Below, piece by piece: positions 1 to 64,000 of a stretch of DNA of 64,000 nucleotides. How positions within the stretch are numbered: the stretch's first letter is position 1; every line of letters begins with the position of its first letter. The stretch is from Bacteroidota bacterium. GTDB taxonomy: Bacteria; Bacteroidota; Bacteroidia; Bacteroidales; FEN-979. The stretch is from NCBI GenBank assembly GCA_026391775.1, contig JAPLDK010000054.1:13907-77906 (forward strand), read 5' to 3'. A program made the position numbers and the translations under genes. Below the pieces are notes generated by a model. The model was not told where the DNA came from, did not search any database, and saw only the letters and a list, made by a program, of their open reading frames with translations.

Positions 1-3000
1 TATAGTGAAGGAAGACAAGTCGGGAAAGCTGATTTATATCGGGCGTAAAGACCAGCAGGTTAAAATCAGAGGGTTCCGGATCGAGCTTTCAGAAATCGAA
101 CATGCCCTCCTTTCCGTTCCTTTTATCAGGCAGGCTATTGTGAAAGTTGTTGAAGACAGGCGAAACGGTAAGAGGTTGGTTGCCTATGTGGTATATCATG
201 AGAACAATTCCAGGCCGGTTAATGAATTGCGGAAAACACTGATGCGAGCATTGGCCGATTTCATGGTTCCTGAAGTTTTTGTCACGATGGAATCTCTGCC
301 TCAACTTGCCAATGGAAAAATTGACCGTAAATCATTGCCATTGCCGGGAATTCAAAGGCCTGACCTTGGCTACCCTGTTGTACCCCCCTCAACTGAGAAT
401 GAGAAAATGATGGTCCACATATGGGAAGAGGTTTTGGGGCTTGAAGGCTTAGGCACGGAGGATAACTTTTTTGATCTTGGCGGAAATTCATTAAAAGCCA
501 ATGCTATCGTGCTGGAGGTAAATTCGAGGACCGGGCTTGCCATTCAGATCAAAAGTATATTTGACTGTCTCACGCCCGGCAATCTGGCCGGGCATCCTGC
601 CTTTGCCATGGAAAACAGGAAAAGGGATGCAGCAAGGACAACCGTGCCCGTACAAGCCGAAGAGGATTTGAATGAAGACCAGTCATCTGATGGTGAGCCG
701 CGCGATATCCTGTATTCCGGCTTGTCAGAAAACCAGAAAGCATTGTGGTTCCTTCAAGAGGCCGAGCCCGGTCTTTCGGCCTATAATATTTTTTACAGTA
801 TTGCACTAAAAGGCGCATTGGATATAAGCTGTCTTGAAAAAGCCCTTCAGGAAATTACCAACAGACATGAATCTCTGAAAACAAAGTTTCCGACCGCCAA
901 AAAACAAACGGAGGAAATTACTACGGTTACAGATTGTAAAGTTTTGGAAATATTCCATTCAGGAGCGGAGAATCTTCCTTTATCAGAAGCCGATGCTCTG
1001 GAGCATGTCCGGAAAATTGCCACAGAACCATTTGACCTTGGATCGGGGCATCCATTCCGGTTTATTCTTTTTAAACTTGGCAATAATCAGCATCTTCTGG
1101 CATTTGTTGTACATCATATTGTTTTTGACGGTTTCTCATTCGAGGTTTTTTTGCAGGAGCTTTCGGTTTCTTACGACCATGCAAAGTCCGGCCTGAAACC
1201 TGGCCGACCTGACTCTGCATCTTCGTACACTCGGTTTTGCAGGGAAGAGAAGAAATACCTTGGCGGAGCTGATTATTCAGAGGACAGGGAATATTGGCAA
1301 AAACAGCTTTTGCATGTAACAACTTTCATTGAGATCCCTACCGATTTTGTACGACCTGAAACCTTTTCGCAAGAGGGAGGGCAGGTACGCAGAAAAATAA
1401 ATTCCCGGCTTAGGTCTGGGATCAAAGCTCAGAGCGATAAACTCGGAACAAGCATGTATATGACCTGCCTGGCTGCTTTTTCAATTCTCTTATACCGTCA
1501 TACAGGCCATAATGATTTTCTTATCGGAACTCCTGTCGCTAACCGGGTAAAAAAATCGTATCTCTCTGCAATAGGATATTTCGTCAATACTATATTATTT
1601 AGGGTAAAGATCGATCCCACGCTGTCCTTCAGTGACTGGGTGGCGACGGTTAAGGAGGCTATCCTCGAAAATCTTCCCCATTCGAGGTTCCCGTTCAGTC
1701 ATATGAACGAAGTTCTTAAAACAGATAGAATTCCGGGGATCAACCCGTTTTTTCAGATCATGTTTGCTTATCATGAAAACATTTGGGATTTTTCAACCCT
1801 GTCGGGTATTACGGGCAGTGCTGAGGAACAATTTTCAGGCAATTCCAAATTCGATATTTTTACTGAGATCTTCGACAATCATGAAGATGCGGAAATTGTC
1901 TTCACATTTTCAAGGAGACTGTACCAAAAAGAAACTATTGAGATCCTGCTCGATCATTTTATTCAACTTCTGGAGAATATCTGCCTTGCTCCCCAAACAA
2001 GGCTTAATGATCTCAGCCTTCTTTCCACCAGAGAGTTTAACAAGCTTATTTTTCAATGGAACCAGACCGCTTTTTCGCTGGATCCCAAAAGAACCTTAGT
2101 TGATCTGATAAATCTTCAGATCGAAAAAACTCCTGATCTGCCTGCGCTTGTTTCAAGGCAGGAAGTGATCTCATACCGGGAGATGGGTCATAAAACAGAT
2201 ATTATCACTGCAAATCTGCGACGTGCAGGAGTATATAGAGGGGTCCCTGTAGGAATTCATCTTGAAAACTCCCCGGCCATGGTCATGTGCATTATAGCTG
2301 TTTTCAAGGCAGGCGGTATATATATTCCCCTCGACCCGTATTATCCTGAGGAACGTCTCCGCTATGTCATTGAAAAGACCAGGATACGCTTCCTTGTTGT
2401 TGACCAGGAGAGGATAAACAGGAAGCAGGAATTATCGGAACAGATCATCCCTCTCAATGACCTTCTGGATGAATCGGCATTGCTCATGCCGGCAGTAGCA
2501 GAAGAACAAAACAGTTCGACCGACCTGGCATACATCATGTTCACTTCAGGTTCAACGGGGAATCCCAAAGGCGTGATGATCCGTCACGACAGCCTGATTA
2601 ATTTTTTAATCTGGATGAAAATGGAATTGAACGTTACGGACGGAGATACTTTTTTATCCACGACCTCTATAAATTTTGATATTTCATTTTGTGAGCTTTT
2701 CACTCCACTGATTAGCGGCGCCAGGCTGGTACTTGAAAAAAGAAGGGAACTGCAGGCTCCTGAAAAAGTGGAGGCCATTTTGAATGAGATGCAGGTGAAC
2801 ACGGTACAGTTCGTCCCCTCGGGGCTCAAGGCCTTATGCGATGCCGGTGTCCTGAAACGGGCCGGTTATCTTAAAAATATTATCTCGGGAGGAGAAAAAC
2901 TTTCAAGATCGCTGCAGGAACAGATTTTCCTGGATTTTGATGGCACCTTGATAAACCTCTATGGCCCGACTGAAGCCACGGTATATATGGCTTGCTGGCA

Positions 3001-3952
3001 TTGCCGCCGTAACAGCCCCCTCAGGATGGTTCCGATTGGTTTCCCTGTTTTCAACGCGTTCATGTATATCCTGAATGAAAACCTGGAACCGGTCCCGATA
3101 GGTGTGACCGGTGAGATTTATATCGGAGGATATGTTCTTGCAGATGGTTACTTCGAAGACCCGGATCAGACAACAACGCGGTTCCTTCCCGATCCTTTCA
3201 GGAAAGATGAAGGGAGTAAAATATACAGGACCGGCGACCTGGGCAGATATTTGTTTGACGGGGCCGTCGAATTCCTTGGCAGGACCGACCATCAGGTAAA
3301 AGTGAGGGGATTCCGGATCGAACTGGGTGAAGTTGAAACGATAATTCTTCGTTTCCCGGGGATCCGAAGAGTGTTTGTTAATGCCCGGGAACAAAAGGAG
3401 GAGGATGTCCGGTTGACTGCCTTTATTGTCCCTGGACCTGAGACAAAAATACAAGAGAATGAACTCAGGGACTTTTTACGTCTTCATTTACCGGCGTACA
3501 TGATTCCGGGAAATTTCATCATAGCGCCATCCATTCCTACTCTTCCAAACGGCAAGACGGATTTTAAGGCGCTAATGAATTTACGCCCGAGTGTGCCAAA
3601 AATCCCGGAATTTTTCCAACATCGGATGAATGAGACAGAGGCCCTGCTTTCAGGGATTTGGAAAGAGATACTTGATCATGAAGCCTTCACCCTACAGGAT
3701 AATTTCTTTGAAGTGGGAGGTCACTCATTACTTCTCGTAAAGATGAAAGACCTGATTGCGGAAAAAATCAACACTGAAGTCAGCATAGTCGATCTTTTTC
3801 ATTATCCGACGCTCCGGAGCCTTGCAGCATTCCTGCGCAAGGATAAGCCGGATCATTCCTATGGAGATATCGCAAAGAGGGTTGAAATGCGGAACAAGTT
3901 TATCAGGCAACAGATCAATAAACGAATTTTTCCCGATAACAATCATTCCTAA
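1..3952 (+). CDS. Non-ribosomal peptide synthetase, 5'-truncated by the window edge: (A-domain tail)-PCP-C-A-PCP
   Basis: The track ORF 5..3952 begins inside an adenylation domain: GRKDQQVKIRGFRIELSEIE is the A8 core and LANGKIDRK is A10. First carrier motif FFDLGGNSLKA (Ser codon 488-490). Condensation motif HHIVFDG (1112-1132). Second A domain: LAYIMFTSGSTGNPKGV (A3, from 2525), YRTGDLGRY (A7), GRTDHQVKVRGFRIELGEVE (A8), LPNGKTD (A10). Second carrier motif FFEVGGHSLLLV (Ser codon 3725-3727). Confidence 0.95.
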   Translation, partial: IVKEDKSGKLIYIGRKDQQVKIRGFRIELSEIEHALLSVPFIRQAIVKVVEDRRNGKRLVAYVVYHENNSRPVNELRKTLMRALADFMVPEVFVTMESLPQLANGKIDRKSLPLPGIQRPDLGYPVVPPSTENEKMMVHIWEEVLGLEGLGTEDNFFDLGGNSLKANAIVLEVNSRTGLAIQIKSIFDCLTPGNLAGHPAFAMENRKRDAARTTVPVQAEEDLNEDQSSDGEPRDILYSGLSENQKALWFLQEAEPGLSAYNIFYSIALKGALDISCLEKALQEITNRHESLKTKFPTAKKQTEEITTVTDCKVLEIFHSGAENLPLSEADALEHVRKIATEPFDLGSGHPFRFILFKLGNNQHLLAFVVHHIVFDGFSFEVFLQELSVSYDHAKSGLKPGRPDSASSYTRFCREEKKYLGGADYSEDREYWQKQLLHVTTFIEIPTDFVRPETFSQEGGQVRRKINSRLRSGIKAQSDKLGTSMYMTCLAAFSILLYRHTGHNDFLIGTPVANRVKKSYLSAIGYFVNTILFRVKIDPTLSFSDWVATVKEAILENLPHSRFPFSHMNEVLKTDRIPGINPFFQIMFAYHENIWDFSTLSGITGSAEEQFSGNSKFDIFTEIFDNHEDAEIVFTFSRRLYQKETIEILLDHFIQLLENICLAPQTRLNDLSLLSTREFNKLIFQWNQTAFSLDPKRTLVDLINLQIEKTPDLPALVSRQEVISYREMGHKTDIITANLRRAGVYRGVPVGIHLENSPAMVMCIIAVFKAGGIYIPLDPYYPEERLRYVIEKTRIRFLVVDQERINRKQELSEQIIPLNDLLDESALLMPAVAEEQNSSTDLAYIMFTSGSTGNPKGVMIRHDSLINFLIWMKMELNVTDGDTFLSTTSINFDISFCELFTPLISGARLVLEKRRELQAPEKVEAILNEMQVNTVQFVPSGLKALCDAGVLKRAGYLKNIISGGEKLSRSLQEQIFLDFDGTLINLYGPTEATVYMACWHCRRNSPLRMVPIGFPVFNAFMYILNENLEPVPIGVTGEIYIGGYVLADGYFEDPDQTTTRFLPDPFRKDEGSKIYRTGDLGRYLFDGAVEFLGRTDHQVKVRGFRIELGEVETIILRFPGIRRVFVNAREQKEEDVRLTAFIVPGPETKIQENELRDFLRLHLPAYMIPGNFIIAPSIPTLPNGKTDFKALMNLRPSVPKIPEFFQHRMNETEALLSGIWKEILDHEAFTLQDNFFEVGGHSLLLVKMKDLIAEKINTEVSIVDLFHYPTLRSLAAFLRKDKPDHSYGDIAKRVEMRNKFIRQQINKRIFPDNNHS

Positions 3953-3963
3953 CACTATATACT

Positions 3964-6900
3964 ATGCAATCAGATGAAATTCAGAGCCTGGACGGTAAAG
4001 TTGCAATTGTCGGAATGGCCTGCCGCCTGCCCGGTGCAAAAAATATTTATGAATACTGGAAGAACCTGTTGGATGGATTGGAAACACTAAGCACTTTTAC
4101 AGATGAGGATCTGATTGCATCCGGGGTTGACCCTGGGGTTTTCAAACAACCGAATTATATCAGGAGCCGCGGTATTATTAACGGAGCGGAGTATTTCGAT
4201 GCAGAGTTCTTCGGGTACACTCCCCGGGAGGCTGAATTGATGGATCCCCAGCAGAGGATTTTTCTGGAATGTGCATGGCATGCTCTGGAAGATGCAGGAT
4301 GTGATCCCTACAATACAAAAGAACGGATTGGCGTATTTGGTGGCACAGGCACACCACTGCATCTTGTTTCGACCATGGGAAATAGCTGGGTAAGGAAAAA
4401 TGCAAGCGGAGCATCCATCGTTACCAGCAACGACAAAGACTATGTTACTACGAGAGTATCATATAAGCTTAACCTCACGGGCCCCAGTGTGAATGTCCAG
4501 TGCGCCTGTTCCACCTCAATGGTGGCCGTGGTATTGGGGATTAACAGCCTGATGAATTACCAAAGTGACCTTATCATAGCAGGGGGGGCCACTATTGAAA
4601 TCCCCGAGAAGCATGGATATATTTACCAGGCCGGAGGAATGGAATCGGCTGACGGGCATTGCCGGACGTTTGACAAGGATGCCAACGGAACTGTTTTCAG
4701 CCGGGGGTGTGGAGTTGTCATTTTGAAACGCCTGGAAGATGCCATCCGTGATCACAATACCATTTATGCCGTGATCCTAGGCGGCGCCATTAATAATGAT
4801 GGGAACAAGAAAATTGGGTTTACTGCTCCTTCGGTTGAAGGGCAGGTAGAGGTAATCACCGAAGCTATTGCCTTATCCGAAATATCCGCCGACACCATTA
4901 CGTATGTCGAGGCTCATGGAACGGCAACACCCATTGGGGATCCCATTGAGGTCACCTCGCTTTCGGAGGCATTCGGGCAGTATTCAAACCGTAAACAGTA
5001 TTGCGCAATCGGATCAGTGAAAACCAATATCGGCCATACCGACATCGCGTCGGGTGCAGCGAGTCTGATAAAAACCGCTCTCTGTCTTAAGAACAGGCAA
5101 ATCCCTGCCTCCCTGCATTTCAACGAGGCAAACCCGAAGATTGACTTTCAGAACAGCCCATTCTTTGTCAATACCCAACTCAGAAACTGGCAGCCCGAAA
5201 ATGGGATGCCTCTGCGTGCTCTTGTGAATGCTTTCGGTGTAGGCGGGACCAATGCCTGTATTATTCTTGAGGAAGCTCCGGCTGGCGGCACCGAACTTAA
5301 TAAACTTCCCTGTGACCTCATCCTGGTCTCGGGTCGCAGCCATAATGCAGTCATTGCAGCCCAGGCAGAGATCAAAGCCTTTCTCGAAGCATATCCTGAC
5401 ATTGACCCCCATGCAATAGCATTTACTTCGCGTTATGGCAGGCACCATTTCCTTAACGGGGCAGCCATACCATTCCGGAACAGGGAAGAACTGCTTTCCG
5501 GGCTTGGCACAAAGAACGCCACAACCATCAAATCAGTGGAGAAAAGACCGGTAGTTTTTATGTTCCCGGGCCAGGGAAATCAGTATATCCGTATGGGTTT
5601 GCCTTTGTATGAAACCCAGGAGGTGTTTAGAAAGACCATTGATGAATGTGCAGAGATACTGAAAGAAGAGCTGGGGTTTGACATAAGAGACATATTATTC
5701 CCTTCGGCTGCCGATGAAGAAACTGCTGCCCTGAAGATTAATGAAACATATATCACACAACCGGCGCTTTTCATGGTAAGCTATGCCCAGGCCCAGCTAC
5801 TGATTTCCCTGGGAATTAAGCCAGACATGCTTATAGGTCACAGTGTTGGTGAATATGTGGCAGCCACAATCTCAGGAGTTTTTTCTCTGAAAGATGCCCT
5901 GAAAGCTGTTGCCCGCAGGGGCCGACTTGTTCAGGATTTGCCCATAGGAGCCATGCTGGCAATACTGCTTACCGAAGAACAGCTGGGACCAATGCTTCCA
6001 AAAGGGCTTGAAATTGCAGTCCTGAACAGCCCCGGATTATGTGTTGTATCAGGCCCTGTGGAACTTATTGACAGTTTCGCAGAAGAACTGAACAAAACCA
6101 AAACCTTCAATAAAAAAATTCCGACTTCACACGCATTTCATTCGGCAATGATGGAACCTGCTTTGCCTGCTTTCGCAAAATTTTTCAAAGAAATAAACCT
6201 TTCTCCTCCGACCATTCCAATTGCCTCTACTGTAACCGGACAATGGTTAAGCCCGGAGGAATCAACCAATCCCGATTTCTGGGTAAACCATGTTCGGAAA
6301 ACCGTTCGCTTTGCAGATGCCGCCAAATTATGTCTTGATGCAGCTCCTGCCGTTTTTATAGAATCAGGCCCGGGTCAATCCCTTGAATCTGCTGTAAAAC
6401 GCCAGCTTGTAAAAGATAATCCTCATGGTGTAATCAGCACAATCCCTGTAGTGGATAGCAACACCGATCCATTAATTTACTTTTACTCCGCACTGGGTCA
6501 GATCTGGGCCAATGGCGATTATTTTAAATGGAATCTGTTTGATAAAACCAAACGAAAACTGGTCTCTTATCCGGGTTATCCCTTCGAGCGCAAACCCTAT
6601 ATCATCGATTTTTCGCATAAGGACGGGGTCAAAGCCAAATCTGAAAACAAAAAGAAATCTGATATTAACCAATGGTTCTATATACCCGGCTGGAAAAGGT
6701 CTGCTCCACCTCAGCGGATACCGGTCAATGGCATGGCTATTGCGGACCTGGCTTCGGAGATGGACTGCTGGTTGCTCTTTTCTGATGAACTGGGCCTGTG
6801 CAGGGAAATTGCCAATGAACTTAATGCTGGAGGTTTAAGCTGCTTCACTGTAAAAACAGGTCTGGACTTTGCCCGTGAGAAGGAAGGATTTACCATTGAC

Positions 6901-9546
6901 CCCGGCCGAAAGGAACATTATATTAAACTTATAAAGTCACTTAAATCTGAAAACTGGAATCCTGCCAATGTAATTTTTGCCTGGAATTACAGTAAGGCAC
7001 CGGTAACAGGCCATCTGGCACCCATTTATTCAGAGCAGCTTGCGGCAGCTCATTTTTACAGCCCTTTGTATCTTGAGCAGGCGCTCATCAGCGAAGGTTT
7101 CGTGAAAAACCAGTTCCTGCTGTTCGTGGTCAACCATCTTTTTGATGTCACTGGTGAGGAAGTTTTAGCACCTGAAAAGGCTTTGTGTGCGGGTGCGGCA
7201 CGTGTGATCGGGCAGGAACATCCGGGGATCATTTCCCGGATGGTCGATCTCCCCGCTTTTTTGGAACCCGATCAATTGAAAGAACTGGCATCTACCGTGA
7301 TCAGTGAGTGCCGGCTGGCCTCTGATGACACGATTGTTGCTTACCGTCATGGTTATCGCTGGGTTGAAGATTACACGCAGGTTTGCCCCGAAAGCGGGGG
7401 GCTTTCGGAGAAATCTTTGACTGATCATGGAGTTTACTTTATTACAGGTGGCATAAGCGGGGTTGGAATGGAACTTGCAAAATTTATAGCCCGTACGGTA
7501 AAATCCACCCTGGTGCTGACTCACAGGTCACCTCTCCCTCAACGCATCGAATGGCCTGATATTGCTAAATCGGCTGGACGTGATGACCGCGATGCCATGC
7601 GCGTACGCGATGTCATGGAGTTGGAATCGCTGGGTGCAACTGTGATCCTTGCTCAACTGGATGCCTCTGATTATGAAGGGACAAAGAACCTTGTGCATAA
7701 AATTGAAAAGGAACACGGGCCAATCAGGGGGGTACTGCATTCTGCCGGCATGCCGGGTGCAGGCGTCATTGCTTTGAAAGAAAAAGAACTGGCTGACCTT
7801 GTACTGAAGTCCAAATTCCACGGAACATTGATATTGCATGATATTTTCAGGGGACGAAAGCTGGATTTCTTCTTCCTCTTCTCCTCAGTCTCCTCCATTT
7901 TTGGTGAAGCCGCAAGGATTGATTATTGCGGATCCAATTCGTTCATGGATTCCTTTGCACAATACCGTAAAAGGCTAATGGGCGATGGCACGCTTTCCAT
8001 CAACTGGGGGCAATGGGGAGTAGTTGGAATGGCAGCCAGCTGGGAAAAAGCAAAAGCTGAAAAGAAACAGCTTTTACAATCGGGAAAGCTACTGAAACAA
8101 ACGGATATCAGGAACGGAATAAGGCTGGAATTACGATCTTCAGATAATGATCAGGATATTTATCAGGTCGACATCGATCCCGAACGTGACTGGGTGTTAA
8201 ACTCTCATCTTCTTTCGGGGAAGCCGGCTTTTCTGGGGATATCCACACTGGAGATTCTCAACCAATATGTCAACATTAAAAATCCGGCTGGTCATCTTGA
8301 AGTCCTGAACTTTTCATTCGTGACACCACTCATTTATGATGCAGGAATCAGCAGGAATATACGTTTGCTGGTAAAGCCTTCAGGCGATGCATTGTCATTC
8401 CGTATCAGCAGTAAAGAGATAAAAGGCGAATCTGCGCGGGAAGTTTGGATGGATCACGTTAAAGGGGAATTCAATATATCTTCAGGTTTGTCTTCTTTAA
8501 GCATCAACATTCAGGAACTGTCAAAGCGAATCGGAGGAACTACCGACAACATACCTCATTTCCTTGAATTACTTAACGAAGAAAACAGATCCGTTTTAAA
8601 ATATGGTAACCGTTGGGATTGCAAGAGATCCGCTCAATCAAACGGAAAGGAGTTTATCATCGAAGTCAAACTCAGGGATGAGTTTCTTGACGATCTGAAA
8701 TACTTCACCCTGCATCCGGCTATGCTTGATGTAGCTACATCAAGCTGTATTCAATATGTTGACATGAATCTGTATCTCCCGTACTCATATAAAAATGTTA
8801 AAGTTCACCTTCCTCTGCCAGCACATTTCTGGTGCCACCTTAAAATCAGCGAAGACTGGAAAGCAGAGGATGAAGAATTGAAATTTGAAGTAGAGATCGC
8901 AGATAAAGAGAACCGCCTTCTATTGAGCATTGGGCAGGTTTCCTTCCGTCGCCTGAAGCAGAATTTCGGCAGTTTTAAAAATTCGTCTTCCAAAGGTTCA
9001 TCGCCGAAACCGGTCCAGGAGACCAGCTACTTCGAAGGAAAGAACGACATACTCCCCGATGAGGGTGTTGAAGTGTTTAAGCGCCTTCTCAACTTTAAGC
9101 AGTTCCCACAACTTGTGATCAGTACAACCAACCTGAACCAGGACATTCTTGAGGAAAGGCCTTCGTACAAAAAATGGGAAAAACAGGAAAAAGAAGAAGA
9201 TAAGCAAGAAAGTGCCTCCACCTATGAGCGGCCCCAGCTATCGACTCCTTTTGAGGCTCCGTCCAACGAAATCGAAAATGCGGTAGCTGGTATTTGGAAA
9301 GGTATACTTGGGATCGAAAAAATAGGGGTAAATGACACGTTTATGGAACTTGGAGGGAATTCACTCCTTGCAATTCAAACTATCTCTAATATTGCAGATG
9401 AGTTTGATCTGGAACTCCAGCCGAATGTATTTTTTGAGAACCCTACAATTAAAGGATTATCGGATCGGATTGTGGAAATGATCATTGCAATGAAAGGATC
9501 CGAAAATATTGAAGCCATGCTGAAGGAGATGGAAAATGAACAATGA
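3964..9546 (+). CDS. Type I polyketide synthase module, motif order KS-AT-(psiKR)KR-DH-ACP
   Basis: KS: DPQQR, VQCACSTSMVAV (Cys codon about 4507), EAHGTATPIGDPIE, GSVKTNIGHTDIASG. AT: GHSVGEYVAA (Ser codon 5842-5844) and HAFHS. Post-AT linker YPGYPFERKPY. KR: YFITGGISGVGMELA (from about 7444) and SSVSS...YCGSN. DH-like double hotdog after the KR: NSHLLSGKPAFLG (His codon about 8206) and LHPAMLDVATS. ACP: FMELGGNSLLAIQ (Ser codon 9361-9363). Confidence 0.95.
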   Translation: MQSDEIQSLDGKVAIVGMACRLPGAKNIYEYWKNLLDGLETLSTFTDEDLIASGVDPGVFKQPNYIRSRGIINGAEYFDAEFFGYTPREAELMDPQQRIFLECAWHALEDAGCDPYNTKERIGVFGGTGTPLHLVSTMGNSWVRKNASGASIVTSNDKDYVTTRVSYKLNLTGPSVNVQCACSTSMVAVVLGINSLMNYQSDLIIAGGATIEIPEKHGYIYQAGGMESADGHCRTFDKDANGTVFSRGCGVVILKRLEDAIRDHNTIYAVILGGAINNDGNKKIGFTAPSVEGQVEVITEAIALSEISADTITYVEAHGTATPIGDPIEVTSLSEAFGQYSNRKQYCAIGSVKTNIGHTDIASGAASLIKTALCLKNRQIPASLHFNEANPKIDFQNSPFFVNTQLRNWQPENGMPLRALVNAFGVGGTNACIILEEAPAGGTELNKLPCDLILVSGRSHNAVIAAQAEIKAFLEAYPDIDPHAIAFTSRYGRHHFLNGAAIPFRNREELLSGLGTKNATTIKSVEKRPVVFMFPGQGNQYIRMGLPLYETQEVFRKTIDECAEILKEELGFDIRDILFPSAADEETAALKINETYITQPALFMVSYAQAQLLISLGIKPDMLIGHSVGEYVAATISGVFSLKDALKAVARRGRLVQDLPIGAMLAILLTEEQLGPMLPKGLEIAVLNSPGLCVVSGPVELIDSFAEELNKTKTFNKKIPTSHAFHSAMMEPALPAFAKFFKEINLSPPTIPIASTVTGQWLSPEESTNPDFWVNHVRKTVRFADAAKLCLDAAPAVFIESGPGQSLESAVKRQLVKDNPHGVISTIPVVDSNTDPLIYFYSALGQIWANGDYFKWNLFDKTKRKLVSYPGYPFERKPYIIDFSHKDGVKAKSENKKKSDINQWFYIPGWKRSAPPQRIPVNGMAIADLASEMDCWLLFSDELGLCREIANELNAGGLSCFTVKTGLDFAREKEGFTIDPGRKEHYIKLIKSLKSENWNPANVIFAWNYSKAPVTGHLAPIYSEQLAAAHFYSPLYLEQALISEGFVKNQFLLFVVNHLFDVTGEEVLAPEKALCAGAARVIGQEHPGIISRMVDLPAFLEPDQLKELASTVISECRLASDDTIVAYRHGYRWVEDYTQVCPESGGLSEKSLTDHGVYFITGGISGVGMELAKFIARTVKSTLVLTHRSPLPQRIEWPDIAKSAGRDDRDAMRVRDVMELESLGATVILAQLDASDYEGTKNLVHKIEKEHGPIRGVLHSAGMPGAGVIALKEKELADLVLKSKFHGTLILHDIFRGRKLDFFFLFSSVSSIFGEAARIDYCGSNSFMDSFAQYRKRLMGDGTLSINWGQWGVVGMAASWEKAKAEKKQLLQSGKLLKQTDIRNGIRLELRSSDNDQDIYQVDIDPERDWVLNSHLLSGKPAFLGISTLEILNQYVNIKNPAGHLEVLNFSFVTPLIYDAGISRNIRLLVKPSGDALSFRISSKEIKGESAREVWMDHVKGEFNISSGLSSLSINIQELSKRIGGTTDNIPHFLELLNEENRSVLKYGNRWDCKRSAQSNGKEFIIEVKLRDEFLDDLKYFTLHPAMLDVATSSCIQYVDMNLYLPYSYKNVKVHLPLPAHFWCHLKISEDWKAEDEELKFEVEIADKENRLLLSIGQVSFRRLKQNFGSFKNSSSKGSSPKPVQETSYFEGKNDILPDEGVEVFKRLLNFKQFPQLVISTTNLNQDILEERPSYKKWEKQEKEEDKQESASTYERPQLSTPFEAPSNEIENAVAGIWKGILGIEKIGVNDTFMELGGNSLLAIQTISNIADEFDLELQPNVFFENPTIKGLSDRIVEMIIAMKGSENIEAMLKEMENEQ

Positions 9547-10681
9547 TGAACTGTTAAAAAAAATCGCAGGCCTCAGTCCCGAAAAAAAGGAAGCCTTGCT
9601 GAGACGGCTTGGCTATTCTTCAGGAAAAAGTGTGGAAGATGTTAGCAAAACTTTACTGAACAAACAGCCGGTGTATGACTGTTTCAACTGCGATCCTGGT
9701 AATCCAGGCTCATTGAATTTTAGTTTCAGAGAGGCCGTTGCTGCAGATCCTCCCGCCGGTTACATACAGGTTAGGGCAAAAGCTGCCGGCCTTAATTACC
9801 GGGATCTGATGATCGCTATGGGACAATATCCTGAAGCTCCCGGTGTGCCTTCAAATATGGGTTCCGATTATTCCGGGGTCGTCACCCGCGTTGGACCTGG
9901 TGTGAAAGAGATCAGTGAAGGAGATGAAGTGATTGCTTTGTCGGCCGGAACTTTCATTGACGGGAAAGTACAGCCGGTAAGCCATTTTATCAATCTTTTC
10001 AATTTGTCGGAACTCCAGGTTGTTCCTAAACCGCCTTTTCTGAGCTTTGCGGAAGCAGCTGCGCTGCCAACTGTGTTTTTAACAGCTTTTTCGGGATTAA
10101 TAAGGCTTGCTAACCTTACCGGGGGCGAATCGGTGTTGATCCATACTGCGACCGGTGGTGTAGGGCTTGCTGCACTGGAAATTGCAGGCTGGAAGAAAGC
10201 AAAAATATATGCTACAGCAGGATCGCCTGAGAAAAGGGAATTTCTGAAGCAAAAGGGCGTCCTCCATCCCATGGATTCGAGATCAACTGCCTTCGGCGAT
10301 GAAATCATGGAGCTAACAAAAGGCAGGGGAGTCGATGTTGTTTTAAATACACTTTCGGGAAATGCGATGATGAAAGGGATAGAAATACTTTCACCATTCG
10401 GCCGCTTTATTCAGATCGATAAAAAGGATATTGCGAGAAACACCCCTTTGCCGATGAAATTGCTCCGGAATGGGATCACTTTTGCGGTACTGGATATTTC
10501 ATTATACCTGATCCAACCGCGAAAATTAAAGGAACAACTCCTGGCGATCGCAGCACTTTTCAATGCCGGGGTTTTTAAACCTATCCCTTGTGTGACTTTC
10601 CCGGTAGGACAGGTAAAAGAAGCGCTGAATGCCTTATCCCGCTCAAAACATATCGGAAAACTTGTGCTGACATATCCCTGA
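9536..10681 (+). CDS. Stand-alone enoyl reductase (MDR / quinone-oxidoreductase-like PKS_ER) with a short N-terminal docking-like extension
   Basis: It overlaps the PKS stop by 11 nt. MDR motifs: AAGLNYRDLMIAMGQYP, SDYSGVVTRVGPGV, GESVLIHTATGGVGLAALEIA (nucleotide-binding glycine motif), GRGVDVVLNTLSG. The first ~35 aa (MNNDELLKKIAGLSPEKKEALLRRLG) are not part of the MDR fold. Confidence 0.85.
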   Translation: MNNDELLKKIAGLSPEKKEALLRRLGYSSGKSVEDVSKTLLNKQPVYDCFNCDPGNPGSLNFSFREAVAADPPAGYIQVRAKAAGLNYRDLMIAMGQYPEAPGVPSNMGSDYSGVVTRVGPGVKEISEGDEVIALSAGTFIDGKVQPVSHFINLFNLSELQVVPKPPFLSFAEAAALPTVFLTAFSGLIRLANLTGGESVLIHTATGGVGLAALEIAGWKKAKIYATAGSPEKREFLKQKGVLHPMDSRSTAFGDEIMELTKGRGVDVVLNTLSGNAMMKGIEILSPFGRFIQIDKKDIARNTPLPMKLLRNGITFAVLDISLYLIQPRKLKEQLLAIAALFNAGVFKPIPCVTFPVGQVKEALNALSRSKHIGKLVLTYP

Positions 10682-10693
10682 TGGTTTAAAATA

Positions 10694-13600
10694 ATGGCAA
10701 AGGAGGAAAAATCATTAAATGAACGTCTTGCGGGATTAAGCCCCGGTCAGCTGAAAGCCATGCTGCACAAGGGGAGGGATGAGTCAACCCCCAGGATAGG
10801 AAAACCTCCTAAAATGGAACGGAATTCCGAAGGGATCTATCCCTTGTCAAAGGCACAGGAAAGGATGTGGTTCCTGCACAACCTCTCCGAGGGGGAAGCA
10901 ATTTATAACAACCCTGTTGCCCTGAGGATATCTGCCGTATTTCCCCTGAATATCGATATTCTTATTAAGAGCCTCGAAATCCTTACTGAACGGCATGAGA
11001 TACTTCGCACAACCTTCTTTGTGAAGGAAGGGAAGCCGGTTCAGCAGGTCCATCTTTCGGGAAAAACCGGGATTCGCTATGAGGATCTCCGGCATCTGCC
11101 ATTAAACGAAAGGGAAATCAGAGCCATGGAGGAAGCCCTGCAACACGGGAAAACTGCCATTCAACTTGACAAGCTTCCGTTGCTCAGGTTCAAAGTGCTC
11201 CATCTGCGCGATCTGGAATACATATTGCTGATCAATCCGCACCATATTATTTCCGATGGCTGGTCAAATGCACTGTTTGCGAAGGAACTATCGATGACTT
11301 ATGCCGCCCTTGAAAGTAAAGAACCTTCCCCTTTCCATGTTCCGGAGTACCAGTATATCGATTTTGTGAATTGGGAGAAGGAATGGATGGGCTCCCCTGC
11401 TTGCAAGGAACAACTTGAATTCTGGAAAGGTCAGCTGGCGGATTTACCGGAACCTCTTCGTCTCCCCCTTGACTTTCCAAGGCCCGCAATCATGTCGCAT
11501 ATAGGAAGAAAGGAGGTTAACTCCATTCATGCAACAGAGACAGAAAAGATCAGGCAATTCTGTAAACATGAAAATCTTACGCTGTTTCAAATGCTCTTTG
11601 GTGCTTTCGGACTGCTGATGTCGAAATACAGCGGTCAGCAGGAGATCATGATCGGTGTCCCTGTTGCCCGGCGCAACCAGCTTTCGTTCCAGCAAACCAT
11701 GGGGTTATTTATCAATACATTGCCGCTGAGAGTGAAAGTAAATGAAAAAGAAACTGCTATCGCATTTCTGAAGCAGATAAAAACATATTGCCAGCAGGCA
11801 TTCATGCGCCAGGAACTTCCGTTTGAGAAACTGATCGAAGAGGTTAATCCCGACCGGAGCCTGAGTACAAACCCTGTTTTCCAGGTTCATTTTGTTCATC
11901 AGAACATCCCGTCGCTTTACAGCGTGAAAGGCTTATCGGTTAAACCCGAGAACATTGATTATTCATTTTCCAAATTCGATTTGAATTTCTGGGTTGAGGA
12001 GGCGAACCAGGAACTTATCATTTCGGTAACCTTTCCCAGCGATCTCTTCCTTCAACAGACGATTCAGAAGCTTCTAGTCAATTACAAGATTTTACTGACT
12101 TCTCTTATCAGCCATCCAGAAGAACAATGCAGCAGGCTGGTATATTTCCCCGAGAACGAAGGTTCGCAACGGACAGGTAGCACGATCGTTTATTCTGAGC
12201 CCGGCACTACTTTGCCTGCAACCTGGTTGGGTGAATTCAAGGCCCAGGTCAGGTTAACCCCTGGTAACATGGCGGTGCGTGACATTCATCATCAAATCAC
12301 CTACCGGGATCTCGAAATAAGTTCTGATCACCTTGCAAATTTGCTTGCCAAACATGGTGTTGTGAAGAGAAACCTGGTGGGTTTGCTTCTTCCCCGCAAT
12401 GCATCACTCATCATATCGATACTTGGAATATTCAAAGCAGGTGCTGCCTATGTTCCCCTGGATATGAATATCCCTGAGGAGCGAATGAACTTTATCGTGG
12501 GAGATTCCGGTCTGAAACTGATTATCAGTACGGAGGAGCTTTCTCCGGCAGCAGCAAAGACAGGAATTCCGGTTCTTTTGTTCAGTGGGATGATGACTGC
12601 ACAGGAGGGTATCGGGCATATGAAAGAGGCAGATTCATCCGGATCGTTCCCTGGGCAGGAACTCCCCGGTCCCGATGACCTGGCCTATGTTATCTATACT
12701 TCAGGTACCACCGGAACTCCCAAAGGGGTTTGCATTGCATCGAACCAGCTTCTTAATTATTCTAAAGCCATTTGGCAACGGATAAATATGAAGGCAGGCG
12801 ATTCCTTTGCTACCATTTCATCCATCACGGCCGACCTGGGAAATACCATGATATTCCCGCCACTGATCCATGGAGGTGAAGTCGTGATTATTCCCGAAAA
12901 CCATACCACCGATGCATCTCTGCTGGCCGACTGGGTTGGTCATTGGCCAGTCGATTGCCTTAAAATTGTTCCTTCCCACCTTGTAAGTTTGCTCCATTCA
13001 TCCAGGGCCGAAAACATATTGCCCATGAAACTACTCATGCTTGGAGGTGAAAAATGCACTCCTGAGATTGTCAGGCGAGTAAGGGACATCGCTCCGGCAC
13101 TCAGGATCATCAACCATTATGGCCCAACTGAAGCAACGATCGGTGCATTGACACTTGAAATTCCTTTTGATATTACAGGCGGGAATTTCGTGATTCCGAT
13201 CGGGTTCCCATTGAATAATACATCGGTTTATATCCTCGATCAGAACCGTCGTCTGCTCCCGAAAGGTATTCCCGGAGAAATCGTTCTCAGCGGAAAGAAT
13301 ATTGCCAAGGGATACCTGAACCAGCCACAACTGAGCAGTGAAAAGTTCGCTGATGACCCTTTCAGGGCAGGTGAACGGATATACTGTACCGGCGACCTTG
13401 GAAAGATGAACGAAGATGGAGCGGTGGTTTTCCTGGGGCGCAGCGACCACCAGGTGAAAATCAGGGGCTACCGGGTTGAATCCAGGGAAATTGAATATGT
13501 ACTGAACAGTTTTCCTTCCATTGAACAGGCTGCCGTACTTGTTCCTGAAAATGTTTCTTCGGTAAATTCAGTGCATGCTGTCATTCGTTTGAAACAGGGC

Positions 13601-14860
13601 ATTGCTTATGATGAAAATGCACTCAGGACATGGCTTTCACTTCATCTTCCTGCTTACATGATCCCCTCGGCTTTGCATATCGTGGAGCGATTTCCACTCA
13701 CTTCCAACGGAAAAACAGATTTAAAGGAATTGCACCGGATGATCGGAAACATCGGGGATGTAAAGAAATTACCTGCCCCACCCCGCGACCTCACCGAACT
13801 CAGGCTTGTCAATATTTTCAGGGAGATACTGAAACAGGAAGAGGTAGGGATCTGTGATGGTTTTTTTGATCTGGGCGGACATTCTCTTCTTGCCATCCAA
13901 TTGTTTGCCGCAATTGAGTTGGAATTTCATATTCACCTCGCGCTGGCTACCTTGTTTGAGCGGGGGAGCGTAGTATTGCTGGCTGATCTTATCCGCAAAT
14001 CAATCGGAATGGAGCAGCCCACTTCCCTGGTTTCTATCCGGCCCGGGTCAGGAAAAAAACAAGTGTACCTTGTACATCCCGCCGGTGGTAATGTGCTATG
14101 CTATTTTGAACTTGCCAGGGAACTTGGGAAAGAGTATTCTGTTTATGGGTTGCAAGCGACCGGCTTGTATGGGAAAAAGGTTGATACCGTAGGCGACATG
14201 GCTTGTTTCTACCTGGAAGAGATCAGTTTGCCTGACTGTAAAGATGATGTGATTTTTGCAGGATGGTCGATGGGAGCCCTGATCGCCTTTGAGATGGCCA
14301 GGCAAGTGGGGGAAAGATCAGGAGAGAATCCCAGGCTGATGATCATTGATCAGCTCGCTCCATTTGAAGAATCCGGCGGTAGGGAAAATAAACAAATTGA
14401 TCCCGTTGACCGGATGCTGATTTTTGCCGGTAAAGTGGCACATCTGACCGGGCGTTCGCTTGTGATCAGCGCTGACAACCTGAGAGGGAAAACTTCGGAA
14501 GAACAATCCGAAGTCTTTCTTAATGAGTTTAAGTCGGTTAATCTGGTCCCATCTGATATGAGAATCACTGATTTTCACGGATATCTGGAACTGATGATCC
14601 ATCATAATGAGATCACTTCTGCCTGTAGTCCGGGCTCCTTCGATGGAAAAACATTGCTAATCCGGGCCATGGATGCTTTGCTCCCTCACGATGGCCAAAG
14701 CGAAATTTCAGTCCGAACGGCTGATCTGGACTGGGGCCGTTGGATCAAAAAAAATCTTGAGATTGCAAATATTCCGGGCAATCATGTTTCCATTATAGCT
14801 CAACCCTGCGTTAAAGAGATTGCGCTTGCCTTAATGCAATGGGTGAACCCCGGTTTATAA
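10694..14860 (+). CDS. Terminal NRPS module C-A-PCP-TE
   Basis: C domain HHIISDGWS (from 11240). A domain: LAYVIYTSGTTGTPKGV, NHYGPTEATIGA, YCTGDLGKM, GRSDHQVKIRGYRVESREIE, TSNGKTD. PCP: FFDLGGHSLLAIQ. Thioesterase: VYLVHPAGGNV and the GWSMGALIA nucleophile elbow. Confidence 0.95.
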   Translation: MAKEEKSLNERLAGLSPGQLKAMLHKGRDESTPRIGKPPKMERNSEGIYPLSKAQERMWFLHNLSEGEAIYNNPVALRISAVFPLNIDILIKSLEILTERHEILRTTFFVKEGKPVQQVHLSGKTGIRYEDLRHLPLNEREIRAMEEALQHGKTAIQLDKLPLLRFKVLHLRDLEYILLINPHHIISDGWSNALFAKELSMTYAALESKEPSPFHVPEYQYIDFVNWEKEWMGSPACKEQLEFWKGQLADLPEPLRLPLDFPRPAIMSHIGRKEVNSIHATETEKIRQFCKHENLTLFQMLFGAFGLLMSKYSGQQEIMIGVPVARRNQLSFQQTMGLFINTLPLRVKVNEKETAIAFLKQIKTYCQQAFMRQELPFEKLIEEVNPDRSLSTNPVFQVHFVHQNIPSLYSVKGLSVKPENIDYSFSKFDLNFWVEEANQELIISVTFPSDLFLQQTIQKLLVNYKILLTSLISHPEEQCSRLVYFPENEGSQRTGSTIVYSEPGTTLPATWLGEFKAQVRLTPGNMAVRDIHHQITYRDLEISSDHLANLLAKHGVVKRNLVGLLLPRNASLIISILGIFKAGAAYVPLDMNIPEERMNFIVGDSGLKLIISTEELSPAAAKTGIPVLLFSGMMTAQEGIGHMKEADSSGSFPGQELPGPDDLAYVIYTSGTTGTPKGVCIASNQLLNYSKAIWQRINMKAGDSFATISSITADLGNTMIFPPLIHGGEVVIIPENHTTDASLLADWVGHWPVDCLKIVPSHLVSLLHSSRAENILPMKLLMLGGEKCTPEIVRRVRDIAPALRIINHYGPTEATIGALTLEIPFDITGGNFVIPIGFPLNNTSVYILDQNRRLLPKGIPGEIVLSGKNIAKGYLNQPQLSSEKFADDPFRAGERIYCTGDLGKMNEDGAVVFLGRSDHQVKIRGYRVESREIEYVLNSFPSIEQAAVLVPENVSSVNSVHAVIRLKQGIAYDENALRTWLSLHLPAYMIPSALHIVERFPLTSNGKTDLKELHRMIGNIGDVKKLPAPPRDLTELRLVNIFREILKQEEVGICDGFFDLGGHSLLAIQLFAAIELEFHIHLALATLFERGSVVLLADLIRKSIGMEQPTSLVSIRPGSGKKQVYLVHPAGGNVLCYFELARELGKEYSVYGLQATGLYGKKVDTVGDMACFYLEEISLPDCKDDVIFAGWSMGALIAFEMARQVGERSGENPRLMIIDQLAPFEESGGRENKQIDPVDRMLIFAGKVAHLTGRSLVISADNLRGKTSEEQSEVFLNEFKSVNLVPSDMRITDFHGYLELMIHHNEITSACSPGSFDGKTLLIRAMDALLPHDGQSEISVRTADLDWGRWIKKNLEIANIPGNHVSIIAQPCVKEIALALMQWVNPGL

Positions 14861-15636
14861 AAGGAGATCATATCAAAGAGGACCTTGTGGAAAAACTAAA
14901 AGAAATTTTTCAATCATTAATCCGCTTTTCATCAGGAAATGATGAATTGGCGGCAGGCCTGGTCCTTTGTCCCTCACTCAGCAACGAAGAACTTAACGTC
15001 AGAACCCGCATGCTGCTTCATCAGGAAGAAATTAATACCGGTGGCGGTTATACTTCAGATATCCGCAGAAGATCATTTCTGAACGGAAGGATAGCCGGAA
15101 AGATGGCTATTAATACAGTCTTCCCGGATATTCCATCAGCAACCTGCCGGATCATTACCGGTTCCATCGGGAAACCAGTAATAGGTGATCTTCCACGGCC
15201 TTACGGCATCTCCATTGCCCATAATGAATCATGGAATGCAGGTTTATGTTTTCCCTTATCCGTTCCAATGGGCATAGATGTAGAAACCATCACAGAGAAA
15301 AACCGAACCATCATAGCCTCCATACTTAGCTCTCGTGAAAAGGATCTATGCAGCAGTGAAGGAGATCCTCTTGAGCTTACTCACCTCCTCTGGACCGCGA
15401 AGGAGGCCGCAGGAAAAGCCATCGGCCTCGGATTTCGCGTGCCAACGGCATGGTATGAGATTGATTTTGTTGAAACCCTGAAAACAGAACCGCAACGGAT
15501 ACACCAATGCCGTTTTAAAAACCTATTGGTGTTTACGGCACTTTCGGTTGAAACTCCCGGGGGGATGCTTTCAATCGCATTCCCGGCAGAAAATAATCTT
15601 AGTCAAACGATGATCCGTTTATTGCAATTAACATGA
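14839..15636 (+). CDS. 4'-phosphopantetheinyl transferase, Sfp type
   Basis: It overlaps the NRPS stop by 22 nt. PPTase motifs: GKPVIGD, ISIAHNES, GIDVE, and WTAKEAAGKAIG (the W/F-x-x-KE-A/S-x-x-K motif). The start codon is not certain. Confidence 0.8.
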   Translation: MGEPRFIKGDHIKEDLVEKLKEIFQSLIRFSSGNDELAAGLVLCPSLSNEELNVRTRMLLHQEEINTGGGYTSDIRRRSFLNGRIAGKMAINTVFPDIPSATCRIITGSIGKPVIGDLPRPYGISIAHNESWNAGLCFPLSVPMGIDVETITEKNRTIIASILSSREKDLCSSEGDPLELTHLLWTAKEAAGKAIGLGFRVPTAWYEIDFVETLKTEPQRIHQCRFKNLLVFTALSVETPGGMLSIAFPAENNLSQTMIRLLQLT

Positions 15637-15708
15637 ACCGTATAAACAACCCTGACAAATTCAATCTGGATCCATTCAAAGATGGAATTAAACTTAAAAT
15701 AAAAAATC

Positions 15709-16791
15709 ATGAAAAATCAATTTGACGAAAGAATGTCATTAATAACAGATGAACAATTATATGAAACAACGGAGAAGTTAGTTGAAGATATTATTGATCC
15801 AAGCCAGGATGTATTTATAAGAGTTCAACCAGAGAAACTTTTTGAAAGCCCGGTAAATTTAAAAATTGCAAACTACAGATATCCTGATTACAAGAAATAT
15901 GTTCTTACAGATTGCCATAATTTACCCAATCGAATATCGGATTTGGGGAAAATTATATTTTCACTTGATGAAATACCCATTGAAGAAATCCCCAATTCTC
16001 TGATATTTATTTTTTATACTTGCGATAGTGACGCATTGCCTGTTTTAAAAAAGATCAAAGAGCATGGAGGGAAGTACATGCCTCATCAGGATTCCTCTAA
16101 AACGGATTATCGATTTGTTAACAGATCAGCATTCAATGCGATTCGAAAAACATGGGAAAAAGCTGACCGTATTTCTCATATGACAATGATTGTTCACGAA
16201 AATTTATGCGAAGCGCTCGAATTAACTAAAAACATTCCCGGAGATTTTGTTGAGATCGGAGTCTTTCTTGGTGGATCATCATTGACCGCTCTTAATTTCT
16301 TGCATGAACAATCGCAAGTAAGCAAAGTTCCATCACGAAAGGCATGGCTTATGGATACTTTTGACGGATTCAATTATAAAGAGGCAAAAAATAGTCAGGA
16401 CATTATATGGCAAGGTACCCATAAATTATTCGGCATCGGTGAGACAAAGAAATATATTACTGATACCCTGAAAGATACTGGAGCTCCTTTTGAACTTATT
16501 GAAGGGAATATTTGCTCAGATGAATTACCGGAAGCAATAGATAGAATTTCGGTTGCAAATATTGATGTTGACATGTATGACCCAACGCTCTCTGCTTTAA
16601 ATAAATGCGCTGTAAGATTAGCTGAAGGTGGTATTATTATTGCAGAAGACCCGACTTCGACACCTCAGTTATATGGTGCCTATTTGGCAATGAATGAATT
16701 TTTAGAAAGTTCGCTTGGAAAATCCTTTACCCCAATATTTAAGAAAGGTCAATATTTCTTATTAAAAAACAATAAACCGACACATGATTGA
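15709..16791 (+). CDS. TylF/MycF-like SAM-dependent (macrocin-type) O-methyltransferase family protein
   Basis: The C-terminal half carries GDFVEIGVFLGGSS (SAM glycine motif), DTFDGF, and ANIDVDMYDPTLSALNKCAVRLAEGGIIIAED, which fits the TylF family pattern. The N-terminal ~170 aa are unassigned. The gene lies in a clearly AT-rich segment. Confidence 0.7.
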   Translation: MKNQFDERMSLITDEQLYETTEKLVEDIIDPSQDVFIRVQPEKLFESPVNLKIANYRYPDYKKYVLTDCHNLPNRISDLGKIIFSLDEIPIEEIPNSLIFIFYTCDSDALPVLKKIKEHGGKYMPHQDSSKTDYRFVNRSAFNAIRKTWEKADRISHMTMIVHENLCEALELTKNIPGDFVEIGVFLGGSSLTALNFLHEQSQVSKVPSRKAWLMDTFDGFNYKEAKNSQDIIWQGTHKLFGIGETKKYITDTLKDTGAPFELIEGNICSDELPEAIDRISVANIDVDMYDPTLSALNKCAVRLAEGGIIIAEDPTSTPQLYGAYLAMNEFLESSLGKSFTPIFKKGQYFLLKNNKPTHD

Positions 16792-18049
16792 ATCAAAATC
16801 TAACCACATTTTACACGCTAATCTCAGCATCGACATTGCTGAAATCGTCAATAAATTCTCAACACCACTAATTATCTATAGCGTCATTGAACTAAATAAT
16901 AGAATAGTTGAACTTCAGGCAGCCCTGCCAGTTGAGTCACGTTTATTATATTCGGTAAAAGCTAATCCTAATCCATTTGTCTTAAATCTATTTAATCAAG
17001 CAGGTTTTGGTTTTGAAGTAGCATCTGTTGGCGAATTACAACACCTTATTAAATCAAAAATTAATTCTGATAGAATTGTGTTAGGAGGTCCAATAAAAAG
17101 TAAAGAAGCAATATTATCAGGTATACAGAACCATATCCTATCTTACAATGTCGAATCTGAACAAGATTTACAAAACATTGCAAGTGCATCAAATCAACGA
17201 TTAAATATATCCCTAAGGATTAATCCGGATTTCTCTAATCGTAATTCTTTGTTAAAAATGGGGGGTGTTTCTTCTCAATTTGGTATAGACGAAAATAATG
17301 TAATACCCTTAATCAGAAAATACAAGAATGAAGTAAATATTAATGGACTTTTTATGTTTAATGGTTCGCAGTTTTTTGATGCTCAGGATATTATACAAAA
17401 CACCTCATTTTTGATAGAATTTGCGGAAAAAAATAAAGACGAATTCAATCAATTGGATTTCCTGGATTTCGGAGGAGGATTTGGAGTAGCAGAAACAGCA
17501 GACCAATCAGGATTAAACATGAATATATTAAAAACCGGTTTAGCTGATTTGTTTAAAAGTAAAAAACAATTCCTCGATAGAGTTAAATATAAATTCTTTG
17601 AAAGTGGTAGATATTTAACTGCAACATCAGCTATTTTAGTAAGTAAGGTCTTAGATATTAAATACTCAAAAGGTAAAAAATATATAATTTTAGATACTGG
17701 CATTAATCATCTTGGAATAAGACAGTTACATTATAGGACACAACGATCATTCATAAGTACTTTAAAAGAAAACGAACATTATTCACCAGCAATTCTTACA
17801 GGTGCAACATGTACACCGATAGATATAATTCTAAACGAAGTTGACTTCCCGAATGTTTCAGTTGACGATTTAATTCTGATACATAATGTTGGCGCATACA
17901 CGTCTACACTTTCGCCTTATAATTTTTGTGGATTTACTTACCCCGCTGAGGTTGCAGTCGATACAAACGGATATGTTTTACTGATCAGGGAGCGGGGTGA
18001 TATTGAAAACTCTTGTGGATTAGGATATAAAGTATACGGAGAAGAGTAG
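16784..18049 (+). CDS. Fold-type III PLP-dependent decarboxylase (Orn/DAP/Arg decarboxylase family)
   Basis: LLYSVKANPNP (PLP-lysine motif), FEVASVGEL, DFLDFGGGFG (phosphate-binding glycines), and HNVGAYTSTLSPYNF near the C-terminus. It overlaps the methyltransferase stop by 8 nt (ATGATTGA). Confidence 0.85.
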   Translation: MIESKSNHILHANLSIDIAEIVNKFSTPLIIYSVIELNNRIVELQAALPVESRLLYSVKANPNPFVLNLFNQAGFGFEVASVGELQHLIKSKINSDRIVLGGPIKSKEAILSGIQNHILSYNVESEQDLQNIASASNQRLNISLRINPDFSNRNSLLKMGGVSSQFGIDENNVIPLIRKYKNEVNINGLFMFNGSQFFDAQDIIQNTSFLIEFAEKNKDEFNQLDFLDFGGGFGVAETADQSGLNMNILKTGLADLFKSKKQFLDRVKYKFFESGRYLTATSAILVSKVLDIKYSKGKKYIILDTGINHLGIRQLHYRTQRSFISTLKENEHYSPAILTGATCTPIDIILNEVDFPNVSVDDLILIHNVGAYTSTLSPYNFCGFTYPAEVAVDTNGYVLLIRERGDIENSCGLGYKVYGEE

Positions 18050-18065
18050 CTCCTGTTTTAATATC

Positions 18066-18284
18066 TTATCCCTGGCGCCCACGCATGCTGTACCTCAGCC
18101 TGATCTCAGCTTCTTTGCTTTTATCTGAGATAAATATCACGGTTCTTCCACCGTCAAGCACGATAGGGAATTTATCAAGGACTGACCCGGTTGCCAGTTT
18201 GACATGGGGTACATTGAGCCGATGGTTTGCCAAATTCATTCGGTTTGCCAAGACATCGTTTTTCCTGTTTCGGTTGTTTTTCAA
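18066..18284 (-). CDS. Small hypothetical protein (72 aa)
   Basis: This is the only non-nested ORF between the decarboxylase and the csp terminator. I recognise no motif and found no clear promoter box. The competing + strand ORF 18085..18366 looks like low-complexity hydrophobic sequence. Confidence 0.3.
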   Translation of the reverse strand: MKNNRNRKNDVLANRMNLANHRLNVPHVKLATGSVLDKFPIVLDGGRTVIFISDKSKEAEIRLRYSMRGRQG

Positions 18285-18391
18285 TGTAAATTTTTTAATA
18301 TTCGGTACAAGATACGGATTTCTTGCAACAATTGCTCTGTTTTTAGGATTTATTTTTGATTGTTGATGGCAATGACAACTCTGGTATCAAC

Positions 18392-18431
18392 CAGAAAAGA
18401 AAGAGGCCGTCCCTTTTTCGAGACAGCCTCA
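18392..18431 (-). terminator. Rho-independent terminator of the cold-shock gene
   Basis: The minus-strand RNA GAGGCUGUC-UCGAAAAAGG-GACGGCCUC gives a 9-bp stem with one G-U pair (18404-18431). It is followed immediately by UUUCUUUUC (18392-18403), about 30 nt downstream of the csp stop codon. Confidence 0.6.
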
Positions 18432-18460
18432 AGATCTGTAAATCTAGTAAACTAACTTAG

Positions 18461-18652
18461 CTAAGCTATTTTGACGTTTACTGCATTTAATCCTTTTTTT
18501 CCTTCCTGAAGAGTGAAAGTAACTTCATCGTTTTCTCTGATTTCATCAATAAGGCCTGATGCATGCACAAAATACTCTTTGTTTGACTCTTCGTCTTTGA
18601 TAAATCCAAATCCTTTACTATTGTTAAAGAATTTGACAACACCTTTGTTCAT
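18461..18652 (-). CDS. cspA: Cold-shock protein, CspA family (63 aa)
   Basis: MNKGVVKFFNNSKGFGFI (RNP1-like KGFGFI) and VHASGL (RNP2-like), at the typical single cold-shock-domain length. Confidence 0.9.
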   Translation of the reverse strand: MNKGVVKFFNNSKGFGFIKDEESNKEYFVHASGLIDEIRENDEVTFTLQEGKKGLNAVNVKIA

Positions 18653-18678
18653 AATACTATAATTTTTAATAATTTGTG

Positions 18679-18686
18679 CAAAGATA
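18679..18686 (-). promoter_or_regulatory. Bacteroidota -7 promoter box TATCTTTG (TAnnTTTG) upstream of csp
   Basis: The plus strand reads caaagata, so the minus strand reads TATCTTTG. It lies 27 nt upstream of the ATG at 18652. Confidence 0.4.
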
Positions 18687-18772
18687 CGACATTATTCCGG
18701 ATAATCACTAATTTATTATATATTTATTACTTCAGATGAGTTTTTACTTCCAAATTCATTACACGTCTCATA

Positions 18773-21013
18773 TTACTTTACTTCAATATGGGTAGTTAGC
18801 AAAGGGGTTGCCGAATCCGGGCCAATCAGTAAATCGTATCCTCCCGGTTCAACGTAATAATCCTGGATGGCCGGGTCAAATATGCGCAAGTCATTTACCG
18901 CAACCGGCAGAACAAACAGTTCAGTTGCTGAGTTCCGTATGTTTTTTCGCTGAAAACTGCATAGAGTTTTTAACGGCCTGTCAAAACGGGAATCTTTCTT
19001 GCGGAAATAAATCTGCACCACTTCGTCCCCATCGAAAGGCCCATCGTTCCTCACTTTTACTTTAAGTTTTACGGTGTCTGCGGATGAGTATCCTCCTTTA
19101 TCCATACCGGTTTCCAGGTAGGCGAATTTCGAATAGCTGAGCCCGAAACCAAAAGGATACTGAGGTTCCCCGGCAAAATATTTGTACGTCCTGTCTTTCA
19201 TTGAATAATCGGTAAACGGGGGAAGCTCATCCGCAGACTTATAAAAAGTTACAGGCAAACGGCCTGCGGGGTTATACTTGCCAAACAGCACTTCGGCAAC
19301 AGCTTTGCCTCCCTGCTGGCCGGGATACCAGGCTTCGAGAATAGCCGGGATCTGTTCAGTCTCACGTTTAAATGCAAGTGCGCTGCCATTCGTCAGGATA
19401 AGGACGAGGGGTTTGCCCAGCCAGGCAAGTTTCTTTAACAGGTTTGTCTGGTTTGCCGGTAAATCAAGGCTTGTCCTGTCGCCTCCACTGAACCCGGGGA
19501 TGTTCACATCCATTTCCTCACCTTCAAGATATGGAGAAATGCCTCCCACAAAAACAATGGCGTCGGCCTTCCCGGCAACCTGCAAAGCTGAAGTTTCCAG
19601 TTCTGCAGCGGTTGGTTCAGGAGAGGGACTGACCGGATTTTCCCGAGGTTTGATGGCAGCATCTTCAAGGCCGTCAACGCCTTTGGCATAAAGCACCTCC
19701 GTTCTGTTTCCCGCGATTTCCCTGATTCCGCTGAGTATAGTCACGGGAGCCGAGGGTTTCCCGCAATAATTGCCAAGAAGGACGGAAAGCCGGTCTGCAT
19801 AGGGCCCTATGACTGCAATCTTTTTGACCGATTTCCGGAAGGGCAGCGTATGATTGTCATTCTTCAGGAGTACCAGACTTTCCTCCGCCACTTTCAGGGC
19901 AAGCCGGTCGTGCTCCGGGGTATTATTTTCGGCAGGTTTGATCCCGGCATATGGGACAAGAGAATCGGGATCAAACAGCCCCAGGCGGAATCTCGCGATA
20001 AACAGGCGTTTCACCGAAACGTCGATCTCCGTTTCGCTGATAAATCCTTTGGCAACAGCATGTACCAGGCTGCCGTATTCATCCCCGCAGGTTAGGTCGC
20101 AGCCTGCTTTTACTCCCAGTACCGAAGCCCTTACAGAATCGGGCTGAAGCTTATGCCCGTTATAGATATCCCAGATCGCCCCGCAGTCGGAGGTCACATA
20201 ACCACCGAATCCCCATTTTTTCCTGAGGATCTTATCCAGTAATAGGTCGCTTGCAGTGCAGGGTTCATTCCAAAAACGGTTATAGGCTCCCATTACCGAA
20301 TACGCTTTCCCGTAACGAATGAGTGCTTCGAAAGCGGGGAGGTAGGTCTCATAAAGGTCCCTTTCGCTGCACCAGGTGTCAAAGCTGTGCCTGTTTGGCT
20401 CGGGGCCACTGTGAACGGCATAATGTTTGGCTGTGGCTATGACCTTGAAATACTTCGGGTCATTGCCCTGCAGGCCTTTCACAAAGGCAATTCCGATGCG
20501 GCCTGTCAGAAAAGGGTCTTCACCGTAGGTTTCCTGCCCGCGACCCCAGCGGGGATCCCTGAAAATATTGATATTTGGCGACCAGAAAGTCAGCCCCTGG
20601 TAGATGCCGCGTTTCCCCTGGGCAACACATTCGTAGTATTTCGCCCGGGCTTCGGTAGAAATCACATCAGCTTCCTGATGGATAAGCTCAGGGTTCCAGG
20701 TCGCTGCCATTCCGATAGCCTGGGGGAAAACCGTGGCAATGCCATTCCTGGCAACACCGTGAAGGCATTCGCTCCACCAATTGTATGGGGGTATTCCAAG
20801 CCTGCCAATTGCAGGGGCATCATTCTGCATCTGCAGGACTTTTTCTTTTAAACTGAGCCTTGAAACCAGGTCGTTTACCCTTTCTTCAACTGAAAGCCTT
20901 GGATCCTGAAATTTCATTGGCCCGGAAGCTGCCGGTTCCTGGGCCTTCAGGAATAAACTGAAAAGGATGAACATGCAAATGCTCATCCCTGAATTCCTAA
21001 ACAATGCTTTCAT
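18773..21013 (-). CDS. Glycoside hydrolase family 3 (beta-glucosidase/beta-xylosidase type), secreted
   Basis: Typical GH3 N-terminal and C-terminal domain sequence is present: SECLHGV, FPQAIGMAATWN, GYVTSDCGAI, KHYAVHSGPE, VLLKNDNHTLP, the EGEEMD region, and PFGFGLSY, with a fibronectin-like tail. The track start at 21022 is TTG. The ATG at 21013 gives MKALFRNSGMSICMFILFSLFLKAQ, a clean signal peptide. Confidence 0.9.
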   Translation of the reverse strand: MKALFRNSGMSICMFILFSLFLKAQEPAASGPMKFQDPRLSVEERVNDLVSRLSLKEKVLQMQNDAPAIGRLGIPPYNWWSECLHGVARNGIATVFPQAIGMAATWNPELIHQEADVISTEARAKYYECVAQGKRGIYQGLTFWSPNINIFRDPRWGRGQETYGEDPFLTGRIGIAFVKGLQGNDPKYFKVIATAKHYAVHSGPEPNRHSFDTWCSERDLYETYLPAFEALIRYGKAYSVMGAYNRFWNEPCTASDLLLDKILRKKWGFGGYVTSDCGAIWDIYNGHKLQPDSVRASVLGVKAGCDLTCGDEYGSLVHAVAKGFISETEIDVSVKRLFIARFRLGLFDPDSLVPYAGIKPAENNTPEHDRLALKVAEESLVLLKNDNHTLPFRKSVKKIAVIGPYADRLSVLLGNYCGKPSAPVTILSGIREIAGNRTEVLYAKGVDGLEDAAIKPRENPVSPSPEPTAAELETSALQVAGKADAIVFVGGISPYLEGEEMDVNIPGFSGGDRTSLDLPANQTNLLKKLAWLGKPLVLILTNGSALAFKRETEQIPAILEAWYPGQQGGKAVAEVLFGKYNPAGRLPVTFYKSADELPPFTDYSMKDRTYKYFAGEPQYPFGFGLSYSKFAYLETGMDKGGYSSADTVKLKVKVRNDGPFDGDEVVQIYFRKKDSRFDRPLKTLCSFQRKNIRNSATELFVLPVAVNDLRIFDPAIQDYYVEPGGYDLLIGPDSATPLLTTHIEVK

Positions 21014-21035
21014 AAGCTTCAAATGGAAGAATTCT

Positions 21036-21043
21036 CAAAGATA
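21036..21043 (-). promoter_or_regulatory. -7 promoter box TATCTTTG upstream of the GH3 gene
   Basis: The plus strand reads caaagata. It lies 23 nt upstream of the ATG at 21013 and is the same octamer as the box upstream of csp. Confidence 0.35.
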
Positions 21044-21083
21044 CGAAGACTGGTTAACATTCACGGATCACAGATCACGGGTC

Positions 21084-22895
21084 TCAGACCTTTTTCTGGC
21101 TCCGCTTCCGTTCATTCTCGTCGAGGATGATCTTTCGGATCCTGATGGATTTCGGGGTGACTTCAGTATATTCGTCGCCCTGGATGTATTCCATGGCTTC
21201 CTCCAGGGAGAACTTAATGGCCGGGACAATCACGGCTTTGTCATCAGTACCTGAAGCGCGGACATTAGTGAGTTTTTTTGTTTTGATCACATTGATGAGA
21301 ATGTCGTTTCCTCTGGTATGCTCGCCGAGCACCTGTCCGGCGTAAATCTCATCACCCGGTTCAATAAAGAACTTTCCCCTGTCCTGCAGTTTGTCGATGG
21401 AATAGGTGATGGCCTGGCCGGTCTCCATTGCAATGAGTGAACCGTTTATCCGACTCAGCATTTCCCCTTTCCAGGGTTCAAAACCTTTTAAACGGTGCCC
21501 GATGATGGCTTCACCTTCGGTAGCTGTGAGTATAGGATTTCTGATTCCAATGAGGCCTCTTGCAGGAATATTGAACTCCACTGTGATACGGTCACGTTTT
21601 GGCTCGATGTTAACTATCTCGCCTTTGCGTTTGGTAACTATCTCAATGACTTTTCCCGAGAAATTTTCAGGGACCTGGATCTTGAGGTTTTCGATAGGCT
21701 CATGAAGGACTCCATCGATCTGCCTTGTGATCACTTTGGGCTGCCCCAGCTGGAACTCATAGCCTTCGCGCCGCATGGTCTCGACCAGGATGGCAAGGTG
21801 CAGTATTCCCCTGCCGTAAACATTGAACGTGTCAGGCGAACCTGTTTCTTCCACCCTCAGAGCCAGATTTTTTTCTGTTTCGTGAAAAAGCCTGTCCCTT
21901 AAATGACGCGATGTTACATAGGTACCTTCCCTTCCGGCAAAGGGAGAATTATTGATAGTGAACACCATGCTCATAGTGGGTTCGTCCACGCTGATGCGCT
22001 TTAGCCCTTCCGGGTTTTCCGAATCGGCAATGGTATCGCCGATGTCGAAGTTCTCGGGTCCCAGAACTGCACAAATCTCCCCGGCTCCGACCTCGTATTT
22101 AACTTTTTCCTTGCTGAGGCCTTCAAAAAGGTATAATTCCTTAACAACCGATTTCAGTATTGTCCCGTCATTCTTTACTAGAGAAACCGGCATTCCCGCC
22201 TTAACCGATCCGCGGGAAATCCTGCCTACAGCAATCCGCCCCACATACGAAGAATAATCGAGCGAGCTGATCTGCAGCTGCAGTGTCCCGGGAGTTTTAG
22301 CAGGGGGAGGGATATGGGATATAATAGTATCCAGTAAATAGGAAATGTCGGTGGATGGCTTTCTCCAGTCGGGCGACATCCATCCCTGTTTCGAGGAGCC
22401 ATATACAGTAGGGAAATTCAGCTGGGCTTCACTGGCATCCAGGCTGAACATCAGTTCAAACACGGCTTCATGAACCTCGTCGGGGGAACAGTTTGGTTTG
22501 TCAACCTTGTTGATTACGACAATGGGGATCTTCCCAAGTTCCAGGGCTTTGTCAAGAACAAACCTGGTCTGGGGCATAGGACCCTCAAATGCATCCACGA
22601 GAAGCAAAACCCCGTCGGCCATGTTGAGCACCCTTTCCACTTCACCCCCGAAGTCGGAGTGGCCCGGTGTATCAATGATATTAATCTTTACTCCTTTATA
22701 TCTTACCGAAACGTTCTTTGACAGGATAGTGATCCCTCTTTCCCTCTCCAGGTCATTGGAATCGAGAATAAGGTCGCCCATCTGCTGGTTGGCCCTGAAG
22801 AGGTGAACCTGATACAGGATACGGTCGACCAGGGTGGTTTTACCATGGTCAACATGGGCAATAATTGCAATATTTCTGATATCTGGCATATTCAT
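21084..22895 (-). CDS. typA: Translational GTPase TypA/BipA
   Basis: IRNIAIIAHVDHGKTTLVD (G1), DTPGHSDFGGEVER (G3), NKVDK (G4). The 603-aa length and EF-G-like domain layout fit TypA. Confidence 0.95.
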   Translation of the reverse strand: MNMPDIRNIAIIAHVDHGKTTLVDRILYQVHLFRANQQMGDLILDSNDLERERGITILSKNVSVRYKGVKINIIDTPGHSDFGGEVERVLNMADGVLLLVDAFEGPMPQTRFVLDKALELGKIPIVVINKVDKPNCSPDEVHEAVFELMFSLDASEAQLNFPTVYGSSKQGWMSPDWRKPSTDISYLLDTIISHIPPPAKTPGTLQLQISSLDYSSYVGRIAVGRISRGSVKAGMPVSLVKNDGTILKSVVKELYLFEGLSKEKVKYEVGAGEICAVLGPENFDIGDTIADSENPEGLKRISVDEPTMSMVFTINNSPFAGREGTYVTSRHLRDRLFHETEKNLALRVEETGSPDTFNVYGRGILHLAILVETMRREGYEFQLGQPKVITRQIDGVLHEPIENLKIQVPENFSGKVIEIVTKRKGEIVNIEPKRDRITVEFNIPARGLIGIRNPILTATEGEAIIGHRLKGFEPWKGEMLSRINGSLIAMETGQAITYSIDKLQDRGKFFIEPGDEIYAGQVLGEHTRGNDILINVIKTKKLTNVRASGTDDKAVIVPAIKFSLEEAMEYIQGDEYTEVTPKSIRIRKIILDENERKRSQKKV

Positions 22896-22992
22896 TTGAT
22901 CTGATCAACCACAGATGATAAATAAAAGATCCCGACAAAGAATGACAAACCATCCTTGCGGGATCAGGACTTTGGTTTTAAGTTTGGGGGTG

Positions 22993-23000
22993 CAAAGGTA
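22993..23000 (-). promoter_or_regulatory. -7 promoter box TACCTTTG upstream of typA
   Basis: The plus strand reads caaaggta. It lies about 98 nt upstream of the typA ATG at 22895. Confidence 0.3.
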
Positions 23001-23128
23001 CAAATTTTTTAAAGACCATTAGAAAGGTTGTGAGGAAGACCTTAAGGAAGGGTGTCATGGTAAACAGGCAGCAACGGGATTTTACTGAACATCCAATTTC
23101 TATTTGTTAAGCATCGCATTAATTTTCA

Positions 23129-23136
23129 TAATTTTG
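23129..23136 (+). promoter_or_regulatory. -7 promoter box TAATTTTG upstream of the hybrid kinase
   Basis: It matches TAnnTTTG and lies 50 nt upstream of the ATG at 23186. Confidence 0.35.
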
Positions 23137-23185
23137 ATTTCAGATAAAGGGTCTGTTTTAACCGGGAATCGTTTAAAGGGAAGTT

Positions 23186-25501
23186 ATGGACTATAACCTT
23201 CAGGATATTGAATCGCAAAAAGCCATAATAAGCAGCGAAGCCAAATACCGTTCGTTGGTGAATAACCTTATAGAAGGGCTTGTAATCCTTGATTTCAGCG
23301 GGAGGATTCTTTTTTCAAATCCTGCAGCCGCCCGTATTTTTGGGTATACCGACAAGGAAAACAAGCTTTTTACCGGCATGAATATAACGGAACTCCTGCA
23401 TCCCGATTCCATTCCGGATGCAATGCATGACCTTTCAAAAGTGTACCAGGGTGAAACTGCGCTGATTGAATACAAGATACTCTTAAAGGATGGAAGCACA
23501 GGATGGATAGAAGCACGGGGTACGAAGATCGATTATGAAGGGTTTGAGGCTGATATGGTAATATGTCACGATACAACCAATCAGAAGCTGGCAAAAGAAA
23601 AAATTCTCGAGAGCGAGGAAAAATTCTCAGCTATTTTTCACAGTAGCCCGGTGTCGATGACACTTACTTCAGTGGTTGATGGTATATACCAGGATGTAAA
23701 TGAGATCTTCCTGAGAGATTCAGGATTTAAACGCGAAGAAGTAATAGGGCATACATCTGCCGAACTCGATATATTCGCGAATCCAGAGGAAAGGGATAAA
23801 CTGATACAAGAACTGATGAAGGACGGGCAGGTTTACGGCATGCCTGTTTTCGCCCGGATGAAGAACGGACAACTGCGTAATGCCCTTATTTCAACAAACA
23901 TCATTTCGGTAGGGGGAAAGAAATGTTTCCTTTCCTCGATAATGGATATTTCTGAACTGAAGAAAACAGGGGATGCATTAAAGGAAAGTGAACTGCGTTT
24001 AAATAAAGCCCAGGAAATAGCCCATGTGGGTAACTGGGAAATTGATCTCAGGACAAAGAATGTATGGGCTTCGGAAGAGGCATTCAGGATATATGGCCTC
24101 GAGTATAAATCACCTGAATTGCCGCTGCAGACCATTCAGTCGCAGGTCCTCCCAGAGTACCGTACTGAATTGGATAATGCACTAAGGAAGCTTCTTACAG
24201 GAGCAGGTGATTACAAGGTGGAATTTCAGATTTACCGGGCTAACGATGGAGAGATCAGGGATATTTATTCAAAAGCTGAATTGGTCAGGGATAATAAAGG
24301 CCAGGCTGTAAAAGTGTCGGGTGTATTACATGATATCACTGTAAGCAAGATTGCGGAAGCGGAGCTCATCAGGGCAAAGGAGAAGGCTGAGGAGAGTGAT
24401 CGCCTGAAATCATCATTTCTTGCCAATATGTCCCATGAGATCCGCACTCCAATGAACGGGATCATAGGATTTGCAAGCCTCCTGGATGATCCGGATACGA
24501 GTATCGGGGAGAGGCAAAAATTTTCCCGGGTGATCAATGATAACTGTGATCAGCTTCTCCACATCATTAATGACCTTATCGATATTTCAAAGATCGAAGC
24601 AGGGCAGATCGATCTTATCAGTACAGAGTTTGACCTTAATACAATGATGGGTTCCATCTACAGGACATACCTGCCAAAGGCAGTCAAAAAGGGGCTTGAG
24701 TTCACAGTTGATATGGAACCAGGAGAAACAATTAATCTGATTAATGCCGATCAGACAAAACTCAGGCAGATACTCGATAACCTGGTCAGCAATGCATTGA
24801 AATTTACAAATAAGGGATATGTGAAGTTTGGATACCGTAAAACCGGCAGCATCCTGCAGTTCTTTATTCAGGACAGTGGTATTGGTATTGAGCCCGGTCA
24901 CCATGATATGATCTTTGACAGATTCCGGCAGCTGGATCAATCTGTTTCTTACAATGTAGGCGGTAACGGCCTTGGATTATCCATCACCAGGGCTTATGTA
25001 GAGGCAATGGGAGGCCATATCTGGCTTGAATCAGAACCGGGTAAAGGCAGTATATTCTTCTTTACTATTCCGCTGGGCCTTGCAGCTGAGAAGAATGAAA
25101 AAACGATCCCTGTAAAACTTCCGGTGTTTAAGGTTGACAACGTTCCTACGGTATTGGTAGTTGAGGACCAGTCAGAGAATTTCGAATTTATCAAGGTTTT
25201 GCTTTCCAGGTCCTCTATCCTGGTTTTGCATGCCTGGAACGGGAAAGAAGCACTTGAGCTTTTTACCATGCACCCTGAAATTAATCTTGTTATGCTTGAC
25301 ATCAAACTTCCAGATATCAGCGGGTATGAGGTAGCAAAAATGATCAGAGGCACTAACCAAAACATCCCAATCATAGCCCAAACGGCTTATGCCATGTCGG
25401 AGGATCGTGAAAAATCTTTTGACTCAGGCTGTACAGATTATATTTCAAAACCTATGCGAAAGGAAGATATTCTCAGGATTATCAGTAAGTATTTATCCTG
25501 A
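23186..25501 (+). CDS. PAS-domain hybrid sensor histidine kinase with C-terminal receiver
   Basis: There are three PAS-like segments. H-box FLANMSHEIRTPMNGI. HATPase N/G boxes: LVSNALKFT, DSGIGI, GGNGLGLSI. Receiver domain: VLVVEDQSENFE ... MLDIKLPDISG ... AQTAYA. Confidence 0.9.
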   Translation: MDYNLQDIESQKAIISSEAKYRSLVNNLIEGLVILDFSGRILFSNPAAARIFGYTDKENKLFTGMNITELLHPDSIPDAMHDLSKVYQGETALIEYKILLKDGSTGWIEARGTKIDYEGFEADMVICHDTTNQKLAKEKILESEEKFSAIFHSSPVSMTLTSVVDGIYQDVNEIFLRDSGFKREEVIGHTSAELDIFANPEERDKLIQELMKDGQVYGMPVFARMKNGQLRNALISTNIISVGGKKCFLSSIMDISELKKTGDALKESELRLNKAQEIAHVGNWEIDLRTKNVWASEEAFRIYGLEYKSPELPLQTIQSQVLPEYRTELDNALRKLLTGAGDYKVEFQIYRANDGEIRDIYSKAELVRDNKGQAVKVSGVLHDITVSKIAEAELIRAKEKAEESDRLKSSFLANMSHEIRTPMNGIIGFASLLDDPDTSIGERQKFSRVINDNCDQLLHIINDLIDISKIEAGQIDLISTEFDLNTMMGSIYRTYLPKAVKKGLEFTVDMEPGETINLINADQTKLRQILDNLVSNALKFTNKGYVKFGYRKTGSILQFFIQDSGIGIEPGHHDMIFDRFRQLDQSVSYNVGGNGLGLSITRAYVEAMGGHIWLESEPGKGSIFFFTIPLGLAAEKNEKTIPVKLPVFKVDNVPTVLVVEDQSENFEFIKVLLSRSSILVLHAWNGKEALELFTMHPEINLVMLDIKLPDISGYEVAKMIRGTNQNIPIIAQTAYAMSEDREKSFDSGCTDYISKPMRKEDILRIISKYLS

Positions 25502-25556
25502 CCAAAGAACCGCTAATCCTTACTTAACGGGAGATCTGAGTGTAGGGCCAAACACA

Positions 25557-28500
25557 TTATATCGCCAGTCCCTTAAACAAAGTGTCGTTACGCCAATTTC
25601 CAAGGATTGCCTTGGCGGGCAGCCACACCCAAAGTATACCATTCAGAAGAAAAACCGATCCCAGCAGCGTTAAAAACAGCCCCGGGGTCTTATAGGCAGG
25701 TGAGAGGAGTGAAGGAAGGATACCGGTAAAGGCGGAAATTATGCCCAGGCATGTTCCGGCAAGCAGGATCATCAGGTGTTCGGCAAACACCAGCTTCAGA
25801 ATATATTTCCGTTTATATCCCAAAGCTATGTATAGCATGAGTTCATTCTTTCTCTCGAGCATATTCCTGAGAAGAACCAGCCCAAGTCCGAATGTGCCTA
25901 TGATCATCCCGAGCCCACCAAGCAGCATGAAGACCGAAAGGTAAGTATTCTCCACCGCGTTAAACGAAGCAAGTTTCACCGGTGCAGGCATGACACTTAT
26001 GCCATAATCCCTGAAGGCAGATTCCAGGGCTTCACGGATGCTGTCCCCGGAGGATGAGGAGCCGTCGAGAAGAAAGTTTTTAAAACCTGCCACGGAGGGA
26101 AAATGGATGCGGAAAAGGCTGTCGGAGATCAGCAGATATCCCTGGAACACCGAATTATCAAGGCCTCCCATGAGTTTTAACCCGATTTTTCCCCCGTTTT
26201 CCCCCAAGTAAAACAAGGTATCCCCGATTTTTTTCTGAAGCCCCCAGGTGATCACGGTCTGATCGGCAAAAGCTGGAATAATCTCCGGTCCCATGGATTT
26301 TTGGAGAGCCAGCCAGGGGTGGTTTTCGTCAATTCCCTTATGAAGGGCAAGAAAACTGAAGGCTCCTATACGGTTAAATGCTTCCGGGGGGATGCCGAGG
26401 ACGGAAGGCAGTGCAGCCTTGTTTAGATTGAGGCAACTGGCATCGTCACCTTCAAGCCTCTGCATTGCAACCAGACCGGCATTCCTGAAGCAGGATTCGT
26501 CCTGAAGGGCATATTCCTTTTTGCCCATGGGAGAGTCCGGATCATAACGAAGGGGTATGCTTGTCTCAGCCCAGAACCCGAAACCGCCTGTCCCGGATCG
26601 GGCATCATTCTCCGATCCATAGAAAGTCTTTTTGTTTGCTGCAGTTATGAAAATGCTGAAGGTTCCCATTGCAAGCAGGATAATAACTGTCATGGTACGG
26701 CTTCTTTTCAGGCCGGCATTCTTCAATGAAAGTGAAACGAAGCTGAAGAAAAGTTCATTGTGCGTTATCGATCTGCTGATAAGTAGGGAATTAAAAGCAA
26801 AACCTCCTCCGGCAAGCATCAGGGCCCCGGCTACCAGGGATAGGGATGAATGAATTCCCTTTAAGTCAAGCAGAAGAAATGCAGTGAACAGTATGGACCC
26901 AGAAACGAGCAGGAAGGCAAAAAGCCTGTTGAGAAAGAGTTCCCGATTTTGTTCAGCCCTGTTGTCAGAATCTATGGCAGAAGCCCTCAGCCAGGCTGGT
27001 TTCCTTAGGTTCCTGCAGAGAACGATGAGCATGAACGGAAAGGCCGTGAAAGTTCCTGCCATGGCCCCGAGGATCAGGGTTAGCGGTCTTATTTTCATTT
27101 CCAGCCCGGAGATCCCGACGGCATCCTGCCAGATAGTGTTCAGGCCAAAAAGCATAAGGCGGTTATAGAGAAGGCCGGCCAGTGCGCCCAGGATCCCTCC
27201 CGCCACAGAGAGAACAAGGCCTTCGGTGATCAGGATCCGGAAGATCTGCTGCTTTCTGAAGCCGATGGCTGACAATACTCCCGATTCTTTTATCCTGGTC
27301 TGGATATGCAGCGAAAACAACAGGGTAACCAAAAGGAGGGCCGAGAGTATTATAAAGAAACTAAGGCTTAAAAAAAGGCCGGCAAAATCCGTTGAATTGG
27401 ATGCTGAGCTTAGCCCTTCATCATAAACCGGTTTGAATACCAGCCCCTGCTGACGTGGGTTGAGTTTCTTCAGGATTGCCGGGCCGATTGTATCAAGTTT
27501 TTTTGAACTGGCGGTAAACCGGATGGATGTGAGGCTGCCGAAGGGGTTTGTCCAGAGTTTCTGACCGGCAACAATCGAGATAAAGGCTTTAGGTGTGCCA
27601 CGGTAGGCATTCCAGTAGTCCTCATCTTTTTGTCTTATCTTTTTCAGGTCTACAGGCGTACCGGTTTCCCAGTCACGGCAGTTCCCGGCTTCCGACATGC
27701 CGGGAAAGCCTGGCATCAGCGAAGGATCCCAGATAGGATCCTGCATAGGCCTGATCTGGCGGACCACAAATACCGAGCTGTCTTCACTGAGATGGCGGTG
27801 GGGGCCCATTATAAAATACTTCAGTCCCATGGAATCACCCTGCTTAATTCCCAGGTCTGCCGCCAGCCATGAATTAATAATAATTCCATCACCGCCGGGG
27901 TCTGTTCCAAGGAAATCCGGCGAAGCCCCAGTGACAAAAGAATATGGTGTTGACCTGCCGTTAAACGAAAATGAATTTACGAGGTAGGTCAGAAAAGGAT
28001 GGCTGTCAGGCAGTGTAGCCTCTACAGCTGCAGCTGTTTGATCATCGATAAAAATACGCCCCGATGTCAATTCACAGCTGGTACCCTGCTTTAGGTGTTG
28101 AATTTTCAGCCCTGCATCTTCGGGCCTCCACACCAGGCGGAGCAGGCTGTCGGGACGAAGAGCATCTGCTTTTTCAGTTTCAGCAATCAGCAGTAAGTTC
28201 GCCAGTCCTTTCAAGTCAAGAATCCCGGCCATTTTATCCAGGGAGATGAAAACCGTATAGGGGGCGGCCTGGTTATTATTCAGGCTGAACCGCCCCATCT
28301 GTTCGTCCTCCGCTATGGACTTAACCCTGAATCTTAAGCCAACCATAGCTGATTTTTCAGCAACAAACGGAGCATTGGCTGGAGCAAGACCCTGTTTGGA
28401 AACCCTGAGAAGAAAATAATCTCCGGGCTGTAAGTCAAGTTTTTCAGCTGTATTCCTGCTGATGACAGCCGTGGTTGCATCCGGGCAGGTCGCTGCCTTC

Positions 28501-28859
28501 TCCCACAGCTTTGTAAAACGCCCGTCGATCCCCAAAATCTGAACACGGTTGATCCTTCTATTGTTTTCAGGATTTACTGTTATGCCTTCGGATAGCATTG
28601 CCGGTGCTACTATGCTGCCGGTCTTAAGGCTCATATCACCGGCCAGTCCCTGGCGAAAATACCGCAGGTCGGGATGCAATGCATAGCGTATTTTCCCAAG
28701 ACGTACACTGCTGATGTGTTGAAGGCTGTACTTCACCGAATCGCCAAGTATCAAGGCGCCCGTAAGGACGGCTGTGCTGACAAGCGTCCCGGCAAGAATG
28801 GCCAGGAATACTTTCCTGTAATAACGGAAATCGAGGAGTATCAGGCGGGTGAAGTTCAT
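25557..28859 (-). CDS. Large FtsX-family ABC permease (two FtsX modules, 1100 aa)
   Basis: It has an N-terminal TM helix, then a long extracytoplasmic region, then a TM cluster, and this pattern repeats twice. The FtsX-like helices (for example LSAIGFRKQQIFRILITEGLVL and YIALGYKRKYILKLVFAEHLMIL) fit MacB/LolE/YbbP-like permeases. Its start overlaps the ATPase stop by 4 nt. Confidence 0.8.
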   Translation of the reverse strand: MNFTRLILLDFRYYRKVFLAILAGTLVSTAVLTGALILGDSVKYSLQHISSVRLGKIRYALHPDLRYFRQGLAGDMSLKTGSIVAPAMLSEGITVNPENNRRINRVQILGIDGRFTKLWEKAATCPDATTAVISRNTAEKLDLQPGDYFLLRVSKQGLAPANAPFVAEKSAMVGLRFRVKSIAEDEQMGRFSLNNNQAAPYTVFISLDKMAGILDLKGLANLLLIAETEKADALRPDSLLRLVWRPEDAGLKIQHLKQGTSCELTSGRIFIDDQTAAAVEATLPDSHPFLTYLVNSFSFNGRSTPYSFVTGASPDFLGTDPGGDGIIINSWLAADLGIKQGDSMGLKYFIMGPHRHLSEDSSVFVVRQIRPMQDPIWDPSLMPGFPGMSEAGNCRDWETGTPVDLKKIRQKDEDYWNAYRGTPKAFISIVAGQKLWTNPFGSLTSIRFTASSKKLDTIGPAILKKLNPRQQGLVFKPVYDEGLSSASNSTDFAGLFLSLSFFIILSALLLVTLLFSLHIQTRIKESGVLSAIGFRKQQIFRILITEGLVLSVAGGILGALAGLLYNRLMLFGLNTIWQDAVGISGLEMKIRPLTLILGAMAGTFTAFPFMLIVLCRNLRKPAWLRASAIDSDNRAEQNRELFLNRLFAFLLVSGSILFTAFLLLDLKGIHSSLSLVAGALMLAGGGFAFNSLLISRSITHNELFFSFVSLSLKNAGLKRSRTMTVIILLAMGTFSIFITAANKKTFYGSENDARSGTGGFGFWAETSIPLRYDPDSPMGKKEYALQDESCFRNAGLVAMQRLEGDDASCLNLNKAALPSVLGIPPEAFNRIGAFSFLALHKGIDENHPWLALQKSMGPEIIPAFADQTVITWGLQKKIGDTLFYLGENGGKIGLKLMGGLDNSVFQGYLLISDSLFRIHFPSVAGFKNFLLDGSSSSGDSIREALESAFRDYGISVMPAPVKLASFNAVENTYLSVFMLLGGLGMIIGTFGLGLVLLRNMLERKNELMLYIALGYKRKYILKLVFAEHLMILLAGTCLGIISAFTGILPSLLSPAYKTPGLFLTLLGSVFLLNGILWVWLPAKAILGNWRNDTLFKGLAI

Positions 28860-29554
28860 CCTTTTGAAATTGGCAGAAGCTTTCCGGAACCCAGTTTGTA
28901 TATCTTGTCCATCTGGCCTGCAAGTTCAGGTGAATGTGTCACAACCACAAGTGAAAGAGCTTCTTCCCGTTTCAGTGAGGCCAATAGAAGGCCGAGGCGG
29001 GCGGCAGTTTCAGCATCCAGTGAACCCGTCGGTTCGTCGGCAAGCAGCAACCTGGGCTTGTTCACAAGAGCCCTTACAACTGCCGCCCTTTGACACTCCC
29101 CCACCGAAAGCCGGGAAGGTCTCTGATGGATCAGGTCCTGCAGCCCCATGCTCTCGATAAGCCTGATAGCCCTTTCACGCCCTGCCTTGCGTGCCGCCTT
29201 GTCCTTCAGAGGCAAAACGGGAAGCAGCACGTTTTCAAGCAGGCTGAGCTGGGGCAGCAGAAAATGAAGCTGGAACACAAACCCGATGAACCCATTCCTC
29301 AGGTCTGCAAGTTCAGTCTCCTTCATGTCACTGACGTTCATCCCGTTAAGTATTACCAGGCCTGAATCAGGCCTGTCGAGGGTTCCCAGTATATTCAGCA
29401 GGGTGGTTTTTCCTGAACCGGACGGACCCGTGATAGCGATGGATTCGTTATCACCGATCTGCAGGGAGACCCCCTCGAGGACAGGCTTTTGCCGGACCGT
29501 AAGAGCCTGGTTATAGTGTTTCGTGATATCCTGAAGTTCTGCAAGCATTAACAT
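28856..29554 (-). CDS. ABC transporter ATP-binding protein (LolD/MacB-ATPase type)
   Basis: Walker A GPSGSGKTTLLN, Q-loop, signature LSVGECQRAAVVRAL, Walker B LLLADEPTGSLD, and H-loop VTHS. Confidence 0.9.
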   Translation of the reverse strand: MLMLAELQDITKHYNQALTVRQKPVLEGVSLQIGDNESIAITGPSGSGKTTLLNILGTLDRPDSGLVILNGMNVSDMKETELADLRNGFIGFVFQLHFLLPQLSLLENVLLPVLPLKDKAARKAGRERAIRLIESMGLQDLIHQRPSRLSVGECQRAAVVRALVNKPRLLLADEPTGSLDAETAARLGLLLASLKREEALSLVVVTHSPELAGQMDKIYKLGSGKLLPISKG

Positions 29555-30828
29555 ATCTTTTTATATACATCCAGTATTTTCGCCGTAAGCGAAACACAAT
29601 CAAATTTTTCTTCGACCGCTTTGCGGCCCCTGGCACTAAGTTGCATCAGCCTTTCCCGGTCATGCAGCAAAGAGGCAAGGCCGGAGGCAAGGGTTTCAGG
29701 GGTGTTAGGATGATACAGCAGCCCTCCTCCCGTTTCTTCTATTATCTCGGGAAAAGCTCCCAGGGCAGGCTGAACCAGTGGGACTCCCGATGCCAGGGCT
29801 TCCAGCTGGTACATGCCGAATGCCTCACCCTTTAAGACCGGAACTGAAAGCACAGAAACAGACTTAAAGAAATTGCCCAGGTTTTCCGGCCTGAAATCTT
29901 CAAATACCAGAATATCCTTCCCAAGCCCTGCTTTCTGCAGTTTTTTCATCTGCCGGTTAAAAAAAGGTTTATCGTCGCCGGTCATGCCGCCAGTAACATG
30001 CAGCCTGATACTTTCAAACCCCGGTTCCGATTTTAATAGTACAAATGCATCGACAAGAATTCCAAATCCGTTTTCTTCGTATATCCTGGATAAATAACCG
30101 ATTGCCAGGGGCTCCGGAGGCTCCGTATGAAATTCGTACAGGGCCGGGTTTATGCCAATGTGAACGACATTCACCTTGTCGTCGGGCAGGTGCATCTTGC
30201 TCTTCATCACGCCTGCAAAATACCGGCTTACTGCGATAAATGCATTTACGTCCACGGCCTTTTCGGCCAGCAAAGCCCAGATCTTCTCACGGTGTGGTTC
30301 ATTCATTGCATCCACCCAAACATCTTCATCCTGCAGGGAGCACACAATGGGCACCCCAACTTCCTCCTTTATCTGCAGGGCCATCCCAAGCAATAGTGCA
30401 TTTGAAAAGTGCACAACGTCGGGCTTCTCATGGTGTTTTAGAAAATGAATCAGCTGTTCCAGCTCCTTTACCTGGTGCCCATGCTTTCCCATCAGCATCG
30501 ATTCGGTTAGTTCTTCGAGCCCGTGTGCCCTGGTGGAACCCGCTTTGCCTGCAGCGAGTTTCAGCACAGGGGCGGAATTCAGCAAATGTTCCATCCAGGC
30601 TGGCATATGGCGAAGAAGAGGGAAGATCTGTTTAAGGTAGATGTTCACAGCCCCGTAAAATACAGTTGCGTCCTGCGTATCCCCGTTGATCGTCAGGGGA
30701 AGGTAAACGGGAAGTGTCATGGCATCATGGCCGGCCTTGCGAAGTGCGTTCACAAAACCCGAATCGCGCAGGCAGTTCCCGCAATAAAAGGTTCCTCCGA
30801 AGCCGGGGACTATGTTGACAATTTTCAT
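29548..30828 (-). CDS. Glycosyltransferase, GT-B fold (GT4-like)
   Basis: The C-terminal half has the GT4/GT1 signature EAFGMYQLEALASGVPLVQPALGAFPEII (E-x7-E region). The N-terminus MKIVNIVPGFGGTFYCGNCLRD is typical of a GT-B N-domain. It overlaps both neighbours, by 7 nt and by 4 nt. Confidence 0.75.
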   Translation of the reverse strand: MKIVNIVPGFGGTFYCGNCLRDSGFVNALRKAGHDAMTLPVYLPLTINGDTQDATVFYGAVNIYLKQIFPLLRHMPAWMEHLLNSAPVLKLAAGKAGSTRAHGLEELTESMLMGKHGHQVKELEQLIHFLKHHEKPDVVHFSNALLLGMALQIKEEVGVPIVCSLQDEDVWVDAMNEPHREKIWALLAEKAVDVNAFIAVSRYFAGVMKSKMHLPDDKVNVVHIGINPALYEFHTEPPEPLAIGYLSRIYEENGFGILVDAFVLLKSEPGFESIRLHVTGGMTGDDKPFFNRQMKKLQKAGLGKDILVFEDFRPENLGNFFKSVSVLSVPVLKGEAFGMYQLEALASGVPLVQPALGAFPEIIEETGGGLLYHPNTPETLASGLASLLHDRERLMQLSARGRKAVEEKFDCVSLTAKILDVYKKIC

Positions 30829-31967
30829 TTCTTCGTTTCTTTTAAAATGCCTCCAGGGCCAAAGGCATAAATGGTACCGTCTTCGGCACCCACCACAACG
30901 AGGTCACTTGTAACAGCAGGGGTACCGCTGAGCGGGCTGCCTATCTCATAAGTCCATCGTTCTGCACCGGTGCCCAGGTCGAGCAGGCGCAAACGGCCGT
31001 CGGAAGAAGCAATGACCACAAAATCTCCCGCAACAACAGGAGATGCGTCAACCTTCCCTCCGGCTTTGAATTTCCAAAGGATATCTCCATTCAGGGCATC
31101 AAAACAGATCACATTTTTATTCTGTGTCGCACTCACGACTTTCCCGTTCGAAATGGCAGGTGATGCAACGAAGGTCCCGCCAATTTCTTTTTTCCATACT
31201 TCTTTCCTTGTTTTCAGGTCCACGCAAAAGAATGCCCCGTCATAATTGCCTAAATACGCCTTATCCCCGCTGATGGCGGCAGAGGCAGGTATGTAGGTGA
31301 CCATATTTATCTTTTCGACCAGTTGGCCGCTTGCCGTATTTACGAGATGAAGAAAGCCGTCGCAACCTCCTGTCACGGCCAGGTTTCCGGCAATGGAGGG
31401 GGTCCCGTTGATGTAATTCCCCGAAGCATATTTCCAGATACCTTTACCGGTTAAGGCATCAATGCAGTGCAGGTTGAAGTCGTAGCTCCCGGCAATGATG
31501 CGCAGCTGCTTCCTGTCGGGTCCAAAAGTCCAGTTGCATGAACCTGACACCTGGCCATCGGTTATATATTTCCATTTTAAGGCCCCGCTGCCGGCGTCCA
31601 ACGCATAAATTACACCTTCCAGTGAACCGGCATAAACGGTTGAGTTCAACAGAAGGGGAGGGGCTTCAATTGTTGTGCCTGCCTTGAACTTCCACAGTAA
31701 TTTACCTTTCACCGTTATGGCATACAGATAGCCGTCATCGCAACCGATATAAATAGCACCGTTGCAGATCACGGCTGAGGATTTAATGGCATCGGTGGTT
31801 TTAAATGTCCATAAAAGTTTTAATGGTGGGTGGATGACAGCCCCGGCAAGGCCTGTAAGCTGTGCATCACCCCTGTAGGAAGGCCAGCAAGAGGATGATT
31901 TCACCTGGGCACAAACGGTGAAACAGCATACACACAGCAATAAACTAAGAATCCCGCCTTTTTTCAT
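30825..31967 (-). CDS. Secreted PQQ-like (BamB-like) beta-propeller repeat protein
   Basis: It has a signal peptide (MKKGGILSLLLCVCCFTVCAQ) and then WPSYRGD. Blade motifs of the form G-x-x-x-W-K/T recur: GKLLWKF, GALKWKY, GKGIWKY, KEVWKK, GDILWKF, GAERWTY. There is no CxxCH motif. Confidence 0.75.
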   Translation of the reverse strand: MKKGGILSLLLCVCCFTVCAQVKSSSCWPSYRGDAQLTGLAGAVIHPPLKLLWTFKTTDAIKSSAVICNGAIYIGCDDGYLYAITVKGKLLWKFKAGTTIEAPPLLLNSTVYAGSLEGVIYALDAGSGALKWKYITDGQVSGSCNWTFGPDRKQLRIIAGSYDFNLHCIDALTGKGIWKYASGNYINGTPSIAGNLAVTGGCDGFLHLVNTASGQLVEKINMVTYIPASAAISGDKAYLGNYDGAFFCVDLKTRKEVWKKEIGGTFVASPAISNGKVVSATQNKNVICFDALNGDILWKFKAGGKVDASPVVAGDFVVIASSDGRLRLLDLGTGAERWTYEIGSPLSGTPAVTSDLVVVGAEDGTIYAFGPGGILKETKK

Positions 31968-33588
31968 TGTGATTTATCTTATAAGCCAATGCCCCCGTAG
32001 GACAGGCTTCAACAACTTTCTCCCCCGTTCTGATCAATGCTTCCTTCAGCGACCCGCCAAGAGGAACACTGATACGAACGTCAAATCCCCTGCCTACGTA
32101 TGTCAATCCCTGCAATTCGCCTTCGGCCCGGGTGATTTCAACGCAGATCCCGCATTTGATGCACTTTTCAGGTTCGTAGATTACGAATTCGTGCTGAACC
32201 GATTTTATGATCTTTTTACGTTCGGGCCCTGTAAACTTTTTTTGGTACGCCTGGTATTCATTTGCATAGATCCGGAGTTTGCAGCTCACCGGTTTGCGGC
32301 AGTCGCAGTTCATGCAGCGGGCTGCTTCCTTCATCGCCTCGGCCTCCGTGAATCCCCCAATAAACCCCTTTTCCGGCTCAAGCCTGGAAAGAGAAGGGCT
32401 TTCTTTCAGGTATTCATCAAACTCGGCTTCCTTCAACCGGCCGAAGGATGAGTTGAATAACTGATGAACGCCACCGGGTTTGCCGGTTTTAAGAAAATGA
32501 TCGGCCGATAATGCTGCGGCTTTTCCCTGGGCAACCGAACGCACCGCCATCTGATGTTTGCGGATAATGTTCCCGCAGGCAAAGATCCCCCGTTGCTGAT
32601 GCGTAAGCGAATGATCATCACGTCCATCACGATCATCACTCTCATCCCGGGTTTTCGCTTCGAGCGTCGTCCTGCTTATCTTAAGGCCATACTCATCCGG
32701 TTCCAGGCCAAAGTCGTCGCTGATCTGTTTTTCTTCCCGTCCGCTGGCAATGATCACCGCATCAAATTCACGGAGCAGGACAGTGTCAAACAGTTCCTTT
32801 GTGACGAGTGTGCTCAACCTGAATTCAGCGCCCATCAATCTGACCACCTCAATCTCGGAATCCAGGACCTGCCTGGGAAGTTCATCTTCTGTGATATGGT
32901 AGCGAAGCAATCCGCCTGCTTCCTTATGCTGGTCAAAGAGGACCGCATGGTGACCGCAGCGCAGAACATAAAATGCTGCAGAAAGCCCTGCAGGACCGGT
33001 CCCGATGATGGCCACTTTTTTACCACTCTTTTCAACAGCGGGTGCAAGACCGGAATAAAGCCGGGATCCCTCATCCGCAGTACTTCTTTTTAAAAGGCAG
33101 ATCGAAACAGAACCATCTATAGATGCTCTGTGACAGGCCTTTTCGCAAGGAGCAGGACAAATATATCCGAGTGTCAATGGCAAGGCGATCTCCTCCCTTA
33201 CCACTTTCAAAGCTTCTTTGAAGCGCCCGGCGGCAATGAGCCTGTTCATTTCGGGTATGTCCATGAAAGCCGGGCAGGACCTGCGGCAGGGGGCTTCGCA
33301 GTCGCCCACATGGTCGCTGAGCAACAGCTCCAAGGCTTCGCGCCTGGCTTCATGTATCTCATGGGAATGGGTCTGTATATTCATTCCGTCCAGCACAGGA
33401 TACGCGCAGGATGGCAGGAGACGGCCGCTGTCAAGGTCTTTGACAAGGCAGACCATGCAGGAAGGATGGTGGGCTATCCCTTCACGGAAGCAAAGAGCTG
33501 GAATGGAAATGCCCAAAGAAGCAGCTGCCTGCATCAGGGTCATGCCTTCTTTTACCTCAAAGCTCTTATGGTCTATGGTTATCTGCAT
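31945..33588 (-). CDS. Fe-S flavoprotein: N-terminal [2Fe-2S] NuoG/HydA-N-like domain fused to a GltD-like NAD(P)H-binding oxidoreductase with a C-terminal ferredoxin domain
   Basis: N-terminus MQITIDHKSFEVKEGMTLMQAA...IPALCF...HPSCMVC (plant-type 2Fe-2S as in NuoG/HydA N-termini). DHVGDCEAPC and CPAPCEKAC (GltD-type clusters). KKVAIIGTGPAGLSAAFY and a second dinucleotide region. C-terminal CMNCDC... and CIKCGICVE. No H-cluster motifs (TSCCP, MPCxxK) are present. Confidence 0.8.
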   Translation of the reverse strand: MQITIDHKSFEVKEGMTLMQAAASLGISIPALCFREGIAHHPSCMVCLVKDLDSGRLLPSCAYPVLDGMNIQTHSHEIHEARREALELLLSDHVGDCEAPCRRSCPAFMDIPEMNRLIAAGRFKEALKVVREEIALPLTLGYICPAPCEKACHRASIDGSVSICLLKRSTADEGSRLYSGLAPAVEKSGKKVAIIGTGPAGLSAAFYVLRCGHHAVLFDQHKEAGGLLRYHITEDELPRQVLDSEIEVVRLMGAEFRLSTLVTKELFDTVLLREFDAVIIASGREEKQISDDFGLEPDEYGLKISRTTLEAKTRDESDDRDGRDDHSLTHQQRGIFACGNIIRKHQMAVRSVAQGKAAALSADHFLKTGKPGGVHQLFNSSFGRLKEAEFDEYLKESPSLSRLEPEKGFIGGFTEAEAMKEAARCMNCDCRKPVSCKLRIYANEYQAYQKKFTGPERKKIIKSVQHEFVIYEPEKCIKCGICVEITRAEGELQGLTYVGRGFDVRISVPLGGSLKEALIRTGEKVVEACPTGALAYKINHNEKRRDS

Positions 33589-33591
33589 GGA

Positions 33592-35946
33592 TTAGCTTAT
33601 GATGACTGCATTGACCGGGCAAACCTGCCGGCAGATATCGCATTTGATGCATTTCTCCTGATCTATGCTGTGAATCTCATAGGGTTTAAAGGCAATGGCA
33701 TCGGAGGGACAGCGCTGGGCGCATTTTGTACAGCCTATGCATTCCTCAGTGATTGAATAACTGATGATGGGCGCGCATTTTCCTGCAGGGCAATGCCCTT
33801 TAATATGGGCTTCATATTCATCACGGAAATAACGCAGGGTTGATAAAACAGGATTTGGTGCGGTTTTCCCAAGCCCGCAGAGGCTGCCTGCATGAGTGCT
33901 GTTTGCAAGATGTTCCAGCTTTTCCAGGTCTTCCGTCACACCATCACCGTTTCGTATTTTCTCAAGCAGTTCAAGCATCCTGCGGGTGCCTATGCGACAG
34001 AATGTACATTGCCCGCAGCTCTGGTTCTGGGTAAACGAAAGGAAGTAATGGGCAATATCGACCATGCAGTCATTCTCATCCAGGACGATCAGCCCACCGG
34101 ATCCCATCATGGCCCCGGCTTCCGAGAGGGCCTCGAAATCTATGGTCAGGTCTGCCATTGAAGCCGGGATACACCCGCCCGATGGGCCTCCGATCTGCAC
34201 CGCCTTAAATTGTTTGTCATTCGCAATGCCGCCTCCTATCTCTTCCACAATCTTTCGTATGCTGATGCCCATGGGGACTTCTATAAGTCCGCCCCGCTTT
34301 ACTTTCCCTGCCAGCGCAAACACCTTGGTTCCCTTGCTCCTGCCGGATCCTATACAGGCAAATGCCCCAGAACCTTTGCGGATGATCCATGAAACCAGGG
34401 AGAAGGTTTCGGTATTATTGATAAGGGTAGGTTTTCCATAGATCCCCTGAACGGCTGGATAAGGCGGGCGTAAACGGGGAATCCCCCTGTTGCCTTCAAT
34501 GGAAGCTATAAGGGCGGTTTCTTCGCCGCAAACAAAAGCGCCGGCTCCTTCGAATATTTTTATGTCAAACGAAAAACCATTGCCCATTATATTCTCCCCG
34601 AGTATTCCTTCGTTCTGGCAAACCTGCAGGGCTTCGCTTATCCTTTGCACGGCAAGGGGATATTCGGCGCGGATGTAAAACAGGCCATTGTGAGCCCCCG
34701 TTGCATAAGCCGAGATAAGCATGCCTTCTATGATGCGGTAAGGATACGATTCGAGCAGCATGCGGTCCATGAAGGCCCCGGGATCACCCTCGTCCCCATT
34801 GCAGATAATATATTTTTCAGCTGCTGCCTGGTCGTGAACCAGCTGCCATTTACGGCCTGTGGGGAATCCCGCCCCGCCGCGCCCGCGAAGGCCGCTGGCT
34901 TTAATTTCATCGATGACATCCTGGGGGCTCAAAGAGTTCAGGCATTTCTTCAGGGCTTCAAAACCCCCTGCCTTCCTGTATTCGCTGATATCGCAAGGCC
35001 TTATGATACCCCGGTTTTCTGTGGCAATATTGACCTGCGGCCCCAGGAATTCCGAGAGCGGGGTATCCCTCTGTTCGAACATATACTTCCGAAACGAGCG
35101 AGGCGCCTCATCCGCCATCATATTCTCAAACATATTCACCACCCTCGATTTAAACCTGCGATAGTTGCCTTCAGGCTTAAAATGGCTGAGTACAACCTGC
35201 TTCACTTCCTCAGGTTTGATGCGTGCATAGAATGCAGTATTTTCGCCGGGTTTGACGATCTCAAGAATAGGTACCTGGTTGCAGATGCCCACGCAGCCAA
35301 CCTGTTTTACGTCGACCAGAATCCCTGCCTCCGCCACGGTCTTTTCCAGTTCTGTTTTCACATCCTGGCTGCCGCTGGCGATACAGCAGGAGCCCAGGCC
35401 AATCCGTATTTCTCCTTTTACTGCGGATGTGGGAGCGGCGGCTAAACCGACCTTCACCAATTGTTTTCCCCGCTTCAGGAAGTCAGCCAGGATTTCCCCG
35501 GCATTTTCAGGCATCACATGGCCGTATGTAACCTGGTCAATCCGTACAACCGGGGCGAGGGTGCAGCAACCGAGGCAGGCCACCTTATCTATAGTAAAAA
35601 CCCCGGCAGCATCGGTGTTCTCGTTTTGGTTCAGCTTCATTTCCCTGCGGATTGCTTCGTAAACCAGGAGTGAACCTTTCACATGGCAGGCAGTGCCTGT
35701 ACAAACACTGATGATATGCTCACCGGTCACCTGCCTGCGGAACTGCGAATAAAAGGAAGCCACACCTTCTATGCGGGCCTGTGTAATATCAGTTACTTCA
35801 CAAGTATACCTGAGGGCTTCTTCAGGCAGATGGCTGAACTCATGCTGGATGTCCTGCAATATTGGAATGACGGCTGTAACCGGGGTGCCCCGGCTTGCGA
35901 CGATGTTGTCAACCGCCTTGTGTATAGTTTCAATATACTCTTTCAC
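33592..35946 (-). CDS. NuoE+NuoF-like fused flavoprotein (HydB/HndC/HoxF type: 2Fe-2S thioredoxin-like domains, FMN/NADH site, 4Fe-4S, C-terminal 2x[4Fe-4S] ferredoxin)
   Basis: NuoE-like region: IPILQDIQHEF...ASFYSQF...CTGTACHVKGS. Extra 2Fe-2S-like region: IRIGLGSCCIASG. NuoF signatures: GLRGRGGAGFPTGRKW, ICNGDEGDPGAFMDR, SCGQCTFCRIG. C-terminus: CIGCTKCAQRCPSDAI and CIKCDICRQVCPVNA. Confidence 0.9.
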   Translation of the reverse strand: MKEYIETIHKAVDNIVASRGTPVTAVIPILQDIQHEFSHLPEEALRYTCEVTDITQARIEGVASFYSQFRRQVTGEHIISVCTGTACHVKGSLLVYEAIRREMKLNQNENTDAAGVFTIDKVACLGCCTLAPVVRIDQVTYGHVMPENAGEILADFLKRGKQLVKVGLAAAPTSAVKGEIRIGLGSCCIASGSQDVKTELEKTVAEAGILVDVKQVGCVGICNQVPILEIVKPGENTAFYARIKPEEVKQVVLSHFKPEGNYRRFKSRVVNMFENMMADEAPRSFRKYMFEQRDTPLSEFLGPQVNIATENRGIIRPCDISEYRKAGGFEALKKCLNSLSPQDVIDEIKASGLRGRGGAGFPTGRKWQLVHDQAAAEKYIICNGDEGDPGAFMDRMLLESYPYRIIEGMLISAYATGAHNGLFYIRAEYPLAVQRISEALQVCQNEGILGENIMGNGFSFDIKIFEGAGAFVCGEETALIASIEGNRGIPRLRPPYPAVQGIYGKPTLINNTETFSLVSWIIRKGSGAFACIGSGRSKGTKVFALAGKVKRGGLIEVPMGISIRKIVEEIGGGIANDKQFKAVQIGGPSGGCIPASMADLTIDFEALSEAGAMMGSGGLIVLDENDCMVDIAHYFLSFTQNQSCGQCTFCRIGTRRMLELLEKIRNGDGVTEDLEKLEHLANSTHAGSLCGLGKTAPNPVLSTLRYFRDEYEAHIKGHCPAGKCAPIISYSITEECIGCTKCAQRCPSDAIAFKPYEIHSIDQEKCIKCDICRQVCPVNAVIIS

Positions 35947-37757
35947 TTCCCTATGCAGTATAAGTTTTTATCACCCCTGAGGAAAATATGGCCGGTCGTG
36001 AAAGCCGGGGTGCAGAATGATCCTTCTCCCAGGGGGCATTCGCTTACAGGCGAAAATTCTTTACCCGCTTTAAAAATGAACATCATTCCCTTTTTATCCA
36101 TAAGATAGATCCTTCCCTCGGCCAGCATGGGGGAGGAGTAAACGGGGTTCCCGAAATCGTGCTCCCAGTATTTGGTTCCGGAAACAGCATCATAGCATAC
36201 CGCTGTACCGTAGGAAGTGACAAGGAAAAGATATTTGTCTGTTGCCACAGGGCTTGGCACATCCGAAAGGAATTCGTTGTTTTCCCAGAGGACTTTAGGT
36301 GTTTCGCCTATCCTGACCGCCGAAAGAGTTGAATATTCGTTTACCGAAAACACGATACCATTCGCATAAGCGAGCGAAGGCCCTACTTCTCCCGATATGC
36401 AGTCGAGCTTCCAGAGTTCCTTACCGCTAAGCGGGTCGTAGGCGGCCACGCAGGGTTCGGCTGAAAGGACCAGTTCCATTCTGTTGCCAGTATTGATGAG
36501 CGATGGAGAAGCCCATGAAATTTTGACATTCCTGGAGGTTTTCCAAACCTGCTCCCCGGTCTTCCCTGAAAGACCCATCACTGCTGCGCCTCCGCGCTGG
36601 TCAAACTGAATGATGAGGACATCCCGGTACATGATGAGTGAAGAGGAATGACCGTAATGATTTGCCGGAACACCAAGATTTTTAGACCATACGGGCTTCC
36701 CGTCCATATCCAGGGCAATGAGGTCACCATTGGCAAAGATGGCGTAAACCCTGCGGCCATCGGTAGTAAGGCTGGGCGCTGCCTGACCTGTTTCCTTGCT
36801 AACCCCGGGTGCTTGTGAGGGCGAGCCCGGGATTTTTTCAACCGGAGTTTTCCAGAGCATCTTTCCTGTCACGGCATCGAGGCAGTATACTTCCCGTTTT
36901 GTTTCACTGGCCCCACTCAGGAATATCCTGTCGTTCCATATCACAGGCGAATTATAGCCGGGCAGAGGAATGTAAGTCTTCCATTTAACGTTCTTTCCGC
37001 TCCTGGCGTCCCAGCTCGTGGGAATGCTGTTGCGTTCGGTAATACCAATTCCTCCCGGGCCCCTGAAAGAAGGAAAGTTGCTCCTGATCTCCTGCCAGGA
37101 AGGATAGCTGGATGCCGGACTCTGGATGCCGGATGCAGAATCGCGTATCACGGTTGCCGAATCACGGATACCGGATGCTGGATGTGGGATGCTGGATTCA
37201 GGATGCGGGTTGGGCGATCCTGCATCCTGAATCCTGGATCCTGTTAAAGGGCTCATAGCAAACTGAAGGTCCTTTCCCATTTCGTTATGGGTGAGCCAGG
37301 CAAGAAGCAGGGTCAGAACAACCATGCCGGCCCCTGAATACATCAGCCATTTCCGTTTGTGTATCCGGATTTCCCAGAACATAACTGGTTTCCCCTGTGG
37401 TTCCTCGGGTAATTTAATCCGGATGAGCTCTATTATCTTGATACTGGATATTAGGATTAGGATGGATATGAAAAGAAGATAACCTCCGGTTCTCACCTGC
37501 CATTGTGTCGTGAAAAATGCTTTCCTGGCAAGCAGGTCCAGGGTGCGAATCTCCTGCCTTACCTGCCCGTTCTCCGGATTGTTCTGAAGCTTCTCAACCA
37601 GGGCTGTCATAGTCGTTGTATTCAGCGGATCGGCCCGTTTGATCTGGATGAAATTAACAATGATGAGAACACAGAGGACCAAGGCAAAGACCCCACTTCC
37701 GAATGAGATATTCTCAAGCAGCCTGATGGTGTTATAAGGTGATTTACCGGTCTTCAT
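35943..37757 (-). CDS. Membrane-anchored PQQ-like beta-propeller repeat protein with a low-complexity linker
   Basis: The N-terminal region has predicted TM helices (FGSGVFALVLCVLIIVNFI, GGYLLFISILILISSIKII, WLMYSGAGMVVLTLLLAWL). A Ser/Pro/Gly-rich linker follows (SPNPHPESSIPHPASGIRDSATVIRDSASGIQSPASS). Then come the propeller blades: FPSFRGPGG, GKMLWKT, GKPVWSK, GEQVWKT, GKELWKL, PKVLWEN, GTKYWEH. Confidence 0.75.
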   Translation of the reverse strand: MKTGKSPYNTIRLLENISFGSGVFALVLCVLIIVNFIQIKRADPLNTTTMTALVEKLQNNPENGQVRQEIRTLDLLARKAFFTTQWQVRTGGYLLFISILILISSIKIIELIRIKLPEEPQGKPVMFWEIRIHKRKWLMYSGAGMVVLTLLLAWLTHNEMGKDLQFAMSPLTGSRIQDAGSPNPHPESSIPHPASGIRDSATVIRDSASGIQSPASSYPSWQEIRSNFPSFRGPGGIGITERNSIPTSWDARSGKNVKWKTYIPLPGYNSPVIWNDRIFLSGASETKREVYCLDAVTGKMLWKTPVEKIPGSPSQAPGVSKETGQAAPSLTTDGRRVYAIFANGDLIALDMDGKPVWSKNLGVPANHYGHSSSLIMYRDVLIIQFDQRGGAAVMGLSGKTGEQVWKTSRNVKISWASPSLINTGNRMELVLSAEPCVAAYDPLSGKELWKLDCISGEVGPSLAYANGIVFSVNEYSTLSAVRIGETPKVLWENNEFLSDVPSPVATDKYLFLVTSYGTAVCYDAVSGTKYWEHDFGNPVYSSPMLAEGRIYLMDKKGMMFIFKAGKEFSPVSECPLGEGSFCTPAFTTGHIFLRGDKNLYCIGK

Positions 37758-37775
37758 TTTCTTCGTTTAGCAGCC

Positions 37776-39692
37776 TCAGGATTTCACAGGACAATAATCA
37801 ACGCATCTGGCGCAGCTGAAGCAGCGTCCTTTGTTGGTAACATAATCGGTACGGTAAACCGGCATCATGCGGCCTGCTGTCATCATCCCGAACACAAGGC
37901 CGATAAAGCCGCCGAAAAGCCATCCGCCAACATAAAATTTCTTTAATACCATGGAAGCCTCTTCATACACCTGGGCCTCAGTCTTGCCCGAGGATTTGTA
38001 TGCTTTAATCTCATATGACTCCTCTGCAACTGCAGAGTTACTGTTTGCCCCTGTTTTTTTTTCTTTAAGGTCGCTGCTTTTTGAAATTGCCAGCACCTCC
38101 TTCGCCAGCTTCACCCTGGAGTCAACGCCGGCAAGGGTTTCATGCAGCCTTGAGCCCGTGTAGCCAAACGCAAGGACCAGGAATGGGATGAGAACAGTAA
38201 GTATCATCATCTTTTTAACCATGGCCGGCCGGCTTTCAGGGCTTTTGGTTGTGACAGGGATATCGATGGCATCATAGGGACATGAATTCTCGCAGAGCCT
38301 GCATTGTATGCATTCCGAGGGGGTTATGCTGAGATGTTTCCTCGAAAAACGGCTTGTCCAGTTGAGCAGCACTCCGTATGGGCAGAGAAAGCGGCAGTAA
38401 GGCCGGGCAATGAAAACGCCGGAGAGCAGGAGGATGCCGCTGAACAGGAACATGCTGAAGGATGCGTTAAAACGGAATATTCCCACAAAAGGATCATAAC
38501 GGCAGATGATGAAATCGGTGCCGGTGGCCGCAAAAAGTACGGCAAGGCCCAGGTAAAGATAAGGGATGATGCCCAGGACAGTGTTCAGTCGTGGACCCAG
38601 CGCTTGTGGCTTGAATGCAAAGAAGTCCTGCATGGCTCCGAAAGGGCATACTGCCGCGCAAAAAGTACGGCCGAAGAAGAGCGTAAATACGAGAGGAAGG
38701 GCGAAAAAAAGAACGACACTGAGGGGTAGTATAAAAGTATTGTCGAACAGGGCCAGGCTTACATTCTGGATAGCCCCGATGGAACATACACAGCCTTCAC
38801 GGTAAAACCCGAAATATACAAGGGAGAATACACTCATGGCGAATACCCATAGCCTGGACCGTTTTTTAAGTACCAGCCAGGTGACCACTGAAAGCAAAAC
38901 GAAAAGTACAATTACATCCAGGCAGGCAAGGAATTCTCCCCGGGGAAGGGGTATCTGGGTCTGTGGCTGGGTGTATGCAGATTCGAATTCTGGCTTTGGG
39001 AAACGCTGTATCGCCATGGCGGCGGTGGAGAGCAGGGCAGCTACGCCGGTGAGGATGGCGGTCTTAGCGTTCCCGAAGCTTTTCAGCAATGAGGGTTTGT
39101 TGGCCGGTACCCGTGTAAAGGCCTGGGACGGGCAGTTCCTGGCAATGGAACATTCGTTGCAGTTCTTGCAGCAGTCGTGGCGCACCTGCAGCTGAAGGGA
39201 ACCGTTGCCGAAAGCGCCGCAGCCTTTCACGCATTTCCCGCAGCCTATGCAGAGTTCCTCGTTAACTGTATATTCGAAAAAAGGGTCTTCAATGAATTTC
39301 CGTTTAAGTGCATTGGTAGGGCAGAGCTGGTGTTCGGCTGCAGTGTCAAGGGTTTTGGTCCCCGGCTTGAAATAACCCCCGCAAAGGTCGCAATAGCCGC
39401 ACATGGCGAAGGCATGGGTGCATTTCACGGCCGAAGGGCTCATCACGCAATTGGTTGCACAGCGGCCGCATTGTATGCATCTGGCCGGATCAAGCTGCCA
39501 TACCATCTGCCTGGCTCCCATAGCAGCGGGAAGCATGCAGCTTTTTGACCTGCTGCAGCTGCTACAGTCAAAGCCGGATGAACAGGAATTTTTATCGCGT
39601 GAACGGAACAACAGTGACCCGCTGAGGAGCCCCAGGGCAGCGAGAATTCCTCCCCGCATCAAAGTATTTAAAAATTCACGCCTGTTTGGCAT
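37776..39692 (-). CDS. Tat-signal polyferredoxin membrane protein (NapG-like periplasmic ferredoxin domain fused to a NapH/NosH-like membrane core with cytoplasmic 4Fe-4S domains)
   Basis: Twin-arginine N-terminus MPNRREFLNTLMRGGILAALGLL. Ferredoxin motifs CIQCGRCATNC, CDLCGG, CIGCGKCVKGC, CKNCNEC lie before the first TM block. The membrane core has NapH-type motifs: REGCVCS, FCAAVCPFG, YCRFLCPYG. Then CIQCRLCENSCPYDAI, two further TM helices, and a terminal CFSCARCVDYCP. Confidence 0.8.
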   Translation of the reverse strand: MPNRREFLNTLMRGGILAALGLLSGSLLFRSRDKNSCSSGFDCSSCSRSKSCMLPAAMGARQMVWQLDPARCIQCGRCATNCVMSPSAVKCTHAFAMCGYCDLCGGYFKPGTKTLDTAAEHQLCPTNALKRKFIEDPFFEYTVNEELCIGCGKCVKGCGAFGNGSLQLQVRHDCCKNCNECSIARNCPSQAFTRVPANKPSLLKSFGNAKTAILTGVAALLSTAAMAIQRFPKPEFESAYTQPQTQIPLPRGEFLACLDVIVLFVLLSVVTWLVLKKRSRLWVFAMSVFSLVYFGFYREGCVCSIGAIQNVSLALFDNTFILPLSVVLFFALPLVFTLFFGRTFCAAVCPFGAMQDFFAFKPQALGPRLNTVLGIIPYLYLGLAVLFAATGTDFIICRYDPFVGIFRFNASFSMFLFSGILLLSGVFIARPYCRFLCPYGVLLNWTSRFSRKHLSITPSECIQCRLCENSCPYDAIDIPVTTKSPESRPAMVKKMMILTVLIPFLVLAFGYTGSRLHETLAGVDSRVKLAKEVLAISKSSDLKEKKTGANSNSAVAEESYEIKAYKSSGKTEAQVYEEASMVLKKFYVGGWLFGGFIGLVFGMMTAGRMMPVYRTDYVTNKGRCFSCARCVDYCPVKS

Positions 39693-39696
39693 TGTT

Positions 39697-40659
39697 TTAT
39701 TTTTTTACAAAGATCCTCACAAGGTTCTTTTCAGGATCCAGCACTATGATCCTGTCCTCCGAGTCTACGGCCAGGTCCAGTCCCCGCGTGCCTTCAATGA
39801 ACGCTGAGGGTGGGGCAACAATACATTTAAACACTCCCTGCGGCGAAAATACCTTTACCCGTTCAATCCCTTTCTCGCTTGTCACAAAAGAACCGTCGGA
39901 GAGGAAAGCAAAATGCGACGGGTTACAGCATCCGCAGAAACCGTCGACAGCCATGGATGCCTCTCCCCAGGCTGAGTTCAGGCTGCCGTCATTACTGAAT
40001 TGTTCGAGGGAATGCCTGCCTGTATTAGCGACCCAGAGTTCCCCTTTCGTTCCAAGAGCCAGGTCGAAATACGGGCTGGGGACAATAAAACCCGGAATGT
40101 TTTTCTGAGGGTCCTTTTCGCCTATGCGGTTTATGAGACGGCCGCTATGGTCATAGCGGTAAACAATCTTCTTGCCCGCATCGGCAAGAAAAACAAAGGA
40201 ATCGGACACGGCTATGCCTGTAAGTACAGATTCACCGGAAATGCTTTTCCATTTTTTCAGAGGTCTTCCAATCTGATCAAAAACCTCCACATGCTCCTGT
40301 ATGCCTATAAAGATGTCTCCTTTTTTATCAAGGGCCAGGCAGCTCGCAACGCCTTCAAACCTGAAATTCCCGTCGGGTTTACCATCCATATTGTATACCT
40401 CCAGGCCGTTTTTTCCTGCCACATAAATACGGTCCCCGGGCCCGCAGGCTATAGCATGTATTTCTTCCAGCTCCGGTTTGATTATGAGCTGTTCGGAATA
40501 TGCATTGAGGCTGCTGTCGGTCTTTTTCAGCTCTCCCAGCTTATAGTCGTAGGGATTTGCCTGATCTGCTTTCTTCGAAGAAAACAGGTCGGCCAGCATG
40601 ATAGCGATCACTGCAACAAGCAGTATCAGCCCTGAGATTATAAAGATCTTCTGTTTCAT
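39697..40659 (-). CDS. N-terminally anchored NHL-repeat six-bladed beta-propeller protein
   Basis: TM/signal anchor MKQKIFIISGLILLVAVIAIML. Six repeats of the NHL pattern end in x-V-x-x-F/Y-x-x-x-G: LEVYNMDGK, VEVFDQIGR, IVYRYDHSGR, SLEQFSNDGS, RVKVFSPQG, LVRIFVK. An unusual cysteine cluster, FCGCCNPSH, lies between blades 4 and 5. Confidence 0.7.
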   Translation of the reverse strand: MKQKIFIISGLILLVAVIAIMLADLFSSKKADQANPYDYKLGELKKTDSSLNAYSEQLIIKPELEEIHAIACGPGDRIYVAGKNGLEVYNMDGKPDGNFRFEGVASCLALDKKGDIFIGIQEHVEVFDQIGRPLKKWKSISGESVLTGIAVSDSFVFLADAGKKIVYRYDHSGRLINRIGEKDPQKNIPGFIVPSPYFDLALGTKGELWVANTGRHSLEQFSNDGSLNSAWGEASMAVDGFCGCCNPSHFAFLSDGSFVTSEKGIERVKVFSPQGVFKCIVAPPSAFIEGTRGLDLAVDSEDRIIVLDPEKNLVRIFVKK

Positions 40660-40664
40660 TTTTA

Positions 40665-42092
40665 TTACTGTTTGGCCCTGATATCGAGACAGACGAGGGT
40701 TTTTGAATCCCTCATCAGAAGGTAACCTCCGGTTATTGCTATAGGTCCCCAGGAATCCTGGCCGTCGATGATCCTGGCTTTGTCGAGGACTGTAAATCCT
40801 GCAGGTGAAGCCTTTGCAATGGTCATTTCGCCATCATCATTCAGAATAAAAAATTTTCCGTCGGCAAGTATATAAGGCCCTAAGCCGAACCTGTCAGTCT
40901 TGCCGCTGCTCATCACTATATTGCTGCAGTCGTTACCCCTGCAACAGACAAAATGGTTCCGCAGCCCCCCGGCATCTTTCGGGAGAATACCATAAAGATA
41001 ACCACCGTAGTATACCGGGGTTTGCTGTTCCGATGCCAGCCCTTCCTGGGGCTTCAGCTTTTGCAACAGTTTCACCGAATATACCCCATTGTTTTCATTT
41101 ACCTGCAGCAGGGCAGAGCCGGCACCATAACCTGCGCTTACAAAGATACGCCCTTCATCCATTACAACCGGGCTGGGTGCAACCACAGAAGGAGCGAAAG
41201 CAGTGGTTTCCCATAAGACCCTGCCACGATCCGGGCCTTCGGCTGCGATGCCACAGACACCGCCTATAGCGCAGTAAACGTACATTTTCCTGCCGTTCAG
41301 GGTCATCGGCATCAGGGAAGAATGAGACATTTTCCAGTTGTGGGGATTTGGAGTTTCCCAGGTTTTCCTGCCGGTTTTACAATCCACGGCGATCAGCAGC
41401 GATTTTCCTCCAACAGCAATAATAGCGGTATCGTGATCAATAAGGGGGCACTGCCCTGTATACCAGAACGGCACCTCGGCCTGGAATTCCCTCCCCAGGT
41501 CGAAACCCCAGAGCAGTTCCCCGCTGATGCGGTCACAGCACATCACCTGGCAGCGGGGCCCGATAGTCACTACATAGTTTTTTGAAACTGCAGGAATAGT
41601 GCGGGAAAGACCGTGGTTTCGTTTCAGGTGAACATGGTATCCTCTTCGCCATAGTTCCTCGCCTGTTGGTAATGAGAAACATCGTAAGGCGTCTTCTTTT
41701 TTTGACTCGTCGTAATCAAGCAGGTACACACGGCCGTCGTACACAGCCGCCGCCGCATGCCCCTCACCCAGGTTTAGCTTCCAAAGAATATGCGGGCCTG
41801 ACTTGCCCCATTTGGATATCAGCCGTACATTCTCCTTATTGATATTGTCAAACTCCTCTCCCCTGAAACGTGGCCAGCTGACACCCGGCATGCCGGCGAA
41901 GGATTTATAGAAGACAAAGTTTTCGCCAATGTTGACTTTCTCACCGGAGGCCGCATGACCTTTCTTCCTGTTATCCATACCGGGAACGGATAATTTAAAA
42001 GAAGAAGCAGGATCATGGAAAAACCAGGCAGCCATCAGGCCAATGCCAAGTACTACAAGGAAAGGCAGGATATATCTGGAAAATTTCTTCAC
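40665..42092 (-). CDS. Secreted or anchored PQQ-like beta-propeller repeat protein
   Basis: N-terminal hydrophobic segment ILPFLVVLGIGLMAAWF, then WPRFRGEEFDN. Blade motifs: GEELWRR, GELLWGF, GRKTWET, GRVLWET, and EGHAAAAVYDGRVY. Confidence 0.75.
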   Translation of the reverse strand: MKKFSRYILPFLVVLGIGLMAAWFFHDPASSFKLSVPGMDNRKKGHAASGEKVNIGENFVFYKSFAGMPGVSWPRFRGEEFDNINKENVRLISKWGKSGPHILWKLNLGEGHAAAAVYDGRVYLLDYDESKKEDALRCFSLPTGEELWRRGYHVHLKRNHGLSRTIPAVSKNYVVTIGPRCQVMCCDRISGELLWGFDLGREFQAEVPFWYTGQCPLIDHDTAIIAVGGKSLLIAVDCKTGRKTWETPNPHNWKMSHSSLMPMTLNGRKMYVYCAIGGVCGIAAEGPDRGRVLWETTAFAPSVVAPSPVVMDEGRIFVSAGYGAGSALLQVNENNGVYSVKLLQKLKPQEGLASEQQTPVYYGGYLYGILPKDAGGLRNHFVCCRGNDCSNIVMSSGKTDRFGLGPYILADGKFFILNDDGEMTIAKASPAGFTVLDKARIIDGQDSWGPIAITGGYLLMRDSKTLVCLDIRAKQ

Positions 42093-42093
42093 C

Positions 42094-43311
42094 TCATTTT
42101 TTCCTGATGTCGAAGGCCATCAGGGAATTGCCATGCCTGACATACAGACGGCCATTCTTGATGACCAGGTGCGCCCAGTGCTGGGCTGTTCCGAAAGGCA
42201 CCTTGAATGTGCTGACCTTGCCGAAACCGGTGGGAGTGGGCTGTGCAAGCACGACCTCGCCATTATCCCCGTAGAGATACAACAAACCTTCTGCAGAAAT
42301 AATGTTCCCCTTGCCGGTAACCTTTTCATGGTACATATCAGTCCCTGTCTTCCAGTCGGTACAATACCAGGCTTTGCCGGAATCATCCGATCCTAAGATC
42401 TTACCGTTAATAACCACAAAACCTCCCATCCTGTTGCTGATGGAAGGACTTCTCCACGTCTCACTCACACTGCTCCCGTCGGAACTCAGTTTCAGCATTA
42501 CCCCGCCTTTGTCATACCCTGAAACACAATACACCGAGCCGTCAATATATACAGGTGTGTTTGCGTGTACCGACCATGTATTGGGCTGATCAACGCTCCA
42601 GAGAAATTTTCCGTTTTCCGCGTCAATTCCGATAATAGAGCCAGCAGTATGGGTGACAAGTATCTTCCGGTTGTTATGCGAGAAAAGGGCAGGGGAACAG
42701 TAAGCGCTGGCTTCGCCTTTGGCTGCGCATTTCCATACAAGCTTGCCGGTATTGCGGTCAATGGCCACGACATTGGCCTCGGGCCCTCCCGGTGTGCAAA
42801 ACAGCTTATTGCCATCGATCAGGAGGTTCTCGGTAATACCCCATTTTATATTCGGGGCATTGAAATCTTTCAGAATATCTATGGTCCAGATGAGATCCCC
42901 GTTATCTGCCTTTCGGCAAACAAGTTTGCCGAAACCACTCATCAGGTAAATCTTCCCATCGTAAATCAGCGGGGTGCTGCGGACACCCTGCCAGCTTTCG
43001 GTCCATTCTTCTCCATAAGGAATTTTCCAGAGCAGTTTGCCGCTCAGGTCAAATGAAAAAATATAGCCGATCCCGTTGATCTCACCGTTGGTGTAAATAC
43101 GGTCATTGGTGACAGCAGCCGAAGAATGTCCCTCCCCGATCTCATCATAATGCCAGAGCAGGACCGGGCCGGTTTCGGGCCATGATTTCAAAAGGCCGCT
43201 TTCTTGATAGATGCCGTCGCGGTTTGGACCTCTCCATTGCGCAATATCCTGGGAATAAGATGAATAAACCAACAGGTTCATCAGGCAGAAAAGAAAAATA
43301 ATTCGATTCAT
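42094..43311 (-). CDS. Secreted PQQ-like beta-propeller repeat protein (first gene of the minus-strand cluster)
   Basis: The track start at 43347 is TTG and overlaps a -7 promoter box. The ATG at 43311 gives MNRIIFLFCLMNLLVYSSYSQ, a clean signal peptide, followed by WRGPNRDG. Blade motifs: GKLLWKI, GDLIWTI, GKLVWKC, GKFLWSV. Its stop lies 1 nt from the next start. Confidence 0.75.
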   Translation of the reverse strand: MNRIIFLFCLMNLLVYSSYSQDIAQWRGPNRDGIYQESGLLKSWPETGPVLLWHYDEIGEGHSSAAVTNDRIYTNGEINGIGYIFSFDLSGKLLWKIPYGEEWTESWQGVRSTPLIYDGKIYLMSGFGKLVCRKADNGDLIWTIDILKDFNAPNIKWGITENLLIDGNKLFCTPGGPEANVVAIDRNTGKLVWKCAAKGEASAYCSPALFSHNNRKILVTHTAGSIIGIDAENGKFLWSVDQPNTWSVHANTPVYIDGSVYCVSGYDKGGVMLKLSSDGSSVSETWRSPSISNRMGGFVVINGKILGSDDSGKAWYCTDWKTGTDMYHEKVTGKGNIISAEGLLYLYGDNGEVVLAQPTPTGFGKVSTFKVPFGTAQHWAHLVIKNGRLYVRHGNSLMAFDIRKK

Positions 43312-43344
43312 AAAAACAGCAGTTTGAATAGGTGGATTGTTCTT

Positions 43345-43352
43345 CAAAATTA
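43345..43352 (-). promoter_or_regulatory. -7 promoter box TAATTTTG for the 11-gene minus-strand cluster
   Basis: The plus strand reads caaaatta. It lies 34 nt upstream of the ATG at 43311 and would fall inside the coding region if the TTG at 43347 were the true start. Confidence 0.35.
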
Positions 43353-43387
43353 CAATTATTTTTCATTCGGAGAACCTTAATGCCTTG

Positions 43388-43401
43388 TTTATCAATATCA
43401 A
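43388..43401. promoter_or_regulatory. FNR/CRP-like palindrome TTTAT-N4-ATCAA in the divergent intergenic region
   Basis: The sequence tttatcaatatcaa has one mismatch to TTGAT-N4-ATCAA. It lies 77 nt upstream of the cluster ATG (43311) and 10 nt upstream of the deaD -7 box. Confidence 0.25.
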
Positions 43402-43410
43402 AAAAATTCG

Positions 43411-43418
43411 TACCTTTG
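43411..43418 (+). promoter_or_regulatory. -7 promoter box TACCTTTG upstream of the DEAD-box helicase
   Basis: It matches TAnnTTTG about 100 nt upstream of the ATG at 43519. That implies a long leader, which is common for cold-shock helicase genes. Confidence 0.35.
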
Positions 43419-43518
43419 CGCCCTTATTAATCCGTGTTCCCGGTCAATTTATTTTTCCCACCTTAAGAGATTCACACCAAGGACCCGAAAATCCGCTAGC
43501 ACATAAATTTTATTTATC

Positions 43519-45234
43519 ATGTTTACATTTGAAGAATTAGGCATTTCCCAGCAATATGTCAGGGCCATAGTAGAACTTGGCTTTGAAGCTGCAATGCCTG
43601 TTCAGGAAAAAGTCATCCCGCTTGTCCTGAATGAAAACCAGGATATGATCGTTCTGGCCCAGACAGGGACGGGAAAAACGGCTGCATATGGCCTCCCTCT
43701 TATCCAGATGATAGCCCCGGAAGTCAACAATCCGCAGGTACTGGTCCTTTGCCCGACCAGGGAACTTTGCATGCAGATCGCAGATGACCTTAACGACTTT
43801 GCAAAATTTAATAATGATCTCACTACCCTGCCTGTATTCGGGGGCAGCAGCATAGATGTTCAGATAAAAGCCCTCAGGAAGGGGATACAGATCGTTGTGG
43901 CTACGCCAGGGAGGCTCCTCGACCTCATCCGCCGTAAGGCGATAAAATTAAACCAGATCAGAACAGTTGTTTTGGATGAAGCAGATGAGATGCTGAACAT
44001 GGGTTTCAGCGAAGACCTCAGGGACATCCTTGAAACTGTTCCTCCCCAGAGGAGGGCTCTGTTGTTTTCAGCAACAATGCCTTCTGAAGTTGCCTCAATT
44101 GCCCGGAAATACATGAAAGATCCGATCGAGGTTACTATAGGCACCAAAAATGCGGGCGCCGAAAATATCAAGCATGTTTATTATACCGTTCATGCAAAAG
44201 ACAAATACCCTGCATTAAAACGTATCGTGGATTTTTATCCTTCGGTTTACGGTATCGTTTTTTGCCGTACCCGTAAGGAAACCCAGGAAATTGCCGATAA
44301 ACTGATTCAGGATGGTTACAATGCCGAATCCCTTCATGGCGATTTATCGCAGATCCAGAGAGACACAGTGATGAACAAGTTCAGGATTGGCCATATACGC
44401 CTGCTGGTTGCCACCGATGTGGCTGCACGTGGCCTGGATGTGGAAAACCTCACGCATATCATCAATTATAACCTTCCCGAAGACCTTGATTCATATACCC
44501 ACAGGAGCGGCAGAACCGGCAGGGCAGGCAGGTTTGGAACCTCTATCATTTTGCTGAACCTGAAAGAAAAATACCTGATCAAGAAAATTGAGAAGAAGAT
44601 CAATAAAACCTTTACTTCTTCAACCGTTCCGACGGGACGGCAGATCTGTGAAAAACAACTTTTCAGCATGGTCGATAAAATGGAGAAGGTCGATATAGAC
44701 AATGAAGAGATCGATACTTACCTGCCCCAGATCTACCGTAAGCTTGAGTGGCTTGACAAGGAAGAGATCATTAAGCGGTTTGTAGCCCTTGAATTCAACC
44801 GATTCATTGAGTATTACAAGAATGCTCAGGATCTGAATGTCCCGGAAGATAATTTTAAAGGAAACAGGGGCGAGAAATTCGGTAAGAAGGACTGGAAAGA
44901 CAGAAGTCATGGCAATGATGATGGGAAACCCGACTGGAAGGAGAGAAATCAGGGCGGTGAAGCCGGATTTACAAAGCTTATCATCAACAAGGGCAGACAA
45001 GACGGTATGTTTGCAGCCGAGCTGATGGAATTGATCAACAGGAACACTCACGGTAAAAAAATCAGGCTTGGGAAAATTGAACTGACAAAAAAAGCCGCGA
45101 TTTTTGAAGTTCCGGGTTCAGAGGTTGGCCAACTGATGAAGTCACTGAAAAACGCACGTTTCGGCGATGCTGCTGTAAAGGTGGATTTTCTTAATGAAAA
45201 AAAGAGTCCGAATAAAAAGTTCTTCAGGGGCTGA
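43519..45234 (+). CDS. deaD: DEAD-box ATP-dependent RNA helicase (DeaD/CsdA-like, with C-terminal RNA-binding extension)
   Basis: F-x-x-x-x-PVQ Q-motif region, AQTGTGKT, PTRELC, DEADEM, SAT, HRSGRTGRAG. The C-terminus is basic with a DbpA-like domain. Confidence 0.9.
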   Translation: MFTFEELGISQQYVRAIVELGFEAAMPVQEKVIPLVLNENQDMIVLAQTGTGKTAAYGLPLIQMIAPEVNNPQVLVLCPTRELCMQIADDLNDFAKFNNDLTTLPVFGGSSIDVQIKALRKGIQIVVATPGRLLDLIRRKAIKLNQIRTVVLDEADEMLNMGFSEDLRDILETVPPQRRALLFSATMPSEVASIARKYMKDPIEVTIGTKNAGAENIKHVYYTVHAKDKYPALKRIVDFYPSVYGIVFCRTRKETQEIADKLIQDGYNAESLHGDLSQIQRDTVMNKFRIGHIRLLVATDVAARGLDVENLTHIINYNLPEDLDSYTHRSGRTGRAGRFGTSIILLNLKEKYLIKKIEKKINKTFTSSTVPTGRQICEKQLFSMVDKMEKVDIDNEEIDTYLPQIYRKLEWLDKEEIIKRFVALEFNRFIEYYKNAQDLNVPEDNFKGNRGEKFGKKDWKDRSHGNDDGKPDWKERNQGGEAGFTKLIINKGRQDGMFAAELMELINRNTHGKKIRLGKIELTKKAAIFEVPGSEVGQLMKSLKNARFGDAAVKVDFLNEKKSPNKKFFRG

Positions 45235-45649
45235 TCTTTGACCTCTGTTCCTTCTTTTCTGCCTTAATCCGTTTAGCCTCCAGCCTTTTTTCCCTTGCTG
45301 CTGCGGATGGCCTTGTTGGTTTTCTCTTTTTCCTTGGAGTTAAAGCCTTGGTGAGCAGGGCATAGAATTTCTCAATTACTGCTTCTTTATTTTTCAACTG
45401 GGTCCTTTCACTCTGAGAGACCAGGACAAGTTCTCCTTCTTTGTTTATCCTTGAACCCAGCTTTTCTATCAGGCATATTTTTTCATCCTGGGCGAGCAGG
45501 GCAGAATTCATCACATGAAAACGCAGTTCCATTTTCGTGCTGACCTTGTTAACATTTTGCCCGCCAGGGCCGCTGCTGCGGGATGCTGAAAAAACAAGTT
45601 CCGGGGAGAAGTCCCGGCCAGTTAATGAGAAACTGCTCATGTACTCCAC
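45224..45649 (-). CDS. arfB: Alternative ribosome-rescue factor ArfB (peptidyl-tRNA hydrolase, YaeJ family)
   Basis: It has the SGPGGQNVNKV GGQ motif, is about 140 aa long, and has a Lys/Arg-rich C-terminal tail (KKRKPTRPSAAAREKRLEAKRIKAEKKEQRSK). Confidence 0.85.
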   Translation of the reverse strand: MEYMSSFSLTGRDFSPELVFSASRSSGPGGQNVNKVSTKMELRFHVMNSALLAQDEKICLIEKLGSRINKEGELVLVSQSERTQLKNKEAVIEKFYALLTKALTPRKKRKPTRPSAAAREKRLEAKRIKAEKKEQRSKISP

Positions 45650-45667
45650 TTTCCGGCAAAAATATTA

Positions 45668-45675
45668 TATATTTG
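45668..45675 (+). promoter_or_regulatory. -7 promoter box TATATTTG upstream of the M28 peptidase
   Basis: It matches TAnnTTTG and lies 18 nt upstream of the ATG at 45693. Confidence 0.4.
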
Positions 45676-45692
45676 TTGAAACCCGTACAGGT

Positions 45693-47444
45693 ATGAAAAA
45701 ACTGTTTCTTGTAATGTTGCTGGGGATGATTTCAGCAGCAGTGGCAGCGCAGATCAATATGACCGTGTCGGATCCCCTGGTACTTCCGGTACTGCTCGGA
45801 AACTACAATCCTGCCCTGTATACCCCTCCCGACATTATCAATAACCCGGATTCAATCCTTCATGGCATTGTAAACAGGTGCTCAAAAGATACCCTCGTTA
45901 AATACCTGAGCAAGATAGACACTTACCATAACAGGAATTCAGGATCCGATACTGTCTCCTCAACCAAAGGAATTGGAGCGGTGAGGCGGTGGATTTACCA
46001 GAAATTCCAGGAATACCAGGCGGCATGCAATAACAGGCTCCTGGTTTCATATATGGACTGGGATGGTACGGTCTGCGGGCAATATCATCACCGAAATGTG
46101 TTTGGGGTTCTGCCCGGACTGGATACAACAAACAAAGAGGTCGTTTTTCTTATGGCCCATTTCGACACCCGCTGCGAAGGTGTATGCGATACAGCCTGTT
46201 ATTCTCCAGGAATGGAGGATAATGGTTCGGGGACCGTCCTGGTGATGGAGCTTGCAAGGATCATGACAAAGTATGCTTTCAACCATACCATCGTGTTTGC
46301 CCTTGTAACTGCCGAGGATCAGGGCTTGTATGGGGCAAAGGCATTTTCTCAATGGATTAAAGACAACAATATCAAGCTAAGGGCTGTCCTGAACAATGAT
46401 GTCATAGGCGGATTTATTTGCGGGCAAACCTCTTCCCCTCCCGGCTGTCCGGGACTTAATTCGATCGACAGCACACATGTAAGGGTATTTTCCTATTCCA
46501 CTTCAAATGATTCTACGGCTGTCTCACCCTGCAAACAACTTGCACGGTATATCCGCCTTCACCAGGAAGAACAGATCAACCCCCTGCTTGCTACGCCGAT
46601 GACAATAGATATCATTATCACTGAAGATAGGGGAGGGAGAAGCGGGGACCATGTCCCTTTCCGCCAGAAGGGATATAATGCCATCAGGTTCACTTCCAGG
46701 AACGAGCATGGAAACGGAACCGGCACACCTCCCGATCGCCAGCATTCGGTCAGGGATATTCTTGGGCTTGACCTAAGTGTTCCTCCCGATGGTATCGTCG
46801 ACAGCTTTTTCGTTGACCCCGGCTACCTTAAGAGAAACCTTATTATGAACGGGGTCAATCTGGGATGGTTGGCTATTGCCCCTCCAAAGCCCCAACCTGA
46901 CTGGATACCCGTTTTGGGGGGCATAGAGATCCGCCTTCACGGGGCCGATTCGGTATACCAGCATTACCGGGTTGGCCTTCGTATAAAACGATCGGGAACG
47001 CTGTATTTTGATACGGTTTACACATTTTATTCAAACCATATCACCATCAGTGGCCTTGATCCCGATAAAACCTGTTTTTTCAGTGTTGCCAATGTTAAGA
47101 ACGGTGTGGAAAGCCTGTTTTGCGATGAATATTCGGTCCTTGCAGTCGGACTTGGCCCCCAGCTTGAAAAGGATTGGGGAATCAGGCTATTGCCGAACAG
47201 CCCAAACCCTTTTTCCGAGCGGACAAACCTGATTGTTGAAGCAGGAATAAATGTTCAAATGAAAAAGGCGTCATTCATCATTCGCGACATCATGGGAAGG
47301 CAGGTACAATCTATTCCGGTGTGCATAAACCCCGGGCTGAACCACCTTGACTTTTCAAATTCAAAAGGCCTGAAAGGGATATACACCTATACTTTGTTCG
47401 ATTCGGGACGCGACATTTGTTCCGGCAAAATGGCCATTTACTGA
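45693..47444 (+). CDS. Secreted M28-family aminopeptidase with T9SS C-terminal sorting domain
   Basis: The track ORF starts at 45537, inside arfB. The ATG at 45693 gives MKKLFLVMLLGMISAAVAAQ (signal peptide). M28 metal-ligand regions: MAHFDTR, PGMEDNGSG, AEDQGLYGA, GDHVPF. The C-terminus LLPNSPNPFSERTNLIVEA...GIYTYTLF...KMAIY matches the Por/T9SS tail pattern. Confidence 0.85.
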   Translation: MKKLFLVMLLGMISAAVAAQINMTVSDPLVLPVLLGNYNPALYTPPDIINNPDSILHGIVNRCSKDTLVKYLSKIDTYHNRNSGSDTVSSTKGIGAVRRWIYQKFQEYQAACNNRLLVSYMDWDGTVCGQYHHRNVFGVLPGLDTTNKEVVFLMAHFDTRCEGVCDTACYSPGMEDNGSGTVLVMELARIMTKYAFNHTIVFALVTAEDQGLYGAKAFSQWIKDNNIKLRAVLNNDVIGGFICGQTSSPPGCPGLNSIDSTHVRVFSYSTSNDSTAVSPCKQLARYIRLHQEEQINPLLATPMTIDIIITEDRGGRSGDHVPFRQKGYNAIRFTSRNEHGNGTGTPPDRQHSVRDILGLDLSVPPDGIVDSFFVDPGYLKRNLIMNGVNLGWLAIAPPKPQPDWIPVLGGIEIRLHGADSVYQHYRVGLRIKRSGTLYFDTVYTFYSNHITISGLDPDKTCFFSVANVKNGVESLFCDEYSVLAVGLGPQLEKDWGIRLLPNSPNPFSERTNLIVEAGINVQMKKASFIIRDIMGRQVQSIPVCINPGLNHLDFSNSKGLKGIYTYTLFDSGRDICSGKMAIY

Positions 47445-47475
47445 AACCAATCAGAAGATTTAAAATAATAGCCAA

Positions 47476-49737
47476 ATGACAGACAATCAGAAACTGACAG
47501 AGGCAATAATAAGATGGTCTCTCACAGGGAAAAGCCTGGCCTTGCTCTGCATGATGCTCATTATGCACGAATCGGTTTGCGCTCAAACGGTGACCATCAC
47601 CTCCAAACGGCCTTCGGTGGGACTTGTGCTCAGCGGGGGCGGAGCCAAGGGCTTTGCATATGTAGGACTTCTCAGGGTAATACAGGAAGCCGGACTTCCG
47701 ATCGACTATATAGGCGGTTCAAGTATTGGAAGCATTATCGGCGGGTTGTATGCGATAGGATACCATCCCGACTCCATTGCCAAAATGATCAGGTCCCAGG
47801 ACTGGAACGACCTCCTGAAAGATAATGTTGACCGTAGGTACGTCGCTTTCGATGAGAAGGAGTACGGTGAAAAAACCATCGTAAGGCTCCCTATCCGAAA
47901 TAAAAAACTGGGACTTGGATCTTCGATGTACCAGGGGCAGGAAATCAACCTTCTCCTGAACAAGTATTTCTCTCCCGCCTATAAAACCTATGATTTTACT
48001 CAACTTCAAACACCTTTTCTCTGCATTGGCACCGATCTTCTCAACGGGACAGGGGTGATCCTGAACAAGGGATATCTTCCCATGGCAATCAGGGCAAGCA
48101 TGTCGATCCCCGGCTATTTCTCACCCACCGATTATATGGGATTATATCTTGTGGATGGCGGGGTCGTGAATAATTACCCGGTTAAAGAAGTCAAGGATAT
48201 GGGGGCAAAGATCATTGTAGGAGGAGATGTCCAATCGGGCTTGTACAAACGCGATCAGCTCAATTCAATTACGGCTATTGCCGACCAGATCACATCGTTT
48301 GCTCGCATGGAAGCCAACAGGGTAGGAGACAGCCTCACCGACCTGAAAGTCAGGTTCAAAATGGAATACGGCATGATGGATTTTGAAAAATATGATTCCA
48401 TTATTGCCTTTGGAGAAAGGGTCGCCCGCTCCCATTTTAAAGAGATAAAAGCCCTTGCCGATTCCCTGAATGCCATTGAATACAAACCTTTGAAAACATA
48501 TCAGACCAAACCACTGGATTCAGTGCGGGTCGACAGTATCATCATCAGGGGAAACAAAAATCTGCATAATTATTATTTCACCAGTCTTTTCAGAAAAAGC
48601 AGGAAAAATAATAAAATGGCGATCAAAGACCTGCAGAATAACATCCGCAAATTATACGGATCGGGGTATTTTGAGCATGTATTTTACTCATTTGAGCAAA
48701 TAAACGGCAAATCCGATCTCGTAATCGAAGCCTATGAAAGTGGCCCCGGATCCCTGGCTGCAGGCCTCCATTTCGATAACGACTACAATGTAGGGCTTAT
48801 CCTCAGTGGCGCTTTCAGGAATGTACTGGGAAGGAATTCCAAGCTTTTTGCCGACCTGAACATTGGACCGGACCCCCGCGTGCGTATTGTGTATTTGCTG
48901 GGCTTTGGTGGAAAAGCAGCCGTCGGTCTCAGTGCCGACTTTTATTCATTCAATTTCGGTGATTACGATAAAAATGTAAGGATCAACCAGCTCAATTTTA
49001 CCAATAACAAAGGCAGTTTCTTTTTTCAGTATACCTTTAAAAATATGCTTAACCTGAAAGCCGGGTTCGATTACGAATACTTCAGGTTTCAGCAGGATGT
49101 TGATGTAGATACAAGCCTTTATCCCTATGAACATTTCTCAAGTTATGGAACTGTCTTCCTTTCACTGAATGCCGATTCCCGTGACCGGCCGTATTTTGCG
49201 AGGAATGGGGCTACCGTAACGCTCAGAGGAGAATATGTAATGCCGCTTTCAGACAACTGGTCACAGGAAATCTTCGCTAATGCCGGGGTTTTTTACCTGA
49301 AATATGATCATTATATACCTTTGTCGCGGAAATTAGTTTTGAGTCCGGGATTGTTTGCGGGAGGTGCAATATGGGAAGACAATCAGCCCCCCTTGCAACA
49401 TATTTTTGGAGTCGGGGGATTATGTTCCCGCAATTACATTGACCAGTATGTAAGTTTTACCGGCGTGCAATTCATTCAGCAATTCGGCTATTATTCGGCC
49501 ATTGCCAGGCTAAAGCTGCAGTATAACGTTTACAAGAATTTATTCGTCACCGCCAGGGCAGATTTCGGAAGTGATGAGAAAGAATTCTCAGAGGTTTTCA
49601 AGTCAAGAAACCTGATGTGTGGTTATGGTCTCACTGCCAGCTATAACAGTTTTATCGGCCCGGTTGAATTAACCCTGATGGGCTCAAACGTGAACCCGGG
49701 ACCCATGATATTCGTGAACATAGGATACAGCTTTTAA
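47476..49737 (+). CDS. Patatin-like phospholipase fused to a BamA/surface-antigen-like beta-barrel
   Basis: GLVLSGGGAKGFAYVGLL (oxyanion glycines), GGSSIGSIIG (G-x-S-x-G), and LVDGGVVNNYP (Asp of the catalytic dyad). A POTRA-like segment and a long beta-rich C-terminus follow, ending in GYSF (terminal aromatic residue, as in outer-membrane barrels). Confidence 0.85.
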   Translation: MTDNQKLTEAIIRWSLTGKSLALLCMMLIMHESVCAQTVTITSKRPSVGLVLSGGGAKGFAYVGLLRVIQEAGLPIDYIGGSSIGSIIGGLYAIGYHPDSIAKMIRSQDWNDLLKDNVDRRYVAFDEKEYGEKTIVRLPIRNKKLGLGSSMYQGQEINLLLNKYFSPAYKTYDFTQLQTPFLCIGTDLLNGTGVILNKGYLPMAIRASMSIPGYFSPTDYMGLYLVDGGVVNNYPVKEVKDMGAKIIVGGDVQSGLYKRDQLNSITAIADQITSFARMEANRVGDSLTDLKVRFKMEYGMMDFEKYDSIIAFGERVARSHFKEIKALADSLNAIEYKPLKTYQTKPLDSVRVDSIIIRGNKNLHNYYFTSLFRKSRKNNKMAIKDLQNNIRKLYGSGYFEHVFYSFEQINGKSDLVIEAYESGPGSLAAGLHFDNDYNVGLILSGAFRNVLGRNSKLFADLNIGPDPRVRIVYLLGFGGKAAVGLSADFYSFNFGDYDKNVRINQLNFTNNKGSFFFQYTFKNMLNLKAGFDYEYFRFQQDVDVDTSLYPYEHFSSYGTVFLSLNADSRDRPYFARNGATVTLRGEYVMPLSDNWSQEIFANAGVFYLKYDHYIPLSRKLVLSPGLFAGGAIWEDNQPPLQHIFGVGGLCSRNYIDQYVSFTGVQFIQQFGYYSAIARLKLQYNVYKNLFVTARADFGSDEKEFSEVFKSRNLMCGYGLTASYNSFIGPVELTLMGSNVNPGPMIFVNIGYSF

Positions 49738-49750
49738 AAAGAAAATTGAA

Positions 49751-51628
49751 ATGCCCACCCTGCTGCAGGTTGAAAATCTTACGCGTCATTTCGGTGAGAA
49801 AATACTGTTTGAAAATATCAGCTTCTCCATCAACCAATATCAGAAAGTTGCGTTGATAGCAGGTAATGGTGCAGGCAAAACCTCCCTTCTCAGCATCATT
49901 AACGGCAGCGAGCCTTCCGACGGAGGCACTGTCACTCTCTTCAACCAGGCCAGCATGGCTTACCTCAGGCAGGAACCGGTTCTTAATGAGAGCCTGACAG
50001 TTTTTGACGAGGTATATGCAACCTCCAACGACACACTTAAAACCATTCATGATTATGAGGAAGCCCTCGAATTGCCCGACAGGAACCTGCTGTCGAAGGC
50101 AATGGAAAGGATGGACGCAATAAACGGATGGGATTATGAGAACCGGATCAAACAAATCCTTACCCGTCTTAGCCTGACCAACCTTCACCAAGCTGTATCG
50201 GCATTGTCGGGGGGGCAGAAGAAACGCCTGGCCCTTGCCAAAACCCTGATCACCGAACCCGATTTTCTGATCCTGGATGAGCCTACCAATCATCTTGACA
50301 TCGATATGATAGAATGGCTTGAGGAATATCTTACACGCAACCAGGTGACCCTGCTGATGGTAACTCATGACCGCTACTTCCTTAACAGGGTTTGCGACGA
50401 AATTCTGGAGATGGAAAACGGCCGGCTGTTCAGGCATAAGGGCAATTACGAGTATTTCCTTGAGAAATCCCAGGAGCGTAAGGAAAACGAAACCCAGGAG
50501 ACCGAAAAAGCAAGAAACATACTTCGGACGGAAGCTGAATGGATGAGACGCATGCCGAAAGCCCGGACTACCAAATCGAAGGCCCGTATTGACTCATTTT
50601 ACGAACTGAAGGAAAAGGCTGCAAATAAAACCTGGGAGCGTAACATGACTCTGGGCATGGAAGGTGAGCGCATGGGGAAGAAGATACTTGAAATTCATGA
50701 TGTCAGTTTTTCCTGGGGTGATTTGCCTATTCTTGAGCACTTCGGATATATTTTCAAGCGTCGCGAAAAGATAGGCATCATCGGCAAGAACGGTTCGGGG
50801 AAATCAACCTTCCTCGACATAGTCACTTCAAGGATACACCCTCAGAAAGGAACGGTTGAAACCGGAGGCACTATTAAATTCGGGCACTACAGGCAGGACG
50901 GGATTGTGTTTGATGAGCAGACAAGGATGATCGACGTGGTGAAAGAAATAGCCGACGTAGTTCAGCTCAGTAATGGTGATAAAGTCTCGGCAGCCCATTT
51001 CCTTAACTATTTCATGTTCCCCTATCCCATGCACTATCAGTTCGTGTATAAGCTCAGCGGGGGTGAAAAGAGAAGGCTTTACCTGGTAACCGTCTTGATG
51101 CGGAACCCAAACTTCCTTATCCTGGACGAACCTACCAATGACCTCGATATACTCACACTGAATATTCTTGAGGATTACCTGGCTTCCTTCCAGGGATGCG
51201 TGCTGGTTGTTACCCATGACCGCTTTTTCCTGGATAAGATAGTTGACCATCTCTTCGTATTTGAAGGCAATGCGGTTCTGAAGGATTTTCCCGGGAACTA
51301 CAGCCAGTACAGGGAATGGGCCGATCAGAAAAAACGACAGGCAGCACTTGCCAGGGTGGGCGCCGCAAAGGAACCCGCTCCCTCATCCGCTATGACCAGG
51401 CCAAAAAAACCAGGCCTGAGCTATAAAGAAAATGTTGAGTTCGAAACCCTTGAAAAAGAGATCCATGATCTTGAAGTGGAGAAGCAATTCCTTGAAACTG
51501 CCCTGGGTTCGGGAATATTGGACCAGCAGGAACTGATGGAAAAATCGCAGCGCTTTTCGTCTGTAATTTCCGGGATCGACAGCAAAACAGAACGCTGGAT
51601 GGAGCTTAGCGAGAAAAACCTGGAATAA
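49751..51628 (+). CDS. ABC-F family ATPase (two ABC domains, no TM; Uup/YbiT-like)
   Basis: Walker A GNGAGKTSLL and GKNGSGKSTFL. Signatures LSGGQKKRLALA and LSGGEKRRLYL. Walker B ILDEPTNHLD and ILDEPTNDLD. A charged linker and a C-terminal coiled coil are present. Confidence 0.9.
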   Translation: MPTLLQVENLTRHFGEKILFENISFSINQYQKVALIAGNGAGKTSLLSIINGSEPSDGGTVTLFNQASMAYLRQEPVLNESLTVFDEVYATSNDTLKTIHDYEEALELPDRNLLSKAMERMDAINGWDYENRIKQILTRLSLTNLHQAVSALSGGQKKRLALAKTLITEPDFLILDEPTNHLDIDMIEWLEEYLTRNQVTLLMVTHDRYFLNRVCDEILEMENGRLFRHKGNYEYFLEKSQERKENETQETEKARNILRTEAEWMRRMPKARTTKSKARIDSFYELKEKAANKTWERNMTLGMEGERMGKKILEIHDVSFSWGDLPILEHFGYIFKRREKIGIIGKNGSGKSTFLDIVTSRIHPQKGTVETGGTIKFGHYRQDGIVFDEQTRMIDVVKEIADVVQLSNGDKVSAAHFLNYFMFPYPMHYQFVYKLSGGEKRRLYLVTVLMRNPNFLILDEPTNDLDILTLNILEDYLASFQGCVLVVTHDRFFLDKIVDHLFVFEGNAVLKDFPGNYSQYREWADQKKRQAALARVGAAKEPAPSSAMTRPKKPGLSYKENVEFETLEKEIHDLEVEKQFLETALGSGILDQQELMEKSQRFSSVISGIDSKTERWMELSEKNLE

Positions 51629-51641
51629 AATTAAAGCTTCT

Positions 51642-53306
51642 TTATTCTTCCGATGCCTGTGTTTTCTTTTTCCTCAGGAATTTTGTGAAATACAATGAAG
51701 TCCCGAAAAGTACGACAGCAAGGAACAGAAAAGCGATTACCCGGTAGCCGACTTCCATATGCGCCAGGTCCACCACAAACAGGTATACTGCGGTGATGAG
51801 GAGCATTGCAATTGCCATCCAGCGGTACTTTCTGTTTTTAAGAACAAGGCTGAGGATAAAATACAGTATGGCTGCCCCTGTCCATGACGGGGTCACATAT
51901 TGTGAAGGCACAACTTTATATAATGCAAAAGCAAAAGTGAAAAACAGGCAGAACAGGTAGATCGTCCGGAAATTCTCGGTTTTCAGTTCAAGGCGCATTT
52001 TCTGCCAGTTGATGATTCTTGCCGTCAGGAAAGCTGAAAGTGCGAAAGTGAAATTCACTGTATCAAGATATGTACCTGATATCATATATACCAGGAGCAT
52101 TCCGACAAACAGGATGGTATTGACCACGACAATGAACTGGCTGCGGAACCAGAGTGCCCAGGATACGACCAGAACACTCTGCAGGGAAAGGAAGAAATAC
52201 GCTCCGGGCAAACCGGTATATCCGTATACGGCGGCACTCAGGGCCAGGAAACTGAAGATCGCATAGAATGCAGAATCAAAAACCCTTTCGGTCCGGAATT
52301 TCAGGAAAATGGAATATGCAAGACAGGCTATGAAAACACCTGCAAAGATCCCGCTATAACTTTTCATATAGAATAACAGCACATCCAGCATGAGGACCAG
52401 GAAGAAAAAGATCCCGTTAACCAGGACAGATGAACTGTAAACATTTGCTTTGAACCGTTCATCCTGTTTTACAAGCGGTGTCAGGGAAAATATCATACCG
52501 TAAGAGAAAAGGTATATCAGGTTGAACTGGGTTGCCTGGATACCACCTATGGGATGTCCCATTACAGGGTTACCCATCAGCCATAGGATATGTGATAAAT
52601 AAACTGCTATGATTGAAAATATCATCTGCCTCCACCATCCGTAACGGTAGAATAGCCAGAAGGAAGTTGCAGCCGCGATAGTCAGCATGGGCAGGGATTC
52701 ATGGGTTGTGTCGCAGAAAACCGATGTAGCCAGGATCAGGAAAACTGCGATTGATGCTAAAAGTTCAGATTTCAGCAGGGTCGACCTGTATAGCTGGAAC
52801 CCAATAACAATCAAAAGCAGAAATACCACTGCTTCTTTAAAAGGAATTACCTGAGGGCTGCTGAAAAAATACAGGCGCATGGTAACAAAAAACAATAAGA
52901 GATGGGTGCCGATATTGAGCATATAGGCAAGATGCTCGTGGGAATTTTTGAGATATCGTGAAAGGGTATAAACCCCTGCGACAGCAATATAACCGATGAA
53001 GCTTGAAAAGTAGCTGCCCATTTGCTTTTGGATGAACATCATCAAGAAGCCGATCCCGAATAAAAGGACCACGATACCGATCCACGACAGGCCATATTCA
53101 AGGATATTTGATTCGATCGTAGTTTCGTCAACAGAAACAGTTTCACCACCGGAAAACCCCGCATCCTCAATGCTCTTCATTAACGATTGTTGTCGGGAAC
53201 CTGAAAGGACTTTGTCTTCCAGGGCAGAAAGCCGTTCTTCAAGTCGGGCTAATTTCTCAGAAATTTTTCCAAACTCCTGATTATCTGCTGTTTCAGTCTG
53301 TGGCAT
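51642..53306 (-). CDS. Polytopic membrane protein with N-terminal coiled coil (DUF2339-like)
   Basis: The N-terminus contains LARLEERLSALEDKV, followed by about 16 hydrophobic helices. No catalytic motif is recognisable. It starts 30 nt after the cytochrome c stop on the same strand. Confidence 0.6.
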   Translation of the reverse strand: MPQTETADNQEFGKISEKLARLEERLSALEDKVLSGSRQQSLMKSIEDAGFSGGETVSVDETTIESNILEYGLSWIGIVVLLFGIGFLMMFIQKQMGSYFSSFIGYIAVAGVYTLSRYLKNSHEHLAYMLNIGTHLLLFFVTMRLYFFSSPQVIPFKEAVVFLLLIVIGFQLYRSTLLKSELLASIAVFLILATSVFCDTTHESLPMLTIAAATSFWLFYRYGWWRQMIFSIIAVYLSHILWLMGNPVMGHPIGGIQATQFNLIYLFSYGMIFSLTPLVKQDERFKANVYSSSVLVNGIFFFLVLMLDVLLFYMKSYSGIFAGVFIACLAYSIFLKFRTERVFDSAFYAIFSFLALSAAVYGYTGLPGAYFFLSLQSVLVVSWALWFRSQFIVVVNTILFVGMLLVYMISGTYLDTVNFTFALSAFLTARIINWQKMRLELKTENFRTIYLFCLFFTFAFALYKVVPSQYVTPSWTGAAILYFILSLVLKNRKYRWMAIAMLLITAVYLFVVDLAHMEVGYRVIAFLFLAVVLFGTSLYFTKFLRKKKTQASEE

Positions 53307-53336
53307 AAGTCTATCTCCTTTCAGGTTCCCGGCAGC

Positions 53337-53735
53337 TTATTTAAGTTTCCTGAGATAATCAACAAGAGCCCAGCGTTCATTATCTTCTGTGATGGTTTTG
53401 CCGAAAGCGGGCATCTTTTCTCTGCCTGTTGTGATTTTATAAAAAATCTCCCCATCGGCCTGTGACTGGAATTCTTTTGCTGTAAAGTCGCCGCATGATG
53501 TGCCGAGAGTTGCAGCTTTCGGGCCATCTCCCAGGCCATCCTTTCCATGACAGGATCTGCAATGCTTGGCATACAGGTCTTTGCCTGTGCTTACATCCCC
53601 GGCATTGGTATTTTTCATTGTTTTGTATTTATCCGGTGCAACCCATTTTGCCGGTTTCTGTGCAAAGCCAATAAGGCAAATAGCGTTCAGCATTAGAAAT
53701 ATTGCAAGTAAACGGCTTACGTTCTTCATTTTCAT
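53337..53735 (-). CDS. Monoheme class I c-type cytochrome, secreted
   Basis: Signal peptide MKMKNVSRLLAIFLMLNAICLIGFAQ, a single CRSCHG (CxxCH) motif, and a distal Met region EKMPAFG. Confidence 0.8.
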   Translation of the reverse strand: MKMKNVSRLLAIFLMLNAICLIGFAQKPAKWVAPDKYKTMKNTNAGDVSTGKDLYAKHCRSCHGKDGLGDGPKAATLGTSCGDFTAKEFQSQADGEIFYKITTGREKMPAFGKTITEDNERWALVDYLRKLK

Positions 53736-53780
53736 AAGTACCTCCTGATTTAAATTAATTTGTTAATATTTGATTGTTGT

Positions 53781-56036
53781 TTATTTGGATCCAATTTGAG
53801 CCTGTTCTTCTTTTAATGCCTTGTTCCCGAGCCACCTTATCCTGAAAATAGTAATGATGGCATAAGTAAAATGAAACCAGACAAGTGACAGCAGTACAAT
53901 TAGGGTATATACCATCCAGAGTGGAGCATTGGTGTCGCCAAGACCGCGTTTAATGATCACATCGGGGGGAAGTGGTTTGCCCCAGGCCATGGTTGCACTC
54001 ACTTCGGCACTGCCGTAATTATCATTATCTTCGAATTTGGCTACAACCGGCAGGTTCCCTGCAGAATCTCCCGGAAGTGTGACCGGGAAATCAAGGTCGG
54101 CATGCCCGCTTTTAACCGCTTGCTCACCTATTTTCAAGGATGAAAAAGTCCTTGGCACATAAAATATTACCGTGGATCCTTCAATGGGAATGGAATCACC
54201 TTTCTGGTTGATCTCAACTGCAAACAGGTTAATCAGCTTCGAGCTGTCTTTTTGCGAAAATGTGATCTTCATGAACACATCACGGATTTCTGTGGAAGAT
54301 TCCGATGGCTGAAACTCCTTACTTCCTTCATAGGTTGCCGAATAGCTGTATTTCCCTTCTTTGTTCCTGGGAACATCGAGTTTGCCGGGCAGGGTGAACG
54401 TTGCCTTTCCTGCTTCGTCGGTTGATTCTTTTCCGAGCAATACCTTGTCCTTCTCACCCTGAATAAAAAAACTTACCTGCATGCCCTGGAGGGGGATGGT
54501 CTGGTCATCCTTTTTACTGGTGAGTTTAGTCGTCAGCATGCGGGTTCCGGATTTATTAAGGAATTCAAGTTTCAGCCTCGATTTCACCGGATCCTGAGCC
54601 CGGCATACAAGTGAAGAGGAAAGTATCATCAGAATGACAATGCCCACGACTACATTCTTTTCCTTTCTTGTCTTGCTGATCAGCCGGCGAAGAATACGTT
54701 CCCTGGCGAGTTTTCTCAGTTTAAAATAATCTCTTTCTTCGGATACCGGTACCCTTACTACAGGTACAATGGGCAGGAATTTCGAAAAGAGAAAGAATAA
54801 GAGTAACCAAATAGCGATTCCCATCGCCGTGAGCGACCATTCAACCCAGCTGGGTGAATAACTTGCAAATTCCGGCCTCAGATCATGGAGTGGAAGCAGA
54901 GGTGTTTCAAGGGTAGGTATGATGATGAGGTAACGCTTGACCCAGAGGGCGGTTACAGCGATCAAAGCGGCAAATACAATGGTATTGATATTCCTTAAAC
55001 GCGGCATTGCGATCAGGCCGATGGGTAGCAGGACTCCAATAAAAGCTGAGAAAAAGAACCACCACCAATAGGTTGATGCATCAAAGAGGCGGTACAGGAC
55101 TTCCATGTCCCATTTCACACTGCCGTACCAGTTGGTCAGATATTCACTGAAAGTAAAATAACCATACAGGGCTCCAAGGATCATAAGCAGAATGCCCAGG
55201 TAATTAAAATGATTCTTGGTGATAACGGCTTCGAGATGATATATCTTACGGAACACGAACATGACTAAGATCAGAACTCCGGTGCCCGAGTATACTGCAG
55301 CAAGAACAAAGTACGGGGCGAAAATGGTGCTGTGCCAGCCCGGACGGAGTGTCATGCCGAAAATCCAGGCAAGGACGGAGTGGACCAGGATAGCCAGGGG
55401 GATGATCACGATGGAGATCAGGTCGATAAGCTGGTTTAAGAGTTCACGCTGCTTTGGGGTATCGCGGTAGTTGGCCGACATGAATTTATAGATGCGGTTG
55501 CGCCATCTTCCAATGCCTATGGGGTGATCCCTCATAAAGGCAAGGTCACGTACGCAGGCCAGGTACAGGAAGATAAAACTGCCGATGAGATAGGTTGATA
55601 TGGCAATCACATCCCAGACAATAGGCGATTGTATCCTGCCGTATACAAATAGATGCCATACCCTTTCGAGCCGTCCCATACTGAGGAAAATATAACTGGG
55701 CCCGATCAAAGTTGAAATAACCGTGATAGTCTCAGCCATCCGCAAAATAGGATGCCTCCATTCAACCCTGAGCAGATGCAGAATACCTGAGATCAGGGCG
55801 CCAGCGTAACTTATCCCGATGAAGAAAATGAAGTTGGCATCATATATGCCCCAGATCACGTAATCGCGCATTCCGGTAACAACCTGGCCTTTCGATAACT
55901 GTGTATATAAAGCATAAGTCCCCCAGGCGATTATCATGACCATGGCAGTGATGAAAAAATACCCGTACCTGCCTATGGATTCAAGCTGAGGCTTAAACGT
56001 CTCGTAGTTTTTATATGTTTTGCTGTTGTATTCCAT
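53781..56036 (-). CDS. NrfD/PsrC-family quinone-interacting membrane subunit with a ~320-aa C-terminal extension
   Basis: aa 1-425 show the NrfD-family helix pattern (TGMRDYVIWGIYDANFIFFIGISYAGALISG, RPGWHSTIFAPYFVLAAVYSG). Next comes a basic linker, one TM helix (VVVGIVILMILSSSLV), about 225 aa of beta-rich sequence with two similar repeats, and a final TM hairpin (LWMVYTLIVLLSLVWFHFTYAIITIF). Confidence 0.8.
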   Translation of the reverse strand: MEYNSKTYKNYETFKPQLESIGRYGYFFITAMVMIIAWGTYALYTQLSKGQVVTGMRDYVIWGIYDANFIFFIGISYAGALISGILHLLRVEWRHPILRMAETITVISTLIGPSYIFLSMGRLERVWHLFVYGRIQSPIVWDVIAISTYLIGSFIFLYLACVRDLAFMRDHPIGIGRWRNRIYKFMSANYRDTPKQRELLNQLIDLISIVIIPLAILVHSVLAWIFGMTLRPGWHSTIFAPYFVLAAVYSGTGVLILVMFVFRKIYHLEAVITKNHFNYLGILLMILGALYGYFTFSEYLTNWYGSVKWDMEVLYRLFDASTYWWWFFFSAFIGVLLPIGLIAMPRLRNINTIVFAALIAVTALWVKRYLIIIPTLETPLLPLHDLRPEFASYSPSWVEWSLTAMGIAIWLLLFFLFSKFLPIVPVVRVPVSEERDYFKLRKLARERILRRLISKTRKEKNVVVGIVILMILSSSLVCRAQDPVKSRLKLEFLNKSGTRMLTTKLTSKKDDQTIPLQGMQVSFFIQGEKDKVLLGKESTDEAGKATFTLPGKLDVPRNKEGKYSYSATYEGSKEFQPSESSTEIRDVFMKITFSQKDSSKLINLFAVEINQKGDSIPIEGSTVIFYVPRTFSSLKIGEQAVKSGHADLDFPVTLPGDSAGNLPVVAKFEDNDNYGSAEVSATMAWGKPLPPDVIIKRGLGDTNAPLWMVYTLIVLLSLVWFHFTYAIITIFRIRWLGNKALKEEQAQIGSK

Positions 56037-56047
56037 GCTGTGAAATA

Positions 56048-57019
56048 TTATTCGGATAAGTTGGCTTCTTTCTTATATAATTGAATTTCCTCAGGTTTCA
56101 GGTCCTGGAACCCTACTTTATAATCGAAAAGACGGTTGACCGGAGGCAGGTAGTAAACTCCGGGCTCGGTGCCAAGTTCTTCCATGTAGCGGTATGCTGC
56201 CCTTTGCTGGACTATCTCGCTGAACCTTACCGTTTCAGTGCCATTGGTCACAGTGTCTTCATTTTTATCACCATAGAAATAAACTCCATTGGGGCATGAG
56301 GTAACACAGGACGGCAGTTTGCCCTGCCTCACCATATCGGGACAGAAGTCACATTTGCCCACTGTACCAACCTTTTGAGGCCAGCTTGTTTCGGGGGAAT
56401 ATTTTTTATCAGCAGGAAGGGGTTCCTGGTCGGGAGACCCCCAGTTAAACACCCTGGAAGAATAAGGACATGCGGCCATGCAAAACTTGCATCCAATGCA
56501 GCGGTCATTGTCGATCAGCACAATTCCGTCGGTCCGTTTGAACGTAGCTCCGACCGGGCAAACCTTGACACAGGGAGGATTGTTGCACTGGAAGCAGGGC
56601 TTAGGGAACCAATACGGGGAAGTATCCTTGCTGTCCCTCAGAAGGAAAAATTTAATCCACTCTATTTTCGGGGGGAGATGGTGCATACTCTGGCATCCCT
56701 CCAGGCATTTCCTTGCATTCCGGCATCGGGCCAGGTCAATAACCATCACCATTTTCTTGTTGGGAATACCCTGACGGGCTTCCTTTCCGGTTGCAGGGCA
56801 GGCATGGCAATGGCCCTTGTCAACTTCAACGAGTGTGCCATCGGGCGACAGCAGTTTGACTTTCTCACCCGTTTCACCGGAGGCCTGCCCAGGGTTGGAA
56901 ACCGCAGATAAAACTTTTCCGCCTCCTCCAATAAGCGCTGTAGCGCCGGCTGCCAGGCCAAGTTTCAGAAACTTTCTTCTTGAGGAATTGTTGTCCTTCA
57001 TATTGGTGTTTTTTTCCAT
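56048..57019 (-). CDS. Tat-exported four-cluster Fe-S subunit (NrfC/PsrB/HybA-like)
   Basis: Tat motif SRRKFLKLGLAAGATALIGG. Cys groups: CRNARKCLEGC, CFQCNNPPCVKVCP, CIGCKFCMAACPY, CDFCPDMVRQGKLPSCVTSCP. The start may instead be the ATG at 57001 (MKDNNSSRRKFL), because a -7 box sits 3 nt from the ATG at 57019. Confidence 0.85.
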   Translation of the reverse strand: MEKNTNMKDNNSSRRKFLKLGLAAGATALIGGGGKVLSAVSNPGQASGETGEKVKLLSPDGTLVEVDKGHCHACPATGKEARQGIPNKKMVMVIDLARCRNARKCLEGCQSMHHLPPKIEWIKFFLLRDSKDTSPYWFPKPCFQCNNPPCVKVCPVGATFKRTDGIVLIDNDRCIGCKFCMAACPYSSRVFNWGSPDQEPLPADKKYSPETSWPQKVGTVGKCDFCPDMVRQGKLPSCVTSCPNGVYFYGDKNEDTVTNGTETVRFSEIVQQRAAYRYMEELGTEPGVYYLPPVNRLFDYKVGFQDLKPEEIQLYKKEANLSE

Positions 57020-57021
57020 TG

Positions 57022-57029
57022 CAAAGCTA
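57022..57029 (-). promoter_or_regulatory. -7 promoter box TAGCTTTG for the nrfC-like operon
   Basis: The plus strand reads caaagcta. It is adjacent to the first ATG (57019) and 21 nt upstream of the second in-frame ATG (57001). Confidence 0.3.
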
Positions 57030-57128
57030 CCTGTACATTCAATTGCATCTTCCGGTTAATGACCGATATGTTATTCGATAATTTTGGATTCTTTTCTTTG
57101 CAAATCGCGCAAAAAAACCTGTATCTGA

Positions 57129-57142
57129 TTGACATATATCAA
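57129..57142. promoter_or_regulatory. FNR/CRP-type palindrome TTGAC-ATAT-ATCAA
   Basis: The sequence ttgacatatatcaa has one mismatch to the TTGAT-N4-ATCAA consensus. It lies in the divergent intergenic region between the nrfC-like operon and the crp/fnr gene, 7 nt upstream of the -7 box at 57150. Confidence 0.45.
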
Positions 57143-57149
57143 TATTTAT

Positions 57150-57157
57150 TACTTTTG
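57150..57157 (+). promoter_or_regulatory. -7 promoter box TACTTTTG upstream of the crp/fnr gene
   Basis: It matches TAnnTTTG and ends 5 nt before the ATG at 57162, which implies a leaderless or very short-leader mRNA. Confidence 0.3.
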
Positions 57158-57161
57158 CCTT

Positions 57162-57863
57162 ATGTTGGAATATCTTGAAAAAACCACGAGGAGTTGCGTA
57201 AACTGTTCATGCAAATCAGCTCTTTTCTGTTTTTTAACCCATGAAGAACTTGAAATGGTTGAAAAGAACAAGCTGAATGTGATTTTCAAGCCGGGTGAAA
57301 CCATCCGCAAACAAGGCACACAGATGACCCATGTGATCTCAGTGAACTCCGGGATGGCCAAGCTGTATCTTGAAGGCATTGAAAGCAGGAATGCCATTCT
57401 ACGAATTGTAAGGCCGACAAACTTTATTGGTGGACCCGGCATTTACCTCGACCAGATGCACCATTATACCGTTATGGCTATCATGGAATCATCGGTTTGC
57501 TTCATCGAACTCAACGTTATCAAGGAAATTATCCGGAGAAACAGTCGTTTTGCCGAGGAGTTCATGAAAGACTTCAGCCGGAATACCCTGAATGTGTATA
57601 ACCGTTTGATCTATCTGACCCAAAAACAAATGCCCGGAAGGATGGCCGATTCCCTCTTGTACCTTTTCGAGGAGATCTTTGAATCGGATCATTTTCCCAT
57701 GCTTCTGAACAAACAGGACCTGGCCGATCTTTCAGCCATGTCGCGCGACAGCGCAGTAAAGATCTTAAGGTCTTTCCAGCATGAGGGCCTTATTAGGTTT
57801 GATGAAAAAGAATTACGGCTTCTTGACCATGAATCACTGAAGAAGATCAGCCGTATCGGGTAA
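57162..57863 (+). CDS. Crp/Fnr-family transcription regulator with an FNR-like N-terminal cysteine cluster
   Basis: The track start at 57129 is TTG; the ATG at 57162 gives MLEYLEKTTRSCVNCSCKSALFCFL. The C-x2-C-x-C-x5-C cluster is followed by THEELEMV, which resembles the E. coli FNR C-x3-C-x2-C-x5-C N-terminus. A further Cys sits in the beta-roll (SSVCFIE). cNMP-like fold: FKPGETIRKQG. C-terminal HTH: DLADLSAMSRDSAVKILRSFQHEGLI. Confidence 0.85.
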   Translation: MLEYLEKTTRSCVNCSCKSALFCFLTHEELEMVEKNKLNVIFKPGETIRKQGTQMTHVISVNSGMAKLYLEGIESRNAILRIVRPTNFIGGPGIYLDQMHHYTVMAIMESSVCFIELNVIKEIIRRNSRFAEEFMKDFSRNTLNVYNRLIYLTQKQMPGRMADSLLYLFEEIFESDHFPMLLNKQDLADLSAMSRDSAVKILRSFQHEGLIRFDEKELRLLDHESLKKISRIG

Positions 57864-57892
57864 TCCGGAATTTCGTATGTTTGGCTCCGGAA

Positions 57893-59833
57893 ATGAGGGC
57901 TCCCGCAAATATCCATATTGACCACCTTTTGATTTTCCTGATCATAGCCATCGGAGCTGTTCTCAGGTTTTACAACTATGGCTCCATCCCTTTCACTCAC
58001 GACGAATTCAGCGCCATTTTCCGGACACAATTCAGCAGTTTCCATGACCTGATTGCCAACGGTGTGGTGGTTGACACCCATCCCGCAGGGGTCCAGGTGT
58101 TCCTTTATTATTGGGTAAAGCTTTTTGGCGTATCCGAACCCCTGGTAAAACTGCCGTTTACGATTTTCAGCCTGCTCTCGGTTTACCTGATCTATTCCAT
58201 CGGCAGGCAGTGGTTCAGCTCCACATCAGGCCTGATTGCGGCGTCGTTTCTCTCATTTCTCCAATACCCCCTGATGTACGGGCAGATCGCCAGGCCATAC
58301 GCCAGCGGTTTGTTTCTCGTGCTGTTGATGGTATATTTCTGGACCAGGATCATGCTTTACCCCGATAAACGATACTCCCTGAACCTAGCAGGGTATATCC
58401 TGGCTTCGGCCTTTTGCGCCTACAACCACCATTTTTCATTGCTTTTTTGCGGGATTGCAGGCCTTACCGGCATTTTCATCATTTCAAGGCAGCACCGTAT
58501 TTCCTATATCATCTCATGGTTTGTGATTTTTCTGCTTTATATCCCGCATCTTTCAATCTTCTTCGGCCAGCTTAAGCAGGGTGGGATAGGGGGATGGCTC
58601 AGCAAACCCCGGCCCGACTTTATTCTGGATTACCTGAGCTATGCTTTCCAGTTCTCATGTTATGTAGCTGCACTGTTGCTGCTGCTTGTCGTGCTTTCCC
58701 TGCTATGGAAAGCCAAAAGGAAACACACGAATTACCGACTGTTGCTGGTTTCCTTTTTATGGTTTTTAATTCCCCTTCTGACCGGATTTCTTTACTCCGT
58801 TTATATAAACCCTGTCCTGCAATATTCCGTACTTATCTTCTCCTTTCCTTTCTTGTTACTGCTGATGTTCTTTTATGCGGATGCAAAACATCCCTGGCAA
58901 AAATTCATACTTGTGGCTGCCTGCGCAATGGTGATCATTCCTTCACTGATATCCGAAAGGAAACATTACAGGCTGTTTTACAATTCCCCTTACAGGGAGA
59001 TCATTATTGAGGCGAAGCAAGCCGCCGATTCCCTGGGCAGATCCAACTGTTTTATCCTGCTTGATTCTCACAAACGCTTTACCGATTATTACCTCGAAAA
59101 GCCCGGCATGGAAAATTTTCATCTCAACTTCTTCCATGATATATTTGAGCCCCCCGTCATCAGCGGTATTATAGATACCTGCACGGCCCGGTACTTCGTT
59201 TACGGCTGCATCTCGAATTCAAGATGGGAGGACTATCCTGTTATCCAGGCAAAATATCCTTACATCCTGGTTCATAAAAGGCTTAATGAGGGCGACTTTT
59301 ATGTGTTTGCAAAGGACAGAGTTCCCGGCCTCAATGAATATTATTTTTCTTCGTATGCTGATTTCGTTTCGAACAGATCAGGCTGGGTTAACTTCATGCC
59401 GGCCAATGTCCGGTTTTCGGGCATGGACCTGGAAACCCCCGTCTACTGCCTGGACAGCAACTTGCAATTCAGTCCGATTTTCAGAGGATCCCTCAGGGAC
59501 ATCAGCCGTAATAAAAATGATATTATTGATCTCTGTGCTGATGTTGAAACCCCTGAAGGATTCTCGGAAGCTTATCTGCAGCTAGGCATATATCAAAAAG
59601 AAAAGCTTCTTTCATTTCAGTCTGCGACTATAGCAGGCAGAAACTCCATGGAATTCCGCCGGATTTATTGCTCCTGCCGCCTTTCCGATATTGAATGGAG
59701 GCATCATTCCCTCTACGTCCAGGGGTTTATCTGGAATCCTAAAAAACAGGATCTGGTGATCAGGGGGATGTCGTTCCGGATAAGGCATGGCAACCCGTTT
59801 CTGTACGGGCTTTACAGAAAAATTGAAAATTGA
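57893..59833 (+). CDS. Polytopic membrane glycosyltransferase, GT39/ArnT-like (GT-C fold)
   Basis: The N-terminal loop FTHDEFSAIF...DTHPAGVQVFLYYW is followed by about 10 TM helices and a soluble C-terminal domain of about 270 aa. The track start at 57881 is TTG; the first ATG is at 57893. Confidence 0.65.
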   Translation: MRAPANIHIDHLLIFLIIAIGAVLRFYNYGSIPFTHDEFSAIFRTQFSSFHDLIANGVVVDTHPAGVQVFLYYWVKLFGVSEPLVKLPFTIFSLLSVYLIYSIGRQWFSSTSGLIAASFLSFLQYPLMYGQIARPYASGLFLVLLMVYFWTRIMLYPDKRYSLNLAGYILASAFCAYNHHFSLLFCGIAGLTGIFIISRQHRISYIISWFVIFLLYIPHLSIFFGQLKQGGIGGWLSKPRPDFILDYLSYAFQFSCYVAALLLLLVVLSLLWKAKRKHTNYRLLLVSFLWFLIPLLTGFLYSVYINPVLQYSVLIFSFPFLLLLMFFYADAKHPWQKFILVAACAMVIIPSLISERKHYRLFYNSPYREIIIEAKQAADSLGRSNCFILLDSHKRFTDYYLEKPGMENFHLNFFHDIFEPPVISGIIDTCTARYFVYGCISNSRWEDYPVIQAKYPYILVHKRLNEGDFYVFAKDRVPGLNEYYFSSYADFVSNRSGWVNFMPANVRFSGMDLETPVYCLDSNLQFSPIFRGSLRDISRNKNDIIDLCADVETPEGFSEAYLQLGIYQKEKLLSFQSATIAGRNSMEFRRIYCSCRLSDIEWRHHSLYVQGFIWNPKKQDLVIRGMSFRIRHGNPFLYGLYRKIEN

Positions 59834-59838
59834 GACAG

Positions 59839-60432
59839 ATGCCGGCAAAGAAGAAAGCAGCGCAGCTAAAAAAGACGATCCATGTTAAAAACATGGTTTG
59901 TAACTGCTGTATCCGCCTGCTCAGGAAGGAACTTGCGATCGATGGCATCACATTACACAACATTAAACTTGGGACCATTGAGCTTTCCCACGATCCGAAG
60001 AAAGTCACTTTAAAAACGATCCATGGGATGCTTGAAGAGTTCGGCTTTGAGATCATCATCGACAAGGAGAAAATTCTTATAGAGCAGATCAAGCAGGCTA
60101 TGATCGAGCTGATCCATAACTCGACGTATAATTCCATGGTGCGAAACTCCGACTACCTGGTAGAACGTTTTGAAATGTCTTATCCCTATATTTCTTCCCT
60201 TTTTTCAAAGCACGAGAACATCACGCTTGAAAAATTCACTATCCTTCATAAGATCGAAAAGGTGAAGGAACTTATCCAATACGGGGACCTTACCCTGAGC
60301 GAAATCGCCTATATCATGGGTTACAGCAGTGTACAATACCTCAGCACCCAGTTCAAATCGGTTACCGGGGTTTCCGTAACCGATTACAAGGCTAATCCTG
60401 TACTTGAAAGGAAAGCTCTGGATAATCTTTAG
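59839..60432 (+). CDS. AraC-family regulator with an N-terminal HMA-like (ferredoxin-fold, CxxC) domain
   Basis: The N-terminus KTIHVKNMVCNCCIRLLRKELAIDGITLHNIKLGTIELSHDP resembles the GMxCxxC heavy-metal-associated fold. The C-terminus is an AraC HTH: LSEIAYIMGYSSVQYLSTQFKSVTGVSVTDYK. The track start at 59830 is TTG; the ATG is at 59839. Confidence 0.75.
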   Translation: MPAKKKAAQLKKTIHVKNMVCNCCIRLLRKELAIDGITLHNIKLGTIELSHDPKKVTLKTIHGMLEEFGFEIIIDKEKILIEQIKQAMIELIHNSTYNSMVRNSDYLVERFEMSYPYISSLFSKHENITLEKFTILHKIEKVKELIQYGDLTLSEIAYIMGYSSVQYLSTQFKSVTGVSVTDYKANPVLERKALDNL

Positions 60433-60456
60433 CCTTTAAAAGTCCGCTTTAAAGGC
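60432..60456 (+). terminator. AT-rich stem-loop overlapping the araC-type gene stop (weak terminator candidate)
   Basis: GCCTTTAAA-agtccgc-TTTAAAGGC gives a 9-bp perfect stem with a 7-nt loop. No U-tract follows. Confidence 0.25.
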
Positions 60457-60548
60457 CTTCCATAAAATCTTATACAACATAGTTAAAATTTCGTAACAAC
60501 CGGGTCGCGGTGGCAAGCTAATATTGCATCGTGTTAAAACCCTCTGTT

Positions 60549-60809
60549 ATGAAACTTAAAAAAAATATTGCCGTAAGCGAGGCGGGCTTGCTCTTTAACC
60601 CGGTAACCGGCGAATCCTTCTCAGTAAACCCGATCGGTACCGAGATCCTGAATCTCTTGCGCGAGGAGAAGACCGATGAACAGATCCGTTCAGCCATTCT
60701 GGCTAAATACAGTACCGATAACCCCACTTTCGAAAAGGACTACCAGGATTTTATCGGTATACTTTCACACAATAATCTCCTCGAAAACCATGAAGAAACC
60801 AAAGCTTAA
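60549..60809 (+). CDS. PqqD-family small protein (RiPP-recognition-element-like peptide/protein chaperone)
   Basis: AGLLFNPVTGESFSVNPIGTEILNLLREEKTDEQIRSAILAKYSTDNPTFEKDYQDFIGILSHNNLLE follows the PqqD pattern (tG-x-x-x-x-lN-x-x-g-x-x-iw-x-ll, then t-x-e-x-i, Y, D-x-x-x-F-l-x-x-L-x-x-x-x-Ll). The track start at 60531 is GTG; the ATG is at 60549. Confidence 0.7.
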   Translation: MKLKKNIAVSEAGLLFNPVTGESFSVNPIGTEILNLLREEKTDEQIRSAILAKYSTDNPTFEKDYQDFIGILSHNNLLENHEETKA

Positions 60810-61836
60810 TATTGCTGTCACAGGCCTCAACGCCATCGACAGCCCTGGTCCGGGAGTGTCGGTGATAAGGGCTCTGAGAGAGGCAACTTCATTCGATACC
60901 CGTATCATCGGACTATCCTATGAATCGCTGGAGCCCGGTATTTATATGCACGACCTGGTCGACCGCACTTATTCGATCCCTTATCCTACAGCAGGGACCG
61001 ATACCCTGCTCGAAAGGTTTGAGTATATCCAGGAGCGGGAAAAACTAGATGTGATCATTCCCAACTTCGATGCGGAACTTTATCCTTTTATCAAGCTCGA
61101 GAACAAGCTCAAAGAGATGGGCATACACATGTTCCTGCCCACCATGCACCAGTTTGAGGAGCGTCATAAAGTCAACCTGAATGAATTCGGAAAGAAATAT
61201 GGAGTTCATGTGCCGAAAAGCAAGGTAATCTACGACCTCAATACCGCTCACAGCCTTGTGTCGGAATTCTCTTTCCCTATGATCGTGAAAGGCAAGTTCT
61301 ATGACGCTTCGATCGCATACAGTATTGAACAGGTAAAGAGCTGCTTCAACAAGATTAGCGCCAAGTGGGGACTTCCCATCATCATCCAGGAGTTCATCCA
61401 TGGAACAGAGTTCAATGTAACCGGTCTTGGCGACGGTAAAGGTAAAACCATTGCTGCGGTGCCAATGCGTAAGCAGTATATCACCGACAAAGGCAAGGCT
61501 TGGGGAGGGATCAGCATTTCCGATGAAAAGATGCTGGAGATGACCCGGAAATTCCTCAGGACCACCAAGTGGAGGGGAGGGTTTGAGTTGGAGCTGATGA
61601 AGAACAAAGATGGAGAGTTGTATCTGCTTGAGATCAACCCGCGTTTGCCGGCCTGGATTTATCTTGCCGTTGGAGTAGGACAGAACATTCCCGAAGCCCT
61701 GGTCAACCTGGCAATGGGCCGCACGGTTAAACCATTTACCGATTATGCAGTGGGAAAGATGTTCGTGCGTTATTCCTGGGACATGATTGTCGACAGGGAG
61801 GAGTTTGAACAGATATCAATATATGGTGAACTATGA
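60790..61836 (+). CDS. ATP-grasp ligase (carboxylate-amine/thiol ligase superfamily)
   Basis: The ATG at 60790 (MKKPKLNIAVTGLN) overlaps the PqqD-like stop by 20 nt. The track start at 60676 lies inside the previous gene. ATP-grasp features: a pre-ATP-grasp Rossmann-like N-terminus, FPMIVKGKFYDA, IIIQEFIHGTEFNV, and ELYLLEINPRLPAW (Mg-ATP binding E-x-N). Confidence 0.8.
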   Translation: MKKPKLNIAVTGLNAIDSPGPGVSVIRALREATSFDTRIIGLSYESLEPGIYMHDLVDRTYSIPYPTAGTDTLLERFEYIQEREKLDVIIPNFDAELYPFIKLENKLKEMGIHMFLPTMHQFEERHKVNLNEFGKKYGVHVPKSKVIYDLNTAHSLVSEFSFPMIVKGKFYDASIAYSIEQVKSCFNKISAKWGLPIIIQEFIHGTEFNVTGLGDGKGKTIAAVPMRKQYITDKGKAWGGISISDEKMLEMTRKFLRTTKWRGGFELELMKNKDGELYLLEINPRLPAWIYLAVGVGQNIPEALVNLAMGRTVKPFTDYAVGKMFVRYSWDMIVDREEFEQISIYGEL

Positions 61837-61842
61837 ACCGGA

Positions 61843-61875
61843 AACCGCGAACCGTTTCATTCACGGTTCGCGGTT
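61843..61875 (+). other. Perfect 13-bp stem-loop between the ATP-grasp and decarboxylase genes
   Basis: AACCGCGAACCGT (61843-61855), loop ttcattc, ACGGTTCGCGGTT (61863-61875). It is preceded by the direct repeats tGAACCG-GAAACCG-CGAACCG. No U-tract follows. Confidence 0.6.
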
Positions 61876-61917
61876 CATGAGTCACGAAAACATTAATGAT
61901 TGAAAATAAACGAAACT

Positions 61918-63276
61918 ATGAGTAAACAAAGATATGAGCGCCCGGTTATAAAGAAGCTTGAAACCGGAATGCCGAACAAATTCGGAACAAGAACCGAATA
62001 CCAGCCCATGACCCATATTGACGGGTTAGCGGTTGAGAAGCTGATGAAAGACTACGGGTCACCATTGTTTGTGATCTCCGAAAAGACCATCCGCAAGACC
62101 ATACAGAAAGCAAAAAAGGATTTCAGGACGAGGTACCCGAGGGTGCAGTTTGCCTGGTCCTATAAAACAAATTACCTGAATGCCATATGCAGCATATTCC
62201 ACCAGGAGGGCTCCTGGGCCGAGGTTGTTTCGGGTTTTGAATACGACAAGGCTATCAGCCTGGGTGTGGATGGCAAAAAGATCATCTTCAACGGGCCTGA
62301 GAAAAGCGAGGAAGACCTCACCAAAGCGATCAGGAACGACTCCCTGATCCATATCGATCACCTGGATGAGCTTTATACTATCTCGGAACTGGCCGAAAAA
62401 CACAAAGCCCGCCCGAGGGTGGCTATCAGGGTAAACATGGATACCGGTGTATATCCTATATGGGACCGCTTCGGATTCAACTATGAAAACGGCCAGGCCT
62501 GGGATGCCATTAACAAGATCATGCATTCCGATACTCTGGAACTTGTGGGATTACATTGCCACATCGGTACCTTTATGCTTGCGCCTTCTGCCTATGGCAT
62601 TGCTGCATCAAAACTTGCTGAACTTGCACTCTCGGTGGAAAAGAAATTCAAACACGAAATAAAATATATCGACCTTGGCGGGGGGTTTGCTTCAAAAAAC
62701 ACCCTGAAAGGGTCATACTTGCCGGGTTCTGATACCAACCCTACCTTCGATGATTTTGCCGAAGCCATTTCCAGCTCCCTGCTCAACAGCAATTTCAAAC
62801 AGGAAAAACTGCCCCTGCTTATCCTGGAAACCGGGCGCGCATTGATTGACGAAGCGGGTTACCTGCTTGGATCGGTTATTTCGAATAAACGCTCGAGTAC
62901 CGGCCGCCGCAATACGATCCTTGATATAGGCGTTAATATCCTGTTCACCTCATTCTGGTACGATCACAAGATCACACCCGCCCAGGCCTTTACCCATTAT
63001 TCGGAGGACACTTGCATTTATGGCCCCCTGTGCATGAATATTGATGTGATCCGCGAAAGCGTCAGCCTGCCTTTGCTCAACAAGGACGATCATGTGGTGA
63101 TACACCATGTTGGCGCTTATAACATGACCCAATGGATGCAGTTTATCGCCCTCCGGCCCAACGTTGTTCTTATCGATATGGATGAAAAACCCCATGTGAT
63201 ACGCCTTCGCGAAACCCTGGATAATATGAACAGCATGGAGAAGGTACCGGCCCATCTGAAAAAATTTAATGTATAG
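61918..63276 (+). CDS. Fold-type III PLP-dependent decarboxylase (DAP/Orn decarboxylase family), second paralogue in the window
   Basis: PLFVISEKTIRK, FAWSYKTNYLNAI (PLP-lysine region), HCHIGT, YIDLGGGFA, ILETGRAL, HHVGAYNMTQW. The track start at 61900 is TTG; the ATG is at 61918. Confidence 0.85.
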   Translation: MSKQRYERPVIKKLETGMPNKFGTRTEYQPMTHIDGLAVEKLMKDYGSPLFVISEKTIRKTIQKAKKDFRTRYPRVQFAWSYKTNYLNAICSIFHQEGSWAEVVSGFEYDKAISLGVDGKKIIFNGPEKSEEDLTKAIRNDSLIHIDHLDELYTISELAEKHKARPRVAIRVNMDTGVYPIWDRFGFNYENGQAWDAINKIMHSDTLELVGLHCHIGTFMLAPSAYGIAASKLAELALSVEKKFKHEIKYIDLGGGFASKNTLKGSYLPGSDTNPTFDDFAEAISSSLLNSNFKQEKLPLLILETGRALIDEAGYLLGSVISNKRSSTGRRNTILDIGVNILFTSFWYDHKITPAQAFTHYSEDTCIYGPLCMNIDVIRESVSLPLLNKDDHVVIHHVGAYNMTQWMQFIALRPNVVLIDMDEKPHVIRLRETLDNMNSMEKVPAHLKKFNV

Positions 63277-63305
63277 TTTTAAGAATTGTTAAATAAAGTT
63301 TGAAT

Positions 63306-64000
63306 GTGCAAAAGCTGAGATCCACCTTTCCATCGTTTCTGACGAGCATAGTCAACAGCTATACCCAGATCTTCTTCTCAAACAACAGGATCTTCGCGCT
63401 GATATTGATAGCGGTCACTTTTTTTGATGTGTGGGCCGGCCTGAGCGGTATCATTGCCGTAATGGTTTCCAATATCCTGGCATACCTCATCGGGTTCAAC
63501 CGTATCAATATCAAAAAGGGGTATTACGGGTTCAACAGCCTGCTTGTCGGCCTGGGGCTCGGAGTCTATTATCAGCCCGGCCTGCAGTTTTTCATCATCC
63601 TGCTGTTTGCGTCCTTACTCACACTTTTCCTCACGCTCTGGGTTGAAGGAGTGGTAGGCAAGTACGGGCTTCCCTTTCTAAGCCTCTCGTTTTTAATCGG
63701 GACATGGGGGGTTAGCCTGGCAGCAAGGCAGTTTACAGCTCTGCATGTGAGCGAGAGGGGCATCTTCATGACCAACGAGATGTTCAGCATGGGCGGCCAC
63801 AGCATGGTTAACTCTTACAACTGGCTTACCAACCTGGGGATCCATGATTCGATAAGGCTTTATTTCACCTCCCTCGGCGCAATCTTCTTCCAGTATCACC
63901 TTTTTGCAGGTATCCTGGTTGCCATCGGGCTGATCATCTATTCGCGCATAGCATTCGTACTTTCACTTCTGGGCTTCTTTTCAGCCTATGCCTATTACAA
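63306..64000 (+). CDS. Urea-transporter (UT/SLC14-like) family membrane protein, 3'-truncated by the window edge
   Basis: This ORF is not in the supplied track. My own translation from the GTG at 63306 is open to the last base: VQKLRSTFPSFLTSIVNSYTQIFFSNNRIFALILIAVTFFDVWAGLSGIIAVMVSNILAYLIGFN...GYYGFNSLLVGLGLGVYY...LPFLSLSFLIGTWGV... The SYxQIFF and GFNSLLVGLGLG segments and the helix pattern resemble UT-family proteins. It starts 29 nt after the decarboxylase stop. Confidence 0.6.
   Translation, partial: MQKLRSTFPSFLTSIVNSYTQIFFSNNRIFALILIAVTFFDVWAGLSGIIAVMVSNILAYLIGFNRINIKKGYYGFNSLLVGLGLGVYYQPGLQFFIILLFASLLTLFLTLWVEGVVGKYGLPFLSLSFLIGTWGVSLAARQFTALHVSERGIFMTNEMFSMGGHSMVNSYNWLTNLGIHDSIRLYFTSLGAIFFQYHLFAGILVAIGLIIYSRIAFVLSLLGFFSAYAYY

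Follow-up and report, generated by a model that had tools for sequence, protein, structure and literature searches.

Gene and domain organization of the cluster

The window analyzed here is a 64 000-nt stretch of a Bacteroidota bacterium genome (contig JAPLDK010000054.1). By ORF and Pfam domain analysis, its 5' end was found to carry a 5'-truncated, otherwise intact hybrid NRPS-PKS-NRPS cluster on the + strand (bases 2–15636; GC 0.46). ORFs at 2–3952, 3964–9546, 9536–10681, 10694–14860 and 14839–15636 encode, in this order, (A1 tail)-PCP-C-A2-PCP, KS-AT-KR-DH-ACP, an MDR enoylreductase (ER), C-A3-PCP-TE and an Sfp-type 4'-phosphopantetheinyl transferase (PPTase), with junctions of +11, -11, +12 and -22 nt, which is the colinear layout and spacing that an initial annotation had read from the bare sequence. 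The strings quoted in that annotation (GHSVGE, HAFH, FDISFC, TVQFVPSG, LINLYGPTE, ADLGNT, CLKIVPSH and IINHYGPTE) were all recovered. Inactive or missing core residues were looked for, and all of the core and catalytic residues were intact and invariant across 21 homologues of 48–86% identity.

The core cluster was syntenic in ~15 Bacteroidales/Lentimicrobiaceae lake MAGs and, with PKS identities of 43–48%, in Flavobacteriaceae, Cytophagales, Desulfobulbaceae, Hyphomicrobiales, Alphaproteobacteria, Pseudotenacibaculum and Asprobacillus. PKS homologues in the protein database bore generic names only, and the literature and the curated NCBIfam equivalogs yielded no match to a published product or named family for the cluster. 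The named NRPS/PKS equivalogs EntF, MxcG, AusA, SolG, Pks2, Pks13, PfaA, NbtC and MbtD all scored far below the NCBIfam cut-offs (for example, 492 against 2400 bits for EntF and 355 against 1010 bits for PfaA). The cluster is part of an uncharacterized cluster family that is found in several bacterial phyla and is built on familiar enzyme logic. Two variant loci were also seen, a Vibrio sinus locus (L032) in which the ER is missing at its usual position and a different MDR reductase lies further downstream, and a distant relative (L020) with a nicotianamine-synthase-like gene after the PPTase gene.

NRPS modules, PPTase and predicted substrates

NRPS 1 (2–3952) comprises 1316 of ~1700 aa and contains the A1 C-terminal subdomain, PCP1, C1, A2 and PCP2, as assigned by Pfam and orthologue alignment. 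It aligned to residues 391–1706 of full-length orthologues, in which this first protein is ~1690–1706 aa long, and the part missing from the window relative to these orthologues is 390 residues of the loading A domain only. The A1 C-terminal subdomain (2–330) retains the A8–A10 motifs with an AMP-binding_C match at aa 31–106, and is followed by PCP1 (398–595; PP-binding, GGNSL, Ser163), the condensation domain C1 (722–2047; HHIVFDG), whose closest PDB relatives were the Txo1/Txo2 and TycC C domains, the adenylation domain A2 (2117–3586) and PCP2 (3647–3835; PP-binding at aa 1216–1278, GGHSL).

The initial annotation had placed at least one more module upstream of base 1. In favour of this, the window opens inside an A domain, and its 90,983-bp source contig has sequence further upstream. 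The claim of a further module did not hold up against the relatives. In every full-length case, including the two closest relatives, whose PKSs are 86% and 84% identical to that of the window, NRPS 1 has the architecture A-PCP-C-A-PCP and opens with this A domain, preceded by genes for a C39-type ABC transporter, a 975-aa ABC transporter and a 509-aa OEP (TolC-like) protein. We therefore read the truncated A-PCP as the loading module, all the more since the window protein aligns from orthologue residue 391, and any lengthening of the assembly line by upstream modules appears highly improbable.

NRPS 2 (10694–14860; Pfam) consists of C2 (10829–12160; HHIISDG), A3 (12236–13714), PCP3 (13802–13993; GGHSL) and a thioesterase (14060–14803; GWSMG). 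Across the two NRPSs, the C-domain motifs HHIVFDG and HHIISDG, the A-domain YGPTE and Lys517, the carrier motifs GGNSL/GGHSL and the TE motif GWSMG were all present. The PPTase (14839–15636; 265 aa) has the ACPS-superfamily domain (PF01648, 48.1 bits against a cut-off of 25), a size within the ~230–270 aa of Sfp-type enzymes and a gene within the cluster that is kept after NRPS 2 in relatives; it showed weak Npt/AusB matches, with all named NCBIfam PPTase models below cut-off. TE release and a dedicated PPTase, both expected from the first reading of the locus, were thus supported by Pfam domains and intact motifs.

Specificity codes were read off an alignment with a GrsA segment that reproduces DAWTIAAIC at the canonical numbering. 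For A2, the code D-I-C-Q-I-L taken by eye in the initial annotation was right in its first five residues and then skipped Gly301, the full code being DICQIGLVYK. For A3, the DLTK start of the proposed D-L-T-K-I-.-H stood and the full code was corrected to DLTKMGHIGK. The suggestion that the terminal A domain is Asp-type was upheld, given that DLTKVGHVGK/DLTKVGH-type codes favour Asp (PMC12283262). The A2 code is Gly-like, where only 7/10 positions match the Gly code DILQIGLIWK (PMC10634486). Among relatives, the codes followed DI[LIMFC]QIGLVYK for A2 and DLTK[MVI]GHIGK for A3, and distant relatives had a DIWQ... code or a Ser code at A2. From these codes, the predicted substrates are a Gly-like residue for A2 and Asp for A3.

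As the window does not reach the A1 pocket, its code was scored on orthologues, where it was AATCYSLANK-like with the consensus AA[TS]xxSLxxK. Asp235, which is required in an NRPS A domain activating α-amino acids, was replaced by Ala in 20/20 scorable orthologues, and HMMER alignment with the two A domains of LgrA showed this change directly. Since Asp235 binds the α-amino group, the starter of the orthologues would not be activated as an α-amino acid.

PKS module and stand-alone enoylreductase

The PKS (3964–9546; 1860 aa) is a KS-AT-psiKR/KR-DH-ACP module, as supported by Pfam and NCBIfam matches and invariant catalytic residues. The ketosynthase (3997–5121) has the motifs CACSTS, EAHGTAT and NIGHT, with an invariant Cys-His-His triad at Cys182, His318 and His358. 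In the acyltransferase (5554–6450), GHSVGE at 625–630 and HAFHS at 723–727 are both invariant, which agrees with the malonyl-type assignment made earlier. A structural psi-KR and a catalytic ketoreductase with the GGISGVG motif follow (6670–8016; KR prefix NF047870, PF21394 and PF08659), where Lys1284, Ser1307, Tyr1321 and Asn1325 are present and invariant; read by eye, the KR matched neither the LDD (B-type) nor the Trp (A-type) motif. The dehydratase lies after the KR (8161–8973), with PS-DH and PDB matches (PksJ DH 8qk4, E 2.5e-8, and CurK DH) and invariant His1415, Gly1419, Pro1421 and Asp1589. Its motif is H-x3-G-x-P rather than H-x3-G-x4-P, and judged by these residues and matches it is a genuine DH. 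The single ACP (9280–9471; Pfam, GGNSL) carries an invariant Ser1800 and an acidic C-terminal tail after it; it is PCP-like and feeds a C domain.

The ER is encoded separately (9536–10681) as a stand-alone protein of the zinc-type (MDR) dehydrogenase family in Pfam, and its closest NCBIfam model was the ER region of Pks2 (region 1414–1728). Its N-terminus carries the element L-x-x-L-S-P-E-K-K-x-x-L-L, the conserved L-x-x-L-S-P part of which is common to the ER and NRPS 2, opposite the acidic tail of the PKS. The gene sits between those of the PKS and NRPS 2 in every syntenic locus. As anticipated in the initial annotation, KR, DH and ER are all present, a set that would imply full reduction of the C2 unit to a gamma-amino-acid-like residue. 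The arrangement nevertheless departs from the canonical reductive-loop order, with DH/ER between AT and KR, in that the KR is at aa 1156–1351, the PS-DH at aa 1545–1666 and the ER in another ORF.

A KR ahead of the DH, combined with a reductase in trans, is how the iterative PUFA (PfaA) and enediyne synthases are laid out, so more than one round of extension could take place here and give a longer reduced chain; were the ER instead unused, an α,β-unsaturated (vinylogous) residue would result. PfaA was indeed among the NCBIfam matches (355 bits), and the Vibrio sinus variant has no ER at this position. The PfaA match, however, was far under its cut-off of 1010 bits and covered the KS only, and a single PCP-like ACP that hands over to a C domain, in a PKS flanked by NRPS modules, argues against iteration. 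Use of the ER is supported by its kept position in the syntenic loci and by the N-terminal motif that it has in common with NRPS 2. We consider an iterative PKS or an idle ER to have only a slim chance, and a single, fully reducing extension round is preferred.

Methyltransferase and decarboxylase genes downstream of the core

The span 15709–18049 fell inside the coordinates of the initial annotation, where its two genes went undescribed. The first (15709–16791, + strand; GC 0.35) encodes a TylF/MycF/NovP-like methyltransferase (PF05711) with O-methyltransferases, NovP and MycF as PDB matches. The second (16784–18049, + strand; GC 0.32), overlapping it by 8 nt, encodes a PLP-dependent decarboxylase of the alanine-racemase fold (Pfam) with the PLP Lys in YSVKAN. 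Its top PDB match over a full-length alignment was BtrK (7ru7, E 3.5e-47), scoring 164.6 bits where the best DAP decarboxylase reached 131 bits, and the protein is nearer to BtrK than to the decarboxylases of DAP or Orn. Among the related loci, L036 carries the methyltransferase gene in the same place and L037/L038 and L016 have it as well, and the decarboxylase gene adjoined the cluster in L036, L037, L038, L007 and L009; the latter is absent from most relatives despite the same A1 code.

Compared with the core, the lower GC of the two genes (0.32–0.35 against 0.46) and their higher identity to L036 (96% for the methyltransferase and 89% for the decarboxylase against 68–85% for the core genes) suggest that they may be a recently moved cassette. 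They might then be passengers outside the pathway, with the cluster ending at the PPTase (15636), as would also fit their absence within ~4 kb downstream in L001, L005, L006, L012, L014, L017, L019, L024 and L028 and the occurrence of more distant TylF homologues in polysaccharide or unrelated loci. On the other hand, one or both genes come directly after the PPTase gene in the window and in the six loci named above, where the further neighbours differ (GH3/BipA, PfkB/PKD and Pirin), both are on the strand of the core with no terminator-like site found between PPTase and methyltransferase, and the nearest solved relative of the decarboxylase uses a carrier-protein-bound substrate. We thus regard the passenger explanation as somewhat unlikely.

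A different function was weighed for the pair, namely aminopropylation. In microcin C, MccD transfers a 3-amino-3-carboxypropyl group. MccE, from the same alanine-racemase-fold decarboxylase clade as BtrK and the DAP decarboxylases, decarboxylates this group (PMC7857480), and by the same logic a SAM enzyme with the methyltransferase fold would attach the group to the product, and the decarboxylase would then turn it into aminopropyl. Besides this clade membership, the 8-nt overlap of genes that travel together and the nicotianamine-synthase-like gene in L020 are consistent with such a pair. The partnership is looser elsewhere, though, as in L009 a COMT-like methyltransferase accompanies the decarboxylase and the locus has no TylF gene, and in L037 the decarboxylase and TylF genes lie on opposite strands, ~450 nt apart; moreover, solved TylF-family enzymes are O-methyltransferases. 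Aminopropylation therefore seems very unlikely.

Comparison with known assembly lines

Canonical cis-AT hybrid modules making gamma-amino acids are known from tubulysin (TubF) and syringolin/glidobactin (SylD/GlbC), and a single polypeptide carries their DH (and ER) between AT and KR. The PKS module of the window resembles them in that an aminoacyl- or peptidyl-PCP would be extended by KS-AT and reductive domains and then handed on or released, and differs in its order AT-psiKR-KR-DH-ACP and its separate ER. A DH after the KR, as in the window, occurs in PfaA and PKSE, and the fungal LovB-LovC system has an MDR-type enoylreductase, LovC, likewise in trans. Unlike the PUFA/enediyne synthases, the window PKS has no tandem ACPs or fused PPTase and sits inside an NRPS line, and its ER, in contrast to LovC and the like, resembles bacterial PKS cis-ER domains (Pks2 region 1414–1728).

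Compared by description, the carenaemin (cpl) locus of Collimonas arenae Cal35 has a similar NRPS-NRPS-PKS-NRPS logic, in which one ketide unit lengthens the second amino acid before a third amino acid joins, and its A-domain code DIWQFGLILK is near the A2 code DIWQFGLIYK of distant family members (PMC8313283). Its differences are a cplA that starts with KS/AT and an aminotransferase, the presence of an E domain, a Leu-like third residue and reduction of the ketide no further than -CH2-CHOH- (PMC8313283). In the butirosin (BtrI/BtrJ/BtrK), closthioamide (CtaD/E/F) and fluvirucin (FlvN/L/O) systems, Glu or Asp is tethered by its side-chain carboxyl and decarboxylated on the carrier by BtrK, CtaF or FlvO to GABA or beta-Ala (PMC11350588). 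By analogy, such tethering would fit a loading A domain without Asp235. Those systems use a stand-alone ACP with an ATP-grasp or VinN-type loader, whereas in the window the putative carrier is PCP1 of a multimodular NRPS and the loader a canonical NRPS A domain.

Proposed pathway and its implications

In the pathway that we propose from the domain content, A1 would load a starter X, not activated as an α-amino acid, onto PCP1, and C1 would couple X to the glycine-like residue loaded by A2. The KS would extend this chain with malonate from the cis AT, and the KR, DH and docked stand-alone ER would fully reduce the new unit, turning Gly into a 4-aminobutanoyl residue. C2 would then add Asp from A3 and the TE would release X-(4-aminobutanoyl)-Asp, with export by the two ABC transporters and TolC-like protein encoded directly upstream in relatives and tailoring by the TylF-like methyltransferase and BtrK-like decarboxylase in this sub-lineage. 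The product predicted in this way, X-(4-aminobutanoyl)-Asp, would be an exported pseudo-tripeptide that probably carries a methyl group and may be decarboxylated. As a whole, this explanation, in which the region holds the 3' five-sixths of a hybrid line of three modules together with the PPTase and two accessory genes, is in our view moderately probable.

The favoured, though unproven, candidate for X is an acidic amino acid tethered via its side-chain carboxyl, from which the decarboxylase would remove the free α-carboxyl as BtrK, CtaF and FlvO do. The residues lining the A1 pocket of the orthologues (A, A, T, C/Y, Y/F, S, L, A, N) include none whose charge would hold an amino-acid head group, and the idea of a side-chain-tethered Asp/Glu starter is weakened accordingly.

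Read jointly, the side-chain loading, on-PCP decarboxylation, trans ER docking and cross-phylum occurrence would define an undescribed class of small exported omega-amino-acid pseudo-peptides, a reading that we hold to be distinctly unlikely. If it were true, the products might be of the type beta-Ala/GABA-GABA-Asp or gamma-Glu-GABA-Asp, a canonical NRPS A domain without Asp235 would load an acidic amino acid by its side-chain carboxyl, a BtrK-like enzyme would decarboxylate the residue on an in-line PCP in this sub-lineage, and an N-terminal docking element common to the ER and the downstream NRPS would recruit the ER in trans. The sharing of the pathway by anoxic-water Bacteroidales, marine Flavobacteriia, Desulfobulbaceae and Alphaproteobacteria would then suggest a common ecological role, such as that of a metallophore or signal.

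The DH after the KR, the stand-alone ER with a docking-like N-terminus and the loading A domain without Asp235 beside a BtrK-like decarboxylase are testable oddities of enzymology that overturn nothing in the current understanding of assembly lines, and the value of the cluster is as a lead for genome mining and natural-product discovery. Besides MAGs, the relatives include three named strains (Asprobacillus argus S356, Pseudotenacibaculum sp. MALMAid0570 and the Vibrio sinus S4M6 variant), which should be obtainable as sources from which to isolate the product. That the same core cluster is kept with its own exporter in aquatic, often anoxic, bacteria from several phyla points to a useful, not yet isolated, secreted small molecule.

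Gene layout and catalytic integrity

Bases 1–18049 of the window hold seven tightly packed ORFs on the plus strand, the first five of which encode the assembly line and its PPTase (proteins 1–5). By Pfam, NRPS 1 (2..3952, cut off by the window edge) is composed of AMP-binding_C, PP-binding, Condensation, AMP-binding and PP-binding domains, and is followed by the PKS (3964..9546; KS, AT, KR, PS-DH and PP-binding), a zinc-type (MDR) dehydrogenase denoted ER (9536..10681), NRPS 2 (10694..14860; Condensation, AMP-binding, PP-binding and Thioesterase) and a PPTase (14839..15636; ACPS). The first four junctions of the initial annotation, +11, -11, +12 and -22 nt, were reproduced exactly by the ORF coordinates, and all of the sequence strings it quoted were found in the translated proteins. 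Two further ORFs, which lay within its span but were not described there, were assigned by Pfam to a TylF-family methyltransferase (15709..16791) and a PLP decarboxylase of the Orn/DAP/Arg type (16784..18049).

The initial annotation had named inactive or missing core residues as grounds for refutation, but the catalytic residues are all present: Cys182, His318 and His358 of the KS, GHSVGE and HAFH of the AT, GGISGVG with Lys1284, Ser1307, Tyr1321 and Asn1325 of the KR, His1415 and Asp1589 of the DH and the carrier Ser1800 of the ACP, together with the C-domain motifs HHIVFDG and HHIISDG, the PCP motifs GGNSL and GGHSL and the TE motif GWSMG. Those of the PKS are invariant in 21 homologues with 48–86% identity. 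A KR-prefix and psi-KR region (NF047870, PF21394) lies N-terminal to the KR. The region C-terminal to the KR is a genuine dehydratase, matching the DH of PksJ (8qk4, E 2.5e-8), 5hqw and the DH of CurK in the PDB. Within the KR (PKS aa 1230–1325, nt about 7650–7940), LDA replaces the B-type LDD and Phe occupies the position of the A-type Trp, so that the stereochemical class is unreadable from the usual motifs.

The upstream end of the cluster

Since an exact-sequence look-up of the window PKS found no identical entry on record, the upstream gene content was inferred from orthologues. About 27 PKS orthologues with 68–86% identity were obtained, all from uncultured Bacteroidota, and tblastn was used to compare the window with their contigs and with 31 loci drawn from species-representative genomes. 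In every full-length relative, NRPS 1 is 1687–1706 aa long with the order A-PCP-C-A-PCP and has three genes upstream, encoding a 509-aa TolC-like outer-membrane efflux protein (Pfam OEP), a 975-aa ABC transporter and a 724-aa ABC transporter of the C39-peptidase type. The alignment of the window NRPS 1 to its orthologues begins at residue 391, and what the window lacks is therefore predicted to be no more than the first 390 residues (1.17 kb) of the loading A domain (A1). The further module that the initial annotation placed upstream of the window is not supported: the NRPS 1 of the relatives starts with this same A domain, after the OEP and ABC genes.

Specificity of the adenylation domains

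To obtain its Stachelhaus positions, each A domain was aligned to a GrsA-PheA segment, which yields DAWTIAAIC at the canonical numbering. For the NRPS 2 A domain (A3) the window has DLTKMGHIGK, and nearly the whole family fits DLTK[MVI]GHIGK; DLTKVGH-type codes favour Asp (PMC12283262). The second A domain of NRPS 1 (A2) has DICQIGLVYK, the computed alignment confirming the Gln at position 278 that had been extracted by eye, and its close relatives have DI[LIMF]QIGLVYK. Compared with DILQIGLIWK, the Gly code of the PAX synthetase (PMC10634486), the window agrees at 7 of the 10 positions and the commonest close-relative form at 8, the mismatches being conservative. In distant relatives the A2 code is DIWQ[FV]xLIxK, with the Ser code DVWHFSLVDK in a Cytophagales locus (L020) alone. 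Assigning Gly to A2 through the best PDB match was rejected, as LgrA ranked first only through two summed domains while Txo2 gave the best single stretch.

The A1 code, read in the relatives, is AA[TS][CY][YF]SLA[NC]K, and in HMMER alignments with the two A domains of LgrA its Ala falls opposite the FD-motif Asp. As established by the PheA structure and the Stachelhaus code, this Asp235 binds the alpha-amino group of the substrate; its replacement by Ala implies that A1 does not activate its starter, X, in the manner of an ordinary alpha-amino acid. Given that all of the other core motifs are intact in the relatives, A1 should be active. None of four guides to its substrate was discriminating: PDB searches returned only generic amino-acid A domains for A1 and a generic LCL-like subtype for the C domain, the homologue search returned only unnamed fragments, and a literature search with the code strings and the albicidin pABA codes gave no match.

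Accessory genes and the downstream boundary

The best solved relative of the window decarboxylase is BtrK (7ru7/2j66; E 3.5e-47, 164.6 bits, full-length alignment), whereas every DAP decarboxylase scores 131 bits or less; the PLP lysine is conserved. BtrK is an L-glutamyl-[BtrI ACP] decarboxylase (7ru7/2j66), and Glu or Asp tethered to a carrier via the side-chain carboxyl is converted to GABA or beta-Ala by BtrK, CtaF and FlvO (PMC11350588). A starter loaded via a non-alpha carboxyl would account for the missing Asp235 of A1 and would be concordant with the BtrK-like decarboxylase. On the other hand, the A1 pocket lacks a charged residue, the decarboxylase is restricted to a sub-lineage, and the A1 code is unchanged with or without it. 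A role of the accessory pair in aminopropylation, similar to MccD/MccE (PMC7857480), is a minor alternative.

A COMT-like O-methyltransferase (Methyltransf_2) is found in five distant relatives (L013, L020, L021, L022 and L030) and three close ones (L007, L008 and L009). The window and the related locus L036 have only the TylF-like gene and the decarboxylase, while L037 and L038 carry all three genes after the PPTase, and the TylF-like methyltransferase was accordingly rejected as a non-orthologous replacement of the O-methyltransferase. The housekeeping genes flanking the accessory genes vary between these genomes, which speaks for their being part of the cluster. Against this, the GC content of the accessory genes is 0.32–0.35 in the window (0.30–0.35 across the window and L036) versus 0.46 for the cluster, and the proteins of the window (15709–18049) and L036 (21721–24162) are 96% (methyltransferase) and 89% (decarboxylase) identical, compared with 68–85% for the core proteins. 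On these figures, the pair looks like a recently exchanged cassette. Other genes were observed after the PPTase in distant loci: a nicotianamine-synthase-like gene in L020 (19532–20341), and a common 201-aa protein with no Pfam match in L013, L018, L022 and L030 (about 21324–21929).

No terminator-like site was found in the interval between the PPTase and the methyltransferase. Past 18049 there is a small gene on the minus strand (18403–18660), taken by eye to encode a cold-shock protein, with a strong terminator-like hairpin at 18430–18403; then come genes for a GH3 glycosidase, BipA and a hybrid histidine kinase, and unrelated metabolic genes. Taken together, these features put the predicted cluster end at 18049. 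An interpretation as a siderophore cluster, which relied on a receptor encoded downstream, was discarded, as the 749-aa gene concerned encodes the GH3 glycosidase and not a TonB-dependent receptor. Further along the window, a minus-strand block (25557–43347) shows an unusual combination of an FtsX-type ABC permease and ATPase, a GT4 glycosyltransferase, four PQQ-like beta-propeller proteins, an NHL-repeat protein and NuoF-like, 2Fe-2S and 4Fe-4S oxidoreductase subunits.

Proposed assembly-line mechanism

Read colinearly, X would be loaded on the first carrier (PCP1) and condensed with Gly, and X-Gly would be extended with malonate by the KS, HAFH and GHSVGE being the malonyl pattern of AT domains. 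Full reduction of the beta-carbon by KR, DH and ER would convert Gly to a 4-aminobutanoyl unit, after which the condensation domain of NRPS 2 (C2) would add Asp and the TE would release the product.

The ER is a free-standing protein homologous to the cis-ER domains of bacterial PKSs, and its best NCBIfam match is region 1414–1728 of Pks2. Its gene lies between those of the PKS and NRPS 2 in every syntenic locus. The N-termini of ER and NRPS 2 (window 9536–9650 and 10694–10800; also in L001, L020, L021 and L030) share L-x-x-L-S-P-[ED]-x-x-x-x-L-L, a motif conserved among both close and distant relatives. The C-terminus of the PKS, in turn, is an acidic tail. These segments and the tail may form a docking pair, through which the ER would be recruited in trans just as the following module is.

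The KR-then-DH order of the PKS departs from the canonical cis-AT loop and is also seen in PfaA and enediyne synthases, a resemblance that would allow more than one extension round. However, the PfaA model scored far under its cut-off and the PKS has only one ACP, and a single round is thus the default reading.

Distribution and known counterparts

Synteny of the core (ABC transporter, OEP, NRPS 1, PKS, ER, NRPS 2 and PPTase) extends to about 15 'uncultured Bacteroidales'/Lentimicrobiaceae MAGs with 70–86% PKS identity, several of which have sample names indicating lakes. At 43–48% PKS identity, synteny is likewise seen in a Flavobacteriaceae chromosome, Pseudotenacibaculum sp., Asprobacillus argus and MAGs of Cytophagales, Desulfobulbaceae, Hyphomicrobiales and an alphaproteobacterium. 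A Saprospiraceae contig contains ABC-OEP-NRPS 1-PKS up to its end (61% over the PKS part contained), and in a Vibrio sinus variant the export genes are of the MFS and HlyD kinds and the MDR reductase is a different one. A decayed copy was observed in L002 (ena:ERZ25039535 contig_9416, 4316–18110), with NRPS 1 fragmented, the ER cut to 176 aa, NRPS 2 absent and an IS66-family transposase downstream. The MAG D14_bin-1408 holds two divergent copies (L015 and L031; PKS 80% and 70% identical to that of the window), which are either paralogous clusters of one genome or the product of a mixed bin.

No curated NCBIfam equivalog reached its cut-off for the cluster proteins, database entries of the homologues bore only generic names, and literature text searched for the codes, the domain string 'KS-AT-KR-DH-ACP' and the host names gave no characterised counterpart. 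Among published systems, the one nearest to it in logic is the carenaemin locus of Collimonas, which is likewise NRPS-NRPS-PKS-NRPS but makes only a -CH2-CHOH- link and has other start and end chemistry (PMC8313283). Judged by these three sources, the window cluster represents a known assembly-line type with a few unusual enzymological details.

Follow-up and report, generated by a model that had tools for sequence, protein, structure and literature searches.

The window, i.e. the whole 64,000-nt stretch of DNA that was analysed, harbours eleven minus-strand ORFs between positions 25557 and 43311. Their coordinates and the inter-gene gaps recomputed from them (+1, +5, +4, +18, -4, +3, -23, -4, -7 and -4 nt from P1 to P11) agree exactly with the initial annotation. 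The domain contents that it had proposed also hold at the family level, the Pfam matches of P1 to P11 being all above gathering scores. The features of the locus are as follows.

43345..43352 (-): TAATTTTG box, candidate Bacteroidota -7 promoter element, 33 nt upstream of the P1 ATG
42094..43311 (-): P1, predicted secreted PQQ_2-type beta-propeller, 405 aa, with a Sec signal peptide (PF13360, 79.5 bits)
40665..42092 (-): P2, 8-bladed propeller with a predicted N-terminal membrane anchor, 475 aa (PQQ_2)
39697..40659 (-): P3, NHL-repeat propeller with a predicted N-terminal anchor, 320 aa (PF01436)
37776..39692 (-): P4, Tat-signal 4x[4Fe-4S] NapG/NosG-like ferredoxin (about aa 1-205) fused to a NapH/NosH-like polytopic protein
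35943..37757 (-): P5, three-TM N-terminal domain, low-complexity linker and predicted periplasmic PQQ_2 propeller, 604 aa
33592..35946 (-): P6, BfuC-BfuB fusion, with a NuoE-like 2Fe-2S domain and a HydB/NfnB-like flavoprotein (2Fe-2S_thioredx, Complex1_51K, NADH_4Fe-4S)
31945..33588 (-): P7, shortened BfuA, with a 2Fe-2S domain, a GltD-type 2x[4Fe-4S] and flavin Rossmann remnant, and a NuoG-type 4Fe-4S part (Fer2_4, Fer4_20)
30825..31967 (-): P8, predicted secreted PQQ_2 / Beta-prop_ACSF4 propeller, 380 aa (PF13570, 223.7 bits)
29548..30828 (-): P9, GT4 glycosyltransferase (Pfam GT4)
28856..29554 (-): P10, MacB/LolD-like ABC ATPase (PF00005, 104.6 bits)
25557..28859 (-): P11, duplicated FtsX permease, 1100 aa (two FtsX matches)
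25510..25530 (-): terminator-like hairpin directly 3' of the P11 stop codon

The ATG at 43311 was preferred as the P1 start over the upstream TTG at 43347, because the P1 orthologs are 404 to 405 residues long. The TAnnTTTG box, described initially as a single upstream copy, is indeed the only intergenic one, in the region upstream of P1. Nevertheless, the minus strand of 25557-43352 contains five copies, four of them inside the cluster besides the promoter candidate, and the motif is neither unique nor enriched in the window (34 observed versus 41.8 expected). The hairpin that follows P11 is weak evidence for a terminator, since such hairpins occur at chance level across the region (26 versus 21.9 +/- 5.3 by chance). 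On its two sides the block is bordered by unrelated genes, a convergent one for a hybrid PAS histidine kinase and a divergent one for a DEAD-box helicase, and thus its boundaries hold.

Using P5 as the synteny anchor for the Bacteroidota, we found the order P2-P3-P4-P5-P6-P7-P8-P9-P10-P11 again in 56 species-representative genomes, at identities down to ~40%. The order P1 to P7 or P8 is also present in metagenome loci with GC contents of 0.32 to 0.71, among which are contigs of Hydrogenedentota and Kiritimatiellota where the GT4 gene directly follows P7. The same gene order is therefore kept in anaerobic bacteria of at least these three phyla. Random adjacency fails in view of these genomes and loci, and the eleven genes form a real block, conserved as a syntenic unit and probably an operon. 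P1 is the most variable member, with one to three paralogs in relatives, and P8, present in Bacteroidota, does not separate P7 from GT4 in loci of the Hydrogenedentota/Kiritimatiellota type (L062, L138, L140, L141 and L143). In the Kiritimatiellota loci L139 and L142, the P1-like and P2 genes are immediately preceded by a squalene-cyclase-like gene, and the L139 string also holds genes for a polyprenyl-diphosphate synthase, a prenyltransferase-like protein, a radical SAM/SPASM enzyme and a ferredoxin.

The five propellers (P1, P2, P3, P5 and P8) had been described as carrying signal peptides or anchors and no CxxCH motif. Each of them does open with a hydrophobic segment, and CxxCH is absent from all 11 cluster proteins. 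P1, P2, P5 and P8 have Pfam PQQ_2 matches. The predicted topology identifies P2, P3 and P5 as inner-membrane-anchored propellers facing the periplasm, and P1 and P8 as secreted proteins. The N-terminal motif QWRGP of P1 is conserved. P5 harbours an invariant RKAFFTxQWQ loop in its TM domain and the motif NHYGHSSS in its propeller. In P3, the motif GF.GCCNP with its vicinal cysteines is invariant, C244 and C245 being kept in at least 95% of 50 sequences; its only PDB matches are eukaryotic TRIM NHL domains.

P2 is the most conserved propeller, with 668 representatives (50% identity) at E<=1e-30. Its many invariant charged, His and Cys residues, with the invariant motifs KRNHGxSRT, WYTGQCP, WKMSH and SEQQTP, make up a polar set that is enzyme-like in appearance. 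The best structural matches in Foldseek of its 8-bladed AlphaFold2 model (mean pLDDT 86.7) are BamB and tetrathionate hydrolase, both cofactor-less 8-bladed PQQ-like propellers, with query TM-scores of 0.55-0.62, and the profile of the P2 orthologs matches tetrathionate hydrolase at E 1.7e-4. Nevertheless, P2 is only 13-16% identical to these proteins, has its own invariant motifs and is predicted to be anchored in the inner membrane, and the propellers fall short of the BamB models (e.g. 145 versus 285 bits for P8). No recognizable redox cofactor or metal site is visible in the propellers based on motifs, Foldseek matches and the CxxCH scan.

P4, considered initially as a single NapG/NapH-like protein, is indeed fused here, but the region corresponds to two genes in 52 of 54 loci, the exceptions being L003 and L046; P0002-P0004 are further full-length fused homologs. 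Its Pfam matches are Fer4_5 and several Fer4 domains, and the RRxF of its Tat motif (RREFL) is kept in 54/54 orthologs. Like NapGH/NosGH and MauMN, it combines a Tat-exported four-cluster ferredoxin with a polytopic part in which two CxxxCP and two cytoplasmic 4Fe-4S motifs occur, and its genetic partners are periplasmic beta-propellers, as are NosZ and methylamine dehydrogenase. NapH (42 bits for a cutoff of 234) and NosR (40 bits for a cutoff of 1000) are its best matches among curated models, yet both scores are far below the cutoffs. Unlike its known counterparts, the NapH-like part has one more TM segment at its N terminus, a TM hairpin that separates its two 4Fe-4S motifs, three conserved cysteines in periplasmic loops and a signal peptide, of the Sec type in the split form. 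The CxxxCP, 4Fe-4S and periplasmic-loop motifs (GC(V/I)C, FIIC(R/Q)YDPFVG) are conserved across phyla. Furthermore, none of the scanned ORFs encodes NapA, NosZ, a cytochrome c or a MADH subunit, and in the cytoplasm it is a Bfu core that accompanies P4. The clade II nos cluster (NosZ, NosGH and NosDFY) is built along the same lines, with genes for a propeller in the periplasm, for a NosGH-type module and for an ABC system in one operon. However, no propeller matches a nos-specific Pfam/NCBIfam family, cupredoxin and cytochrome c domains are absent, the ABC system is of the FtsX/MacB rather than the NosDFY type, and GT4 and the Bfu core are additional. The nos catalytic signatures had already been reported as lacking, and no nos, nap, PQQ-dehydrogenase or BamB model is reached at curated thresholds.

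P6 was first viewed as a NuoEF-like flavoprotein. Its NuoE/NuoF-type domains are confirmed (479 bits with the NuoF family model), but the assignment should be corrected, as its sequence is that of a complete BfuC-BfuB (HydC/HydB-type) core. It matches NfnB (9n5u_B, E 7.7e-208; 9bov_B), StnB (8oh5_B) and HydB with E about 1e-200. Its FMN/NADH motifs are intact and none of its Fe-S ligands is missing, those of the C-terminal 2x[4Fe-4S] included; the cysteine ligands and the GRGGAGFPTG and CNGDEGDPGAF motifs are conserved in 43 orthologs. P7 can be aligned to StnA/NfnA in two segments (residues 2-284 with 5-287, then 331-535 with 463-672), which cover the N-terminal 2Fe-2S part and the GltD-type and NuoG-type Fe-S parts. 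The NAD(P)H-binding subdomain is lost entirely, about 175 residues of StnA/NfnA being replaced by a 45-residue acidic linker, and P7 also lacks their C-terminal catalytic domain. Thus, the proposal of a GltD-type NAD(P)H module is valid for the Fe-S part of P7 but not for nucleotide binding. The P6/P7 pair is therefore not an Nfn-type NADPH module, and its sole nucleotide site is the NuoF-type site of P6. Since P7 keeps its Fe-S ligands but has lost both domains, it resembles a wire rather than an enzyme. In other phyla, its homologs are 445 to 496 residues long and their flavin motifs are further eroded. These features show that P6/P7 represent a cytoplasmic module of the Bfu type (HydABC family, as defined in PMC9304861). 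The module combines an NADH/FMN site with a ferredoxin-type dicluster at the C terminus and with a long Fe-S wire, and lacks a catalytic domain for a 'third substrate'. In contrast with HydABC and NfnABC or Sporomusa-type Stn, BfuC and BfuB make up a single polypeptide, there is no apparent soluble third substrate, and the genes lie in one operon with those for periplasmic propellers and for a polyferredoxin of the membrane. Neither 'PQQ' nor 'propeller' appears in the survey of the family (PMC9304861).

In P9, the unusual N-terminal motif GGTFYC(G/Q)NC(L/V/I)RD is conserved across phyla. The genes that come after GT4 in Bacteroidota are those for the ABC ATPase and the FtsX permease. Like MacB, LolCDE and ADOP-type systems, P10 and P11 are a separate ATPase and a permease that contains FtsX domains and sizeable periplasmic ones. 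In P11, which has about 10 TM segments based on hydrophobicity, the two large periplasmic domains span about aa 38-494 and 742-978. However, P11 is duplicated and scores far below the MacB, LolCE and ADOP cutoffs (58 bits with the ADOP model), and the operon harbours no adaptor or TolC-like partner. A functional tie of the redox part to the GT4/ABC part is suggested by their conserved adjacency.

No published pathway with this gene set was found in the searchable literature, in line with the initial annotation. Our best explanation, drawn from sequence and gene context and given somewhat less than an even chance, is that the operon encodes one haem-free, envelope-spanning redox machine linking cytoplasmic NADH/ferredoxin, and possibly quinol, to the membrane-anchored periplasmic propellers. 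The trimmed BfuA, P7, would dock on the cytoplasmic Fe-S domain of P4, which would replace the missing third substrate. NADH and reduced ferredoxin in a confurcation-type reaction, and possibly menaquinol as in NapGH/NosGH, would then reduce the periplasmic ferredoxin, and the latter an acceptor held by the propeller assembly, whose redox-active groups may be conserved cysteines such as the CC pair of P3. GT4 and the MacB-like ABC/FtsX system would be accessory, probably making or exporting a glycoconjugate required by the periplasmic part. There are precedents for parts of this scheme: NapGH and NosGH supply periplasmic reductases, and MauM/MauN are paired with a propeller enzyme in the mau cluster. 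Nevertheless, NapGH/NosGH are regarded as quinol dehydrogenases, with quinol as the presumed donor, and NapH-type proteins are not known to contain a redox chain through the membrane. The cytoplasm-to-periplasm step is therefore speculative.

Delivery of cytoplasmic reducing power to the propellers had been proposed from the gene content, and the Fe-S flavoprotein/NapGH-like/propeller layout fits the predicted topology. However, one relative (L043) keeps P4, P5, P8, P9, P10 and P11 without P6/P7, which indicates that the module is separable and that cytoplasmic input is not obligatory. In addition, the P5|P6 junction is often interrupted by toxin-antitoxin modules, a restriction-modification gene, an IS200-type transposase, a histidine kinase or a MaoC-like gene, so that the two halves of the operon are separable. 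Other points against a redox machine are the propellers' lack of a recognizable cofactor site, the nature of the nearest folds to P2, a scaffold (BamB) and a hydrolase (tetrathionate hydrolase), and the lack of a mechanistic ground for requiring GT4 and a MacB-like transporter.

Alternatively, P4 might be a NapGH/NosGH-like menaquinol dehydrogenase that feeds the periplasmic propellers. P6/P7 would then either be a feeder that is not always needed or connect NADH/ferredoxin to quinone on their own, and the cytoplasm and periplasm would not be wired directly. The established role of NapGH and NosGH, the best curated matches of P4 and the gene content of L043 speak for this reading, and quinones are among the predicted third substrates of the Bfu family (PMC9304861). 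We nevertheless deem it unlikely, as P6/P7 are found next to P5 in almost every locus of the three phyla, P4 scores far under the NapH and NosR cutoffs, and no quinone-binding site is identifiable from sequence. It is still harder to see GT4, the ABC/FtsX system and the propellers as building, exporting or remodelling a lipid-linked glycoconjugate, the Fe-S/flavin proteins only giving reducing power for a modification. The position of GT4 directly after the redox genes in all phyla, its conserved motif, the ABC and FtsX genes that follow it and the isoprenoid genes of L139 and L142 are consistent with such a role. However, the isoprenoid genes are lineage-specific with scores under curated cutoffs, and none were found in the Bacteroidota loci, Hydrogenedentota L141, L140 or L143; no conserved flippase, polymerase or acyltransferase accompanies GT4, and it is costly to maintain a Bfu core and a nine-cluster polyferredoxin for the sake of a single biosynthetic reduction.

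Inward flow, in which the propellers would oxidize an external low-potential donor and the Bfu core bifurcate to NAD+ and ferredoxin, akin to hydrogenase uptake without a hydrogenase, fits the reversibility of Bfu enzymes, whose third-substrate potentials typically lie between NADH and ferredoxin (PMC9304861), and the lack of a catalytic domain in P7, but it is improbable given that the propellers have no visible site for donor oxidation and that periplasmic donors near -400 mV are few. Equally improbable is that three functionally unrelated modules, one being a soluble Bfu enzyme, one the propellers with NapGH and one GT4 with the ABC system, merely travel together: selfish and regulatory insertions are tolerated between P5 and P6, L043 lacks P6/P7 and L033 has P5 and P6 without the other cluster genes, but the order is kept in the three phyla although the proteins are only about 40-50% identical and GC content differs widely, and P7 has lost any domain with which P6/P7 could act on a soluble third substrate.

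If the operon does encode an electron path from the cytoplasm to the propellers, it would provide fermentative anaerobes with an extracytoplasmic sink for excess reducing equivalents. The membership of P6/P7 in the Bfu (HydABC-type) family alters the energetics to be expected of such a system.

The cluster consists of eleven consecutive ORFs on the minus strand of the window (P1 to P11, from 43311 down to 25557). The spacings recomputed from the coordinates, +1, +5, +4, +18, -4, +3, -23, -4, -7 and -4 nt, are exactly those of the initial annotation, and HMM searches with Pfam and NCBIfam upheld its domain assignments for every gene:

P1, P2, P5 and P8, minus strand, PQQ_2-type propellers
P3, minus strand, NHL propeller
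P4, minus strand, Fer4_5 polyferredoxin
P6, minus strand, NuoE-like and NuoF-like domains with a C-terminal dicluster
P7, minus strand, Fer2_4 and GltD-type Fer4_20 domains
P9, minus strand, GT4 glycosyltransferase
P10, minus strand, ABC ATPase
P11, minus strand, two FtsX domains

The CxxCH motif, which had been stated to be missing from the five propellers, is missing from all 11 proteins, and, as had also been stated, each propeller starts with an N-terminal hydrophobic signal or anchor segment. The neighbouring genes are unrelated to the cluster: a hybrid PAS histidine kinase gene (23186-25501, plus strand) converges on its end, and a DEAD-box helicase gene is divergent from it.

A TAnnTTTG box upstream of P1 had been taken to indicate a single transcript.

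43345-43352, minus strand, TAATTTTG box, 33 nt 5' of the P1 ATG

The box is present, but it is not evidence for a single promoter. Five copies of the motif occur within the cluster on this strand, and the 34 copies in the window, against 41.8 expected, indicate no enrichment. We dropped the argument because the motif frequency is at or below chance; TAATTTTG is nevertheless a plausible promoter element. Scans for sigma-70 promoters and for terminators both gave only chance-level results. A terminator-like hairpin directly follows the last stop codon, in a sequence where hairpins occur at chance frequency overall.

Two other gene groups of the window deserve mention. One is a hybrid NRPS-PKS cluster, whose region shows a GC content down to 0.34 at 16-18 kb of the window. 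The other is a second orphan membrane redox module (51642-57863, minus strand) in which no catalytic subunit was recognisable.

5-18049, plus strand, hybrid NRPS-PKS cluster: C-A-T (the first one, cut by the window start), KS-AT-KR-DH-ACP, Zn-ADH/ER-like, C-A-T-TE, PPTase, TylF-like O-methyltransferase and Orn/DAP decarboxylase
51642-53306, minus strand, 554-aa ORF with no Pfam match
53781-56036, minus strand, 751-aa fusion of an NrfD-like membrane protein with an Ig-like Big_3_5 domain
56048-57019, minus strand, NrfC-like 4Fe-4S protein
57129-57863, divergent from the NrfC/NrfD-like module, Crp/Fnr-type regulator

The P4 protein of the window is identical to one from a MAG named 'Bacteroidetes bacterium' by NCBI, and two relatives retrieved through that protein harbour the same gene string. 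A search with a P5 alignment, in which each species was represented by one genome, yielded 56 loci, all from Bacteroidota MAGs except one labelled 'Alphaproteobacteria bacterium' (SACF01000022.1). The latter carries a complete cluster with identities nearly equal to those of a Bacteroidales locus (L031), and a mistake in binning or labelling probably accounts for its name. According to tblastn, the order and orientation of P2-P3-P4-P5-P6-P7-P8-P9-P10-P11 are constant in the 56 loci wherever the contig is long enough, with P5 identities falling to about 40%. P1 is variable, with one to three paralogs in relatives.

A P2 profile collected 668 representatives at 50% identity (E<=1e-30), many of them with high-GC-type N-termini. 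A metagenome scan seeded from distant P2 members gave 80 loci with GC contents of 0.32-0.71, in which the order from P1 to P7 or P8 is retained. The P2 of one of these (L062, GC 0.62) has the same sequence as a MAG protein named 'Candidatus Hydrogenedentes', and its near relatives carry the names Kiritimatiellales, Kiritimatiellaceae and Pontiellaceae. Five contexts of the Hydrogenedentota/Kiritimatiellota group read: one to three P1-like genes, P2, NHL, (small ORF), Tat-ferredoxin, NapH-like, P5, P6, P7 and GT4; gene order was read up to GT4 there, as the non-Bacteroidota loci all end at or before this gene. Gene order is kept across the Bacteroidota, metagenome and Hydrogenedentota/Kiritimatiellota loci, and therefore random adjacency, which the initial annotation had set against its own proposal, fails: the cluster is a conserved unit. 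In public data, the protein clusters (90% identity) that match P2 or P4 number in the thousands. The carriers belong to at least three phyla and are anaerobic heterotrophs of lake hypolimnia, sediments, peat and bioreactors.

Residues 179-783 of P6 match NfnB (9n5u_B, E 8e-208), 9bov_B, StnB (8oh5_B) and several HydB proteins, with E values from 1e-183 to 1e-209, and residues 7-155 form a NuoE-like domain; in sequence terms, P6 is thus a BfuC-BfuB fusion of the electron-bifurcating Bfu family. At least 95% of 43 orthologs share its FMN and NADH motifs and the ligands of two 2Fe-2S clusters, an N3-type 4Fe-4S cluster, the H714/C719/C724 site and the C-terminal 2x[4Fe-4S] dicluster. The latter is typical of bifurcating HydB. 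P6 agrees with the published definition of the family (PMC9304861), in which the conserved BfuBC core holds FMN, six Fe-S clusters and a site for NAD(H).

P7 aligns with BfuA proteins of the StnA/NfnA type in two blocks, residues 2-284 with target residues 5-287 and residues 331-535 with target residues 463-672. Relative to 9bov_A, 8oh5_C and 9n5u_A, the alignment omits target residues about 288-462, i.e. the second Rossmann (NADPH) subdomain, and a 45-residue acidic linker stands in its place. A C-terminal domain of roughly 500 residues is missing as well, and all P7 orthologs have 445-574 aa. The Bacteroidota proteins retain the Fe-S ligands and the first GxGxxG motif; the proteins of Hydrogenedentota and Kiritimatiellota have only 445-496 aa, and their leftover flavin motifs are eroded. 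The name 'GltD-like' given to P7 in the initial annotation is therefore correct for its ancestry and wrong for its function, the NADPH subdomain being deleted. For the same reason P6/P7 are not an Nfn/Stn transhydrogenase, which requires the complete GltD-type FAD and NADP(H) domain that P7 lacks. P7 has the Fe-S domains of BfuA, but a domain that would act on a third substrate or bind it as a nucleotide is absent. As judged from these alignments, P6 and P7 appear to represent a Bfu core whose BfuA has turned into an Fe-S wire without a soluble third substrate.

P4 combines two types of proteins. A Tat motif (RREFL) and four 4Fe-4S motifs lie within its first ~205 residues; the remainder, a membrane domain resembling NapH/NosH, contains two CxxxCP and two 4Fe-4S motifs. 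In the ferredoxin part, the twin arginine (RRxF) is present in 54/54 orthologs and the four Cys motifs from C72 to C158 are conserved. No curated NapG model matched P4, and its likely kinship with NapG/NosG is thus at the motif level only. In the membrane part, the conserved C345/C349, C433/C437, C461-C471 and C624-C634 display the NapH/NosH/MauN-type layout. With 55.7 bits, the Pfam Fer4_5 domain exceeds its cutoff of 22, and the scores with curated NapH and NosR models are below the cutoffs (NF007013 NapH, 42.2 versus 234 bits; TIGR02163, 40.6 versus 213; NosR, 40 versus 1000). The equivalents of P4 are two separate genes in 52 of the 54 other loci. As the fusion recurs in two of them (L003 and L046) and in three independent database entries (P0002-P0004), we consider it genuine but atypical.

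The split NapH-like proteins start with a classic Sec signal peptide, which puts the invariant FRFPxPEFExxY segment on the periplasmic side, a topology consistent with that of Escherichia coli NapH. Brondijk and colleagues reportedly located the CxxxCP and Fe-S motifs of the E. coli protein on the cytoplasmic side in 2004, and by analogy a cytoplasmic orientation is consistent for those of P4. Two periplasmic loops harbour cysteines that are invariant across phyla, GC(V/I)C and FIIC(R/Q)YDPFVG, and these may form a redox or metal site at the periplasmic face. No solved structure for this NapH-like family was found by sequence search.

P2 shows the strongest conservation of all propellers, with a minimum identity of 48% or better. 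It is dense in invariant Lys, Arg, His, Asp, Glu, Trp and Cys residues, with the motifs KRNHGxSRT, WYTGQCP, WKMSH, SEQQTP and RDSK. An AlphaFold2 model based on an alignment of database homologs (pLDDT 86.7) predicts an eight-bladed propeller behind an N-terminal transmembrane helix. In the PDB it most closely matches BamB and tetrathionate hydrolase, with query TM-scores of 0.55-0.62 and identities of 13-16%, and the predicted likeness is at the fold level only. Tetrathionate hydrolase also matches the P2 profile weakly (E 1.7e-4); we make no claim of such an activity and regard this match, with the fold-level likeness, as a lead only. P3 contains an invariant vicinal Cys pair (GF.GCCNP). In P5, which has three transmembrane segments, a periplasmic loop is invariant (RKAFFTxQWQ), and an NHYGHSSS motif is present as well.

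None of the five propellers fits the models of the known propeller systems compared here. Judged by model score, PQQ-dependent dehydrogenases were rejected (curated TIGR03075 and TIGR03074, best score 72 bits versus a cutoff of 480), and so was BamB (TIGR03300 and NF008351, best score 145 bits for P8 and 25 bits for P2 versus a cutoff of 285). No propeller of the five has a nos-specific Pfam or NCBIfam match, in line with the absence of nos signatures noted initially. A clade II nos system, with CuZ/CuA-containing NosZ, NosDFY and c-type cytochromes, was rejected, as there are no nos families and no CxxCH motifs and the permease is of the FtsX type.

We tentatively propose, at somewhat under even confidence, that the cluster encodes an envelope-spanning, haem-free redox machine. 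P6 would oxidise NADH, together with reduced ferredoxin at its HydB-type dicluster, and the Fe-S chain of P7 would carry the electrons to the clusters that the NapH-like protein has on its cytoplasmic side. There they would cross the membrane or exchange with quinol, and the Tat-exported ferredoxin would receive them next. The membrane-anchored propellers P2, P3 and P5 would hold the acceptor, with P1 and P8 as soluble partners, and the system might thus serve fermenters as an extracytoplasmic electron sink. Its sequence-level basis comprises the protein families, the cofactor ligands, the signal and anchor features, the loss of the NADPH domain and the conserved synteny. We infer the docking of P7 on P4, the transmembrane transfer, the direction of flow, and the roles of the cysteines and of the GT4 and ABC proteins. 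A more specific and doubtful version is an undescribed class of haem-free, Bfu-driven transmembrane electron-export complexes, in which NADH and reduced ferredoxin would be confurcated and the electrons passed via the NapH-like protein to the periplasmic ferredoxin and a cofactor-less propeller cage.

The cluster does not always occur as a whole. In L043, P5 is directly followed by P8-GT4-ABC-FtsX, without P6 and P7, and L033 has only P5 and P6. In the window P5 and P6 overlap by 4 nt, and in relatives their junction is an insertion hot spot, the last three loci below being related Bacteroidota:

L003, L009, L010 and L030, multi-PAS hybrid kinase
relatives, MNT/HepT and AbiEii toxin modules
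relatives, Eco57I-like restriction-modification gene; IS200-type transposase
L014:11923-12384, 154-aa ORF, MaoC-like (Pfam)
L027:11960-12421, 154-aa ORF, MaoC-like (Pfam)
L036:7804-8265, 154-aa ORF, MaoC-like by size and position only

Because of these gene losses and insertions, we divide the operon into a periplasmic half (P1-P5) and a cytoplasmic/export half (P6-P11), which are usually but not always together. A periplasmic system fed by quinol alone, to which P6/P7 would be an optional addition as feeder, would suit L043; P6 and P7 keep their place in the five Hydrogenedentota/Kiritimatiellota contexts, and we regard this reading as unlikely. The inserted hybrid histidine kinases have 904-1115 aa, lie on the cluster strand and are multi-PAS where read (L009). 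A dedicated regulator was rejected: the kinase gene is beside the cluster here, inside it in those four loci and absent elsewhere. Because of this absence its association is loose, and it may be a loosely associated sensor.

The GT4 and export genes raise the question of a glycolipid or isoprenoid biosynthesis-and-export machine. The N-terminal GT4 motif GGTFYC(G/Q)NC(L/V/I)RD is kept across phyla. P11 was rejected as an ADOP, MacB or LolCE protein (58 versus 622, 19 versus 966 and 17.6 versus 362 bits) and has a generic FtsX domain only. In two Kiritimatiellota loci, a squalene-cyclase-like gene lies 5' of the P1-like and P2 genes (L142:41-1120 and, as part of the stretch 776-8667, L139). In L139, this stretch further contains genes for a ferredoxin, a radical SAM/SPASM enzyme and a prenyltransferase-like protein and a gene that fuses DUF116 to a polyprenyl diphosphate synthase, with a REP tyrosine transposase gene inserted among them. 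The isoprenoid link was seen in Kiritimatiellota only, not in L138 or L062, and is lineage-specific. We consider a biosynthesis-and-export machine quite unlikely; if true, it would be a new envelope biogenesis pathway. In two other loci, retrieved via homologs of Hydrogenedentota P2, a prepilin-type N_methyl/SBP_bac_10 (DUF1559-like) gene occurs among P1-like propeller genes (L140:3964-4968 and L141:6141-7166); L141 holds a protein named Hydrogenedentes by NCBI.

We consider inward electron flow, i.e. bifurcating uptake, improbable. Equally improbable, given the conserved gene order, are unrelated modules travelling together.

Returning to the outward redox machine, its parts are of known kinds: a Bfu core, NapGH/NosGH-like ferredoxins, an FtsX-type ABC system, a GT4 enzyme and BamB-like propellers. 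In searchable open-access papers and preprints, we found no description of their combination, of the trimmed BfuA, of the modified NapH-like protein with its periplasmic cysteines or of the multi-phylum spread. Neither the Bfu survey (PMC9304861) nor the Hydrogenedentota Bfu paper (PMC11406978) mentions propellers or PQQ. All evidence on this widespread, coherent and so far unexplained cluster is genomic. The cluster appears to encode a Bfu enzyme in which a NapGH-like module of the membrane and periplasm takes the part of the 'third substrate'.

If the electron-export complex is real, it would be the first demonstration of how NapH/NosH/NosR-type proteins pass electrons across the membrane, and the external acceptor might be sulfur species, humic quinones or other compounds. 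As an export or sink system more generally, the cluster would offer a tractable test case for the role of the cytoplasmic Fe-S clusters of NapH, NosH and NosR and for transmembrane electron carriage. The Bfu family would gain a membrane/periplasmic 'third substrate', and the system would represent a missing redox-balance route for fermentative Bacteroidota, Kiritimatiellota and Hydrogenedentota.

Follow-up and report, generated by a model that had tools for sequence, protein, structure and literature searches.

The closest characterized relatives of the gene pair described here are the transhydrogenases NfnABC (Nfn-Bfu) and StnABC, with structures from Caldicellulosiruptor saccharolyticus (9bov/9bp5), Thermococcus sibiricus (9n5u/9n5v), and Sporomusa ovata (8oh5/8oh9) (PMC11829005; PMC12018979; PMC10482914; PMC7483475). 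The functional wire of Stn runs FAD-C7-C6-C5-C4-C3, and its FdhF domain, with off-path clusters and a tetramer interface, lies beside this route (PMC10482914). The HydABC [FeFe]- and [NiFe]-hydrogenases (7q4v, 8a6t, 7p5h, 7t2r) are built on the same BfuBC core and have the same type of [2Fe-2S] N-domain. Sites B2-B5 separate bifurcating from non-bifurcating BfuB homologues, and membrane-bound enzymes, Mbh-Bfu and Nuo-Bfu, have already been predicted; in these, a membrane-protein operon includes a BfuABC module whose proposed role is to connect NADH/ferredoxin to a membrane complex (Schut et al., 2022; PMC9304861).

Here we analyzed two genes, for a BfuC-BfuB fusion (BfuCB) and a short BfuA, in a window comprising a 64,000-nucleotide stretch of DNA from a Bacteroidota bacterium (Table 1). 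The initial annotation had described a HydABC-like (Bfu-type) pair lacking a hydrogenase or formate dehydrogenase catalytic subunit. Both open reading frames are real and lie where it had placed them on the minus strand, the first with a GTG start and a 4-nt overlap with the gene upstream, and the BfuB part has all the family-defining domains. Profile searches and a motif scan for the catalytic domains were empty: TSCCP and MPCxxKxxE are absent from every frame of the whole window, no protein of the gene row matches a molybdopterin or Fe-hydrogenase family in Pfam or NCBIfam, and the H-cluster genes of the same genome are all on a different contig. The pair thus has neither the H-cluster nor the NiFe subunit of HydABC. 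What had been overlooked is that NfnABC and StnABC (9bov, 9n5u, 8oh5) are the best PDB matches of both proteins, and that the architecture has a precedent in NfnA/StnC, which share its order of [2Fe-2S], GltD-like, and NuoG-type cluster domains. The pair is a Bfu-type flavin/iron-sulfur module of NfnABC/Stn transhydrogenase descent.

Table 1. Positions of the gene pair, its domains, and the neighboring genes in the window (residue numbers are those of the respective protein).
Feature	Position	Strand	Details
BfuC-BfuB fusion gene	33592..35946	(-)	784 aa; NuoE-like + HydB/NuoF-like NAD(H)/FMN subunit
NuoE/BfuC-like thioredoxin-fold domain	35482..35910	(-)	aa 13-155; 2Fe-2S_thioredx (PF01257), E 1e-45; C1 [2Fe-2S] ligands C82, C87, C124, C127/C128
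HydB N-terminal thioredoxin-like domain (B5 site)	35167..35412	(-)	aa 179-260; C187/C188/C218/C222
NuoF core	33802..34995	(-)	aa 318-715; TIGR01959 nuoF_fam, E 6e-144; Complex1_51K aa 348-518, E 3e-44; NADH_4Fe-4S aa 630-714, E 2e-32; B1 [4Fe-4S] C644/C647/C650/C690
C-terminal 2x[4Fe-4S] ferredoxin domain (B3/B4)	33595..33768	(-)	Fer4_21 (PF14697) aa 734-781
Short BfuA gene	31945..33588	(-)	547 aa; NfnA/StnC homologue without NADPH subdomain or FDH-like tail
N-terminal [2Fe-2S] domain, HydA/NuoG type	33364..33585	(-)	aa 2-75; Fer2_4 (PF13510); C33/C44/C47/C61
GltD/NfnL-type 2x[4Fe-4S] domain	33070..33300	(-)	aa 97-173; Fer4_20 (PF14691), E 1e-15; H93, C97, C101, C105, C144, C148, C152, C164
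FAD-binding half of GltD fold	32479..33021	(-)	aa 190-370; partial PF07992 match; GxGxxG 196-201, D219, G225/G226, 'ATG' 281-283, F336..G339-N340
Linker replacing NADPH Rossmann subdomain	32584..32739	(-)	52 aa, aa 284-335
NuoG-type cluster region	31984..32331	(-)	aa 420-535; Fer4_Nqo3 (PF22117) aa 470-534; aligns with 9bov_A residues 560-672; C425/C428/C430/C436 and H466, C476/C479/C482/C529
Membrane-anchored PQQ_2 beta-propeller	35943..37757	(-)	604 aa; 3 hydrophobic segments; translationally coupled to BfuCB gene; syntenic
Tat-signal NapG-like polyferredoxin fused to NapH/NosR-like membrane Fe-S protein	37776..39692	(-)	638 aa; Fer4_5, NapH/NosR NCBIfam matches
NHL propeller	39697-40659	(-)	conserved partner; Pfam + synteny
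PQQ_2 propeller	40665-42092	(-)	475 aa; conserved partner; Pfam + synteny
PQQ_2 propeller	42094-43347	(-)	417 aa; conserved partner; Pfam + synteny
Downstream operon genes	25557..31967	(-)	PQQ_2 propeller (380 aa), GT4 glycosyltransferase, ABC ATPase, 1100-aa FtsX permease

BfuCB resembles its NfnABC/StnABC counterparts in the BfuB domain set, the cluster ligands, and the BfuC fold. The two motifs quoted in the initial annotation were located at aa 357 (GGAGFPTGRKW, the NAD(H)/FMN site) and aa 643 (SCGQCTFCRIG). The top PDB match is Csac NfnB (9bov_B, 701 bits), followed by Tsib NfnB (9n5u_B, 696) and Sov StnB (8oh5_B, 679), with NiFe- and FeFe-HydB ranking below. Fusion of BfuC to BfuB, a departure from NfnABC/StnABC, is kept in 67 of 70 orthologues. 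Across 71 orthologues the C1 ligands are at least 95% conserved, as are all eight B3/B4 cysteines and the residues H714/C719/C724, which lie N-terminal to the B3/B4 domain and, in alignments to 9bov_B and 9n5u_B, correspond to the CPAxxC Zn (B2) stretch of NfnB. In both Csac NfnB and Sov StnB, residues 2-78 align with the HydB N-terminal domain, whose B5 cysteines are conserved among orthologues, as are the B1 ligands of the NuoF core. In characterized relatives the C-terminal 2x[4Fe-4S] domain binds ferredoxin.

BfuA follows NfnA/StnC in an unusual order of parts, in which a GltD/NfnL-like 2x[4Fe-4S] and FAD domain is inserted between the [2Fe-2S] N-domain (matched by NF040763 and TIGR01973) and the NuoG-type clusters; Foldseek also ranks 9bov_A, 8oh5_C, and 9n5u_A as its best matches. 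An FAD/NAD(P)H domain had been read from VAIIGTGPAGLSAAFY. The FAD Rossmann is indeed there, with IGTGPAG at aa 195, whereas the NAD(P)H part is not: the Pyr_redox_2 match is confined to aa 190-285, where it uses positions 1-110 of a 291-position profile, and the PDB alignment pairs BfuA aa 2-284 with 9bov_A residues 5-287 and aa 331-535 with residues 463-672, leaving residues 288-462 (holding GQRVLVVGGGNTAMD) and 673-1178 with no counterpart. An NADPH Rossmann subdomain of ~175 aa is thus swapped for a 52-aa linker (about 25-30 aa, ~27, in most relatives) that contains a lineage-specific acidic insert at about aa 309-330, and the ~500-aa FdhF-like tail is absent. AF2 modeled BfuA poorly (pLDDT 59, below 50 in the linker), and the model is uninformative on the exposed face. 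The same genome provides a control, since its contig C47 carries a canonical NfnCBA operon in which neither part is missing; the NfnA encoded there has 193 aa (with GRTIAVVGGGNTAMD) at the span where BfuA has 52, and a tail of 545 aa versus 12. Judged from sequence, the absent NADPH subdomain is what separates BfuA from the known enzyme. NfnAB/NfnSL and GltD (4ylf, 5jca, 2vdc) have a homologous Fer4_20 2x[4Fe-4S] domain and first FAD Rossmann, but BfuA has additional NuoG-type domains, the pair lacks an NfnA/NfnS partner as well as the NADPH subdomain, and BfuA scores to these structures are far under those to NfnA/StnC.

The short form is common: among the 150 nearest 50%-identity clusters, 139 have it. 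Lengths are uniform, at about 510-590 aa, in more than 100 clusters with 54-79% identity. The GxGxxG/beta2-acid/GG fingerprint is kept in 135-139 of the 139 short-form clusters, as strictly as the cysteine ligands, and the NuoG-type cysteines in 137-139. The [2Fe-2S] cysteines are invariant among relatives and the GltD/NfnL-type ligands are conserved, with C164 varying in the wider family. We considered and rejected a pseudogene, given this large family of uniform length with conserved Fe-S cysteines and FAD fingerprint. The acid of the GD motif in the FAD site is relaxed among short forms (S/G/N/D), so that some family members could bind flavin differently or not at all. This relaxation, and the existence of non-bifurcating HydBC homologues (PMC9304861), would fit a plain, non-bifurcating NADH dehydrogenase head. 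In this reading NADH would be the sole source of electrons for the wire, the ferredoxin-type domain would act only as a relay, and BfuA would serve as a structural adaptor with Fe-S clusters and a vestigial flavin site. We consider such a head highly unlikely, as ligands of the B2-B5 type, missing from non-bifurcating homologues (PMC9304861), are here at least 95% conserved, and the rest of the flavin fingerprint is held as tightly as the cluster cysteines.

The initial annotation had also placed the pair among genes for extracytoplasmic proteins, and the neighbors do have signal or anchor segments, PQQ_2/NHL propellers, or, in one protein, a Tat motif with about seven hydrophobic segments behind it. 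This last protein, of 638 aa, has an RREFL motif, two CxxxCP and four CxxCxxCxxxC motifs, and cysteine clusters flanking the hydrophobic segments on both sides. It shares with NapGH/NosGH (and NosR, RdhC, CcoG) the Tat signal, NapG-like four-cluster domain, NapH-type CxxxCP, and cytoplasmic-type ferredoxin domain. However, G and H are fused here and split in most of its relatives, a fourth cluster motif and additional C-terminal segments are present, and its gene is linked to a cytoplasmic Bfu module rather than to nitrate or nitrous-oxide reductase genes. We know of no described NapGH/NosGH system with such a linked module. The propellers have only a generic BamB/tetrathionate-hydrolase-like fold (8-bladed and BamB-like in the 475-aa AF2 model, pLDDT 89). 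In the downstream genes, stop and start codons overlap; the propeller and GT4 were assigned by Pfam, and ABC_tran and FtsX from Pfam matches of orthologous genes in two other loci. These genes are linked in Bacteroidales loci and often missing or relocated in distant ones.

In 80 Bacteroidota loci the 11-gene row keeps its synteny, and its core (propellers, NHL, NapG/H, anchored propeller, BfuCB, and BfuA) does so too in Planctomycetota-type loci at 39-45% BfuA identity; the NapGH-like gene is syntenic with the pair in two phylum-level groups. Among genomes sampled across 81 Bacteroidales families, with BfuA called at E<=1e-60, the 475-aa propeller is present in 12 of 12 BfuA-positive and 3 of 69 BfuA-negative genomes (Fisher p = 6e-12). 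The two genes are unlinked in 2 of the 12, the three remaining propeller-positive genomes are without BfuA at this threshold, and NapGH orthologues were found in 3 of 3 genomes with an apparently split row. A chance neighborhood is therefore rejected: the pair is conserved and inherited together with its partners, a NapG/NapH-like conduit and the propellers.

These data bear on whether the pair is an ordinary Nfn-Bfu/Stn transhydrogenase (NADH + reduced ferredoxin : NADP+) with incidental neighbors. The PDB ranking would favor this, as would an NCBIfam match of BfuA to PRK12814 ("putative NADPH-dependent glutamate synthase small subunit"), albeit with 391 bits where the cut-off is 916. Phylogeny, however, places BfuB in a separate clade (100/100 support, stem 0.84) that is not nested within a characterized enzyme; it is 48% identical to the NfnB of the same genome and stands apart from it in the tree, and the NuoE-like domain is 34% identical to the separate NfnC. 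With the NADPH subdomain missing family-wide, a complete NfnCBA operon coexisting in the genome, and a membrane/periplasmic rather than stand-alone operon whose synteny and co-occurrence hold across phyla, we give an ordinary transhydrogenase next to no chance.

We instead think it fairly probable that the pair serves a transmembrane electron conduit as its cytoplasmic head, linked to NAD(H)/ferredoxin, with the flavin end of BfuA docked on the NapGH-like protein. BfuCB retains the NAD(H)/FMN site and, next to it, clusters B1 and C1, which are proposed to form the bifurcating "flavobicluster"; the Zn/B5 sites are also in place, as is the C-terminal 2x[4Fe-4S] domain. BfuA retains only the linear on-pathway wire of StnC/NfnA: [2Fe-2S], two NuoG-type [4Fe-4S], two GltD-type [4Fe-4S], and a terminal FAD-binding half-domain. 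With both the NADPH Rossmann and the FDH-like oligomerization domain gone, NADP(H) is ruled out as the third substrate, and loss of the former would leave the flavin end of the wire open to a different partner. Gene linkage suggests the cytoplasmic Fe-S face of the NapG/NapH-like polyferredoxin as the docking site for this end. The input may be NADH and reduced ferredoxin together (confurcation, as in HydABC making H2), plausibly sharing the logic of disposing of both at once, and electrons would cross to the Tat-exported periplasmic cluster domain and pass on from there to the beta-propeller/NHL proteins anchored in the membrane. They may also run the other way. Such a head would recall Mbh-Bfu and Nuo-Bfu, except that a NapG/NapH-type Fe-S protein, accompanied by exported propellers, takes the place of the complex-I/Mbh-type proton pump as membrane partner, and that BfuA is NfnA-type with half a flavin domain.

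Several points weigh against this proposal. Flavin binding may be impaired where the GD acid is relaxed, the propeller fold is generic, and three propeller-positive genomes lack BfuA at the threshold used. No periplasmic couple near -400 mV, the expected third substrate of a true Bfu enzyme, is identifiable. Moreover, NapH-type proteins generally count as quinol dehydrogenases, and the menaquinol pool could then supply the conduit without a Bfu module. This background, together with the match of the neighbor to NCBIfam NF007013, also lends itself to an NADH/ferredoxin oxidoreductase for menaquinone or another two-electron acceptor, in which the exposed BfuA FAD would reduce quinone, disulfide, or polysulfide at the membrane surface and the NapGH-like protein would re-oxidize quinol for periplasmic proteins, with no direct Fe-S to Fe-S contact. 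An FAD ending a one-electron wire is a classical 1e/2e converter, and quinone is the third substrate proposed for Nuo-Bfu (PMC9304861). Yet a scan of 19-residue hydrophobicity windows found no membrane-spanning segment in BfuA or BfuCB (the sole window over the cut-off, BfuCB aa 116-134, is inside the NuoE-like domain near the C1 ligands), and no quinone-site family was matched in Pfam or NCBIfam. The relaxed GD acid would be unusual for a catalytic flavin site, and the close translational coupling between the pair and the genes for the anchored propeller and NapGH suggests that their products form a single complex. We regard such an oxidoreductase as unlikely, with a small chance of being correct.

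Electrons might also flow inward, from a periplasmic oxidation at the propeller/NHL proteins that yields low-potential electrons, through NapGH to BfuA, with BfuCB bifurcating to NAD+ and ferredoxin as in H2-consuming HydABC. Characterized Bfu enzymes are reversible (PMC9304861; PMC10482914), and the synteny and co-occurrence apply equally to this direction. It would, however, require a donor potential near -400 mV, and the propellers match PQQ_2/BamB-type repeats only, with no recognizable periplasmic dehydrogenase cofactor domain; the carriers are anaerobes and presumably unlikely makers of PQQ. Inward flow thus appears distinctly unlikely. Returning to the cytoplasmic head, because a membrane iron-sulfur protein and exported propellers stay adjacent to the pair across several phyla, the pair probably links cytoplasmic NADH and ferredoxin to a reaction outside the cytoplasm.

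The gene pair encoding BfuCB and the short BfuA is a real, widespread and unannotated variant of a known enzyme family, the HydABC-like (Bfu) electron-bifurcating enzymes, a current topic in anaerobic bioenergetics. Known third substrates of the family are H2, formate, NADP(H) and aldehydes, and several others have been predicted. The motifs that the initial annotation quoted for the 784-aa and 547-aa proteins were found where it had placed them, and its assignment of the pair to the Bfu type agrees with the published domain definition: a BfuB with NuoF FMN/NAD(H), SLBB, NuoF [4Fe-4S] and ferredoxin-type 4Fe-4S domains, a BfuC, and a BfuA with at least a [2Fe-2S] ferredoxin-type and a 4Fe-4S domain (PMC9304861). 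In BfuCB, PF01257 (aa 13-155, E 1e-45) marks a NuoE-type [2Fe-2S] domain of thioredoxin fold. It is followed by another Cys set of thioredoxin-like type (aa 179-260), by the NuoF core for FMN and NAD(H) (TIGR01959 at aa 318-715, E 6e-144; PF01512, E 3e-44; PF10589, E 2e-32) and by a C-terminal 2x[4Fe-4S] domain (aa 734-781, PF14697/PF00037); the SLBB match is weak (24 bits against a Pfam cut-off of 27). The BfuC part, the PF01257 match, is fused to BfuB and has conserved [2Fe-2S] ligands. With BfuB, BfuC, the B2-B5 sites and BfuA all recognized, the pair is a predicted member of the Bfu family under that definition.

The B2-B5 sites separate bifurcating from non-bifurcating NuoF/HoxF-type proteins (PMC9304861), and by its sites the B subunit is predicted to be of the bifurcating type. 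The extra sites of BfuB are the N-terminal Trx-like Cys set, H714/C719/C724, which falls on the Zn region in the alignment, and two CxxCxxCxxxC motifs at the C-terminus. All of them align with NfnB/StnB and are at least 95% conserved in 71 orthologues. When all PDB sequences were searched, three complexes were the best matches of both proteins of the pair: NfnABC of Caldicellulosiruptor saccharolyticus (9bov), NfnABC of Thermococcus sibiricus (9n5u) and StnABC of Sporomusa ovata (8oh5). The B-type part gave its highest bit scores to their NfnB/StnB (701, 696 and 679 bits), against 563-637 bits for HydB of NiFe- and FeFe-hydrogenase complexes and for 9mqx_B. In a maximum likelihood tree of the BfuB core (17 cluster orthologues, five PDB chains with sequences transcribed from alignments, and five paralogues from the same genome), the cluster proteins form one clade with 100/100 support and a stem of 0.84, apart from Csac/Sov NfnB, Tsib NfnB, the NfnB on contig C47 of the same genome (48% identical), NiFe-HydB and FeFe-HydB, on a backbone that lacks resolution. 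The pair is thus not nested inside a characterised enzyme, the placement that the initial annotation had named as its refutation. Of 70 orthologues, 67 keep C fused to B. The cleft between the FdhF-like domain and NfnB that holds the NfnC N-domain in Csac NfnABC (PMC11829005) is lost here, and the fusion may make up for it. One metagenome contig (L170) has tandem BfuCB genes, whose products share 53% and 52% identity with the window protein, upstream of a single short BfuA, and at another locus (L154) the BfuCB homologue lies inside a 1283-aa open frame, either a fusion to the upstream gene or an over-long ORF call.

The partner resembles NfnA/StnC, the third subunit of the Bfu-family NADH/ferredoxin:NADP+ transhydrogenase (PMC7483475, PMC9304861, PMC10482914, PMC11829005, PMC12018979). 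The NfnA/StnC signature, a [2Fe-2S] N-domain, an inserted GltD/NfnL-like domain and NuoG-type clusters, occurs in the same order in the short BfuA, and since this order is found in characterised complexes, the arrangement of the pair has a precedent. The 547-aa protein has a HydA/NuoG-type [2Fe-2S] N-domain (PF13510, aa 2-75), a domain of GltD type with two clusters (PF14691, aa 97-173), a Rossmann domain of the pyridine-nucleotide-disulfide type (aa 190-285) that covers only positions 1-110 of the 291 in the Pyr_redox_2 profile, and a NuoG-type cluster region (aa 420-535; PF22117/PF00037 at aa 470-534). Even with a poor model of this protein, the top three Foldseek matches were the 9bov, 9n5u and 8oh5 complexes. 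Aligned to 9bov_A, aa 2-284 correspond to residues 5-287 and aa 331-535 to residues 463-672; residues 288-462 (about 175 aa; the second, NADPH-binding Rossmann, GQRVLVVGGGNTAMD) and 673-1178 (the FdhF-like domain) have no counterpart, and the short BfuA ends 12 aa past its last NuoG-type cluster.

The same genome provides a direct comparison, as its contig C47 carries a canonical operon for NfnC (172 aa), NfnB (591 aa) and NfnA (1239 aa), the last with an intact NADPH Rossmann and an FDH-like tail. In a motif-anchored multiple alignment, the span from 'ATG' to 'GD' is 193 residues in C47 NfnA (including GRTIAVVGGGNTAMD) and 52 in the window protein, and the tail is 545 residues against 12. The GltD-like part, initially read as a FAD/NAD(P)H domain, consequently has to be revised to the first Rossmann only, the span left for the NADPH fold being too short. 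A second BLASTP HSP, which pairs the FAD Rossmann of the window protein with the NADPH Rossmann of the paralogue, was set aside as an artefact of internal Rossmann similarity. The organism has both a standard transhydrogenase and a truncated paralogue. That the pair is itself an ordinary transhydrogenase, as its closest relatives would suggest, is highly improbable, being contradicted both by the missing NADPH fold and by the presence of the canonical paralogue. Two features that define the Nfn-Bfu/Stn transhydrogenases, a fold for NADP(H) and a domain of FdhF type, are both absent, and the pair is therefore not a member of that group; its ancestry from the Nfn-Bfu line is nevertheless clear from the BfuA sequence. 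In Stn, electrons follow an on-path wire, FAD-C7-C6-C5-C4-C3, with the FdhF clusters off-path (PMC10482914). By this comparison the short BfuA would keep the linear on-path wire, and it has lost both the tetramer interface and the FdhF clusters that lie off-path.

The initial annotation had also reported that the pair comes without a hydrogenase or formate dehydrogenase catalytic subunit, and this was borne out: PF02906 gave no match in the gene row, none of the six frames of the window contains TSCCP or MPCxxK, and no molybdopterin family appears among the Pfam and NCBIfam matches of nine row proteins or in the precomputed Pfam of ABC ATPase/FtsX orthologues, which lists only ABC_tran and FtsX-type families. 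Nor does the row contain a gene for the small FNR-like subunit of NfnAB (NfnSL) or the sulfide dehydrogenase type; the matches to 4ylf_B and 5jca_L of NfnAB/NfnSL cover only aa ~100-285 (E 1e-27 to 1e-32), compared with 1e-77 to 1e-85 for NfnA/StnC. The predicted membrane-bound Bfu enzymes (Mbh-Bfu, Nuo-Bfu) are alike in logic and different in partner. We found no description of this variant in the searchable literature. A full-text search for the combination of NapH/NapG, PQQ propeller, NuoEF and GltD genes gave nothing relevant, and a form without the NADPH domain is not mentioned in the papers on Bfu, Stn and Nfn.

More than 100 clusters at 54-79% identity to the short BfuA were found, all of ~510-590 aa, and the nearest 150 representatives of 50%-identity clusters (36-52% identical) include 139 with the short linker and 12 with a long one. 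Every Fe-S ligand (C33/44/47/61; C97/101/105/144/148/152; C425/428/430/436; C476/479/482/529) is kept in 136-139 of the 139 short forms. The ADP-binding fingerprint for FAD is kept with equal strictness among these 139 (GxGxxG in 138-139, the beta2 acid D/E in 135, GG in 135-137), while the acid of the 'GD' motif, D/E in 10 of the 12 long forms, is relaxed to S/G/N/D. Given the retained fingerprint and the relaxed acid, the protein probably still binds a dinucleotide, most likely FAD, in an altered pocket. With these residues in BfuA and the B2-B5 sites in BfuB, it is very unlikely that the pair forms a non-bifurcating NADH head whose flavin site is vestigial, the relaxed 'GD' acid notwithstanding. 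A pseudogene or frameshift origin of the short form was rejected in view of the intact frame, the large family and the conserved ligands; judged by this conservation, the short form is a family trait under selection and not decay. The linker is ~25-30 residues in most relatives, and that of the window protein is lengthened by an acidic insert of low complexity. This insert is confined to the closest relatives, among which its length differs, with up to ~60 aa in one representative (P0019); most of the family lacks it. Three short-linker homologues (P0130, P0131 and P0139) have C-terminal extensions of 378-615 aa and may be intermediates in which the NADPH fold was lost and a C-terminal domain kept or gained.

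At least 548 genomes, counted at species level, match the search pattern. By the labels of the MAG records, the taxa with a short BfuA are Bacteroidota, Planctomycetota, Aminicenantes/Acidobacteriota, Zixibacteria, Latescibacterota and KSB1. Of the distant groups, the larger is from Planctomycetota (Sedimentisphaerales), and relatives of the smaller come from Aminicenantes, Zixibacteria, Latescibacterota, KSB1 and Acidobacteriota, again by source names. Copies labelled 'Alphaproteobacteria' (L014), 'Chlorobiota' (L067) and 'Rikenella' (L068), at 52-62% identity, were not taken as wider spread, as errors in MAG binning or labelling are possible. Current source labels for the protein are 'NADPH-dependent glutamate synthase beta subunit-like', 'FAD-dependent oxidoreductase' and 'NAD(P)-binding protein'. 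A domain-based survey could count short forms as Nfn-Bfu transhydrogenases, which they cannot be.

The pair lies in a tight row of eleven genes whose stops and starts overlap or are 1-18 nt apart (see table). Hydrophobic segments were scanned in all eleven proteins, and Pfam and NCBIfam families in the first nine (417-aa propeller to GT4). The initial annotation had noted that the pair is embedded among genes for extracytoplasmic proteins, and the row indeed contains propellers with signal or anchor segments and a membrane Fe-S protein with a Tat motif. Besides its Tat motif (RREFL), this 638-aa protein has a four-cluster domain like that of NapG, ~7 hydrophobic segments with two NapH-type CxxxCP motifs, one ferredoxin motif and a terminal cluster motif, and its cluster motifs lie on both sides of the hydrophobic core. 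The 475-aa propeller is the best conserved of the propellers (58-85% identity in Bacteroidales, 41-60% in distant loci), with conserved H112, H160 and H257 and C138, C185, C215, C238 and C468. Its AF2 model (pLDDT 89) has a generic 8-bladed BamB-like fold, and Foldseek matched it only to generic 8-bladed propellers with identities of 13-16%: BamB, PQQ dehydrogenases and the tetrathionate hydrolase 6l8a. Of these, 6l8a had the best query TM-score, 0.59-0.61 at 13-14% identity; assigning a function from the fold was ruled out. In the NHL propeller, conservation across 47 orthologues is at least 95% for H123, for H216 and for C244 and C245 of an FCGCCNPSH motif; C242 is not conserved. The GT4 protein has a CxxC pair, C16/C19 (in GGTFYCGNCLRD), in its N-terminal glycine-rich loop, at least 95% conserved in 57 orthologues; GT4 enzymes do not usually have this, and the pair could form a site for a metal or for redox chemistry.

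Coordinates of the gene row and of related loci (positions are those of the window unless a locus is named)
Feature	Position	Strand	Remarks
Eleven-gene row	43347 down to 25557	-	
PQQ_2 propeller, 417 aa		-	signal-anchored; upstream end of row
PQQ_2 propeller, 475 aa	40665-42092	-	signal-anchored; upstream end of row
NHL propeller	39697-40659	-	anchored; next after the two PQQ_2 propellers
NapGH-like protein, 638 aa	37776-39692	-	between NHL propeller and three-segment-anchored propeller
PQQ_2 propeller with three anchoring segments		-	directly upstream of Bfu pair
BfuCB, 784 aa	33592-35946	-	
Short BfuA, 547 aa	31945-33588	-	
Acidic insert of short BfuA	32599-32664	-	aa 309-330, AKTRDESDDRDGRDDHSLTHQQ
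Propeller, 380 aa		-	first gene downstream of Bfu pair
GT4 glycosyltransferase	29548-30828	-	downstream of 380-aa propeller
ABC ATPase and 1100-aa FtsX permease		-	row end; named from sequence and precomputed Pfam of L001/L002 orthologues (ABC_tran, FtsX)
C47 NfnC	L003: 8527-9045	-	
C47 NfnB	L003: 6746-8521	-	
C47 NfnA	L003: 3006-6725	-	
H-domain protein, 1104 aa	L084: 1118-4432	-	contig C51
Tandem BfuCB genes	L170: 5146-7605 and 7602-10004	+	
Open frame with BfuCB homologue	L154: 6095-9946	+	
Insertion upstream of BfuCB	L029: 1335-7637	+	Bacteroidales MAG

Wherever the contig is long enough, the row is syntenic gene for gene in 80 Bacteroidales/Bacteroidota MAG loci, with BfuCB as the best-conserved member (62-87% identity). 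In distant loci, found with distant short forms as the query, BfuA is 39-45% and BfuCB 53-59% identical, and the core (propellers, NHL, NapG and NapH, anchored propeller, BfuCB, BfuA) is still together; the tail (380-aa propeller, GT4, ABC, FtsX) is often absent or moved. Three loci in which the cluster seemed split (L029, L077 and L066) were dismissed as exceptions to the linkage, the NapGH orthologue being nearby or on another contig in 3/3 genomes; these apparent splits are rearrangements. At the first of them, the place of the anchored propeller just upstream of BfuCB is taken by genes for TonB-dependent-receptor-like, DUF4249 and MG2-domain proteins, and NapGH is ~3 kb further on. Among 81 Bacteroidales families, each sampled by one genome, 12 genomes carry the short BfuA and 15 the 475-aa propeller; the propeller is found in 12/12 BfuA-positive versus 3/69 BfuA-negative genomes (Fisher p = 6e-12). 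In two genomes (G029 and G068), both are present on different contigs or 70 kb apart, which indicates that co-occurrence is independent of adjacency. Inheritance of the pair with the membrane Fe-S protein and exported propellers is obligatory in these data.

Together, these data show a predicted complete NAD(H)/FMN/ferredoxin-type Bfu core and an Fe-S wire that would end in a flavin half-domain without a nicotinamide site. Such an exposed flavin could itself act as a quinone or disulfide reductase, a reading that we consider unlikely. We tentatively suggest, as possible but still doubtful, an undescribed membrane-coupled Bfu class, in which electrons from NADH and reduced ferredoxin would pass through the NADP-blind NfnA-type wire and a NapG/NapH-type conduit to a periplasmic reduction at the propeller/NHL proteins. 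More generally, in the reading that we find most likely, the open flavin end of BfuA would dock on the cytoplasmic face of the NapH-like part, and the module would either confurcate NADH and reduced ferredoxin outward or bifurcate inward.

We favour outward flow, since the carriers are fermentative anaerobes and no recognisable periplasmic dehydrogenase cofactor domain was found among the row proteins scanned. The hydrogenase genes of the same genome also indicate that NADH and reduced ferredoxin have to be disposed of. All six of its Fe-hydrogenase H-domain matches are on contig C51, where they lie with three NuoF-like genes within ~30 kb (~93-122 kb; L084, L085), and three of the six adjoin HydB-like (NuoF-type) genes; these look like several HydABC-type hydrogenase sets side by side. 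Inward flow, which the same docking would accommodate, is by these considerations distinctly unlikely.

What is new is an abundant lineage with a full bifurcating core and an NfnA wire from which the nicotinamide site has been discarded, a lineage passed on jointly with exported propellers and a transmembrane Fe-S conduit. Were the proposed coupling real, flavin-based bifurcation or confurcation would reach into extracytoplasmic chemistry, NapH/NosR-type conduits would have NADH/ferredoxin as a donor on the cytoplasmic side, and an undescribed periplasmic redox reaction would be expected in the widespread anaerobes of sediments and lakes. Should the membrane-coupled class exist as suggested, it would allow anaerobic polymer-degrading bacteria to discharge fermentative reducing power independently of hydrogen, by a new route of electron export that in effect resembles respiration.
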